A DNA stretch of 64,000 bases from Dendrobates tinctorius (GCF_039654945.1 NW_027361694.1:16244001-16308000), one strand, 5' to 3'; shown: positions 1-64,000, numbered from the stretch's first letter. Notes: generated from the sequence alone by a model not told the origin. Program-made: numbers and translations.

Positions 1-216
1 CAATGCATTCCTATGTGTGCGGAATTCCCGCGATTCCGCGAAAAGAATGAGCATGCTGCGTATTTTTCCGCGATGCGATTCCGCCGCGGAAAAATATGCA
101 GCATTAGCAAAGCATGTGTGGAATGCCATTGACTACAATGGGTTGCTTATTGTATGCCTTTTCGCGGCGAAAAAACGCGGCAAAACACATAAAATCCGCA
201 ACGTGTGCACATAGCT
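1..216. mobile_element. Right part of a palindromic PIF/Harbinger-type MITE (cut by window start)
   Basis: Ends in CGTGTGCACATAGC followed by TTA, nearly the same terminus as the MITEs at 9244-9586 and 34859-35579; internal CCGCG/TGCGG repeats. Confidence 0.7.
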
Positions 217-789
217 TAAAGGACACACTATCTGTGACATTACATTTGCAGAAGCATGTCACAATTTCCTTCTCTGCAAACTCAAAAAGAGAATATAAGG
301 AGGTCGAGCAGGGTATTAGTGAATACTATTGGTGGCATAATTGGGAACTATGCAACAAGAATCAGAGGATATAGCAAATTCACCAAACCATCAAGTATTG
401 GATGATAACCATTAGCATGTAAAACAACTATGTAGTCCGGGTCTATATTCACATTGCTCAGTTGTCATCAAACCATGTCTCAAAAGTAAATAAAAGGCGT
501 ACAAAGCAAGCCATGATATCAAAACCTTTCAGATATGGTAACAAGGCTGGGTTATCAAAATGCAGTATATACCCCAAAGTGCCATTGTGCTTCAACACAG
601 GGAAAACTATTGTATGTAAAAAATAAATAATGGTCCTAAATAGAGTATCGTATATCCCCTTCTAATCATATGCAATATACATTAGAGAAATGTTCATACT
701 TTCCCATTTCTTTTGTATCACTGTGCACAGAAGTAACCGCTCACAATGTTCTCCCTGGTGGGGCTTACCACAAACTTATTTTTTCTCTC

Positions 790-985
790 AGATACACTCT
801 AGGGCCACCTTAATAAAAAGCCAATTAACCTACAAGGATGCTTTTGGACCAGAGAAGGAAGCTAGAGTAACTAAAGAGAACCTTATAAACACTGAGTACA
901 TACAAACTCCAAGCAGATGTTACCCTAAGGCAGACTTGAACCAAGAAACCTAGTACTGCAAGGCAACAGCAATAATCATTGACCG
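790..985 (-). mobile_element. Degenerate tRNA-derived SINE (V-SINE-like)
   Basis: GCCAATTAACCTAC...CATACAAACTCC...GCAGATGTT...TTGAACC...CTGCAAGGCAACAG resembles the reverse complement of a vertebrate tRNA-SINE; similar to 23225-23470. Confidence 0.65.
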
Positions 986-1471
986 ATTTCCAAAACATTT
1001 GTCCTTAACTGTATACAACAAGCACCTACCCTCATAAATGTTGCTCTGCAAAATAAACAACCATTTCCATAGACACAAGATTACCATTTAGTCTGCGATA
1101 ATTACACACTCTATATAATTTGACCATTATTCACATGTAAGGCTTTCATTTGGCTGACATTACGAATTACAGTTCTCGTGTTGTCTGACATGTAAATGTA
1201 AAGTTGCTTTAATGACTTGTTAACCCAGAAAGAGAGTTTTTTTAAGAGTGTAAGTCAAACTATTTTTCAAAAACAGATTATGCATCCAATAAAATGTATA
1301 TGTCTGGACATTTAATATAGCTAAACCATTGTGACACTACTGCTAGCATGTGATATGATTTATTTTCACTATCCCACTATCTTGATATCAGACATATCGT
1401 CTCTACATGTCCAAGCTTAATTGCAAAGTACTGTGTAAAGTGTTGGTGCTATATGAATAACATTAATATAA

Positions 1472-2195
1472 TGTAGGGATTCAACTCGCTCAGGAGCCAC
1501 AGGAGTCAATCGGGAGGCACGTTCATTTAAAAGTTCATAGGTTTTATTGCTTCATAACCCATAAAGCAGCACATAACATAAGGAATAGCCTTTAGGTCAG
1601 GCGAAAACAAGCATAAATGTCCATTATTTCAGGCTCAGTCCTGGAGCCTCAGCAAAACACAGGAGGCTTATCCGTCCTCACATACAGCCAATACACATAG
1701 GCCTCACCGGGTCAGCAGCCGCAGCACGTGGTCTTCAGGAAGGTAGCACACCTTCTTCCACCTAGGCCTGCCGGGACCTTCCACATGGCCCAATCAGATC
1801 CATGCGCTCTCTCTCATATGACCTACTCTGGTTACCTTATATGGTCCGTAGCCACGCCCACTGGGTCACATGACTCTGACCTCATCACAGGTCCTTCAAG
1901 CATTTACACACTCTTTATGACAGTGTTCTTTAAAAACGCCCCCTGGGTGGGTTTGTAGATGATTGATCCCGCCCGTCTCATCAATCATCTGAAGGCTTCT
2001 CTCTGACACACTGGAACGACAGATCAGCTCTGCTGATCAGCACATAAGCAAGCCTTCATCTCAAGGCCACCCACCTTGAGATACATACCGATCCTTCAAC
2101 ATCCTATACCCATTACCACAATGGAAATGCCTGTAGGCCCGTCCTGGGACACCCACACAGCGCCCCCTAGCGGACATAGTGGTCACTGCACCACA
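1472..2195 (-). mobile_element. Solo LTR (724 bp, Gypsy/ERV-type)
   Basis: TGT...ACA termini with a 4-bp direct repeat ATAA on both sides (1468-1471, 2196-2199); AATAAA on the minus strand near 1545; no internal ORF. Confidence 0.75.
2158..2190 (-). promoter_or_regulatory. Predicted CTCF site within the solo LTR
   Basis: Minus strand reads TGCAGTGACCACTATGTCCGCTAGGGGGCGCTG: a close match to the CTCF core (CCGCNAGGGGGCGC) plus an upstream TGCAGT module. Motif match only. Confidence 0.55.
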
Positions 2196-2269
2196 ATAAT
2201 TACGATATCAGTGGTGTCTAAGTAGGTTATGACCTCATACATACACTTGTAAAGCAGAAAGAAACTCTC

Positions 2270-3175
2270 GTTTAGTGTCCATGAAAGAGAAAAAGTGACA
2301 CTCACTGTTACTTTTAAAAATGGCATTTCCTTGAAAAGGACAAAGTCACAGCAGACATAGTATCCAGGAGTCCACTTGTATCATATAGGAGATCCACTAG
2401 TCTCAAAGACACATCAGTTCACAATCGTCTCCGATCAGAATCGAAAAATTAACTTAAAGTGAGCAAACCGGTAGGCAATTAGCAATGTGGACATTGCACG
2501 TTTTGTGCAATACATTTAACTTCCAAATGTTTACAAATAGGGGATATATTACATGAGCTACAAGACCATCACATGTCGAAATAGCTATGTAGTCCACGTC
2601 ATATTTTGCCCATGTACTTTCTTCTATACAAGTAAGAGTATCCTGACCCATTTTCGCTCTGTTTATGGAACATTCTAAATACATAGAAACTGGTAAAGGT
2701 TCGACTCGCCAAATAAAACATATGAGAGAGAGTGCCATGGAAGTAAAGCGAGAGCATTGCGGTTTGCAGGAATTGAAAGGGTTAGCCCTCCAGCTCAGGG
2801 AGGTGATCTCCAGAAGCTACTCATGAGATGGCAAGCCAGGTGGATCCTGCACGCCGGACCTCAGGGTGTTGCAGGATTCAATGATAACGTTGGACATGAC
2901 AGTATTTCTATGATCACGCAGTGAGTACATCTCTTCTGTCAGTTTTTTAACTTAAGTGTTATGGTTAATTGTAACATTGCTTTTGTTCATTGCCTTACGG
3001 GGGTGTAGTTATGGTAATTCTCTGTCACTTCCCCGTCTCACAAAACCCGTTGAAGTGCAGGAGACGCAAAACGGCCGTCGTCCATTGTGCTCCACATGAA
3101 TACCTTCCAGCTGCCATGTTTCAAAATATGAACCAATAAAAGGAACATTTTTAAGGAATGGTGAGTGCCACCTTT
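2270..3175 (+). pseudogene. 3' relic of a Penelope-like retroelement (GIY-YIG endonuclease region plus terminal repeat)
   Basis: Manual translation across frameshifts gives VSYRRSTSLKD, CGHCTFC, ITCRNSYVVHVIFCPCTFFY, FMEH, LRFAGIERV...GGDLQKLLMRWQARWIL...GFND, typical of the PLE endonuclease C-terminus. Followed by a hammerhead-like relic (about 3045-3080) and AATAAA...GGTGAGTGCC. Confidence 0.8.
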
Positions 3176-3394
3176 TTTCTTTCATGGACACTATTTGAAT
3201 TGTTTTACACGGTGTGCACCCGAGAGTCCAGGGGCAAGGTGACAATTGTATTATGCAAGAATAAGGCTATAGGTGGTAAAGTGGTGTCGGTCTTTTCTCA
3301 TTACTGCTGGGACAACATCTCATTTAGTACCTGTCAGCTGTGTAATAACACTGTCCTTGCCCTCAAACTCTACAGGTAATATGTACAGTTCTAT

Positions 3395-3880
3395 GATCTT
3401 TATAACCTTTGTAATTCAGCGTGACAGGAGCTGCTCCTCACTGTTCCCCCCCCTCCTGTCTGGGACAATACAACACACAGCAGTATGCATCCTGGGAGTA
3501 ACATCTTGTTCTCTGCAGGGAAACAGCTATTACCAGGAGACTGGCTGCTACTACTAAATGCCATGAGCAGGTCACTCACCCTTTGCATCCCCTCTTCTGG
3601 GACTGGCTGTTCCTCACAGCGGGGAGCTGATCAATGGTGTGTGACATAAGGTCCCAGACGGGAGGGGGGAGCGGTGAGGCGCAGCTCTTGTCACATTGAA
3701 TTGCAAATGTAAGGTTATGGTCACACAATTAGTATTTGTAAGCCAAAACCAGGAGTGGGCCAAAAATACAGAAGTGGTGACGTGTTTCTATTATTCTTTT
3801 CCTCTGACTGTACCACTCCTGGTTTTGGCTTACAAATACTGATGTAAAATACTTACCAAATCCTGATAAGTGTGAACGTC
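3395..3880. mobile_element. Palindromic MITE core with an adjacent Harbinger-type MITE
   Basis: Inverted arms GTGACAGGAGCTGC...TCTGGGAC / GTCCCAGAC...GCAGCTCTTGTCAC, then AGTATTTGTAAGCCAAAACCAGGAGTGG / CCACTCCTGGTTTTGGCTTACAAATACT. Confidence 0.55.
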
Positions 3881-4496
3881 CATACCGTGAAAGCATTAAG
3901 CCAGTATTGACAATAGGTGCCTGCCACACAGGATTACCAATACATAGCAGTATCCATGGCATAATTCTATTGCACAGCCCAAATAGTAGACAGAGCAGTG
4001 TACATGTAATAGAGGATAAGAAGCAAGACTAGTGATATCGCATAGGGTTATAATAAAAGTTATTTTACTATGCAGAGGGGACTGGGGACTTACTAGAATG
4101 CTGTAAAAGAGGCCTTAAAGGTGAATTGTGTAAGCACAAATTTTTATCTCTCTAAAAGGAATATGCATAAGAGCTAATTGCATCTACATAAACATGATCT
4201 TTCAAGTTCAAGACACAGTCAGAGATTAATTCTCGACAACAGAATCTGGGCAGAGAGGATGATTGCATTTCAAGACGGTACCAAGAATCAAGGTCAGTTT
4301 CACCAAATCCTGTCTACAGCTTGTATTGAGTGATCAAAAGGCTCATAAAAAGCTCAAACTTGGTTACTACTGTGTATATATAAAGTCTCCAATATGGTCA
4401 CGCTCACTTTCAATTTTGATGACAGTGGGGAGAAAGTTGCACAATTCATTTTATAAATTGGAATAAACTGAATAAATGTATGTTAAAGTATATTAA

Positions 4497-4848
4497 AAGA
4501 GGGTCCACTATTGGACGACCCTTCATCAGCAGCTAACGTACCCCACATAACACATGTGCTTACCTCCCAGACAGGCACCGCCACTCTGATGATGGCGGTG
4601 AGTCTCCCGGTGGTCACATGACATTGCTGTGTTAAGTGACCACTGCAGTCAATCAGCGGCCATTGATTGGCTGCAGCCTTTCAGTGTTCGGTCAGAGCAA
4701 ACTTTCATCTGCACTGATGAAATCGTGAAATCTGAAGCAGATCAGCAGCCACTGATTGGCTCCAACAGCCACATGAAATAATGTCACCATATTGTACTAG
4801 GAGTCCTATAACTGTTAAGAAGAGGCTGTCGAGTATAGGGAAAACCCT
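4497..4848. mobile_element. Degenerate Kolobok/T2-type MITE
   Basis: Starts after TTAA; degenerate inverted termini; inverted CAATCAGC/TGATTGGC boxes inside. Confidence 0.5.
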
Positions 4849-5576
4849 AAATTATTATTGAACAAATGGACTGGAATATAAGGCTGTTTCTAACTGAAGT
4901 AATTTTGCCCATTTGTTGGACAGAGTACTGATCTGTGATTCAGATGTAGTCAAGAAGGGAATGAGAAGTTCCTTTTGGATATTTTACATCACTCTTCACA
5001 CATATCATGTCATGCGTGCAAATTAATAAAAATAAAAAACATAAGAATTAACGGCCATGAATAATGGTCTTCATCGAATGCCAAGCCAGGGAGTTCCTGT
5101 TCTCATTACTACAAGTCTCTCTGAAATCCTACATGAAGCCTCTCACTTCAGATGGCTGAATGACATCATGGAGAACCATTTTCCCATGAGGGCACAGCTG
5201 CTATTTGAGAATCAGCTCTTCCAGCATTTATAAAATGCACAGTCCTTAAGTCAGGCACAAGACATGGACTACAGTAGTTCTCACTTTGTATCTTACAGCA
5301 CCGACTCCTCATTGTAAGTTGGAATGTTTTCGAGTCACTGGAAGTCACAACAGTCTCATTATATCAGTTTCCTGGACTGAGCTCATAGTGACAACAGTGC
5401 AGAAGATCATGTCTGAGTGACTCTTCAGTCAATGAATTGTGACATGAATGCCAGAGGTATTCACGGACACGCTAACCATGTCTGCTGAAATCTATGTGGA
5501 GCAGGTTTACTTTTCTGAGCCACCGCGAAACACGTAAAAATAAAGTGGACGTTATATCCCATTTATGAAATTTAAA

Positions 5577-5797
5577 CAGGGCTGTGGAGTCGGTAAGCCA
5601 AACCTGCGACTCCGACTCCTCAATTTCCCTTACACCGACTCCGACTCCCACACATATTGCTTATATTTAAGTGAAAAATGTATTGTAGTACAATGTGAAC
5701 ATCAGACATTTAATCATTTTTATGATCCAATAATCAAGATATTTAGATATAACATAATATATATTTATTGGAATACACGTTTAGAACACAAAAAACT
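5577..5797 (-). mobile_element. Terminal fragment of a hAT element, interrupted by L1
   Basis: CAGGGCTGTGGAGTCGG terminus and subterminal GACTCC repeats; reverse complement matches 55535-55578 plus 56604-56795. Confidence 0.85.
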
Positions 5798-5943
5798 GGG
5801 GGGCGGGGTCTGCGCGCTGAAGATGGAGGGAGTGTGATTCCAGAGCTCCAGTGACTCCAGACTTACATCGGCTCATATCGGCATTCAGCGGCTTCCTCGA
5901 CCGCCGTGCAGTGCACCGCCGGCTTCCTAACACCCCCGGGCAC

Positions 5944-6920
5944 ATGATGACCCGTGGTAGAACACAGAGAATGGCTTCTCCTCCGCGCCTGCCTGACTTC
6001 TTTCTGAGGGCTCAGACTGCACATGCAGCAGGGAAAATGGCAGCAGCTTCCCCTCCCACAGGATCATCTCGTTCCTCCCACGGCTCCCAGGGCTCAGAGA
6101 GAGGTGAGACCTCAGCAGATACACATCACAGTAACTCTGCACCTATGACTAGGGGGGACATGAGGGATTTCCTGGCATCTATACGCACTTCTTTAAGGGA
6201 GGACATGCAGGACATGTTAAAGGAGATAAGAGGGGAAGTTAACTCTTTAGGAGTACGTACAGACCACTTAGAAAACAAGATGTCTGAGTATGTTTCGGTT
6301 ATCAACGCTCTTGTGGATGAGAATCAAGCCATGAAAGGTAGATTGGCAGGGGCCTTTGATAAAATACACGATCTGGAGGACAGATCTAGAAGAAATAATC
6401 TTCGTATAAGAGGCATCCCAGAGACTAGAGGAGATAAAGATCTGGCCCCCTTCCTCCAAAACTATATGCATGCTGTCCTGCCATTGCTCTCCCCAAGGGA
6501 CCTGTTAGTTGACAGGTCCACAGAACGCCCAAACCCAAGCACTTGGATTCGTCTCTCCCCAGGGACACTCTTGCAAGGATACACCTGTATACTACTAAAG
6601 AGACCTTTCTGAGACAAATAAGAAATCCTCCTGAGCTTCCTTCTGAGTTTCAGGCACTGCAAGTTTTCCCAGATCTGTCGGCTGCTAAGCTGTCTAAGAG
6701 GCGGGAATATGCCCACGTCTGCAGAGCCTTGAGGGAGGTCTCCGTGAAATATCGGTGGGGTTTCAATCCTGTGAGGCTCTTCATCACTCATGACGGAAGT
6801 ACAGTCGTCTGTTCCTCTCCTAAGCAAGCGGAGGAGAAGCTCACGAGCTGGAAGATCCTTTTTTCACCGAGACAAGCTGACACGGGTCGGAAGGTGGCTT
6901 CGGAGTGGTCTATGGCTTGA
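5944..6920 (+). pseudogene. L1 ORF1p (coiled coil, RRM, CTD), frameshifted near 6520-6545
   Basis: DLEDRSRRNNLRIRGIPE in ORF 5851-6612; PRDTLARIH, LQVFPDLS and YRWGF in ORF 6543-6920. Confidence 0.9.
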
Positions 6921-9243
6921 CTGTACTGCATGGTATGAGTCTGGATAACTAGACTCTCCTGCTACGCTTCCTAGTGGGCCTTGGTTCGTGAACTTTTCAC
7001 TTCCACCCCCCTCATAGATCCTTGATCTGCGGATCGTCCGAACTATTCTGGATGTTTATACGAGTGGCTCTCGTATATTTGACTATGTTTTGGTTTCTTA
7101 TCTTTTTCTTTTTTACTTATCCTTTTTTACTTTTCCTTTCTTTTTTTGTCTGTTCTCTTTTTTATTTTCCTTTTGGCATCCTTTCGGGTCAATACTCTGG
7201 CCCTTCTGTAAGTATATTTGCTCCCATTTTTTCTTTCAGGTTTTTTCCTCCCAAATACCCAGGCATCTATGTGCTACAATGGACTCTCAGTGTATTTGTA
7301 GACGTGTTGGTTCTAACATGCAATATGTGACTATATTAAGTGTGCAGTTCCATTCTGCCAGCAGCACTGTGATCTTCTCGTATCAGTATTATGAGTATAC
7401 AAATCTTATCCTTGAATGTTAGGGGCCTAAATTGCCCTGAAAAACGCTCTATGATGTGGAGGGAGGTGGGGAGGTCACGGGCGGATGTTGTCTGCCTTCA
7501 AGAAACACATCTATTGGAAGCCGATAATTTTAGGCTTCGACACCCTCACTTCCCTCACATGTTTTTTGCTAATGGTCAGACCAAAAAGGCTGGTGTGTGC
7601 ATTATGGTGAAACGTACAATAGTATTTCAATTGTTATCACAATATGCTGACTCCGTAGGTAGATGCTTGACAGTCACTTGCCTGCTAAATGGAGAGGTGC
7701 ACACGTTGACAAATGTATATGCTCCCAATGAAGGCCAACACAAATTTTTGAGAACTACCTTTAACCCCTTCCTGACATCCGACGTACTATCCCGTCCACG
7801 GTACCCGGGCCCGTATGACCGTGGACGGGATAGTACGTCTACCGCGATCAGCGGCGCCCACGTGGTGAGCGCCGCTGATCGCGGCCAGGTGTCAGCTGAT
7901 TATCACAGCTGACACCCGGCACTATGTGTCAGGGGCGGTCACGGACCGCCCCCGACACGTTAACCCCTTGCACACCGCGATCAAACATGATCGCGGTGTA
8001 CCGGGAGTTAAAGGGAAGCATCGGCAGGGAGGGGGCTCCCTCCGTGCTTCCCTGAGCCCCCCACGGCAGCGCAATGTGCAGCGCTGCTGCGGGGGGCTCC
8101 TATCCTCCAGGCCCCCGAATCCAAGATGGCGACGGGGGCCTTCGGGGACCTGAGGAAGCTGGCTTCCTCAGTGCCTGCAAAGCGCAGGCAAGAGGAAGTC
8201 TGCTTCAATGCCTGTGACAGATTGCTGATCTGTCACAGTGATCTGTGATGTGACAGATCAGCGATCTGTCACAGGACAGTGATGTCCCACCTGGGACTAT
8301 GTAATAAAGTAAAAAAAAAATTAAAAAAAAATGTAAAAATAAATTAAAAAAAATCGCCAAATAAATTAGTAAAAAAAAAAAAAATATTCCCCAATAAATT
8401 CATTTTTTGAAAATAATAAAAAAAAAAACCAATAAAAGTACACATATTAGGTATCGCCGCGTCCGTAATGACCCGCCCTATAAAACTGTCCCATTAGTTA
8501 ACCCTTTTAGCGAACCCCTTAAAAAATAAAAATAAAAAACGAAGCAAAAAATAATGATTTATTATCATACCGCCAAACAAAAAGTGTAATAACGCGCGAT
8601 CAAAAAGACGCATATAAATATCCATGGTACCGCTGAAAACGTCATCTTGTCCCGCAAAAAACGAGCCACCACACAGCATCATCAGCGAAAAAATAAAAAA
8701 GTTATAGCTCGCAGAATAAAGCGATGCAAAAATAATTATTTTTTATATAAAATAGTTTTCATTGCATAAAACCGACAAAAACATAAAAAAACGACCTAAA
8801 TCAGGTATCGCTGTAACCGTACTGACCCGAAGAATAAAACCGCCTTATCAATTTTACCGCACGCGGAACGGTGTAAACGCACCCCCCCAAAAGAAATTCA
8901 TGAAACGCTGGTTTTTGTTCATTCTGCGTCCCAAAAATAGGAATAAAAAGCGATCAAAAAATGTCACGTGCCCGAAAATGGTACCAATAAAAACGTCAAC
9001 TCGTCCCGCAAAAAATAAGACCTCACATGACTCAGTGGGTCAAAATACGGAAAAATTATAGCTCTCAAAATGTGGTGATGCAAAAACTATTTTTACAATA
9101 AAAAGCGTCTTTTAGCGTGTGACAGCCGCCAAAAATAAAAACCGCCATAAATAGTAAATCAACCCCCCGTTATCACCCCCTTAGTTAGGGAAAAATAATA
9201 AAACTAAAAAAAAGTATTTATCTCCATTTTCCCGTTAGGGTAA

Positions 9244-9586
9244 GGCTGTGTGCACACGCTGCGGATTAGGTGCGGATTCATCCGCGCGGATTTTGTAAAA
9301 TCCGCAGGTGAAACCGCAGGTCAAAAGACCTGCGGTTTTACCTGCAGATTGCTCTGCGGTTTTTCATCTCCTCAATAGAGGAGATGGCAAACCGCAGGAG
9401 AATCCGCAGAAAGAATTGACATGTCAATTCTTTCTGCGGATTGAAAACCGCAGATAATCCGCGCGGAAAATTCCGCACCGTCTGCACTGCGGTTTTTGAT
9501 TCCCATAGGGAATCATGGTACTGGGGTCCGCAGCAGCCAAAACCGCTGCGGAACCGCAGCAAAATCCGCAGCGTGTGCACACAGCC
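9244..9586. mobile_element. PIF/Harbinger-type MITE
   Basis: TIR GGCTGTGTGCACACGCTGCGGATT, flanks TAA/TTA; absent from the equivalent site in copy 2 (about 53360); near-identical inverted copy at 35126-35493. Confidence 0.85.
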
Positions 9587-9695
9587 TTAGGGTTAGGGCT
9601 AGGGTTAGGGTTAGGGCTAGGGTTAGGGCTAGGGTTAGGGCTAGGGTTAGGGTTAGGGCTCAGATTAGGGTTAGGGGTGTGTTGGGGTTAGGGTT
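9587..9695 (+). repeat. Telomere-like (TTAGGG/CTAGGG)n array inside the piggyBac-type element
   Basis: About 12 consecutive TTAGGG/CTAGGG hexamers followed by degenerate units. Confidence 0.9.
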
Positions 9696-9704
9696 GGAGT
9701 TATA

Positions 9705-12700
9705 ATTGGGGGTTTCCACTGTTTGGGCACATCAGGGGCTCTCCAAATGCAACATGGCGTCTGATCTCAATTCCAGCCAATTCTGAGTTGAAAAAGTCAA
9801 ATGGTGCTCCTTCCCTTCCAAGCTCTGCCATGCGCCCAAACAGTGTTTTACCCCCACATGTAGGGTATCAGCCTACTCAGGACAAATTGCAAAACAATTT
9901 TTGGGGTCCAATTTCTCCTGTTACCCTTAGGAAAATAAAAAATTGGGGGCAAAAATATCATTTTTGTGGAAAAAAATTATTTTTTTATTTTCACGTCCGA
10001 GTGTTATAAACTTCTGTGAAGCACTTGGGGGTTCAAAGTGCTCACCACACATCTAGATAAGTTCCGTGGGGGGTCTAGTGTCCAAAATGGGGTCACTTGT
10101 GGGGAGTTTCAATAGTTTAGGTACATCAGGGGCTCTCCAAACGCACATGACACCCGCAGACCATTCCATCAAAGTCTGCATTCCAAAACGCCACTGCTTC
10201 CCTTCCGAGCCCCGACGTGTGTCCATACAGTAGTTTTCTCCCACATATGGGGTGTCAGCGTACTCAGGCCAAATTGGACAAAAACTTTTGGGGTCCAATT
10301 TCTCCTGTTACCCTTGGGAAAATGAAAAAATTGCGGACTAATTGATCATGTTTCTGGAAAAAATACGATTTTTTTATTTTCATGCCCTGGCATTATAAAC
10401 TTCTGTGAAGACCTTGGGGGTTCAAAGTGCTCACCTCACATCTAGATAAGTTCCTTAGTGGGTCTAGTTTTCAAAATGGGGTCATTTGTGGGGGGTTTCC
10501 ACTGTTTAGGTACATTAGGGGCTCTCCAAAGGCAACATGACACCCGCAGACCATTCCATCAAAGTCTGCATACCAAAACGTCACTACTTCCCTTCCGAGC
10601 CCCGACGTGTGCCCATACAGTAGTTTTCACCCACATATGGGGTATCAGCATACTCAGGACAAATTGGACAACAACTTTTGGGGTTCAATTTCTCCTGGTA
10701 CCCTTGGGAAAATAAAAAAATGGTGACTAAAAGATCATGTTTGTGGAAAAAATACGAATTTTTTATTTTCACGCCCGAGCGTTATAAACTTCTGTGAAGC
10801 ACTGGGGGGGTCAAAGTGCTCACCACACATCTAGATAAGTTCCTTGGGGGGTCTAGTTTACAAAATGGTGTCATTTGTGGGGGGTTTCCACTGTTTAGGT
10901 ACATTAGGGGCTCTCCAAAGGCAACATGACACCCGCAGACCATTCCATCAAAGTCTGCATTCCAAAACGTCACTACTTCCCTTCCGAGCCCCGACGTGTG
11001 CCCATACAGTAGTTTTCTCCCACATATGGGGTATCAGCATACTCAGGACAAATTGGACAACAACTTTTGGGGTCCAATTTCTCCTGGTACCCTTGGGAAA
11101 ATAAAAAAATGGTGACTAAAAGATCATGTTTGTGGAAAAAATACGAATTATTTATTTTCACGCCCGGGCATTATAAACTTCTGTGAAGCACTGGGGGGGG
11201 GGTCAAAGTGCTCACCACACATCTAGATAAGTTCCTTAGGGGGTCTAGTTTCCAAAATGGTGTCATTTGTGGGGGGTTTCCACTGTTTTGGTACATCAGG
11301 AGTTTTCCAAACGCGACATGGTGTCCGATCTCAATTCCAGCCAAAAACGTCAAATGGCGCTGCTTCCCTTCCGAGCTCTGCCATGCGCCCAAATAGTGGT
11401 TTACCCCCACATGTGGGGTATCAGCGTACTCAGAACAAATTGCACAATAACTTTTACGGTCCTGTTACCCTTGGAAAAATAAGAATTGAGGGTGAAAAGA
11501 TCATTTTTGTGGAAAAAATATGATTTTTTAACTGTATGGCTTTATGTTATAAACTTCTGTGAAGCCCATGGGGGTTCAAAGTTCTCACCACACATCTAGA
11601 TAAGTTCCTTAGGGGGTCTAGTTTCCAAAATGGTGTCATTTGTGGGGGATTTCCACTGTTTTGGTACATCAGGGGTTTTCCAAATGCGACATGGTGTCCG
11701 ATCTCAATTCCAGCCAAAAACGTCAAATGGCGCTGCTTCCCTTCCGAGCTCTGCCATGCGCCCAAATAGTGGTTTACCCCCACATGTGGGGTATCAGCGT
11801 ACTCAGGACAAATTGCACAATAACTTTTACGGTCCTGTTACCCTTGGAAAAATAAGAATTGAGGGTGAAAAGATCATTTTTGTGGAAAAAATATGATTTT
11901 TTAACTGTATGGCTTTATGTTATAAACTTCTGTGAAGCCCATGGGGGTTCAAAGTTCTCACCACACATCTAGATAAGTTCCTTAGGGGGTCTAGTTTCCA
12001 AAATGGTGTCATTTGTGGGGGATTTCCACTGTTTTGGTACATCAGGGGTTTTCCAAATGCGACATGGTGTCCGATCTCAATTCCAGCCAAAAACGTCAAA
12101 TGGCGCTGCTTCCCTTCCGAGCTCTGCCATGCGCCCAAATAGTGGTTTACCCCCACATGTGGGGTATCAGCGTACTCAGGACAAATTGCACAATAACTTT
12201 TAGGGTCCTGTTACCCTTGGAAAAATAAGAATTGAGGGTGAAAAGATCATTTTTGTGGAAAAAATATGATTTTTTAATTGTATGGCTGTATGTTATAAAC
12301 TTCTGTGAAGCCCATGGGGGTTCAAAGTTCTCACCACACATCTAGATAAGTTCCTTAGGGGGTCTAGTTTCCAAAATGGTGTCATTTGTGGGGGGTTTCC
12401 ACTGTTTTGGTACATCAGGGGTTTTCCAAACGCGACATGGTGTCCGATCTCAATTCCAGCCAAAAACGTCAAATGGCATTGCTTCCCTTCCGAGCTCTGC
12501 CATGCGCCCAAATAGTGGTTTACCCCCACATGTGGGGTATCAGCGTACTCAGGACAAATTGCACAATAACTTTTAGGGTCCTGTTACCCTTGGAAAAATA
12601 AGAATTGAGGGTGAAAAGATCATTTTTGTGGAAAAAATATGATTTTTTAATTGTATGGCTGTATGTTATAAACTTCTGTGAAGCCCATGGGGGTTCAAAG

Positions 12701-13400
12701 TTCTCACCACACATCTAGATAAGTTCCTTAGGGGGTCTAGTTTCCAAAATGGTGTCATTTGTGGGGGGTTTCCACTGTTTTGGTACATCAGGGGTTTTCC
12801 AAACGCGACATGGTGTCCGATCTCAATTCCAGCCAAAAACGTCAAATGGCATTGCTTCCCTTCCGAGCTCTGCCATGCGCCCAAATAGTGGTTTACCCCC
12901 ACATGTGGGGTATCAGCGTACTCAGGACAAATTGCACAATAACTTTTAGGGTCCTGTTAACCTTGGGAAAATAAAAATTGGGGTGAAAAGATCATTTTTG
13001 TGGAAAAAATATGATTTTTTAATTGTACTGCTGTACGTTATAAACTTCTGTAAAGCCCTTGTGGGTTCAAAGTTCTCACCACATATCTAGATAAGTTCCT
13101 TGGGGGGTCTAGTTTCCAAAATGGGGTCACTTGTAGGGGGTTTCCACTGTTTAGGTACATCAGGGACTCTCCAAACGTGACATGGCGTCCGATCTGAATT
13201 CCAGCCAATTTTGCATTGAAAAAGTCAAACGGCGCTCCTTCCATTCTGAGCTCTGCCATGCGCCGAAACAGTCGTTCCCCCCCACAAATCAGGTATCAGC
13301 GTACTCAGGACAAATTGCACAATAACTTTTGCAGTCTAATTTCTCCTGTTACCCTTGGTAAAATAAAAAAAATTGAACCTGAAGTATTTTTTTTGTGAAA
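9705..13400 (+). repeat. Tandem array of about 9-10 units of 373-389 bp
   Basis: Anchor TTATAAACTTCTGT at 10004, 10393, 10782, 11171, 11547, 11920, 12293, 12666 and 13038 (spacings 389, 389, 389, 376, 373, 373, 373, 372). Confidence 0.95.
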
Positions 13401-16400
13401 AAAGTTAGATGTTCATTTCTTTTTAAATATTCAAAAAAATTCCTGTGACGCACCTAATGGGTTAATAAACTTCTTGAATGTGGTTTTGAGCACCTTAAGG
13501 GGTTCAGTTTTTAGAATGGTGTCACTTTTGGGTATTTTCTATCATATAGACCCCTCAAAGTGGCTTCAAATGTGATGTGGTCCTAAAAATAAAATGGTGT
13601 TGTAAAAATGAGAAATCGCTGGTCAACTTTTAACCCTTATAACTTCCTAACAAAACAAAATTTTGGTTCCAAAATTGTGCTGATGTAAAGTAAACATGTG
13701 GGAAATGTTACTTATCAAGTTTTTTGTGTGCCGTATCTCTGTGATTTAAGGGCATAAAAATTCAAAGTTGGAAAATTGCGAAATTTTCAAAATTTTTGCC
13801 AAATTTCCATTTTTTTCACAAATAAACGCAAGTTATTTGAATGAAATTTTACCACTAACATGAAGTACAATATGTCACGAGAAAACAATGTCAGAATCAC
13901 TGGGATCAATGGAAGCGTTCCAGAGTTATAACCTCATAAAGGTACAGTGGTCAGAATTGTAAAAATTGGCCCGGTCATGAACGTGCAAACCACCCTTGGT
14001 GGTGAAGGGGTTAATTTATCTCTTTAAAAGCGAAGGGTAGCAATATCACATGTGGTGATTTCAATCTCCCCATGAATGCGGACCTTGACTGCTCTTCAGG
14101 AAGGAAGAGAACTAGGAGGGGTTTGAACCTCCTATCCCATGAATTTCACCTGCATGACTTTTGGAGATACTCACACACATCGGAAAGAGATTATACTTTT
14201 TATTCTCCTAGGCACTCCACATACTCCCGTATCGACTATTTCTTAATAGATAGTGTGACCCTAAGCAGGTGTCTAAATGCCACTATTGGCCTAATCGCCT
14301 GGTCTGACCACGCTCCTGTCTCTCTGACCCTTGCTCTTGCCCACCAGGCTGACCCTGCGTTCAGGTGGCGTCTTCATGACTCATTGCTGCTGAGGGGGGA
14401 GGTGGTTGATAGGGTTTCCTCGGAGCTGGAGGGCTACTTTCAAATAAACGATAATGGGGAGGTCTCTGATGAGATCCTTTGGTCTGCTCACAAAGTGGTG
14501 GTTGGGGGGGTTCTCCTACAACAAGCTTCATATTTAAAGAAGAAAAGAGAAGCCAGTAGAGAGGCTCTGCTCTCCCGTTTACATTATTTAGATGCTATTA
14601 ATAAGGCTGCACATACGCCCTCCGTCTCTGAGGAGATCTCCCAAATTAGATTTAGATTAAGGGAAAATTTCCTATACAAATATGCATACAATATGAGGAA
14701 ACTTACAGTAAAACTAACTTATATGCTACCGGGGACAGGGCGGGAGCGCTTCTAGCTCGCAGAGTTCGTAAACGGGAGGTCATGTCACGAATTGACCACA
14801 TATTGGATGAGCAAGGTAGAGCCCTTAGGAACCCACGGGACATAGTGCAAGCCTTTGCTCAATATTACTCTATAATTTAAAAGATGATGCCTCCACCCCT
14901 CAACCGGACCAAACATCTATTGATGCATACTTAGATTCTGTTAATTTGCCATGTATTACCATTGACCAATTAAATTATTTAAACGCCCCCTTCGCGGCTG
15001 CAGAAATTCAGCAGGCGATTAAACAGACTAAACTTCATAAAGCCCCAGGCCCGGATGGCTTAACGAATGATTATTATAGGACCTTTTCTCAGCAATTAAC
15101 ACCATATCTACAGCGTCTGTTCACACACTGGAGAGACGCTGGTACTGTGATGGCCCCTAATTTAGAGGCCACTATTTCCACTATACCAAAACCGGGGAAA
15201 TCAGACCCATTGCTTTGTTAAATTCAGATGTCAAACTGTTTACTAAAATCATAGCATCTAGACTGAAACTAATTATACCGACTATAGTGTCACCAGATCA
15301 GGTGGGCTTTGTTGCAGGACGGGAGACGAAGGATGGCATACAACGTATGTTGAATTTGATTAAAATATCTGAGCTGTCTGGCCAACCCAGTGCATTCCTG
15401 TCACTTGATGCTGAAAAAGCTTTTGACAGGGTGCACTGGGGATATTTAAGAGCAGTCCTGAAGAAATTTGGACTGTCGGGTCCTATATTATCTGCAATCT
15501 GTGCCATGTACTCGACCCCCTGCGCCAGGGTTTTGACGTCTGGCTTCTTGTCCGGCCCGTTCCAGATCACGAACGGTACGAGACAGGGGTGCCCGCTCTC
15601 GCCTGTTATTTTTGCGCTGTGCATGGAGCCGCTTGCCGAGCGCATTAGAATGTCGGCGGGCATTTCTGGGATTAGGGTTGGACAGGTGGAGCACAAAGTC
15701 GGTCTAGACGCCGATGATGTCATTCTATCCTGTGTAAATTTAGAATCTTCGTTTTCTGCGATTATTTGTGAACTTGGGGAATTTAGCAAGGTCTCATACT
15801 ATAAACTGAACCCCACAAAATCCCTGTTGTTTCCGGTGGCGGTTCCTTGTGGGGCAAAGACAAGGCTGGAGGCCATTTTTCCATTTAAGTGGATGAGAGA
15901 GGGTATTCCATATTTGGGCATTACACTGCCGGGTTCTGAGCAGATAGGAACTTTACTAATTTGGAAATACAGCTTAAGAAACAATTGGAGCAGCTTCATG
16001 CTGTCCAGACCTCCTGGATTGCAAGGATTAATGCCTTTAAGATGATTGTCCTACCTAAAATATTGTACCTACTCCGGTGCATACCAATGATAATCCCTAA
16101 AAAAAAAATTCTAAGATTACAAACTATGGCATATAGTTATATTTGGTCATATAAAAAGTCTAGGATCTCCAGGGCCCTAATGTATTTCCCGTATAAAAAA
16201 GGGGGACTGGGGGTACCAAACTTGTTAAAGTATCATAAAGCCGCTATAATGACGGGACTGAGAGACTGGTGGCAAGCGGACAGAGACCATAAATGGCTTC
16301 AAATAGAAAATTATTATGCTACCGCCAAGTCTACCCGATATATTTTGGAAGCTGAAGCTATTAAAACTACTAAATATTCCCCACTTTTGCCAACTATGAA

Positions 16401-17599
16401 AGCTGCGCTACATCATTGGAGGACAGTGGTCCCATCTCTTATTAAACTATCCCGCCACTCCATATCGTTAAAGGCCCTTGAGATGCATATTCCATACCTT
16501 AATCTTCAGTCATGGGTTGCTGCCAGAATTGTGAGTCTGGGAGACCTAGTGGGGAGTGGTGGGTTAATCCCGTTTGACCAACTGGCTGCTGAGTTTCCGG
16601 CCACCCGGAGGTGTTTTTACCAATACCTACAAATACGTCATATGTTGCATAATTCACCGGACTCAGTTTTTTTCAATTCACAACTAAATAACACAGTTAA
16701 CGGTTATTTTCTGCTGCCTGATTCTGGCCCAAGAGGTATCTCATTATTATATAGAGCCCTGAATGACCCGCCGGATAATACAAAACTGCCCTATATGATC
16801 AGGTGGGAGCGGGATCTGGATTTTCTCTCCGAACCTGTTGACTGGGAGGAAGGATTGTGTGAAGTTGTACGGGTCTCTTCATGTGTGAACCATCTGGAGC
16901 AATTGAAAAAGACGCACCTGAGATGGTACCAGTTCCCGGTCCGAACGGCACATTTTGGAGCTGGTGGGTCTGGTGAATGCTGGAGAGGGTGTGGGATGAG
17001 GGGTACTCTTGAGCATACTTGGTGGTCCTGTCCGGTGCTCCAGCCTTGGTGGAGGGGTGTTGATTTATTGATCTCACAAGTCTTGGGTATCCAGATGACT
17101 CTGACCCCAAGCCAGGCCATTTTACACATTGGCCTGAACGAAATTCCTCATATTCTTAGAGGTACGCTGTCACATATTTTGATAGCTGCTAGAGTGTTGA
17201 CAGCGTCTAGATGGAAAGATCCCCCCCCCCAGAGGTTGCAGGACTAATTGATAGAATTAACACTCACTGCCAGATTGATCTAGCACTAGCTCACTCGATG
17301 ACCGCCATAATAAAAAGACAGAACATTTGGCACCCCTGGATACATAGTAGACACTTAAGATGCCGGATATTAGATATTGGATGTTGTTTGTTTTCTTTCC
17401 TTTTTGGAATATATTACTGTACTGCAGAACACTGAGACTTATTATGTGTACTTGCTGTTACACATAGTTCTATCGATGCCACTAATGCCTGTTCCTCCCC
17501 TCAAGCCTTCCCCTCCCCCCCTTCCTTTCCTGTTTTTCATTTGTCGATCCCCACTTTTTGCTCCTTATTTTCTCCTCTCCTTCCCCTAGTTTCATATAT

Positions 17600-17760
17600 A
17601 TGGTGGTTGTAACTATGGTTGTCATTGGTTACCCTGTGGAAGCGCCTTTGCAGCGCGAAACGATCGTCGTTGCTACCTCCTTTTTGCACCCGTTCTCCCG
17701 CTGATATTCTTTTATAATAAAGCCTTGACTACACTACCCAGTGAGTGCCGTTCTTTTCTA
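17600..17760 (+). mobile_element. Penelope-like terminal-repeat fragment with degenerate hammerhead motif
   Basis: CTGTGGA-A-GCGC(loop)GCGC-GAAA-CGATCG-TC at 17634-17668, then AATAAA...GTGAGTGCC as in the PLE tail at 3134-3169. Confidence 0.6.
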
Positions 17761-18384
17761 CTATTTTTTGCCATTTATGAAATGGTTACAGCGATATTGT
17801 GACAATGCTATAACCTCCATAATAAGTCATCCAAAGTGATACATTTAGGAAAACAACGGGATTTCTTTAGAAGAATGTCTGTTTATACTCAAAAATTAGT
17901 CCAGTTTATTAATGTGAAAGTCCGCACTTCCCCAGCTGTGCAAATGTAAAATGGAACAGTCATTTTGGATACCAAAGTATTCAAGGAAACAGGGTACGAG
18001 GAATGATCTTAACAAAACAATTATTTTCAATCAGGTTGGATTTTGACAAGAAAATACATTCAGACGACCAGGAAATAAAAAACCAGAGCACAAACATAAT
18101 ACATGAATAATGCGACATAGAAATCAGTGTGCTTAAAGATCTTGTTCTCTTTCAACTATGTTTCTATCCCAGCTTCAGATTATAATCAAACATAAAACTG
18201 TTCTTTATTCACCTTCTCCATGTCCACTCGCAAGTTTAAAAAAAAACAAAAAACAACAAAACAAAGCAAAAAAAAAACTGGACACTGAAAGTACAGTACT
18301 GATAGTCATCTCATCTTATGTGTTTTTTTTTCATAATGTTGGGTGGCGCACTTACATTTACAGATTATCCACAGGTCTCTGATG

Positions 18385-18748
18385 TATTTATTAAGTTTCT
18401 ATCCCGGCTGCAGCTTGTTATAACACTACAAATGCACTGTACTCCCCTTCCCTTGGTCCTCCAGCGACTTTCTGCTGCTGCTCCAGATGTATGACATTGG
18501 CTGCCGCGCTGACGTTATGTCAACAGTGTGGCAGTCAGTGAGCTCAGTGCAGGGGGAGTTCTGTCTACACTGCCAGAGCCCCTGACCTCACCAATTGGCT
18601 GCCGTGCTGTCAAGATGATGTCAGCACAGCAGGAAATGCCTAGAACCAGGAGCAGCGGTGGAACCAGGGAAGGAGAGTACAGTGCAGTTTATGGTTTTAT
18701 AACAAGCTGTTGCTGAGAGAGAAATTTAATTGAGCGGGAATAACCCCT
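18385..18748. mobile_element. Kolobok/T2-type MITE (left end eroded)
   Basis: Ends in AACCCCT-TTAA; inverted arms CAGCTTGTTATAA...GCACTGTACTC / GAGTACAGTGC...TTATAACAAGCTG. Confidence 0.6.
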
Positions 18749-19323
18749 TTAAATACTAAATTCCACTATAAATCAGAGACAATCTGTAAATATAAGTGCC
18801 CACTCAACATTTTGAAATAAAACATGTAAGATGAGATGACTATCAGTGCTTTTAATGTCCAGGATTTTCTTTATGGGGTCTTTGAGCAGTACCTACAGGA
18901 GCATAGTATATTACTACTGCTGCAACATTGCTTTGATGATCCACTGCTGTAATGATTATCATGCCAACATTATTTGGATTTAAAAACAAAACGTTTAAAA
19001 GCGGTCATGGGATTATATTTTTGGCAGTTAAATTTTGTTCCAGCACAATTAGCCCATGGTGATATGTTTTAAAGGTTCTCTATCCAAACGAAATGACAGG
19101 ACAGTGATGTCAACTTTGTCAATTATGTGACATCATTTGTAACCTTTTACCCTATAAACGGATGTGTTTCCATTGGTAAGAGTAAGCTTAGTTCACAGCG
19201 TGAAGCCAAGTTCACGAGTCTTATCTCACAGTGTAGGGCTGAGTTCCTCCGGTCTTGATGAGGGGGCCAAAAAGTCAGCGCTGACAAAGATCTGATGCCT
19301 AGCGATGGGTTTAGGCACAGTAA

Positions 19324-19612
19324 GGTCTCTTTCACACTTTTTTTTGGTACGTGTGTTATCCGTGACTTGCACATAAATCACACTTATTAACATGAGTGGG
19401 CTTTTTCACATGTCTCTATTTTTGGACCGACTGGCTGCAAAAAAGATGGAGACATCAAGTGTCTGATTCATGCTTCATTAAACTCGCTAATGCAAGTCAA
19501 TGGCCAAAAGGATAGTAAAAACTGATCCATGGGCCAAAAATGGGTCCAGGAAACTGAAAAACATAAAATGTTTTCCACATATCAGGAAAAAAACTGGTGT
19601 GTGAAACTGGCC
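19324..19612. mobile_element. Degenerate Harbinger-type MITE
   Basis: TAA-GGTCTCTTTCACAC ... GTGTGAAACTGGCC termini. Confidence 0.5.
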
Positions 19613-19754
19613 TACAGCCAGTCTCACACATCTCTGTTTTGCGGTCAGAGTAGTGTCTGATGTACGGTTTCGCTGTTGGTCCGTTGACCTAAACTCAATG
19701 ACGCTATTAAGTTCTGGTCAAAAGAAATAAGGCCAGTCCTTACAACAGTGTGTA

Positions 19755-21000
19755 CGAGGGGCAGCTGCTATGTCTTTGTGACCTTTTTTTTTTTGTTTCT
19801 ATGGTAATGAATATTACATCACATGAAAGACTTATATGTCTAATATATGATTTCAAAACTTTGCATTTTTAGCTTATGGCAACAGTGTTCTAAGCACGCA
19901 GGAAAATAATGTGGCGGAGTCTAGTGCGATATTCACAGCAAATGAAAGCAGACGAGTGATAAAAATTCTTGTTTCTGCAAGGAATGTCCACGAAGGATAT
20001 TCATGGTAATATGGTCACAGACATTGGGGGATCAATGCCCTTCATACAGTTAAGAACTGGGTTGCTAAATTTAAAATGGGCTGCTTTACCACTAACGATG
20101 AGGCACGTCCTGGACGACCGAGAGAGTGGCTGTTGTTCCGGAGATCGTCGATGCTGTGCACAACCCTCATACTGGAGAATCGGCAAATTTCAGCTAAAGC
20201 AATAACAAACATCATGGGGATTTCCCGTGAACGTGTTTGTGTAATTATCCATGAACATTTGGACATATTTGACAACAGATCAGAAAAGCATGCGAGTGAA
20301 AACTTTCAGGTCCATTTGTCAGCATTTCCAGGTTGATAAGAATTTCCTGGATCAACTAGTCACTATGGACGAGACCTGGATTTATTTGTATGACCCTGAA
20401 AGCAAGGAGCAGTTAAAAGAGTGGAGGCACAGTGGTTCTCCTCATCCAAAAAAGTTCAGGGTGCAAAATCAGCCACTAAGGTGATGGTGTCTGTGCTCTG
20501 GGATAATGAGGGCGTGCTGCTAGTGAACTACCTTCAAAAGGTTGCACCATCAATGGAAGGTATTACATTGAACTTTTGGACCAACTGAAGGCAGCTCTGA
20601 AGGCGCTGCAAGCTGTCCAAAGGAATCTTGTTCCTGCAAGACAACGCCTCCGCTCACACTGCACAAGTGACCAAGGCAAAACTGGCGGAGCTGGGCTTCC
20701 AGCTGGTTGACCACCCACTTTATTCACCAGATCTAGCTCCCTCCGACTAACATCTGTTTCCAAACCTGAAGAAACACCTCAGGGTACCAAATTTTACACC
20801 ATTTCTGATGCCATGGCTGTTACGGATGCCTTGTTTGAGGCACAACGGAAATCCTTCTTTTTGCAAGGCTTACAGAACTTTGAATACTGATGTAAGAAGT
20901 GTGTTGACATCAGTGGAGAGTATGTAAAATAAATGTAAAGTTTCATCTTCCTATCTCGTTTCTTTCTGGGTAAAGCGAAAGACTTATCAGCAGCCCCTCG
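19755..21000 (+). mobile_element. mariner (DD34D-type) element with pseudogenised transposase
   Basis: TA flanks; TIR CGAGGGGC...GCCCCTCG; 1.25 kb; fragments VTMDETWIYLYDPE, QDNASAH and HPLYSPDLAPSD with stops and frameshifts; nested in an older MITE (about 19616-21212). Confidence 0.9.
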
Positions 21001-21467
21001 TACTTGGGCCACTACGGGTCTCACATATCTGTGTTTTGGAGTACGAGTGCGGACCATGATGAAGGTTTTGGTTTTGGCTATGGGTCTACCTAAACTTAAT
21101 AGCCTCATAAAGGGATGTATATGAGACTATTAACTTGTGGTCAGAAAACACTAGGCCAGTGCTTGCATCACAGGCTGTACTTGGGCCACAAAACACAGAT
21201 GTGAAACTGGGCTAATGCAAAGCCCATCGTAACTGCTGCTTACAACATTAAGGCGCTAACAATGTTTTCAATGCAGCACGATCACTGAAGATCAATATTA
21301 AATCTGTCATCATTTTTCGTTTAACTTTTTAGAAAATGTTTAAATGATTGATTAGGATTGTGTGATATTAGGACAATGCACAACATGATGCTTATAAAAT
21401 AAATTTTGTCCAGAATGTGCCAGAGAGAAATCAGTTTTCATTCTTCCACATCACTTACTTCACTTAA

Positions 21468-21820
21468 AGGGAATCTGTCACCCTATTTTTCGCCTATCAG
21501 CTACCGGCATTCTGTTGAGGGCAGAGCAGAATACTGCAGTGCGCAGGCGCCGGTCCTCTCCCGGCACCTGTGCACTACAGGATTCTGCTCTGCCCTCAAC
21601 AGGGCAGATCAGTGCGCCTGCGCAGGAGCCACGACAGGCAGCAAAAAAGAGGACGTCACCGTTAGAAGATGGGAGGCGCCGGACGGGACACCCATGGGAC
21701 GGGACCGAACGCCTGGGTGAGTAACTCTTTTTTCTTATCTTTCAGGTACATCGGGGGCTCATCTACAGCATTACAGAATGCTGGCAGCTGATAGGTGAAA
21801 AATAGGGTGACAGATTACCT
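21468..21820. mobile_element. Kolobok/T2-type MITE
   Basis: TTAA on both sides; TIR AGGGAATCTGTCACCCTATTTTT / AAAAATAGGGTGACAGATTACCT. Confidence 0.85.
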
Positions 21821-22391
21821 TTAAAAGACATCCTGAGAAGACCAGCCCGTTACCCTATTAAATCCCCATAAAGTAATTGGCCTTTATTCCAGCATCAAGC
21901 AGCAAAGAAGAAAAAAAAAAACACTTTGTATCCAATGAAATTACGCATAATTACATGCTTGATGAAATTGTATTACCCTTGGAATAATTTGGTCTTGAAG
22001 CAGCAATGCCCATGGGAGTGCGGGCATATTATGGAGGAGAAAAAGCAGCCGGCCAGATCTTCCAGCTGCTTCAGACACTAATACCAGACAAATATCTGAA
22101 GTATCCCTTTTCTAGATTACAACCAGCAAATACTAAAACTGCACAAGCCCAGGTCAAAGGTTAGAATATGTTGTTTCTGGACTGCAGAAGCCAACCAGAA
22201 GGCAGTTGCTAAATTAGTGGCTGTGTCAGTAGGAATGGGCCCTGCCACATGTTGGCTTCATTCGCTATTCTAGAGAGGCCATGATAGTAAATGATGGTTG
22301 TCTATACAAAGCTGACACGAGAGAAACTGCTAATGCTACCTCATTCTAGTGATGGGAAACCCCATTTATGGGACATCTGTTGCATATCTAA

Positions 22392-22782
22392 GGGTACTGT
22401 CACACTTAGCGATGTACCAGCGATCCCGACCAGCGATATGACGTGGTCAGGATCGCTGGTGCATCGCTAAGTGGTCGCTAGTGAGCTGCCACACAGGCAG
22501 ATCTCACCAGCGACATTGCAGGGGTCGGGGGTCGCTACTTACCTGTCAGACGAGGCGATCCTGACATCCTCCCGCCCGCGTCCACGCGTCGCTCGTCTCC
22601 ACAGCAGGAAGCCCAACAGGAAGCTGACGACGAGAAATGGTCCAGGACGTTCTCGCGATCAGCGATAACCAGCGGGGGAGCGGTCGGAGGTAAGTATCAG
22701 ACATAGCGATATCGCTATAACGTCACAAAAACCAGTGACGTTATAGCGATATTGCTAGCATATCGCATAGTGTGACAGGCCC
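22392..22782. mobile_element. PIF/Harbinger-type MITE
   Basis: TAA-GGGTACTGTCACACT ... AGTGTGACAGGCCC-TTA; AGCGAT/ATCGCT subterminal repeats; related to 47456-48211. Confidence 0.8.
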
Positions 22783-23224
22783 TTAAGCGATGTGCCAACA
22801 GTCTGTCATAAGACAAAAATCCTCTGCTTGCCTACCCACAGTATGATTATTGAGCTGGAAAATGCATAGTTTCCACTAATTAGAACTATATGTTATAATA
22901 TTATTCATATTTTTGTAGAATTTACATGAAGATTCAAGGAACAGAAAATGCTCAAAATATTAGTTTGGTAGTAGGTGGAGTACAGGCTGTTAGAGGAGAG
23001 CACCGGTATATTGTATTTCATCAAGAGCCTTTAAAACAATGCATGTTCCACATACATATTTTCCACCCAAATCACTACATTTACACATCCTTTTCTGCTT
23101 TTAAATTCATCAAAAAAAGTCATCCTTTTCACATCTGCGATGCATCCATTGATTTTTCATCCTTTTTAAAAGCTGAAGGAGGTAAAACTGTCTGATCAAA
23201 ACATTTTTGTATCCAATGACTTAT

Positions 23225-23470
23225 CTATTTACTCAATGTCATTAATTCCGAAGGGCTTTACAGCCCTCATCACCACTGTTCCCACTGGGTCTCACAATCT
23301 AGATTCCCCATCAGTATGTCTTTGGAATGTGGGAGGAAACCGGAGAACCCCAAGGAAAACCACACAAACACAGGGAGAACATACAAACTCCTTGCAGATT
23401 TTGTCCTTGATAGGATGTGAACCCAGGACCCCAGCGCTACAAAGCAACAGTGCTAACCACTAAGCCATCA
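23225..23470 (-). mobile_element. tRNA-derived SINE (V-SINE-like)
   Basis: GTGGGAGGAAACCGGAG...GAGAACATACAAACTCC...GAACCCAGGACCCCAGCGCT...GTGCTAACCACT: reverse complement of A/B-box-like head and conserved core. Confidence 0.8.
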
Positions 23471-23803
23471 TGAACAATAGTAAAAACAATTGAATCATGT
23501 TTGGAAAACTAACGTAAAGGATTTTTAATTTTTCAGTCATTTTTAACAGCTTAAATGGCCAAATCTCATCGCTAAAAAAAAAGATCAGGACTGAACATGC
23601 TCTGATTCTAGGCATACTGATTTTTTTTGTTTTTTTTTTTTGCTTTTTGTGGTCGTGCCAAAGTTTACATTAAACTCTATGGGTCCATATACTGCTTGTT
23701 TAAAAAAAACAGTCTGCACATGTAAAAGTAAAATGGAGGTGAATATAGGTAAGCTAGATAAATATAATCAGGCCACAACTTCAAAACAAATTATAGTTAT
23801 AAC

Positions 23804-24320
23804 TAGAGATGAGTGGCTTGATTCATGGTGGGTCGAATGTGAGTCAAACTTCATGAAATTCATGGTTTTCAATTAAAAAAAAAAAAAAAAGTTGGTGGCA
23901 ACATTTCCGACATTGCTGAAGCATCAAAGAGCAGGCCAATGTCATTTTGCATGACTGAGTGGGCCACCCTTATACTGACATCTTGCAGATCATCAAACCT
24001 TGTACAATGGTGGTCAGTACCTGGGCCACAGAGCAGCGGTTCCCAGTAGAGCCCAGTTACTAGTCATTCTCCATTTGCAGAGTCACTGTGTAAGTCTCTC
24101 TTCTGTAGCGTGTAAGTTCTTATGATCAGTGGTGTCCTCTCACTTGTAGAGGTGGTAGTTGGGGTTGGCTCTCTCTCCTCTCCCACCACATGTATTTTCC
24201 AAACACTTAAATGTTTTCCAGTGTAGAGATTTGCGCAAATTTTTCGCCGCAAATGGAATTTTCTTTGGAAAATATGGCAAAGCCAGCAAATTCAAATCTC
24301 AAAATATCCACATATCTCTA
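23804..24320. mobile_element. hAT-type MITE
   Basis: TAGAGAT...ATCTCTA termini; 8-bp TSD GTTATAAC / GCTATAAC. Confidence 0.7.
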
Positions 24321-27290
24321 GCTATAACAACAAAACAGTTGCTAGAACTAGTGATTATCTATCAGCAAAGTATTTTTGAACAGCAGATCAACAGGCACTG
24401 GGGGGTGAGGTCCCTTTAATTACCAATCTCTAAAGTTACAGATCTACATTAGTAAAGAGAAGCCAGATAGAAAGAAGCTGTATTATGTTCTGGGACAGTC
24501 ACTCTCTAACTCAATACTGGATGCTTGTCTGCTGTGGGTTTGATCGGTGCAACTAGCGGGAGGCTTGCAAGCCACAAAAGGCCACAATGTAGCCAACTGA
24601 GTATTTCTGAATGGCCAGAAATTGGTGTGCCATGTACGCAGCAATATCATTGTCCCAAACTACTCACTTATGCAATAACCTATGTATCCATGAGCCAGTG
24701 CTTGCGTGGTGGGTTTCTCTGTTGCTTTAGTTTAACAGTATAGATTATTAATTTAAAAAAATGTAATAAAATAAAACATACAAGAGTGCTTGAAATGGCC
24801 AAATGCATTTACTAGGAAAAATGATCCTGTTTGCACAGCACGTCTTCTGCAGGATATTCTATTTAGCCTGCAAGAGACACCCAATTCATTAGCCCCAGAG
24901 AATAGGGTCTGCAGTACAGAAACAAGATCATTGACTGTAGAAAAGCAAGGCCCATCCAAGTGAGAGTGTCACAGAGCCATGAATGGGGGGATAGAGCCAG
25001 CTGGCTAATGTGCCTTCCTGACCACACTCAGCACTAACCCTGAACTGATTAAACACTTCCTGCAAGAAATTCTCACACATTGTGAATATATTGGTACTGT
25101 GTCAGAAAGTACATCTACAGAGTAGTATAGAAAAGCGCCATCATGAAAGAGAGAAACACACACAGATGGTAAAATAAACGTGATTTACAGGAAGTTTAAT
25201 AGCCTCAACCAAGAAACCCTAGCTAGAGTTCTGAAATGTATCCAGCCATAAAGTCCTATTAAACAAAATAGTAAAGGTCACATGTACAATAACATTTTCA
25301 TTAATAAGCAGGAATCATACCCAATCGCTACTGTCAAAAGTAAAAAAGCAGATCTATAGCGATATTAAATTATGGTGTGATGAGAGTATTTTTAGAGATC
25401 GCACAGGAAAGTATAATCTTCAGACACAAACATCTGTCTTATTTGAAGATTGATAGCGGGACACTAAAAATGTATATTCCATAAATCACTTATAAGATGT
25501 AACCAGCACATTCTTCTAGAATTTATTAAAAAAATTGACAAAACAATATAATTTTATGGTGAAAAATGTTTCCAGTACAAAAAAAGGACCCATCAATTAA
25601 GTCCAGTACCACAATTACATGTTGCTAGTTTCATGGCCGTTCTCAGTGACTAGCCCTTATTTTTATTCCTATGTTTCCGGCTCTTTTCACGCTGTTTTTT
25701 ACCCCTTCTGTTTAAAGCAAAACACTGGAAACGTGGAAATCTGTGATGGATTCTGTACAGAGGCATCAAAAAGCGATAGTAGTCCCACAGTTTAAAGGAG
25801 AAAAATACAGATACTATTTTGTTTGTAAATGCCACTTTATGAGAGCGAAACCTGATGCCATGTAAAAGTGGCGCAAAGGACAATTTGTACAATCTAGTTC
25901 ACCCTCTATTTGGCTCTTGATAATACTTGTCATGGAAAAGTCACTGCTGCGCAATGTGCTGTATCCAAACACACAAACACGAAGATGTCCCAGCCAGTTC
26001 AGGGATCATGAAATATCTGTCAAGTCTTTATTACAGCATAATTAAATATCGGTCTAATCCAAATAATAATTATAGCATTTTCCATTGGAAATACTAAATT
26101 GTTCAGACAGCAACATTATGGAAGTGCCATATTTCGAGTTAAATAGGCATGATGTTTTTATACAAATAATTTACAAGACTTGTATCCTTCGCAATGTTAA
26201 ACACTGACAGCACACACACACAGATCAGGGGTGGACATACCATAGCTGCCATCTGTGGGGCTGCACAGGGGCCCTAGAGGTAAAAGGACCCATTTCCACC
26301 CTTCAAAGCAGACGTAATTGTGCCTTATGATGAGCTATTGGGCTGCAAAGGGCCCATATATTGTTCTTGCACAGGGGCCCTTTTCTGTCTGTGTCCGCCA
26401 GAGGTATGCCACCTGTGTGCACTTTGTTTTTTTTTTTATGGACCCAAAGATTTGTAATAGGCACTCTTCATCCGTACAGCCGGAAAAAAAACGGACATGT
26501 CCCGGGGAGTTTTGTACAGAACCACAGATATGTTCACAGCCCCATAGACTATAATGAGTACATGTTGCATCTGGGAAAAAGACAGAATACGCACATCTGA
26601 ATGAGGCCTTAGTAAAATACACACCATAGATCACAAATTATATAGAACACTTTTGTCCAATTTGGCCATACATATATGTTCTAATAACCCATGGGTGCGC
26701 TCTAGTGATTTTGCAGGTGTACTTTAAATGTATCCCAATGGTATTTTGTCCATCAAGGGATTAAGGAACATCAGATGGCATAAAATATTCTTCAGCACTA
26801 TGAATAAAGAAAAATCTGGATGGCATAAAAGCTCAGAATTATGTATAAAAGGGAGAAATATTCTATTTCTTTTTCCTGTGGGAAATTAACAAGACACCAC
26901 AAAAAAGGAGCCAAGAGAGAGACAAAACTCAATGCTGAAACAGGGACCTTCCAGAGTTCCTACAATAATACATCACAGAACAGGCCGCTGCAGCAGATTA
27001 ACAGATGGATACAACCACTCAGGTCAACACTTCAAAAAGAATCCATAGTGAGTGATGAAAAGCTCATAAGTCACAAATCCTCACAAAATTACCACTTTTT
27101 AGAATGTTTAACTTATTCTGAATCTGTAAAGGATAAAAAAGGAAAAAAAAAAAAAACATCTGCGCATCTCATTTCTTAAGATCTTCTGACCTCCAATATC
27201 TATTCTTTGCAGGTCAGGTTAGCACTATGTGAAGCTGCTATTGGTTAACCCCTCAATGACCCAGACATTTTTTGTAGTTTTGCGTTGGGG

Positions 27291-27575
27291 AATGAGGAAT
27301 ACAGTGGTACAAAGTCCGCACTGCCCAAGGTTCCAAAACTGCGTCACACACGGAGGTGAAGCATGAGTGCGTTTGACAACGCATTTCAAGGTTTACAAAC
27401 CTCTTCATTAGGACGAAACCACAATAATAAGGTCTTATTATTTTGGCTTCGTCCTAATGAAGAGGTTTGTAAACCTTGAAACGCGTTGTCAAACCACACT
27501 CATGCTTCACCTCCGTGTGTGACACAGTTTTGGAACCTTGGGCAGCACGGACAGTGTGCCACCGTATTGCTCATT
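27291..27575. mobile_element. Penelope-derived inverted repeat with a hammerhead relic in each arm, inside a piggyBac-type fragment starting at 27249
   Basis: Arms of about 140 bp centred near 27432; plus arm has CTAATGA-AG-AGGTTT(gt)AAACCT-T-GAAA-CGCG-TT at 27454-27487. Confidence 0.7.
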
Positions 27576-27791
27576 CATTGCATCAAATATATTTTCACTT
27601 TTTTAATTTATTTTTTAAAGGGGAAAATGAGCATGATTTAAACTTTTACATTTTGTATTTCTTAAAACATTTTTGTTTATTTTTACTCTCTCAATGGGAC
27701 TTAAACTTGTACTGTTGTATTGCCATATGTAGTGCAATTGCAGTGCTCATATCAAGCCTAGTCTATGGCCGAGTTTCACAGGAGAACTTAA

Positions 27792-28816
27792 AGGGGTTGT
27801 CCGGGCTTTTCACATAATCTCAGTACATATCTGGGCTGCAGAATTATGACAATAAGTAATTTACTTTCTGTCACTAGTTTGCACGGTTTTCTAGATATTC
27901 TGAACAGAACGTCCAAGGGGGGGGGGGTGTTATGGCATTGAAATGAGAACTAGTCGTAACCTCCTACTCTACTCCAAACATGCCCTCTATAGCAACAACC
28001 CCACCCTCCATAGCTACAGGCCCTCCCCGTCTACATGAAGAAGCCTCATCACACAGTAACAAATCCTCCCCCTCTAGCAGCCTCACTGCAGAGAGCAGAC
28101 CACCCAGCTGCTCCTCCCCCAGACACACCCTGAACAGTGATCTATGGAAAGTGAAACTAGTGAGGAGGGAAAATCGTCCTGTATTCTGGGACAGGCTGTT
28201 CCCATCAGTATTTGTGTCATTAGAGACACAGTGCACACACATACACTGCACCAAATCTGCTGCTGTGTGAAGACATCAGTGACACAGAGCTGTCTCATTC
28301 ACACATCAGAGGCTTTGTCACACAACAGATTACATCAGTGACTACCATCCCCTATGCAGATTAGAAGCTGCAGACCCCCATCACTGGCCATCACAGTCTG
28401 TTCTCACTGCTGCCAGCAGCCTGGGACAGTGAGGGAAGGAATTACTGATAATGAGTTATGTATAGTCCTGTATTCTGGGCCACTCCATGATTACAATACA
28501 TAACTCATCAGTAATTCCTTCCCTCACTGTCCCAGGCTGCTACAGACACTGTCAGGTTGGCACCATTATACTGATTAACTGATTTCTTTTTTTAAGACAA
28601 TCAGAAGAACAGCAAACAAATTAATTATACACACAGTACATATGCAATCAGTCTGCAGCACAGGCGCAAACGCTGGCACCTGCCTGCAGAAGGTGTTTTT
28701 TTTCCCAAGATATATGTAATATTCATTATGCAAACTAGGGGCAGGTCACTGAGGGATCAGTGATCTGTCAGAAGCCATACTGTGTTACTGTGCACAATCC
28801 TGCTGACCGGTTCCCT
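27792..28816. mobile_element. Rearranged Kolobok/T2-type MITE sequence
   Basis: Begins TTAA-AGGGGTTGTCC and ends GTTCCCT-TTAA; internal inverted repeat at about 28416-28540; may be two fused elements. Confidence 0.5.
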
Positions 28817-29847
28817 TTAAAGAGGTTGTCCACTGCTATTTCATTGATGACCTATCCTTATCTAATACCTATTAGATGGCTGTCAGCTAAGTGATTGTTC
28901 GACCAGCAGCTGTCATGGCTGGTTCTCCCATATACATTCGGCTGAGCCCTCAAGTGTTCCAATTGAGAGAGCCATTGGCCGACATGTCTGGTGACGGCCT
29001 ACCTCCGGTAGAAAATACAATCGGCAGTCTGAAATCATATAGGCCAAATTGATATTTTCCCTGACAAATTGTTGGTATTGGTGGATTCAGCTGACATGAA
29101 TCTAATGTGTATGGTGGTGGGCTTATGATGGTAGTCACAATGGCCTTAAGCATTAAAATGACCTGTGTGCCCTTGAAAACGGAGCACACTCCATGTACCC
29201 CGCAGCAACCTGCAATGATAATGTACGCCACAGGCCGAGTGGATTTCTCGGCTCTCCTGACTCATGTTTGTGGTAGTAGACATTTGCTTTCACCATAAAC
29301 AACCATTCTATGATATTTTCTAACAGGTTTCACTGAATAAGTGTACAACTGCGATGAAGCAATTCCCCTTTGTCAATTAGGCATGTGTTTTCACAATCCT
29401 GACACGCCCTATTATAACCTATATTCTAACAGTCTTGGAGCATGCAGCTCGGGCAAGCCGCTGGCCTGTCATTCTCTATATACGTAACAGGGGCAAGCTT
29501 CAATAAGTAATATGTAAGTCATTTATTGATTGACGATGTTAAACAGTAACATACATGTATTTCTATAGGATTGAGTAATAGGTAACCAATATCTGCATCA
29601 TGCAGCATATATAGTAGGTTACACCAATTTTTGTTTTCTTGTATCCTCTATATAAATACTTTTTAATAATCTTTAAACTGTCTTTGTTTGTGATTAATAA
29701 GGCCTGCGTTTCGTGGTCCACCATTGTGTTACTCTGTTTGATAGCCACATTTTAAATAAAATTTTAGAGACTATAAACACTACATAGTATTCTGTGTTGT
29801 AGGCATAACAGGGGCAAGCTTTCAGGTGAGGGCAGGTAAGCCATCAA

Positions 29848-32800
29848 CCCCTTCACGCAGCAGCCCATTTTCGTTTTTGCGTTTCAGTTTTTCGCTCCCC
29901 TTCTTCATTTTTCCGTCAATATGGCCATGTGAGGACTTGTTTATTGCCGGACAAGTTGTATTTTTGAACGACACAATTGGTTTTACCATATCGTGTACTG
30001 GAAAATGGGAAAAAAAATTCCAAGTGCTGTGAAATTGTAAACAAAGTGCAATTCCACAACTGTTTCTTGGTAGTTTTTTTTTTTACCATGTTCACCTAAT
30101 GCTAAAACTGACCTGCCAATATACTTCTCCAGGTCATCACAAGTACGCAGATTCCAAACATGTATAGATTGTTTTTATTTAAGTTTTGAAAAAAATCTGA
30201 AGTTTGTCTAAAAATTGTGTCATTTTCCGAGATCCGTAAAGTCTCCATTTTTGTGATCTTGGGCTGATTGAGGGCTTATTTTTTGCGTCCCGAGCGAACA
30301 TTTTTATTGATACCATTTTGAAGTAGATATGATCTTTTGATTGCTCATTATTACATTTTAATGCAATGTTGCAGCAGTTATGCAGTTTTGATTTTTTTTT
30401 CGATCAGATTAATTCTTGATCTTGATAGATCAGGCAATTCTGAACACGGCGATACCAAATATGTGCTACAGCCCTGCTTTAGCCTTGCTCTATGTAGCAG
30501 AAATGCTCACTTGTTATGAGCGCCGACAGCTGGTCAGGGTTTATAGCAATCCGGCTGTGACAACCACATGGGTGTTTTATAGACCCCGGGTTGTCATGCA
30601 GACCCAACGGCAACCCGTGGTCATGTGACACCGGCGCCAATGGGTGTTGTTAGTGAGGCGCTACCGGCGTGATCACATTAAATGCCGCTGTCAGAGTTTG
30701 ACAGTGACATTTATCAGGTTAACAGCCGTGGGTGGATCATGTTTCCACTTACGGCTGTTAGGGGAACATGTCAGCTGTTCAAGATAGCTGACATGTGTTG
30801 GGAAAGATGTGGGCACCGGCGCTGACAGAGACACGAAATGCACAGTTACATGTACAGCGCATGTCGTGAAGGGAGCACTTTGAATCCCCAGGTGCTTCAC
30901 AGAAGTTTATAACATAGAGCCATGAAAACTAAAAATCTAATTTTTCCCACAAAAATATTCTTTTAGCCCCAAATTGTAACGTTCTTTTAGCCCCAAGGGA
31001 ACAAGAGAAAATGCACTGCACAATTTGTTGTGCAATTTCTCCTGAGTTCACCGATACCCCATATGTGGGGGAATACTACTTTTGAGGCACAGGGCAAAGC
31101 TCAGAAGGGAAGAAGCACCATACAAGATTTTGCTGGAATGGTTTGAGGGTGCCATGTCACATTGACAGAGCCCCTAAGGTGCCAGAATAGCAGAACCCCC
31201 TGCCCATAAACGTCATTTTACAAACTATACTTCTCAATGAATTCATCTAGGGGTGAAGTGAGGATGTTGACTTCTCCCGAATATCCCCCATCCTCTGTAA
31301 TTCTGTGCCTCAACTCGTCCGTTTATCCACCACCCATCTCTTCAAAAAAGCTAAAAACCTGCAATGACCACAAGGCCACCTGAACACCATCGGAGCTACT
31401 GAAACTCTCCACCTATTGTCTTCTTTCCAATTATCCTGTAGCATGTAACCCCGCAAAAGCAGGGTCCTCTCCCCTCTGTACCACTCTGTCACTCTTAGTT
31501 TGTTCTCTGTAATTTATATCTGTATTTTTATGTAACCCCTTCTCATGTACAGAACCATGGAATCAATGGTTCTATATAAATAATAATAGAAAAGAAAATA
31601 ATAATAATAATAATAATAATAATGTGAGTCATAGAAATTGATATCATTGGGTGATGAAGAAAGAAGAATTAAATTTTGACCGCTAAAATGTTGTTGTTTT
31701 AGTCCCAAATGTTTAATTTTTATAACGGCTAATAGGAAAAATGGACTTCACAGTTTGTTGTGCAATTTCTTCCGAGTGCGCCAATACCCTACATGTAATC
31801 GGGAACTAGTTTTGAGGCACAGTAGAAAGCTCATAAAGAAGGAGCACCATATTATAGTGTAAATTTTACTGTTACTGTTTGCGAGTGCCATGACCCACTG
31901 GGAGAGCCCCCTGAGATGTCAAAACAGCAGAACCCCCATAAGTGACCACATTTTACAGAGTTCACCTCTCAATTAATTCACCTAAGGGTGCAGTGATCAT
32001 ATTGGCACCACATGTGTGTGAGAGAGTTTTATACCTTTGGGCAATGAAGAAAAAATATTTACATTTTTATCACAAAAATGTTGTTTTAGCCCCAGATTTT
32101 ACATTCGCACATGGGAAAATTGGTAAAAATGGCACGAAAATCTGTCCCACAAGTTTTTTTGACGGATCCGCCGAATGAAGAATTTTAAAGGAACGAGAGA
32201 GAGAGAGAATGAATTTTTTCTGTCTGCCAGAAATGATTTCAGGGTTAAATTTCTTCATTCCTCCGGGCATGCGCACTATAAAAGTGCAGATATTGCAGCA
32301 CAAAAAAACGTTACATGGTCCGTCCAGGCATCTCGGCGGACGCTCAAAAATTAACGGATCCGCAGAAAAAGGATCCAATGGATGGCCATCCGTCAAGATC
32401 CGCCGGTAGTGCAAATCAAACGGGGGAAAAAACAGATCCGCCAAAAAAAATGGCAGATCCGTTTTTTTGCAAAAACGGCAGATTTTGACTGATGGTCAAA
32501 AACGGAAGTGTGAAACAGGCCTTAGTCATATGGCGAGACTCGAGAGGGACGGAACACTATTTGCCTCCTGGAGCGCAGATTTTCCTAGAATAGTTTGCAG
32601 ACTCCATATACCAAGCTACTAAGTGCTAGAAGAGCAGAATATGCCCTGCAAGTGAACACATTTTGGAAATTATACCCCTTTGGAAATTTATCAACAGGTG
32701 TAGTGATGATTTGACTCCATGGGTATTTTTCTGAAAGCAGCAGCAGTGGAAATTGCAAATCTGCTATTGTAGTTCCTATACATTGTAGTGCCCAGTACGT

Positions 32801-34748
32801 TATGCCCAGGTTATGCTTCTGGAGAAACGCACCCGTAAATTCGGTGGGCTCTCATTGCTATAGAAATGTCAAACATGTGGACGCTAAATGTGGTTTAGGC
32901 ACACTGTGGGACTCAGAAGGTAGAGGGGCATTTGGCTTTGGGAGCGCGGAATTCCCTGGATTTCTTTTGTGGGACGGGGAGCCATAGCACTTTCCCAGAG
33001 CCTTTTTACTACCAGTAATGTGGAAGCCCCATATATTTCCATTGACAGATAACGGATCTGAGTGAGGTCTTGCTTTTTTGTGGATTAAGTTGAAGCTTTA
33101 ATTGGGAACATTTTACATAACATTTGGAATCATATTTATCCGGCGCTCTATGCTGAGCACTCACTTTGGGGTTTCCACCTAAATCTCTGAGTGACATGAT
33201 CCATATGAAACTATAGAGGGATCCATTCACTATAATGAGGCAGAAGAGTTGCTCTGGACTCCATCTAGTCTCTGTTTAGTGGTGTCCTTCTTTTCAGAGG
33301 TACACAAACCTATGATCGACCACACTTTTATGCAATCCTAAAAAGATGAGGACACAGCCGGATTATAGGCCAAACAGCATCCCACAGTGTCTCCATCTGC
33401 CTCATTATAGGGAATCTTCTGCCGTGGGTTCCATCTGAATCCCGTATTTCATAGATTTACGCGAAACCCCGTGCTCAGCGCAGAACAAACGTGAACCGAG
33501 CCTTACTGAGATCTATGGAAGGCAGAATGAACAAATCATCAGCAGGTGAAGAATTGGTTTTTATATTTTTATGCCATTCCTTGTGCAGAATAAATATTTT
33601 AGCAACTCTGTTTTTTTTATGTTTGGCTGATGTCACGCATTAAAAGACCCTTTTTATTGGAAAAACCTTTTTTGCATCGCCATATTTTAAGAGCTATAAT
33701 TTTTCAATATTTTTGCTGACAGAGTGCTTGTGAGGACTTGTTTTTTGCAGGAGTTGACGTTTTTATTTGCACCATTTTTGGGCAAATAACATTTTTTGAT
33801 CGCTTTCTTTTCCAATTTTTGGGAGGCACAATGAACAAAAACCATCAATTCAGGAATTTATTTTTTTTTTATGCTGTTTCACGTCTGGTAAACTTGATAA
33901 GGCAGCTTTATTCTTCGGGTCAGTAAAATTACAGTGAGATTTTGGTGCTATTACACAATACAAACTATTTTATGGAAAGATTAATTATTTTTGCATTGCT
34001 GTATTCTGTGAGCTATAACTTCATTTTTCTGCTGATGGAGCTGTATGGTGATTTTTTTTTGCGGGACAAGATGATATTTTCAGCAATACCAATTTTTTAT
34101 CTACATTCGTCTTTTTGCTCGCGTTTTATTCCACTTTTTGTCCGGTGTTTTAATGAAAAAGTATAGCTTTCCATTTTATTTTATTTTTTTACGGTGTTCA
34201 CTGAAGGGTTTAACTAGTGTGACCGTTTCATAAGATGGGTTGTTCTATATGCGGCGATACCAAAAATTTTCACTTTTTCCATAAAATACCTTATTTATGG
34301 GTACAGTATTTATATATTTTTTTATTTTGTTATTTTTTAGATTTTTTTTTTTTTTACTTAAGTCCCACTATGGGACTTTAACTTCCATAGCTTTGATCGC
34401 TGTTATAATGCATTGCAATGCATTACAACTGCCACTCCAGCTCTCACACAAGCTTCATAGACCATACTGGTCCATCAAACTTGCTAGTGCCTGATGACCC
34501 ACTAGTTATCATGGCAACGATCGGGCCCTCTCAGGAGCACCGGAGGCAAGAGGGAGCCCCTCTGTCTCCCTGCCTTTTAAATGCTGTGATCGATATCGAT
34601 GGCAGCATTTAGGGGGTTACACTGCTGCTCCTGGCAATGAGCGCCAGGTGTCAGCTGTCATGTCAGCTGAGAACGTGGTAGCGATCGTGAATGCAAAATC
34701 CCCATGACGTATCCATATGTCCAAGGTCAGGAAGTCGTCATGAAGGGG
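29848..34748. mobile_element. Old composite of piggyBac-type non-autonomous sequences
   Basis: TCAA-CCCCTTCAC ... TGAAGGGG-TTAA; 30874-33030 contains diverged reverse-strand relatives of the 373/389-bp repeat; 33640-34748 resembles 53490-57698. Confidence 0.7.
31272..31623 (+). mobile_element. 3' end of an L2/CR1-group LINE with (AAT)n tail
   Basis: TTCAAAAAAGCTAAAAACC...TGTACAG...CTATATAAATAATAAT...(AAT)n. Confidence 0.7.
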
Positions 34749-34858
34749 TTAAGGAACACTGGTAAGTTCAGGCCCCATGTCTCAAACTTTTCAAAATGAC
34801 TGGAGAAGTCTAATAGGCTCTAATACATCAAAGCGATTACGCTAAATTTCAGGTGTAA

Positions 34859-35579
34859 GGCTATGTGCACACGGTGCGGATTTTGCTGTGGAATTTTCCG
34901 TGTAGATTTTGCTAAATCTGCAGGTAAAATGACCTGCATTTTACCTGCAGTTTTAGTGCGGATTTCCCCTGCAGTTTTCACCTGCAGATTTCTATAATGG
35001 AGCAGGTGGAAAAATGCAGCAAAACCGCACAAAAGTAGTGACATGCTGCTTCTTTTATTCCGCACCAAATCTGCGCAGAAAAATCTGCAGCATGTGCACA
35101 GCGTTTTTTGTTTTACATAGCCTAAGGCTGTGTGCACACGCTGCGGATTTTGCTGCGGTTCCGCAGCGGATTTGGCCGCTGCGGACCTGCAGCAGTTTTT
35201 GCTGCGGTGTACAGTACCATGATTCCCTATGGGAATCAAAAACCGCAATGCAGACGGTGCGGATTTTTCCGCGCGGATTATCTGCGGTTTTCAATCCGCA
35301 GAAAGAATTGACATGTCAATTCTTTCTGCGGATTCTGCTGCGGTTTGCCATCTCCTCCATTGAGGAGATAAAAAAACGCAGGGCAAAACCGCAGAGCAAT
35401 ACGCAGGTAAAACCGCAGGTCTTTTGACCTGCGGATTTTACAAAATCCGCACGGATGAATCCGCACCTAAATCCGCAGCGTGTGCACACAGCCTTAAATG
35501 GTGCTTTACATCACGTGCAGTTCTGCAGGGCCAAATCTGCTGTAGAACTGCACAGAATCTGCACAGTGTGCACAGGGCC
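34859..35579. mobile_element. Harbinger-type MITE hosting a second MITE
   Basis: TAA-GGCTATGTGCACAC ... GTGTGCACAGGGCC-TAA. Confidence 0.75.
35126..35493. mobile_element. PIF/Harbinger-type MITE (same family as 9244-9586, inverted)
   Basis: TIR GGCTGTGTGCACACGCTGCGGATTT; flanks TAA/TTA. Confidence 0.85.
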
Positions 35580-37174
35580 TAAAGCGCTCTGAAAAGTCTC
35601 AAAAAATGTTGCACAATATGGAGCTGTGCAAAAATTTTGCAGCTTTTGGCATTTTCACACCAGTTTCACCCAGCTCTGCCAAAATGGGTGACACTGGGGC
35701 GGGACGGGGGGATGACACAGAGGTTCATCTAATTTATAACAGCATGTCTGTTTACCTTGCGGAGACGCTCAGTCTCGGCAAGGTAAATAACCCGGTCTAT
35801 GAATGCGATGCGGTTATACCGCATGTGTTCAATGAGCACATCCGGAATCATCGCGCGAACAGAAGGGGGCAGGGCTTCGGGTGGAGCGGGCTTTCCGCTC
35901 GGTCCAAAGTGCAGGCAATGCGCTAAGTGGAAACATACCTTTAAAATGAGAGACGCTCCTGATTCTTTGATGGGCGCACGCTACTAAATTAAGAGTGTCT
36001 CACAAGTTGTTTGCTCCTAGTCACAAATCTTTCTCAAGTCAGGGGCTGTAGAAATATTTATTTTTAAAAAAAAAAAATACACCACAGCTCTTCATGAATT
36101 AGACAAGTTATCACACCCTGTCCCACTCCTGCTCTGTCCATTTTGTGGACATGTAAATGCCAAAAATCACAAAAGTTATTACAACTCCGCACTGCTCAAA
36201 AATGTTGCAACTTTTCAATGCGTTGATAAATTGGGGCCATAGTGTTCTGAAAACTGCTCTGTGATGGTCAACTTGGCATCCTAGACTGAAAGGCAGCTGT
36301 AATTGCCGAAGACTGGCAGCTTTTACATATCTTGCGGATGCAAAATTAAATGTTCACATGCTGTTTGCAGGTATAGACTTATGCCATTTACCCCTGTTCC
36401 ACATAAAAAATCTGGCATTTGGAGAATATACTCACCAATTGTCATTTCCCAAATCTGGTGAGTAAAAAAAAAAAAGTCAACCATTATAGCTAAAACGTTG
36501 CACCTTAGCATGTGAGACAAAGCAGCACAGTTACTAGTCAAAACTGCTCAATAAATGTGGACCGTTAAGATTAATTGTTTTGGAGTCTATACCAGCAATT
36601 CAGATTTTTCGTATACCTTTCATGAAACATTGTGCACGTGTGAAACCTTCAGGGAGCAACAGCATTTAACTAAAGGGGTTAAATCAGTAAAATGTATGTT
36701 GGGAAGCAGACAGTAGAAATGCTTAGCATTTCAATAAAGATTAGCTTTGTTTGTCTTGTCTACAGTGAGGGTTGTTATAAGCGCTGAGAGCAAAAAAAAA
36801 CATTCTCTCTGCTGACTCGCTTCATCTACTTGCAAAGTTCTGCATCTGCAACTTGCTATGCATTCGCTTTTGTAATCTGCCCTATTAAAACAGATCTTGC
36901 ATTAGTAAAACATGCTGACAATTTGAGGAATGGATACAGGTGCAAGGATTTTGTCTACAAAGGCTATACTAATTATGACATTTGAAACATTATTAGTTTT
37001 AATGTATATGAAAGAAGAAAACAAAACATAACTAACAAAAACCTCACTAGAAAACAATTATTCAGTAGCGATGCTGCGGAAAAGCCCTGAAATGTACCTG
37101 TTACCACTAATTGGGCTGATCTAACATTATGGTCAATAAAGCCTCAACTCTACTTACAGGCAAGAACAGCAATA

Positions 37175-37401
37175 CAGGGTGTGCCATTTATATGGATACA
37201 CCTGGGTGGGCCATGTATATGGATATACCTAAATAAACTGGTTGGTGATATCAACTTCCTGTTTGTGGCACATTAGTATATGGGAGGGGGAAAACTATTC
37301 AAGATGGGTGATGACCATGGCGGCCATTTTGAAGTCGGCCATTTTGGATCCAACTTTATAAATGGCCCACCCAGGTGTATCCACCAAAATGGCACACCCT
37401 G
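37175..37401. mobile_element. Tc1/mariner-type MITE
   Basis: TA flanks; about 45-bp TIR CAGGGTGTGCCATTT...GGATACACCTGGGTGGGCCAT. Confidence 0.85.
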
Positions 37402-38944
37402 TATATTGCTTCCCAGACAAGTAAGAATGGATTGAATACTTCTTGTGAATACAAATCAGACTGGAGAACTGCTGCTGGTAGAAAGAACTCTTTGATGGCC
37501 ATTACAAGGCTTGTTACCCCATTATCTTGGTTATAAAGGTATAAAAAACCTTACTCAAACCACGTGTAGTGTATAAGGAAATAATTTGTCACCTTAATTT
37601 TACCGTTTTTCATTGGACTGCCAACTTACAATAAAAGGTCCAAAAATCAGGATTACAAGAGCAGAAGAAATGGTGAACTCCACCTGCTCTTAAGACCCCT
37701 CTATAAATCCAGATTTGTTGTCAACATACAATCACATCTACAAGAAAAATTGGGTATCAACGAATGGAGACTGGACAGAGTACAAAGTATGCCATATAAA
37801 TATTACTTTTGTATCAATCGTGATTAATCAGATCAAGGTAAAATCTGCTACTGCCAATACAGATATATCAGGACAACCTGGGTGAAAAAAAAATTACAAC
37901 TTCCAACATCTCGACTATAGGAGCCTTATGACTTCTAAATGATTGTGCTTCTACCACCAACACCTGATGTGTCCTTAGAATAATGCCCCTACAATCTTTG
38001 TCATTGTCCTGAATGTACCCTTCTACCAGGCAGATAGTCCACTCAGGATCATCATGAACAATAATTCCAGAATAGCATTTTCTGAGTTAATATATTCCCT
38101 GTATGTCTGGTTATACTATGCACAAGAGTAGTGTAGTTTTGATATTTTACCATATGCTTCCAGTACAGACAAAGGGAAAATAAGAGCATTCTTATCCCAG
38201 ATTTCCATAAAACCACAAAGCAGAAGAGAACGATTCCACTACAGCTGCAAGAGGAATTACTTAGCTCACATCTAATTAATCTGGTTACATAGCTATGGAA
38301 AAAAAAAAAGTTCACCCAAAAGCGGAAAAACACATACTCCCTGTTTTGCAGTGACCACTACGCTACGTCCGATAACTAATGGCATTAGATTTCTCTAAAT
38401 AGCAAATAAGTTTATTTCGCTTAAGTTACAGTAAATCAATATAATGCAATGGCTGTATCAAGGTCAGACTGACGACATCGATGAAAAATCCAGGTTCTCA
38501 CATGCCGAGGCAAATTCTATACTTGTTTATCTAACAACCGTCTAAGGGGAAGGAGCTTTCAAGATCAGCAGCAGGAAGCAAAACCTGAAAACAGACATTC
38601 ACTGGGAGGCGTCAGGACTTCTGTAAAGAGAAAGACAACACCATACTCTTGCTTATTTGGTTTCTAGATGTGTTGGGCATTGAAAGTTTGTGCGGGTCAT
38701 TTCATACTGCCAATACGGAAAATAAAAAATCCTGTAACATGTATTGACAAAACTATAACTCAAGCAGTCCGAAGCATTCATCTTCTGGTGTGACAGGAAA
38801 TAGCAGGCTACAGCTGAACAGGCTCCTTGAGAGGATACAAATGAATAGTGTATTCAACGCAGATATTGAAAAAAATGAGAAGAAAAAAATCTGCAAAATC
38901 AAAATTGTCATTCTGGTTCAGTACTACCTTTGTCAAAGCATTAA

Positions 38945-40700
38945 AGAGCTGGTCGGGCACCAAAAATGTAGTTTCTATACATCTATCCTTACACCCTTAA
39001 CCACTTTTATAATCAGCTTTATTGCACAATACCCTAACAATTTTTCCTATCTAGCCATCTACAAAAAGTTGATTTTTTTACTGTACTTCATGTGAGGTTT
39101 CATTTGAGAGGAATCTCAAATGTGATGCCACAAGAGGCTGGGGCTGCACTCACTTCCCTGCAGCGTCCATCGCTCCTCCTGGAACAGGACGTCATCAGGG
39201 GGCAGCGCTGCAGCTACTCTCTAGTTTCTTGCATTGCCGCCATCTCTAAAGATGTCCTGGATCCTGGGGTAATGGACGATGTGGGAGAGGCGCGTGCAGT
39301 GCAGGAACTCTGCATCCTCATCCCAAATGAAACATCACAGAAAGTAGAGGAAATAAAAATGCATTTGCAGATTAGATAGAAAGAGAAAAAGTATAGCTTA
39401 TTGTGTAATAAAGCCAATTACAAAACTGGTTAGGGTGTAAGGATATATACAGTGTGTCCGTAAAGTCATGGTGCACACTTGACCAGTCACTGGAAAGCAA
39501 CAAGAAAATGATAGAAATGTGAAATCTGCTCCAAATAAAAGAAAAACTCTCCCAGTTTCATACCTATTCAGTGCAGTTCGATGTGGGCTCCATTTGTTGC
39601 CCTACACACATCCAAACGATAGTGAAGTTCTTGCCAATCATCGCTAAGGACGTCTGGTGTAACAGAGTGAATAATGTCTGTGATTCTCTGTTAATAGTGA
39701 TTAATGTCGTTGATACGTTCAATGTACACCTGTTGCTTCACATAACCCCAAAAGTAAAAGTCTAAGGGTGTCAGATCCGGGGATCGTGGTGGCCATGGCT
39801 TGACAGAACCCCTGCCTATCCACCGCCAGGGGAATGTTCTATCCAGAAACTCAAACAATGGTGGTGTCGTGTGGAGGAGCGCCATCCTGTTGAAAGATGA
39901 CACCTTCTGTAAATTGTGGCAATGCATACAATTCCAACATGTCAAGATGTGTGTTTGCCATCACTGACTGCTCCGTGAAAAAAAATGGGCCTATCACCTT
40001 ATCATGCATCAGGTCACACCACACGTTCACTTTAGGGGTGTTACGTTTGTACTCAACGTAGACATGAGGATGTTCAGCAGCCCATATTCGGACGTTATGG
40101 CGATGAACATGTCCACAGATATGGAAGGTTGCCTCATCGCTAAACACAATTTTCTGCAAAAATCTTGCATCATTGTCGATCTCATGAAGCACATCTGTAG
40201 CAAACACGCATCGTTTGGGTCTATCCGTTGGTTTGACAGCGTATGACAGCAGCAATTTGTACCCCATAAAACAGAGACGTTTCTTTAACACCTTATGAAC
40301 TGTAGTCTTGCTTAGGTGTAATTGTCGAGCTCACACACGCACAGATTTTTTAGGGCTCCTTAGGTAGCTATCCCGTATAGCCTCTACAGACTCGTCACTG
40401 ACTGATGGCCTACCAGAACGGGGTTTCTCCACCAAACTGCCGGTTTCCTTCAACTGCTTAACCCACCGAGTAATGTTATTCCTATGTGGTAGCGCTTAGT
40501 TATAAACGCGCCGATATTCACGTAGCACTTTGGTCACAGATTCTGAAAAACTGAAAACTGGGATGGTTTTCCTTTTATTTTGATGCAGATTTTACATTTC
40601 TATTGTCTTTTGTTGCTTTCCTGTGACTGGTCAAAAGTGCACCATGACTTTACAGACACACTGTATTTAGAACATACATTTTAGGTGCTGGATAACCCCT
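38945..40700. mobile_element. Kolobok/T2-type MITE interrupted by the DD41D element
   Basis: TTAA flanks; left arm ...TCCTTACACCC matches GGGTGTAAGGA just before 39450, and the arm continues after 40665. Confidence 0.65.
39450..40663 (-). mobile_element. Tc1/mariner DD41D (rosa/Visitor-type) element with pseudogenised transposase
   Basis: TA flanks; TIR CAGTGTGTCCGTAAAGTCATGGTGCAC; minus-strand FSDEATFH, FQQDGAPPH and WPPRSPDLTPLDFYFWG; about 41 residues between the 2nd and 3rd Asp after correcting one frameshift. Confidence 0.85.
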
Positions 40701-41362
40701 TTAAGCAAAGTGCATCAAGATCAATTCCTTAACATGCAGGTTATTTCTTTTTCCACATTTTCAACAGATAATAAAAAACATAACATTAAATACAGCACAA
40801 GATAAAGGGGCTCTCCTTTACTTGTTTTATACTACAATCAAACCCATCGACATCTAAAAACAAACTAAACAAAAAACATATAATCACCTACCAGACCAAT
40901 GCTCTTCCCCTTTGGTCTCCTGGCTGCTGCTTCTAGTTAGGGATGTCACTTGATTGGCCGCAGCATTCACATTCTGTCCGAAACAGAAGAGATATTATTT
41001 CTTCTTATATGAACAGAATGTGAAGGCTGTAGACAATTAGTGTTGCTGACAGGCTGCAATGTTCATGTGGTGCCCCCTGCCAGAATAAACACCCAGGACA
41101 TCAATGGGGAACACAGGCAGTGGATTAACGTCAGTCTGGTAGGTAAGCATGTCTTATCTTTAATTTTTTCTTGTTTTACAAACATGTTAAGTGTGAAGAT
41201 ATCCATTAGTGAAAAGATCAGAGCAAACTTCCAGATATGCCTTAGATTAACCTACATTATGCCCAAAATGTGCAATTGCTGCAGGTTGTCACAAGATTAA
41301 AACTAACTGCTAAATCTATCCATACTGAACCAACTAAACCTTGTATTATAATTTCATTATTA

Positions 41363-41558
41363 GGCCAGGGTCACACTTGCGAGAAACTCGCACGAGCCTC
41401 GCATCTCAATAACCGGCACTGCCACCAGCACTTGGGATTGGAGCGCTCAGCTGCATAGAAATACATGCAACCGCAAACTCCGATCCCGAGAGCCGGCGGC
41501 AGTGCCGGGTATTGAGATGCGAGACTCATGTGAGTTTTCCGCAAGTGTGACCCCAGCC
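41363..41558. mobile_element. PIF/Harbinger-type MITE
   Basis: TTA on both sides; GGCCAGGGTCACACTTGCG / CGCAAGTGTGACCCCAGCC; almost fully palindromic. Confidence 0.85.
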
Positions 41559-41601
41559 TTAACAGATACATACACTACTTACAACTTTTCAGATGAAATT
41601 A

Positions 41602-42010
41602 GGCTAGCTTCACACTAGCGTATGGAGGAGCTGTAGACTTCTTCCGTGAAGCTCCGCCCACTGCTGCGCCTCCTCCGTCCTACGTCGGCATGCGGCCTGC
41701 GTACCCTATCTTTAGCATTGGGTACACAGGCCATGCTGATGGATGCGGATGCCTTCGCATGCGTCGTTTTGACGGTGCAGCGACCTGCGTCAAACGCAAC
41801 GTGTTGGATTTTGTTGCGGTCGCCGCACCGTCAAAACAACACATGCGGAGGCATCCGCATCCATTGGCATGGCCTGCGTACCCAATGCTAAGGAAAGGCT
41901 ACGAAGGCCGCATGTCGACGTAGGCGGAGGTGAACGGAGGAGGTGCAACAGTGGGCGGAGCTTCACTGAGGAAGTCCGCAGCTCCTCCATACGCTAGTGT
42001 GAAGATAGCC
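41602..42010. mobile_element. PIF/Harbinger-type MITE
   Basis: TTA on both sides; GGCTAGCTTCACACTAGCGTATGGAGGAGCTG inverted arms of about 195 bp. Confidence 0.88.
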
Positions 42011-42198
42011 TTAGTGTGACCTTCTCTAAACTTTTAAATGCACATGTCCAACTGTTCAATGCTTCAGTATTTTTTGCACAACTTCTCTAACAAGGAGCTT
42101 AATGGCAAAATTCACAACATGTGATTTATCCATGAATTGCCCAATAAATTTCAGGGTTTAATTAGAATTGGTATCGAACAGTCCTCCTCAATCAAGCT

Positions 42199-42555
42199 AT
42201 TTAGATACAACATAAAATATATTTATTGGAATACAACAGTTCTGAGATGAGTGCAGGCATCCCTTCCCAGTGCCTTTTTCCTCTGATCTGTAGATGAGGA
42301 GCTTCACTATGGTGAATGTACATAAAGTGCAGCACAGATTCATTTCAACTAAAAGCAGAGATCCTAAGATTAGGAGCAGAACAGACACTTACAGAACGTT
42401 CTAAAATTCTTCTGAAAAAATATTCAGTACATACTGCATTGAACTACTGTACCCAATTTATTATATATTTTAGGAGTCGGAGTTCTTCCATTTTAACCCA
42501 ACTCCACCAAAATGGATATCAACTTAGACTCCACGACTCCGACCTCCACAGCACT
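42199..42555 (-). mobile_element. Internally deleted fragment of the same hAT family as 53891-56795
   Basis: ATATTTATTGGAATACAAC matches one subterminal region; TGCATTGAACTACTGT...GACTCC...CCACAGCAC matches the other end. Confidence 0.7.
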
Positions 42556-43768
42556 AGTTGTCACCAGACGAGCCTGGTGTGTGGGCAGGTGTGTCTAGTT
42601 AATACAGAACTGCCCTACACTTTGTGAATGGTACAGTGACAAGCCCCTATTACTTGAACAACATCATTAATCCAGTCTTTGTGCCTCTGCATGAGCAACA
42701 CAGGACTAATTTCATCTTCATGGACGACAATGCTCCAGCTCATTGAGGTTGAATAATTAGGAATCGGCTGCTGGAGACAGGGCTGCCTAAAATGGAATGG
42801 CCTACATGTTCTCCAGACCTGATTCCCATAGAAACCCTATGGGATCAGCTGAGTCACCATGTTGAGGCTTGTAACTCTGTACCCCAAAGCCTCAATTATG
42901 TCCTACTAGAAGAGTGTGATGCCATGCCTCAGCAGACAATAACTCGACTTGTGAACAGCATGAGATGTCATTGGCAAGCTGTAATTGATGCTCAAGGCCA
43001 CACGACAAGTTATTGATACTGACATTTTTTGTTTGGGTATACCCACCACTGCTGTTGGCTTTTGTTTCAAGAAATTGTTTGAGATGAAGTAATCACCACT
43101 GCATGCTTCAACTTAAACGTCCTACTTTCATGATAAAATTCCACTGCAGCGTGACCTTTATAATGTTTTCCATAAATTTCGCCCGAAAGTCATATATCCC
43201 TAACTTTTTGAGTATTGTATTTACTGTAGATACACAGATAGGTAAATATACATACACATTCGTAGTATACCAAGTTTGTATTTCGGTTCACAATGTAGAT
43301 TTCAGATCACATTTATGTGGCCTGCTTTCATTTGTATTAATATTTAGGGAGAGAGAACATTGGCATACACCCTAATCCAATGTTATGACAAAGTGTAAGG
43401 CAGGACAGTTTCAGGGTTCTACATAAACTTGAATGTGTACAATACTGTCACAATGAATGAAGACAGACTAGCCAAACTAGAGGTCATATTATATTTAAGG
43501 AAGTACAAACATTTACTCCCTCAGTATGCAGATGAATGTAGAGTGTTACGGAAGTAGAAAGCAAGGAATTCCCCCCCCCCCCCTTGCAGGTAATACTTGA
43601 AGATATGAAGGTAAAATGCAATGACATCTGGAAGCATAGTGGGAAATAGTCTATTGCTGGAGGATAAATCCACCAAGTATGACTGGGACACATGGTATCA
43701 ATTATTACCTGTAATTATACTCGCCATGTATCCACACAGATTTATGATGCCTATCATCAACTACATAA

Positions 43769-44277
43769 CATATCCGCAACAACAAAGATGATCAAAAGGC
43801 ACTCTTATCAATATATAGAAAAGGATTTTATTGTTAGAAAAACATTTAAAATCATTACATATCACCAATTGAAGGGACAAGGGGAAATAGACATACACAT
43901 ATGTATAGTGTGATTACACACAAGAAAATGACGCAGATCCAGCACATAATAATAATAATCTTTATTTATATAGCGCCAACATATTCCGCAGCGCTTTACA
44001 GTTTAAAAACACAAGTCACATAGAGGATAGTACACACTGTGTGTCCATTAATTACATACAAAAAAATTTTAATGGACACACAGTGTGTACTATCCTCTGT
44101 GCTGGATTTGTGCGTCATTATCTTGTTTGTAATCACACTATACATATGTGTATGTCTATTTCCCCTTGTCCCTTCAATTGGTGATATCTAATGATTTTAA
44201 ATGTTTTTCTAACAATAAAATTATTTTCTATATATTGATAAGAGTGCCTTTTGATCATCTTTGCTGTTGCGGAAATA
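43769..44277. repeat. Long AT-rich inverted repeat with a short LINE/SINE tail inserted in the left arm (about 43947-44022)
   Basis: Arms of about 205 bp around a spacer of about 18 bp; the insert AATAATAATCTTTATTTATATAGCGCCAACATATTCCGCAGCGCTTTACA is absent from the right arm. Confidence 0.8.
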
Positions 44278-44419
44278 TTGCTGGAGGATGTAGGACTGGG
44301 GGTCAAACTCTACAACTGAAGGACAAAAAGCCAATTGGAATTAGACTGTTCATATTAGTGTCATGGCTTCTTTTATAAAGTCATTACATACAGCACTGCC
44401 AAATCCATTATCAAACTTA

Positions 44420-45246
44420 CCGTATATACTCGAGTATAAGCCGACCAGAGTATAAGCCGAGGCCCCTAATTTTGCCACGAAAAACTGGGTAAGCTTATTG
44501 ACGCGAGTATAAACCGGGTATGCATTGTCCCGTCATCCCTGTCCTGCTCTGTGTGGCTCTCCCCCCTCCCAGTATGCATGACTCGGCTCCTTTTCCAACC
44601 TCATGCTCCCCCGTCCTCCTCCATGCTCCTCAGTGCACCGCCGTCCTCCTCAGTGCTCCCCCATCCTGCTCCGTGCTCCTCTGTGCTCCCCCATCCTGCT
44701 CTGTCCTCCCCGTCCTGCTCCATGCTCCTTCGTCCTCAGTGCTCCCCGTCTTGCTCCGTGCTCCTCTGTGCTCCCCCGTCCTGCTCCATGCTCCCTATCC
44801 TGCTCTGTGCTCCCCACGTCCTGCTCCGTGCTCCCGTATCCTACTCCGTCATACTTACCCTCCTGTACAATCGCTGAACGTCCCCTGCATCCTCCGTTGT
44901 CCCGGCTTCCTGCAGCTCTCCTGTGCTGAGCAGTCACGTGGTACTGCTCATTAAGGTCTTGAATATGGACGCCATGCCTATGGGAGTGAGGAGTTGTGTC
45001 CATATTTGTGACCTTAATGAGCGGTACGATGTGACCGCTCAACACAGGAAGAAGCTGCCAGCCCTGGGACAACGGAGGATGCAGCGGACGTTCAGCGATT
45101 ATACAGGAGGGCGAGTATGATGTCCCAGCCACCGCTCCCCCTCCCCCGCTGGTTTCTGCACAATGACTCGTGTATTGGCCGAGGAGAGGGCATTTTCAGC
45201 ACAAAAAATGTGCTGAAAATCTCGGCTTATACACGAGTATATATGG
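44420..45246. mobile_element. Tc1/mariner-superfamily (pogo/Tigger-like) MITE
   Basis: TA flanks; TIR CCGTATATACTCGAGTATAAGCCGA; C/T-rich minisatellite and a palindromic core. Confidence 0.85.
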
Positions 45247-45319
45247 TATACCAAGAAACTTTTCCTGACTTCAATGTGATAAATCTTGGATTGGGCATTT
45301 TCCTGTGCAGACAATGTCA

Positions 45320-46000
45320 TTCTGTATTGGGTGGTCTGCCACTGAGGTCATGAATGCCGAACAATGTATTGTCTACCGGGTGCCCTGGTTCAGTCAGTAT
45401 ATTGCAGACAGATTGCTGACTGGGGAAGACCCAGCGGTTTTATACAAATTGGTACCAATGACAAAGTCAGAGGGAGATGGAAGGTATTTACAATTTTTTT
45501 CAGGGAACTAGGAGAGAAGCTGAAGTCCAGGACCTCCAAGGTGGTGTTTTCAGAAATATTGCCGATGGCATGAGCGATACTAGAAAGACAGCAGGAGCTT
45601 ATGGAGATAAATTAGTAGCTTCGAAATTGATGAAGGACGGAAGGGTTTGAGTTCATAGAGAATTGTGTACTGTTGGATAGAGGTTTCACATTACAGACTG
45701 GATGCACCTCAATGGGTGGTTCGATGGCTGAAAGAGCTTTTAAAATAAGATCTGGGTTGAGGAATGGTGTTTGTGCAAAAACGGGGACACAGCAGACAGA
45801 AAGAAGGAGACAGTAGGGGTCTATGAGGAATTATGAGGAAAAGTGATGTGCAAGGAAAGTAGAAAGGTGATTCGGAGTAATAAATGTGATAATACTATTA
45901 AATGTCTGCTGGTGAACACTTAAGTCTTACAAACAAAATGCATGATTTGGAGACTAACGTCATATACAGATTATGACGTGGTGGGAATTATATAAACCTG
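45320..46000 (+). pseudogene. CR1-like LINE relic (ORF1 SGNH-esterase region, probable start of ORF2)
   Basis: CLPGA, GEDPAV, IGTNDKVRGRW and ELGEKLKSRTSKVVFSEILP fragments. Confidence 0.75.
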
Positions 46001-46681
46001 GAAGGATAAAAAAACGTAAATCTGGCGTTCTTACTTTTTTTTTCGCTATGCCGTTTACCAATCGGATTAATTCTTTTTATAGCTGGATAGATCAGGAGAT
46101 TCCGAATGCGGCAATACCAAATATGTGTATATTTTATATTTTATTGTTTTATTTTGAATGGGGCAAATAGGGGCAATTTGAACTTGTTTGAACTTTTTAA
46201 AATATTTTTAAAGATTTTTTTTTTTACTCTTTGCACGCTTCAATAGTCTCCATGTGAGTCTAGAAGCTGCAGTTGTCAAATTGCCTCTGTTACACACAGT
46301 TGATGCTCAGATCGCCTGTGTGTTGCAGAAATGCTGACTTGCTATGAGCGCCGACAACCAAGCTGGCTATGAAAACCACAGACGTCTGCTGGAGACCTCT
46401 GGTTGTCATGCCGACCCATAGGTGACCCGCGATCATGTGATGGGTACACCAATAGGTGGGATTAGTGACGAACTTCCGACGCGATCACATTAAATGCCGC
46501 TGTCAGATTGACAGCGGCATTTAACGGGTTAACAGACGTGGGTGGATCGCGATTCCACCCACAGCTGTTGCAAGCACATGTCCGCTGTTCTAAACAGCGG
46601 ACATGTGCGGGAAAAGGTGTGCGCTCAGCGCCGGAGCACACATCAAAGGGAGGGACACGACATGCGCATGTCGTGAAGGGT
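46000..46681. mobile_element. Right part of a piggyBac-type MITE (related to 29848-30873)
   Basis: Ends CATGTCGTGAAGGGT-TTAA; collinear with 30390-30873. Confidence 0.7.
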
Positions 46682-46689
46682 TTAAATTA

Positions 46690-47191
46690 GTATGTAAACA
46701 AATGTTGAATTGCCTGTGGTAAATCACAAATGAGAATCACCTGTGATTGTCAGTGTCCATGTGACATGAATTAGCCAATGAATGATGACTTCAGAAGCCA
46801 CATGGTAGGCCCTGCTGCTTTGTCACATTGGTGAAGACAAACGCGCTATGAGGACATCTGAACTGCAAACACAAGACTTCCAAAAGGTATAAGGCCATCA
46901 CCAAAGACCCAAGTCTCCCAGTTTAAACAGTGTGTAATGTTAAGAAGTTTGCCATGTATGGAATTGTCAAGAACCTTCCTGGACGTGGGGGAAATAGGAA
47001 ACTTGACAAGAGATGTTGGTGCAAAAGGTGGGGAAAATTCCACGTCAAACATCCAAAGACCTGAAGGCCATCCTAGAACAGTCAGGGGTCATGGTTTCAA
47101 TAAGTACCATAAACCGCACACTAAACCAAGCAGAGCTTTATGGGCCAAGGAAGAAACCACTGCTGAAGAAAAGATATAAAAAGGAACGACT
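46690..47191 (+). pseudogene. 5' half of a Tc1 transposase relic, truncated by the L1 start
   Basis: KGYKAITKD, KNLPGRG and PRKKPLLKKRYKKERL fragments, similar to the Tc1 at 58461-60094. Confidence 0.75.
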
Positions 47192-47455
47192 GGGGGCATG
47201 GCCTGGCAATGGCTCCAAGTGGATGTGTTCACTAAAGCTCCTACTTTGCCCGGCTATTCAAGGACCATGGACAAAGCTAAATGCTGCAAAAAATAGCTCT
47301 AGGACATCAGGCATCGAGTAGCAGCAAAGGAGAGGTGAGGAGGATGAGCAGCTGTGTATTTGCGGTGATGGGGAAGCCTGTGAGAGGAGAGAGAAGAGGG
47401 CCATGTGTCTTCAAGCTTGCAGCAGAGCAAGATCCCTTCTGCTGAAACTGTCTTA

Positions 47456-48211
47456 GGGCCCCGTCACACATAGTGACCCACCAGCGATCCCAACAACGAT
47501 ATGCTTCAGGATCGCTGGTGAGTCGCTACATGATCGCTGGTGAGCTGTCAAACAGGCAGCTTCACCAGCGATCAGGACCAGCGACGCCGAGCGTGCGGCG
47601 TCACTGTGTACTTTAGTTATCAGAGCGTGCGGCGTCGCTGTGTACTTTAGTTACCAGCGCGCTGATGCAGGGAGCTGGTAACTAAGGTACTCATCGGGTT
47701 TCTAAGGGGCGTGCGTCACTTAGAAACCCGATGTGTACCTTGGTTACCAGCTCCCTGCATCAGCGCGCTGGTAACTAAAGTATACAGCGACGCGCTGATG
47801 CAGGGAGCTGGTAACCAAGGTACACATCGGGTTTCTAAGTGACGCACGCCCCTTAGACACCCGATGTGTACCTTAGTTACCAGCTCCCTGCATCAGCGAG
47901 CTGGTAACTAAGGTACACATCGGGTTTCTAGGTGCTGCGCGCCTCTTAGAAACCCTGCGTTTACCCTAGTTACCAGCTCCTGCTCTCGGGTCTCCCGCCT
48001 GTCACACGCAGCAATGCGTGCTGGCCAGCGGGAGACCAGCGACCCCAAAAATGTCCAGAGGTTTCTACAGCGATCAGCGATACCTGGCAGGGGGGCCGGT
48101 CGCTGACAGCTGTCACACACAGCGATCTCGCTGGTGAGATCGCTGTTGCGTCACAAAACTTGTGACTCAGCAGCAATCTCGCTAGCGATCTCGCTGTGTG
48201 TGATGGGGGCT
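47456..48211. mobile_element. PIF/Harbinger-type MITE with internal palindromic repeats
   Basis: TTA on both sides; GGGCCCCGTCACACA / TGTGTGATGGGGGCT. Confidence 0.8.
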
Positions 48212-48317
48212 TTAGTCCCCTTGGGACAGATATACTGCAGCGTATGGTGTGGAGAAAAGCAGGTAGGGAACTGCGTGTCTGTGCTTCAGCTCCCGGTGAC
48301 TCCTAAAGACACTGTGA

Positions 48318-48691
48318 GGCTGTGTGCCCATGTTGCGTTTTTGTAAGCGTTTCCGCAGCGTTTGAGCCGGATTAGACGCTGCAGAAACGCTTAAAAGAAG
48401 CCTCCCATTAAATTTAATGCATTTTTGGCTTTTTGTGCCAATGCATGCGTTTTTAACCGCTCAGAAAACGCTTAGTGGCTAAAAAAAACCAGCATGCTCA
48501 TTAATTTCAGCATAGCTCAGCGTTTTTAGCCATTTCCAATGTTCCCAGAAATCGCGTGGAAAAAAACGCATCAAAAACGCGTGTTTTTTTGTGCAAAAAC
48601 GCGCAAAAAACGCGCGGAAATAAAATGCGTGGTTTCTGGGAAGGAGTCTGGTTTTCTGAGCGTTTAAAAACGCTAATGTGGGCACATAGCA
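48318..48691. mobile_element. PIF/Harbinger-type MITE
   Basis: TGA-GGCTGTGTGCCCA ... TGGGCACATAGCA-TTA; AAAACGC repeats. Confidence 0.75.
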
Positions 48692-49284
48692 TTAGGCTTC
48701 TCAGTCTGAAAGACTAGTGTGTATGGGATATGGGCAGGAAATGCAGGAAGCCCTCCTCCTCCACATCATTAACCCCAGCTTCTTTCAAATCAGGCAGCAT
48801 CCAAAGATACTTACTTAACAGACAAGCCAGGCTCTGCCCCTGATCAAGATTCTAAAATGGTGTCTGATGCTCCCTCTCGCACAGCCTCCCATTCTTCACA
48901 AGAGGATATCTCCAGAGAAAATATGCAAGAAGACGTAGGAAGGAGAGAAACCCACTCCAACACCTCTTTTATACCTTCACCAAGCTCTGCTAATGCCTTT
49001 GTGACACCATCTCAGAATCTGGCACTGATGATGGAAGAAATCAAAGATCTCCGTTATCAAATGGGGAATATTCTTACCAAAACAGATATGGAAGGTTATA
49101 GTACCCACTTGGAAAATCTGCGCAAGTCTGAGATACAAGGCCTGAATGCGTCAATCTCACAATTCGCCAATAGAGTGACCCAGTAGGAATCTTTCTCTGC
49201 CACAGCTGCCGAAGAACAAAAGGTGCAAGTCAAATAATATACCTCCATTCTACACAGATTGACTCATTATTTGGTATGATAGAG

Positions 49285-50885
49285 CAGGGGTCCCCAACCA
49301 CCGGTCCGCGGCCCAGCACCGGGCTGTTGCAGTGCCCTTGCCGGTCCGCGGACACAAGGGGAGCCAGCGGCGGTGCAGCAGTTGATACTCACCTAGCGGT
49401 CCCTGTCGGCGTGGCGGCTTCATCCAGCACTGAGCAGTCAAGTGTACCGCTCATTTAAGGTCATGAATATGGACGCCACTCATCTCCCATAGGCGTGGCG
49501 TCCATATTCATAGACCTTAATGAGCGGTAGCATGTGACCGCTCCGCACAGGAGCTGAAGCGCCGCGAGATGCAGGGAGGGAAGTTCAGCGACGGGAAGGA
49601 AGTTCAGAGATGTGAGGGTAAGTATGATGGGGGAGGATGGGGGAACCGAGCGGAGCCATATATACAAGGGAGGGAGAGTGGGAGCGGAGCCATATATACA
49701 AGGGAGGGAGAGTGGGAGCGGAGCCATATATACAAGGGAGGGAGAGTGGGAGCGGAGCCATAAATACATGGGAGGGAGAGTGGGAGCGGAGCCATAAATA
49801 CATGGGAGGGAGAGTGGGAGCGGAGCCATATATATAAGGGAGGGAGAGTGGGAGCGGAGCCATAAATACATGGGAGGGAGAGTGGGAGCGGAGCCATATA
49901 TATAAGGGAGGGAGAGTGGGAGCGGAGCCATAAATATATGGGAGGGAGAGTGGGAGCGGAGCCATATTTACAAGGGAAGGAGAGTGGGAGCGGAGCCATA
50001 TATATAAGGAAGGGAGAGTGGGAGCGGAGTCATATATACAAGGGAGGGAGAGTGGGAGCAGAGCCATATATATAAGGGAGGGAGCGTGGGAGCGGAGCCC
50101 TAAATACATGGGAGGGAGAGTGGGAGCGGAGCCATATATATATATATAAGGGAGGGAGAGTGGGAGCGGAGCCATAAATACATGGGAGGGAGAGTGGGAG
50201 CAGAGCCATATATATAAGGGAGGGAGAGTGGGATTGGAGCCATAAATACAAGGGAGGGAGAGTGGGAGCGGAGCCACATATATAAGGGAGGGAGAGTGGG
50301 AGCGGAGCCATAAATACAAGGGAAGGAGAGTGGAAGTAGAGCCATGTATACAGGATGGGAGAGTGGGAGCAGAGCCATGTATACAGGATGGGAGGGTGGG
50401 AGCGGAGCCATGTATACAAGGATGGGAGGATGGGAGCAGAGCCATGTATACAAGGATGGGACAGGGGAGCCATGCATACAACAGGGGGAGCCACACAGAG
50501 CTGGACAGGACGGGGGGAACCACACATACATTTTCTGATGATTAGAAAATAATCAGCATGTACAGAACTCCAGTACAATTTTTCTTAAGTGCTAAATGCT
50601 CCATTTCCTTGTAGGTTCCAATCATCATTAGCAGTGACGGTCATCAGTAGAAGTAGCCCAGTGCTCCCACTGAAACAAAGAAACAAGCCAGGTGCTCCCA
50701 CTCATTCAAAACCTATGGTGAGTTGAGTCACATTATAAATGTTATAATTAAATGATAAGTATGCACTGCTAAACTACAACTGCGTCCATAGCCCCTGTCA
50801 CACCTCCATCCCCACCCTGCCGGGCCATGGAAGAATGGTCTTGCTTGAAGCCGGTCCCTGGTGCAAAAAAGGTTGGGGACCACGG
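49285..50885. mobile_element. hAT (Charlie-like) MITE
   Basis: Perfect 8-bp TSD TGATAGAG (49277-49284, 50886-50893); CAGGGGTCCCCAACC / GGTTGGGGACCACGG termini. Confidence 0.92.
49648..50480 (+). repeat. G-rich minisatellite of about 34 bp
   Basis: Unit GGGAGGGAGAGTGGGAGCGGAGCCATATATACAA, about 20 copies plus a degenerate tail. Confidence 0.95.
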
Positions 50886-53800
50886 TGATAGAGGACCTCG
50901 AGAATCGAAACCGCCGCAATAATATTCGCATACAGGGTTTACCTGAAGCAACTGGCACAGCCGATCTTATTCCCATCCTTTGCGGCATCTTAAACACGCT
51001 CTTAGAAAGGCCACCTACCAAAGAAATACTTATTCACTGAGCACACCGAGCTTTAAGGCCCCGCAACAATGACTCAGGCATTCCCAGAGATGTAATTTTC
51101 TGAGTTCATTATTTCAAACCAAAGAAGAAATTATGTGAAAGACTCAGTCCAAAGCACCGATGGATTTTGATGGGACCCATTTACATTTTATGGCGGACTT
51201 AGGTCAACCTTAGCAAAACGTAGGGCTCTGCGCCCGCTGTTGGAGGTTCTCAGAGAAAGAAATGTCCCCTACGCGTGGGGTTTTCCCTTCCAATTACAAA
51301 TGTGCAACCAGCATGAAACTTTCTTTCTGAGAAACCCACATGGATTGCGGTCATTCCTAGAGGACCTGGATTTGCCAGATATTACTATCTCTGATTGGCC
51401 CACAAACCCATTGAGTCCTTCGGACTCCTATATGAATCGTCGACAAGTACAACAATTCCAAAGACCCAAAAGACGACCATTCTCATCTAGTTGAACATTG
51501 ATATCTCTGGTTGTTTCTGTTTCATTCTAGGAGATTCAATGAAAGCTTGTCTATAGAATTTTAAGTATCACTCACCAAGTTCCTTTTTTTAGTGTTTATA
51601 TTGTGAATTTAGGTGTAACTGGACCTGTTAGAATCATAAAACACTTTATTTTATATAATGTGATCCGTATTGTGGATATCCGAGGGTGATGTCATTCGAT
51701 CTATCTTGCCTTTGAAGGAGATTCTACTGAGCCCTTAGACTAATAATGTAGATAAAAATATGTGATCTACATCGTTTGTATGTGAGAAGATTTATGAACA
51801 TACAAGTAGATACCTGTATTAAGTATGATAGACTAACACAACTTTCAGAAACACCTAACGGTCTTGAATGAACACTGGGATATGTTCTACTAGGGTTAAT
51901 TACTGCATTTTCCTTTCCTTACAGGTTATGCATCTTTAACCCCTTTACCCCCAAGGGTGGTTTGCACGTTCATGACCGGGCCAATTTTTACAATTCTGAC
52001 CACTGTCCCTTTAGGAGGTAAAACTCTGAAACGCTTCACTGGATCCCACTGATTCTGACAGTGTTTTCTCGTGACATATTGTACTTCATGTTAGTGGTAA
52101 AATTTCATTCATATAACTTGCGTTTATTTGTGAAAAAAACGGAAATTTGGCGAAAATTTAAAAAATTTCGCAATTTTCCAACTTTGAATTTTTATGCCCT
52201 TAAATCATAGAGATATGGCACACAAAAAAATTAATAAGTAACATTTCACATATGTTTTCTTTACATCAGCACAATTTTGGAACCAAAATTTTTTTTTTGT
52301 TAGGAAGTTATAAGGGTTAAAAGTTGACCAGCGATTTCTCATTTTTGCAACCCTATTTTATTTTTAGGGACCACATCACATTTGAAGTCACTTTGAGGGG
52401 TCTATTTGATAGAAAATACACAAAAGTGAAACCATTCTAAAAACTGCACCCCTCAAGATGCTCAAAACCAGATTCAAGACGTTTATTAACCCTTCAGATG
52501 CTTCACAGGAATTTTTTGAATGTTTAAAAAAAATGAACATTTAACTTTTTTTCACAAAAAAAGTACTTCAGGTCCAATTTTTTTTATTTTACCAAGGGTA
52601 ACAGGAGAAATTGGACTGCAAAAGTTATTGTCCAATTTGTCCTGAGCACGCTGATACCTGATATGTGGGGGGGGAACCACTGTTTCTGCGCATGGCAGAG
52701 CCCAGAAGGGAAGGAGCGCCATTTGACTTTTTTAATGCAAAATTGGCTGGAATTCAGATCGGACGCCATGTCACGTTTGATGTGCCTAAACAGTGGAAAC
52801 CCCCCACAAGTGACCCCATTTTGGAAACTAGACCCCCCCAAGGAACATATCTAGATATGTGGTGAGAACTTTGAACCCACAATGGCTTCACAGAAGTTTA
52901 TAACGTACAGCCGTACAATTAAAAAATCATATTTTTTCCACAAAAATGATCTTTTCACCCCCAATTTTTATTTTCCCAAGGGTAACAGGACCCTAAAAGT
53001 TATTGTGCAATTTGTCCTAAGTATGCTGATACCCCATATGTGGGTGTAAACGACTATTTGGGTGCATGGCAGAGTTCGGAAGGGAAGCAGCGCCATTTGA
53101 CTTTTTTGGCTGGAATTGAGATCGGACGCCATGTCGCGTTTGGAAAGCCCCTGATGTACCAAAACAGTGGAAACCCCCCCCACAAATGACACCATTTTGG
53201 AAACTAGACCCCCCCAAGGAACTTATCTAGATGTGTGGTGAGATCAGACGCCAAACGTTGTGTTTGGAGAGCACCTGATGTGCCTAAACAGTGGAAACCC
53301 CCCAATTCTAACTCCAACCCTAACCCCAACACACCCCTAACCCTAATCTCAGCCCTAGCCCTAACCCTAATGGGAAAATGGAAATACTTTTTTTTTTTAA
53401 ATTTTATTATTTTTCCCTAACTAAGGGGGTGATAAAGGGGGATTTGATTTACTATATATGGCGGTTTTTTACGTTTGGCAGCTGTCATACGCTAAAAGAC
53501 GCTTTTTATTGTAAAAATAGTTTTTGCATCACCACATTTTGAGAGCTATAATTTTTCCATTACCCACCGAGTCATGTGAGGTCTTATTTTTTGCGGGACG
53601 AGTTGACGTTTTTATTGGTACCATTTTTGGGCACGTGACATTTTTTGATCATTTTTTATTCAGATTTTTGGGACACAGAATGAACAAAAACCAGCATTAC
53701 ATGAATTTCTTTTGGGGGGTGCGTTTACACCGTTCCGCGTGCGGTAAAATTGATAAAGTGGTTTTATTTTTTTCATCGGGTCAGTACGGATACTGCGATA

Positions 53801-54125
53801 CCTCATTGATGTTGTTTTTTTATATTTTGGCGGTTTTATGCAATGAAAACAATTTTAAATAAAAAATTATTATTTTTGCATCGCTTTATTCAGGGCTGTG
53901 GAGTCAGAGTCGGAATCGTGGAGTCGGAGGTTGGAGCTCATTTTGGTGGAGTCGGAATAAAATGGACCGACTCCTAAAACATATAATAAATTGGGCACAG
54001 TAGTTCAATGCAGAATGTGCTGAGTATTCATAGGAATTTGGGAAAGTTATGAAATGTCCTATAAATGGCTGATCTATTCCTAATCTAAGGCTACATTCAC
54101 ACAAGAACAGGTTCTTGCTATTGTA

Positions 54126-55357
54126 ATGGACAATGCTTCAAACATGATAAGTACAATTAAACTGATGAATGAGAGTAATAAACAACAGCTAGAAGAAAAT
54201 TTAGGATTCAGTATGTTTGAGATGGAAGGCCACAGTGCTGTTCATGTAACTGAGGAACAAACAGATATTACAACAGAAGAACAGCAAAATTATACTGTAG
54301 AAATAGATGATCTTGTTAAAGCTGCTTCAAAACACTTTCCTGTTCATCACGTGCGCTGTGCTGTGCACACGCTGCAGCTGGCAATAAGAGATAGTCTGCA
54401 AGAGGGACATGCTGGAAATCTGATTGGAAAAGTGAGGAAATTGGTTATTGCCACCAGAACTCCTAAAATTGATTCCATCTTGAAGAGACGTGCTGGGAAA
54501 GGGGCAATTGTAGATCAAGCCACTCGGTGGGGCAGCACTTATTTAATGATAGAGCGATTGCTTGAACTAAAACTGTTTCTTATAGATAATGCGAACCCTC
54601 AGGTAACCATAAATATAGGTCAATGGACACAGGTGGCTGAATTGAAGGAATTGCTTAATCACCCATTTACAGTGACTAAAAAATTACAAGCTGAGGATTT
54701 AAGGGAGTGGAAGAACTTGCTATTTTGCCTGTCCCAAAGAGGAACTTTAATCGCAGATGGCATTGCTGCTTCAATGAAACGGAGAGAGACACAGCTATTG
54801 GAAAATAACATTTTTCTGGTAGCTGTTTATGTGGATCCAAGTCATCGTATACTGCTTGATGATCAACAGCTTACTAAAGGAAAGAAGCTCTGACTGAGGT
54901 AGTAGTTATGATAAGTGGCCTACAGGAGGACTGCCAGGCGCAAGAGGACTTGGGTCCTGACAGTGCTACTGCTGCCATATCTTCATCCTCATCAGATGAG
55001 GCGTTTGACTTTGACAAGTATTTGGATGACATGCAGCAGGCAAAGCGTTACAGCAAGGAAAAAGATTTCACTCAGTCTCCTATAGCAAGCAGACTGACCA
55101 TATTTCAGCAAAATGTTTCACTTGCTCTCAAAGAAATAGAAAAATTCAACCGTTCATTAAAACTGACTGTGCACGAGGCAATTCCTTTATACCCAGAAAT
55201 TGTTAGAGATGTTGCCCATGTGGTTACGGCTTTGCCTCCAACCCAAATTAGTGTAGAGAGGCTGTTCTCTAGCCTTAAAATTATTAGGTCAGATTTGAGG
55301 TCATCTATGAAGGAGGATCTGATGGAGGCAATTCTATTTCTTAGAACAAATTCATAG
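54126..55357 (+). pseudogene. hAT transposase, N-terminally deleted, frameshift near 54880
   Basis: DNASNM, RCAVHTLQL (CxxH), TRWGSTYLMIERL and the C-terminal dimerisation motif PPTQISVERLFS. Confidence 0.9.
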
Positions 55358-55578
55358 ACTGCACAAATGTTATTTAGTATGTTTTTGTTGAAAACTGTTT
55401 TTTGCCACTTACATAGTTTACTACATAGCGTATATATATATATATATACACACATACAATATATATATATATACATACACACACAGTATATGTAATCGAT
55501 ATTACATAGTGTATTACATATTTACAATTTATTACAGTTTTTTGTGTTCTAAAGTTGTATTCCAATAAATATATATTA

Positions 55579-56601
55579 CCGTATTTTTCGGACTATAAGA
55601 CGCACCGGACCATAAGACGCACCCCAATTTTCACAAGGAAAATAGGGGAAAATGTGTCAAATGGGGGTCCGTCTTACAGTCCGAATTCATCTTACCTGGG
55701 AAGGGATCCGGCACAGGTGGAGAAGTAGTCACAGGGGTCATTCAGTGGTCCAGGCTCGTGCGGTGGCGGCTCTGTGCTGGGGCAGCTGCGCTGGGGTAGG
55801 GGCAGCTGTGCTGGGGTAGGGGCAGCTGTGCTGGGGCAGCTGTGCTGGGGTAGGTGCAGCTGTGCTAGGGTAGGGGCAGCTGTGCTGGGGTAGGTGCAGC
55901 TGTGCTGGGGCAGCTGTGCTGGGGCAGGGGCTGCTGTGCTGGGGTAGGGGCTGCTGTGCTGGGGCAGGGGCAGCTGTGCTGGGGCAGGGGCAGCTGTGCG
56001 GTGGTGGCAGCGGGCGGCGCTCTGCGGTGCGGTGGTGGCAGCGGGCTGTGCTCCGGTGCAGGGGCGGCGGCTCTGCCGGCATTTCTTCGCAGCCCGGAGG
56101 CCCCCCGCACATGCCTTGCTGGCCGCCGCCATGTTGCGGTGGCCTCCGGGAGCATGGACGCCGGGAAGATGGCCGCCGGTCCGGGGACGGCGCATGCGCG
56201 GCTTAAGATCTCGTCCCGAGATCTCGGGGAACGAGATTCAAATCTCGGCAACGAGATCTCGTCCCCCGAAATCTCGGGACGAGATCTTAAGCCGCGCATG
56301 CGCCGTCCCCGGACCGGCGGCCATCTTCCCGGCGTCCATGCTCCCAGGGGCCACCGCAACATGGCGGCGGCCAGCAAGGGATGTGCGGGGGGCCTGCGGG
56401 CTGCGAAGAAATGCCGGCGGAGCCGCCGCCCCTGCACCAGAGCACAGCCCGCTGCCACCACCGCACCGCAGAGCGCCGCCCGCTGCCACCAGCGCACCAG
56501 CCAGAGGGTTAGTACCGTGTATTGCGACCATAAGACGCACCCCCCACTTTCCCCCAAAATTTTTGGGGAAAAAAGTGCGTCTTATGGTCGGAAAAATACG
56601 G
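55579..56601. mobile_element. pogo/Tigger-like MITE with GC-rich palindrome
   Basis: TA flanks; TIR CCGTATTTTTC(G/C)GAC(T/C)ATAAGACGCAC; the empty site is visible in the hAT copy at 5741-5775. Confidence 0.92.
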
Positions 56602-57865
56602 TATGTTCTATCTAAATATCTAGATTATTGTATCATAAAAATGATTAAATGTCTGATGTTCACATTGTACTAAAATAAATTTTTCACATAAATATAAGCA
56701 ATATATGTGGGAGTCGGAGTCGTGGAGTCGGAGTCGGTGTAAGGGAAATTGAGGAGTCGAAGTCGCAGGTTTGGCTTACCGACTCCACAGCCCTGGCTTT
56801 ATTCTGCGAGCTATAACTTTTTTACTTTTTCGCTGATGATGCTGTGTGGCGGCTCGTTTTTTGCGGGACAAGATGACGTTTTCAGTGATACCATGGTTAT
56901 TTATATCCGTCTTTTTGATCGCGCGTTATTGCACTTTTTGTTCAGCGGTATGATAATAAAGCATTATTTTTTGCTTTGTTTTTTATTTTTATTTTTTAAG
57001 GGGTTCGCTAAAGGTGTTAACTAATGGGACAGTTTCATAGGACCGGTCGTTACGGATGCGGCGATACTAAATATGTGTACTTTTATTGTTTTGTTTTTTT
57101 GATTTCCAAAAAATGAATTTATTAGGGAATATTTTTTTTTTTTTTTTAATTTATTTAGCGATTTTTTTATAAATTATTTTTACACTTTTTTTTTAACTTT
57201 ATTACATTGTCCCAGGGGGGACATAACTGTCATGTGACAGATCTGTCACAGGCATTGAAGCAGACTTCCTCATGCCTGCGCTTTGCATGCAGTGAGGAAG
57301 CCAGCTCCCTGCAGGCCCCCGAAGGTCCCCATCGCCATATTGGATCCGGGGACCTGCAGGGAAGGATGCCTCCGCAGCAGCGCTGCACATTGCCCTGCTG
57401 CGGGGGTATCAGGGAAGCACGGAGGGAGCCCCCTCCCTCCCGATGCTTCCCTAAACCCCCAGTACACTGCGATCGTGTTTGATCGCAGTGTGCCAGGGGT
57501 TAACGCGTCGGGGGCGGTCCGTGACCGCCCCTGACACATAGTGCCGTGTGTCAGCTGTGATAATCAGCTGACACCCAGCCGCGATCAGCGGCGCTCACCC
57601 TGTGAGCGCCACTGATCGCGCTAGACGTACTATACCGTCCATGGGCATAGGTGACCGGGGCCCATGGACGGTATAGTACGTCTCATGTCAGAAAGGGGGT
57701 AAATGGGCATGATCCTTGTGATAGTTGGAACACAGGGTTCTTGTTTTTTGTTACAGGAAAGATGTATATCTTTGTACCGTGTTAGCCAGTAGATAGAAAA
57801 ATATTCAGGATTGAGAGTCCTCAGTAGTTGATACCTTTTAATGGCTAACTGAAAAGATGGTAATA

Positions 57866-57910
57866 CATTGCAAGCTTTCGAGACTACTCAGGTCTCTTCA
57901 TCAGGCTAGA
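57866..57910 (-). ncRNA. Minimal type I hammerhead ribozyme motif (mirror copy)
   Basis: Exact reverse complement of 58141-58185. Confidence 0.65.
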
Positions 57911-58140
57911 CTAATACAAAATCTGAAGTCACATATTTATGCACAATACAGCCTAGAAAAAATGCAATAGATAAGACAAGTGACGTGAAGCAGAACTATC
58001 AATATGGGAGAGGGAGAAACATAAATTTATGTTTCTCCCTCTCCCATATTGATAGTTCTGCTTCACGTCACTTGTCTTATCTATTGCATTTTTTCTAGGC
58101 TGTATTGTGCATAAATATGTGACTTCAGATTTTGTATTAG

Positions 58141-58185
58141 TCTAGCCTGATGAAGAGACCTGAGTAGTCTCGAAAGCTTGCAATG
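58141..58185 (+). ncRNA. Minimal type I hammerhead ribozyme motif
   Basis: CTGATGA (58147-58153), stem II GAGAC/GTCTC, GAAA (58172-58175), palindromic AAGCTT in place of stem III; stem I weak. Confidence 0.65.
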
Positions 58186-58460
58186 TATTACCATCTTTTC
58201 AGTTAGCCATTAAAAGGTATCAACTACTGAGGACTCTCAATCCTGAATGTTTTTTGTTAGCGTTTTTATATGCTTTTTACAATCTTTAATTTGTCCGGGC
58301 CAAGATTCCCGGGAGTTATTCCTTGTTGCCTTGAAAGGCACTCCCCAAATAGGGCCAATTGTTTTATACAAGTCTACTTTGGAAGGACTCCGCTACCACA
58401 TGGATTCCTTTTCCCTTCTTTACATCCTGGCCTAGGATCGAGGATTTGGCCTATTCTCTA

Positions 58461-60094
<1,634 letters not shown>

Positions 60095-60211
60095 TATATA
60101 GGCTTATTTCAACCTCTTCTATCTTTGTTCTTTATCTATATCTTCTCTATATCTCTGTCCTTTCTTCCTTGTCCATCCACCTAGACTAAGTTTAAATTGG
60201 TAATATCAGAC

Positions 60212-62310
60212 ATGGCATCAATTATGGTAGCTTCTCTAAATGTTAGAGGGTTTAATGTCCTACAAAAACAATCTCTAATTCTATACGGGATGCATAAAAT
60301 GGGAGTGCAATTCTTTTCTTACAGGAGACCTATTTTAAAAGTAATCACTTCCTAGAAGTGAGGAACCAGTACTACATAACCTGGTATTATAGTTTGAACC
60401 CAATTGCTAAATCTAAAGGAGTCAGCATTGCTATTCACAAAAATTTCCCCTTCACCCCACTAGGGCTTGAAACTGATAATGGACTTTTTTTGCTATTGAA
60501 GATCTCTTTTTTGAATCAGATCTACCCACTAGCTAACTTTTATCTTCCAAACAAAGAGTAGCTGAGGACCGGGCTGAGATACCTGCAGTGACTGGAGTAT
60601 TTTTGGAAGGCCTTCTGATTTTGGGGGGAGACCTCAACCTGACGTTGGATAAGATGTTGAACTCCTCAGTGGGTAAGTCTACAATTCCCCCTACGCCATT
60701 ATCCTCCTGGAAAAACAATCTCTTCAAATTGCAGGCAGAGGATGTGTGGCGTGTCTTACATCCTAAAGATAAGAGATTACACTCACTCATCAGTTCACAA
60801 CTCATATAGTAGAATCAACTACTTTTTGGTTAGTCATCATTTGCTTAGCGAGGATCCCTCCTTTTCTGTGGGCACTATGACCTGGTCAGACCATGCTCCC
60901 ATCTTCTTTACTTTCCAGCCACCCACCTCTGTACCACGCCCAGGGCATTTAAACCCAAACCTTATTGAAGACATTAACACCAAAAATGCTGTAGAACAAG
61001 CCATCTCTGAGTTTTTGCATCATCACGTAAAGGATGATACCCCCTCCCCATTCAATGAGAAGCTCTAAAATGCGTAATTAGGGGTATCCTAATCAAAGAA
61101 GGCACTAGACTTAAGAAAGAAAAAACTCATGTGATAGAAAATCTTTTGAAGCAAATTCCTTTGAACAATCTCATAAAAAAATTTCATTTGCTGATATCAT
61201 GATTAACTTGAACAAGCAAAAAGATGACCTGAAGGGACTTCTAGATCAAAGTTACTCAAAACATAAGGAAAGGTTACAGCAGTTATTTTATGAATTTGCA
61301 GGCAAATGTGGTGGTACATTGCAATGGCACCTATTTGGAATCTTTTGGAGTGTCGATTGGAACAAAACTGGGGTGTCCACCTTCCCCGTTATTGTACGTT
61401 ATTGTGATGAAACTACTGGCAATGTTCCTCAGGAAAAACTCCAACATTCAAGGAATCCCAGTCGGGCACGGATCTCATAAATTGGCGCTATACGCAGATG
61501 ACCTCCTACTGTACATCACTAATCCTAAAACATCACTGCCCTCTATTCTGAAAGAATTTACGACATATAATCGACTGAGTAAATTTAATGTAAATCTTTC
61601 TAAGTCAGAGATTTTGAATATAAATATTTCACAGGAGGAGGCACAATTGTTAAAGGGGTCCTTTACTTTCCGTTGGTGCATTGGTTCTATGAAATATCTT
61701 GGGGTCCAATTGACCTCAGACATGTCCCAGCTCTTCCATCTGAATCATTAGCCTTTGCTCAGTCGTGTCAAAGCTGAGCTCAAGTCTTATGACAAAACAC
61801 GATTATCTTGGTTCGGTAGAATTAACGTATTAAAGATGGACATTCTTCCAAAATTGCTTTATGTATTTCAAGCGTTTCTAATTGCACTCCCCATTCCTTT
61901 TTAAGCAACTAAATACAGTCTGTAACAATTTCATTTGAAGATCAAAAAGATCGAGACTGGCCATTACATTTTTGCCTAGATTTATATCTCAAGGGTGGGC
62001 TGGCCTTCCAAATTTTCAACTCCATCACGCTGCGGCTGTGCTGGGGCGGATAGTGGACTAGTTTCATGGTGCGAATCAGAAGCGTTGGGTCACACTTGAG
62101 TCATTCCTATCGTGCCTAAACTTAACTTCTCTGGATTTCTAAACACTTTCGTTCTTCAAAAGGGACCACTCCTCCCCATTAACAGTAGATCTTGTCAGAG
62201 TTTGGGACCAATTGATAAAGAAACTTAAGATTTCTAAGATTCCAGGACCTATGACACTGATCATTGACAATCCAGAATTCCCCCCTGGGGTTGGAGTGAG
62301 TACATTTCTG
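60212..62310 (+). pseudogene. L1 ORF2p relic with an internal deletion removing the N-terminal part of RT
   Basis: SLNVRG, GGDLN, SRINYFL and SDHAP, then a jump near 61310 to GTKLGCPPSP, LYADD, YLGV and GRINVLKM. Confidence 0.88.
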
Positions 62311-63049
62311 GATCGCAGCCGGGCACTATATGCACCTGTTTTGCAGTCGTTACACCCCAGTCCTCTTTCGGGCACAGGACATCCACCTCCGGTTCACCTC
62401 CGAGCACAGGACTGTCCACTTCCGAGCCCACTTACCATGGATGACTTGCACTGCTGTGTACGCTGAGGGTGCCAGGCTATTCAGCTGCCCTGTCTGCTGG
62501 ACTGCGCTGCTTCACACACACAGCCAGCGCTCTGCAGGCCTCTATTCTTCACATGAGCACACCAGACACGGATTCTCCACCTGACACACTCATACCCCTT
62601 ACTACAGAGATTTTAACTCAGAACCTGTGGCCTTCTGTCACATAGAAAACCTAGACTGGAAATGAAACGGACTGCACCACTGATACACTACAGTGAGTTT
62701 TAAAACACCCATTCCAGAGCAGGTTTTCCCTACATCTACCTTCGACACTAGCATGTCCAAGACTAACAATTAATTCTATTATCAGTCTGCATTGCAGTCA
62801 CAGCTACGCCCGTGACTGCCATGCACACCTATGGATTTCATACGTCTCCATGTACAACCTGGGGAGAACACACAATGACCCCTACCTGTGACATCGGTCA
62901 CTGCTTCACCATTGCAATCCCATCTATGCCTGTGTCCACAATGCATTCCCATAGGCTCAATAAGCCTCCATGCATATCCTAGGGAGAACGTACAGCGTCC
63001 CCTAGCTGTAACAGGGGTCACTACTTCACAGACCCTAAATTCAGGAAGT

Positions 63050-63720
63050 CTGGAAAATTTTAACTGAAATGACAGATATACTATGAATGTAGATATACTG
63101 TAGCTACAGACACTTCTTTAAATTTCCACAGAATCACTTGCCCCCTCCTTTAAATGTTTGCAAAAAGAGATTTATTGTTTAAAATGACTTATTTTCAATA
63201 TATTTTTTAGGAACAACAACTTTAAAATAAGGGGACTGGCGAAAAAGATCACACCACCATCGTTAAAAGGTTATATTTCTCAGATGGCGTCTCATTTAAT
63301 TCCGGATCTTCCTAAAGAAAACCCAGTGATTAAGGCCTTCAAAATCCTAAAACCAAATAAACTCCCAACATGAAGCTGAAGAGATGTAATTGTTACTTTT
63401 AAATCTACACAAATAAGTAACAACTTACTTGCTTTAACTAGGAATGCTACGAAACTTTCAACTCCATATTAATCCGTCCTGCTTTTTAAAGATCTAACTA
63501 AAACAACAATTCAAGATAGAAAATCCTTCATATTCACAACCAAGGCCCTTCTTCATGCAGGAATAAAATACAAATGGTACCAATCCGCTACATTCGTTAC
63601 AAGTTCAACTTGGCAAAAAATTCCATGCTATTGACTCATCAGACAAAAAGTTTTGATCTCCTTCGACAATTGAGAATTTCTACAAAACCACCAATTTATT
63701 CTCCATTCGTGACTTAAACC
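63050..63720 (+). pseudogene. Third, highly decayed L1-like ORF1 relic
   Basis: NNFKIRGL, RDVIVTF, LFKDLTKTTIQDRK and ALLHAGIKYKW fragments by manual translation. Confidence 0.65.
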
Positions 63721-64000
63721 TGGTTTATAAGTAACTCTAATGATCTGGCATTTGACGGAATCTCTTTTCTTCTCATCTTTATACTATGAATGGCTGCATA
63801 AATCTGACTTAAATTTTCAAATTGTGATCCATATCCAAACTGTGATATGGATCACAATTTGGAATACAAGAATCTTATAATGCCTCACTTGGATTACAAT
63901 TATTGGACATTGCTTCAACTAAACCACTTTCTTTGGATTACAATTTAACTAATAATGGTTTTTCAACTATGGGCTCCTTGGGGTATAATGGACAAGATTT

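Follow-up and report, generated by a model that had tools for sequence, protein, structure and literature searches.

A recurrent CpG-rich module with outward-pointing U1-complementary motifs in non-autonomous DNA transposons of dendrobatid frogs

Introduction

Why should short DNA transposons of different superfamilies carry CpG-rich cores whose two ends both read as 5' splice sites, each pointing away from the core? The question is raised by a 64,000-nt stretch of Dendrobates tinctorius DNA (GCF_039654945.1 NW_027361694.1:16244001-16308000; the whole stretch is hereafter the window), in which a preliminary description had seen MITEs sharing a promoter-like core bracketed by outward-facing donors. 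At vertebrate bidirectional CpG-island promoters, as treated under the U1-PAS axis by Almada et al. 2013 and Ntini et al. 2013 (both as cited in PMC13465009), an upstream antisense arm without a U1-engaged 5' splice site terminates early, and U1 suppresses premature polyadenylation (PMC13465009).

We report an internal module that recurs in non-autonomous DNA transposons of dendrobatid frogs and has copies in the window. The module consists of a 150-250-bp CpG-rich, usually palindromic core, ending on each side in the U1-complementary motif RGGTRAGTAT pointing away from it; the motif is usually followed by a T-rich tract, the flanks are often minisatellite, and the backbones belong to different superfamilies.

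Materials and methods

Donors were scored in bits with a position weight matrix (PWM), and U1 complementarity was counted as matches over an 11-mer. The comparison set was 288 kb of DNA from the dendrobatid Ranitomeya, containing the nearest relatives of the window's Tc1, and the combined set of window plus Ranitomeya came to 352 kb.

Results

The carriers (Table 1) have superfamily-typical TIRs and target-site duplications and no coding capacity, as expected of MITEs and other non-autonomous transposons. The TIRs of both TA-flanked elements begin CCGTAT, and the hAT element has the termini CAGGGGTCCCCAACC / GGTTGGGGACCACGG. Among the sites first listed as donors, those at 22537, 22687, 49387, 49615, 44853, 55690, 4558, 21716 and 41141 stand, but three entries fall away: 45109, in the mirrored right module end of the first TA-flanked element (45109-45117, decayed to GGGCGAGT), reads GGCGAGT and is no donor because it has GC and not GT; the "variant" at 56506 is GGTTAGT, at 5.4 bits not a donor; and 18440/18672 have no GT.

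Table 1. Elements of the window and their outward 5' splice-site motifs
Feature	Position	Strand	Description
T2-type MITE	21464..21824		TTAAAGGRR terminus TTAAAGGGA
Single donor, T2-type MITE	21714-21722	+	TGGGTGAGT; then 29-nt T-rich stretch ending CAG/GT at 21745
Harbinger-type MITE copy 1	22393..22785		TIRs GGGTACTGTCACAC / GTGTGACAGGCCC, TAA/TTA flanks
Outward motif, Harbinger-type copy 1	22537..22545	-	ACTTACCTG, minus-strand CAGGTAAGT; 12.6 bits, 10/11 to U1 complement
Outward motif, Harbinger-type copy 1	22687..22697	+	GAGGTAAGT, extended GAGGTAAGTAT; 10/11 to U1 complement
CpG-depleted (o/e 0.22) relative of Ranitomeya module family	40880..41150		Eroded outward sites TAGGTGATTAT (minus), TAGGTAAGCAT (plus)
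TA-flanked (Tc1/mariner or pogo-like) non-autonomous element	44418..45248		TIR, minisatellite 44599-44849, 272-bp palindromic module 44849-45120, TIR
Outward motif, left module end, TA-flanked element	44853..44861	-	ACTTACC; AGGGTAAGT(AT)
Harbinger-type copy 2	47438..48215		Termini of copy 1; different interior of tandem palindromes; no outward donors
Non-autonomous hAT element	49285..50885		8-bp TSD TGATAGAG at 49277-49284 and 50886-50893
Outward motif, hAT left	49387..49395	-	ACTCACCTA, minus-strand TAGGTGAGT(AT); 10/11
Outward motif, hAT right	49615..49625	+	AGGGTAAGT, extended AGGGTAAGTAT; homologous to 44853 site, common GGGTAAGTATGATGG
Second TA-flanked element	55580..56603		TIR, minisatellite 55772-55999, 502-bp palindrome 55996-56497
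Sole fair outward site, second TA-flanked element	55690-55698	-	TCTTACCTG, minus-strand CAGGTAAGA

One module is carried on different backbones by the first TA-flanked element and the hAT element. The hAT module (49385-49628; GC 0.56, CpG o/e 0.93), which is followed by a 34-bp minisatellite at 49648-50470, is homologous to the module of the TA-flanked element (GC 0.54, CpG o/e 0.71), and the same lineage is present in a Ranitomeya element. A single homologous module in all three argues for exchange rather than convergence, so that of the earlier proposal that such elements "converged on, or exchange" a core only the second half is upheld. A nested MITE with a TA duplication was rejected for the window copies, as the TA beside the module in Ranitomeya is missing in the window. 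Palindromic mirroring as the sole cause of paired donors holds for the TA-flanked element, whose pair is a single event mirrored by its 272-bp palindrome; it fails for the Harbinger-type pair, which falls outside the mirrored arms, and for the hAT left site, whose alignment places it some 25-30 bp inside the end of the palindrome.

Harbinger-type copy 1 has a 145-bp CpG-rich core (GC 0.63, CpG o/e 1.23) with a donor pair that is present as first described but is no family trait. The 22537 motif sits in interior sequence without a counterpart in other Harbinger-type copies, and the position homologous to 22687 holds no donor in four other copies. The donors are thus private to copy 1, which shows about six differences from the family state in a 14-nt patch, three of them inside the donor 9-mer. 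In copy 2, GGTGAG(T) at 47515 and at 47537 points inward, as part of a repeated subterminal motif; further Harbinger-type copies were found in the window and in Ranitomeya.

In the second TA-flanked element, the arms of the 502-bp palindrome are 93.6% identical (GC 0.72, CpG o/e 0.97) and carry mirrored GCGCATGCGC and AANATGGCGGC motifs. The T2-type MITE presents, in order, two GCGCMKGCGC sites, AAGATGG, an ATG, its single donor and the T-rich stretch, and the donor with its T-rich/AG cassette is retained in Ranitomeya copies. CpG is depleted (o/e 0.22-0.45) in the T2-like and unassigned examples (18440, 40895 and 4565). A scan of metagenome contigs for more copies of the core pattern gave no matches. 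As to a U1 gene or pseudogene, no Rfam family reached its gathering score in the window and no U1 match with E<1 lay in 46300-57000; the Rfam search returned sub-threshold hairpin-type miRNA matches only. Every copy of the window's Tc1 retains two perfect CAGGTAAGT in antisense, one of them inside coding sequence, and conservation in a transposon family therefore need not mean splicing.

Against CpG-island thresholds of GC 0.55 or more and CpG o/e 0.6 or more, the cores of the window are CpG-island-like, with GC 0.54-0.72 and CpG o/e 0.7-1.2 versus 0.55 for the whole window, and all are short (145-500 bp). Of the transcription-factor motifs ascribed to them, consensus NRF1 and extended YY1 sites are enriched, but they are confined to two elements and occur in mirrored copies: GCGCATGCGC is found in the window only as the mirrored pair of the 502-bp palindrome, the extended YY1 site amounts to a single mirrored pair, and two further sites, of an NRF1-like variant, lie in the T2-type MITE. 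CCAAT is depleted in the window, CRE half-sites are not enriched and the full CRE does not occur there. Nor was there support for cores being kept unmethylated, as had been suggested: CpG decay per CpG was 0.140 in the core versus 0.107-0.108 in the backbone (Fisher P 0.34; nine Harbinger copies, one module), and this equality indicates that inserted copies do not look protected from germline methylation. A weak hint to the contrary comes from the 502-bp palindrome, in whose arms CpG-type changes number only 3-4 for 31 CpGs per arm.

Within the window alone, donor-like sites are hardly enriched (P about 0.03-0.3 in window-only tests). PWM donors of at least 10 bits numbered 25 against 18.8 simulated (P 0.10), U1 11-mer matches of at least 9/11 numbered 27 against 19 (P 0.03), and divergent donor pairs numbered two against 0.43 (P 0.07), these being the only clean ones, in the Harbinger-type copy and the hAT element. 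Measured against simulated controls, the donor claim is accordingly marginal for the window; the outward bias came out once Ranitomeya was added. Counting all copies, although those of one lineage are non-independent, U1 sites of at least 9/11 pointed outward on both sides in 16 of 140 CpG-rich segments of the 352 kb and inward on both sides in none; by single sides of these segments, 43 were outward and 12 inward. Opposite-strand pairs 60-450 bp apart were divergent in 28 cases and convergent in four with the 288 kb of Ranitomeya added; the divergent pairs span at least nine BLAST-distinct GC/CpG-rich lineages, and the DNA enclosed by convergent pairs is AT-rich and CpG-poor. Of the donor-like 9-mers at island-like DNA, 29 pointed out of it and nine into it. 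The outward sites are also distinguished by their context: the U1 match extends to +7/+8 (AT) at 20 of 29, versus 20 of 165 sites elsewhere (Fisher 6e-10), and downstream T content is 0.45 versus 0.29. As far as these sequences tell, the outward arrangement of donors in related frog DNA is clearly not random, and the description of a CpG-rich core with orientation-biased donors across TIR/TSD types is supported.

It is not a general property of MITEs, an idea that we rejected. Among 48 palindromic MITE-like elements, the best outward score exceeded the best inward one in only 30 (P 0.11), and only four had strong sites on both arms. The sharing of a core by MITEs of different superfamilies holds insofar as the core recurs across TIR/TSD types, but most palindromic MITEs lack strong donors and the second TA-flanked element has one fair site.

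Where the layout does occur, the donor motif is what is kept. In a diverged family (eight arms, mean identity 0.70), the two donor motifs are the sole fully invariant 10-column blocks; the central CRE/E-box block reaches 0.9 and the spacer to the donor only 0.45, with large indels. The window's module lineage gives the same picture in five of six arms from two genomes, and CRE and E-box sequences are conserved at the centre of the Ranitomeya modules. BLAST-unrelated lineages share only a U1-complementary 8-9-mer, its outward orientation and the T-rich tail. Two R. imitator gene models, of a kind that may lack a transcript basis, touch such sites: one has an exon ending exactly at a module donor (L002:14817-14879), and the other begins with an ATG that precedes such a donor by 48 nt (L003:1288, donor 1336).

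Discussion

We tentatively read the module as a portable cassette that resembles a bidirectional promoter and engages U1 at both ends, a best reading to which we give somewhat less than an even chance. The core would be a small bidirectional RNA polymerase II promoter, and both flanking 5' splice-site motifs would engage U1 snRNP on nascent transcripts, such that transcription outward in both directions would escape the early termination that removes promoter arms without a U1-bound donor. Transcripts could then leave the element and splice to downstream acceptors, and the element could supply first exons. It is possible, though on balance doubtful, that dendrobatid frogs harbour a selected cassette of this kind, which is shuffled by recombination among unrelated DNA-transposon backbones, is carried on them through the genome and, where it lands, seeds new transcription units and alternative first exons for host genes.

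The comparison with vertebrate bidirectional promoters rests on a CpG-rich core, motifs that may correspond to ubiquitous factors and a 5' splice site about 80-130 nt from the centre; at those promoters U1 engagement decides whether an arm is productively elongated, and the module may be alike in this. In host promoters the U1 site is normally confined to the sense arm, but the frog module has it on both, and the frog unit is short, palindromic, multi-copy and transposon-borne. First-exon-donating promoters on transposons are familiar from LTR elements, which have the LTR promoter and the major splice donor of the leader, and from L1, which has an antisense promoter and internal donors. As in these, a promoter-like core on a mobile element has a strong donor close by and could join host exons; LTR elements and L1, however, are autonomous, have one-directional or unequal arms and are known to use them in their own expression, whereas the frog module rides on non-coding DNA transposons and its outward donors are symmetric. 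In the literature we found no description of first-exon-donating promoters in miniature DNA transposons, nor of symmetric two-arm donors.

DNA transposons with splice signals have other precedents. In the P-element, pseudo-5' splice sites recruit U1 to regulate IVS3 splicing, and the frog module may likewise bear donor-like sequences that bind U1 without serving as a real donor, although the P-element site lies within the coding transcript of an autonomous element, at a single locus type and with no promoter-like core. Ds/dSpm-type transposons are reportedly spliced from host transcripts, according to Wessler's Ds work. Introners are also DNA transposons with splice signals (Huff et al. 2016, as cited in PMC10901741). 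Both resemble the frog elements in having consensus splice signals kept by selection, but their signals point inward from the termini and the element is removed as an intron. We rejected an introner or intron-generating transposon here: all strong sites are internal and outward-facing, so that they cannot serve to splice the element out. In Xenopus, MITEs of the same superfamilies share palindromic interiors and regulatory potential; hAT, Harbinger and Kolobok MITEs act as liver enhancers there, and promoter-near Kolobok MITEs correlate with higher expression (PMC12676858). Two reports on them (PMC12676858, PMC6004289) make no mention of splice-donor motifs or of a promoter/first-exon architecture.

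Alternatively, the motif might be a DNA-level cis element or a junction, such as a terminal repeat or hairpin boundary, of a module that moves or recombines separately, with the likeness to a donor being incidental. The invariant 10-mer marks the precise edge of the module, where spacer and flanks are variable on either side; the module is joined to flanks of several types and to several backbones, a pattern expected from nested insertion or template switching; and selection in non-autonomous lineages usually keeps what transposition needs. We nevertheless consider this unlikely, for there is no target-site duplication around the module (Ranitomeya's adjoining TA being absent from the window), the kept stretch is only 8-10 bp beside "TIR" sequence that varies, and a U1-complementary, outward, T-tailed 8-9-mer is the one trait common to unrelated lineages.

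Rather unlikely, too, is a host-tolerance device, by which mostly intronic elements would use U1 sites to suppress their own A-rich/AATAAA stretches or cryptic exons in pre-mRNA (telescripting), so that carriers would be less harmful and persist. Retroviruses set the precedent, U1 at their major splice donor also silencing the nearby poly(A) site in the 5' LTR. One Ranitomeya family is arranged accordingly, with AATAAA on the entry side and a U1 site plus T-rich tract on the exit side in either orientation, but the window's modules are without an A-rich or AATAAA entry side. The suppression of premature polyadenylation by U1 is itself established (PMC13465009); a palindromic element in read-through RNA would, however, pair the donor with its own complement, and the conserved CRE/E-box/ETS-like centre is left unexplained.

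It is quite improbable that the module is passive cargo with no present function, namely a captured and palindromised host promoter, first exon and intron start, or the leftover 5' end of a parent transposon. The layout of factor-like motifs, an ATG in good context, a donor and a T-rich stretch sometimes ending in AG would suit such an origin, and inverted duplication of the fragment would automatically yield outward donors. An inverted duplication of an autonomous element's left end would, however, yield inward ones, as would a left-end deletion derivative of an autonomous parent; we rejected the latter candidate, which suits the T2-type element with its single donor and no other. Conservation is lowest in the "exon" part, with the donor invariant, which is unexpected for passive cargo, and for the single ORF searched, that across the 502-bp palindrome, a protein-word search gave no host or transposase homologue.

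Chance, in the form of composition-expected heptamers doubled by palindromy, multiplied by copies and selected post hoc, is the least likely of these readings: the window-only P values, the non-donors among the listed examples and the roughly 1.4 of about 40 palindromic families expected to have a 9.5-bit site per orientation (estimated from simulated density) speak for it, but the asymmetry is self-controlled by the same sequences (16 vs 0, 43 vs 12, 29 vs 9), the +7/+8 extension and T-rich tail are specific to outward sites, and the motif is invariant beside a spacer of 45% identity.

If the module is inactive, its invariant U1-complementary 10-mer still needs another explanation. If the proposed bidirectional cassette is active, it would be a trap for gene annotation, because two R. 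imitator models already run through such sites, and a natural test of the U1-PAS rule of promoter directionality, because both arms are armed. It would also be a way for promoters and first exons to be dispersed en masse through giant amphibian genomes.

Donor-flanked cores in the window

The window is vertebrate DNA dense in transposons (GC 0.43, CpG observed/expected 0.55), with remnants of LINE reverse transcriptase and endonuclease and of a hAT transposase, a Tc1 element and about 20 palindromic MITE-like elements. The preliminary description had proposed that MITEs of four superfamilies share a promoter-like core between outward-facing splice donors, that is, U1-complementary 5' splice-site motifs pointing away from the core, and the heptamers it claimed do lie where it placed them. 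Two of its divergent pairs stand, in the Harbinger-type MITE and in the hAT element, the latter bounded by the 8-bp duplication TGATAGAG. The other listed pairs fail: in the TA-flanked element the left donor is sound but the right copy now reads GGCGAGT, and the two go back to one event that a 272-bp palindrome has mirrored; the second TA-flanked element offers a fair site on the left only, its right-hand GGTTAGT being no donor; and at 18440 and 18672, taken for eroded donors, GT is absent from both. Among the transcription factor motifs assigned to the cores, NRF1 and the extended YY1 consensus do occur, though in two elements only and as mirrored copies; a full CRE is absent from the window and CCAAT is depleted.

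Elsewhere in the window a 458-bp palindrome is 99.6% self-complementary with no spacer, and an interstitial telomere-like tract (~18 TTAGGG repeats) directly adjoins a satellite array (373-bp unit, 9.5 copies, ~90% identity). No family, hammerhead included, reached its gathering score in an Rfam scan of the whole window.

Coordinates of the features discussed (window positions, or Ranitomeya loci where prefixed with L)
Feature	Position	Strand	Remark
Divergent pair, Harbinger-type MITE	22537 and 22687	- and +	clean donors on both sides
Divergent pair, hAT element	49387 and 49615	- and +	clean donors on both sides
hAT element	49285-50885		
Module in TA-flanked element	44849-45120		
Module in hAT element	49385-49628		
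Harbinger-type, first and second copies	22376-22787; 47438-48215		
502-bp palindrome	55996-56497		second TA-flanked element
Minisatellites beside donors	44599-44849; 49648-50470; 55772-55999; L002:6400-6620; L002:14920-15330		
T2-type cassette	21714-21745		
T2-type cassette, Ranitomeya	L003:25320-25491; L010:30537-30997		
Tc1 element	58459-60096		214-bp TIRs
CAGGTAAGT 9-mers in Tc1	59288 and 59821	antisense to transposase	
Tc1-fusion exon, R. imitator	L002:14817-14879		63 nt
DCAF12-like model, R. imitator	L003:1288-1336		
Telomere-like tract	9587-9695		
Satellite array	9708-13330		
458-bp palindrome	57797-58254		

Outward orientation of donors

Judged from the window only, donor enrichment is unconvincing: against local first-order Markov simulations as the chance control there are 25 sites of at least 10 bits (18.8 simulated, P = 0.10), two divergent pairs (0.43 simulated, P = 0.07) and 27 matches to the U1 11-mer (19 simulated, P = 0.03). 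The window's Tc1 protein has its closest named relatives in Ranitomeya (89-93% identity over the aligned part; 87-100%, mostly 93-98%, between the DNA copies), which marks the genome as that of a dendrobatid or of a near relative. For comparison, 288 kb of DNA was retrieved via Tc1 proteins, made up of nine Ranitomeya loci and a short Logan contig. The donor-flanked pattern is frequent in this set, which holds a family of ~200-250-bp palindromes with edges TATACTCACC ... GGTGAGTATA and a CRE/E-box/CRE centre, a second module family of nine copies nested in Harbinger copies, a member of the window's own module lineage in which each arm carries CAGGTGAGTAT, and several more single examples.

When sequences are tested against their own opposite orientation as control, the outward bias, unconvincing in the window alone, becomes clear once Ranitomeya DNA is included. 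Opposite-strand pairs 60-450 bp apart are divergent in 28 cases and convergent in 4; the former fall into at least nine BLAST-distinct lineages and are GC- and CpG-rich, and the latter enclose AT-rich, CpG-poor DNA. The lineage counts, nine versus none, are the safer figure, because copies in one lineage are not independent. Outward sites lie on both sides of 16 of 140 CpG-rich segments and inward sites on both sides of none (43 outward versus 12 inward when sides are counted singly). Relative to island-like DNA, 29 donor-like 9-mers point out and 9 point in; AT follows at +7/+8 in 20/29 of the outward ones versus 20/165 elsewhere (Fisher 6e-10), with a T content thereafter of 0.45 versus 0.29. 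A layout due to chance, for which the window's own counts leave room, sits poorly with these figures.

Modules in different backbones

Of the two origins suggested for the shared layout, exchange is favoured over convergence: the modules of the TA-flanked and hAT elements are homologous (~73% identity), the homology taking in GGGTAAGTATGATGG and, on one side, a related minisatellite, and they thus represent one lineage in two backbones. Passive carriage of modules as captured cargo is an unlikely rival reading, to be weighed against the conservation of donors described below. Neither the 502-bp palindrome nor the interior of the Harbinger-type MITE is similar to that lineage. The Harbinger termini recur in a second window copy and four Ranitomeya copies with different interiors, and these copies lack a donor at the position homologous to the sites of the first copy, which departs from the family state by ~6 differences clustered in 14 nt, including 3 inside the donor 9-mer.

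Across this family (both window copies and L002, L004, L005, L007 and L010) termini are constant and interiors swapped, being a short CpG core, tandem palindromes, or tandem palindromes with a nested donor-flanked module. In six composite elements a minisatellite begins just beyond the donor motif on one of the two sides, and its repeat unit in one family is unrelated to that in another.

Outward donors are not a general MITE property, since the best outward score exceeds the best inward in 30/48 palindromic elements (P = 0.11) and only four of the 48 have strong sites on both arms. The idea that cores are kept unmethylated finds no support in nine Harbinger copies, where core and backbone CpGs decay equally (0.140 versus 0.107-0.108, Fisher P = 0.34); the sole hint toward it is that the two arms of the 502-bp palindrome show little CpG-type divergence from each other.

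Conservation and possible use of the donors

Across the eight arms of the four CRE/E-box family copies (mean identity 0.70), the two donor motifs are the only 10-column blocks that are fully invariant, the centre being conserved at ~0.9 and the centre-to-donor spacer, with large indels, at ~0.45. The window's module lineage likewise has strong donors in 5/6 arms and a retained centre, with an unalignable spacer. The T2-type MITE has a single donor followed by a T-rich stretch ending CAG/GT, a cassette of 29-36 nt that recurs in Ranitomeya, one palindromic relative carrying it on each side and one copy having a CTAAC branch-like motif; at this length, below that of vertebrate introns, the cassette is too short for one.

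Such conservation might, less probably, reflect a DNA-level cis element whose resemblance to a donor is incidental. Conservation within a transposon family does not in itself prove splicing: the Tc1 element has a pair of perfect CAGGTAAGT 9-mers in antisense, both retained in every Ranitomeya copy, with one inside coding sequence (KTYL codons) and one shortly upstream of the ORF, an example of how such a motif can be conserved for other reasons. Indirect hints of donor use come from two R. imitator gene models: the 3' limit of a Tc1-fusion exon falls exactly at a module donor, and the coding start of a DCAF12-like model is an ATG in a module, 48 nt ahead of its donor. A MAKER annotation of R. 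imitator is reported to have been built from transcript alignments (preprint 10.1101/706671; journal version flagged retracted), and the accession used here may carry a different one.

The Xenopus literature describes enhancers derived from MITEs and Kolobok MITEs associated with expression; the donor-flanked layout is not described in the literature we found on Xenopus MITEs, transposon chimeric RNAs and U1 function. The donors could alternatively, though less probably, serve as a telescripting guard for intronic copies. Arms without a U1-engaged 5' splice site are targets of Restrictor and PAS-linked decay (review PMC13465009). On the reading we favour, the core would act as a small bidirectional promoter, and U1 bound at both flanking donors would allow both arms to escape early termination.
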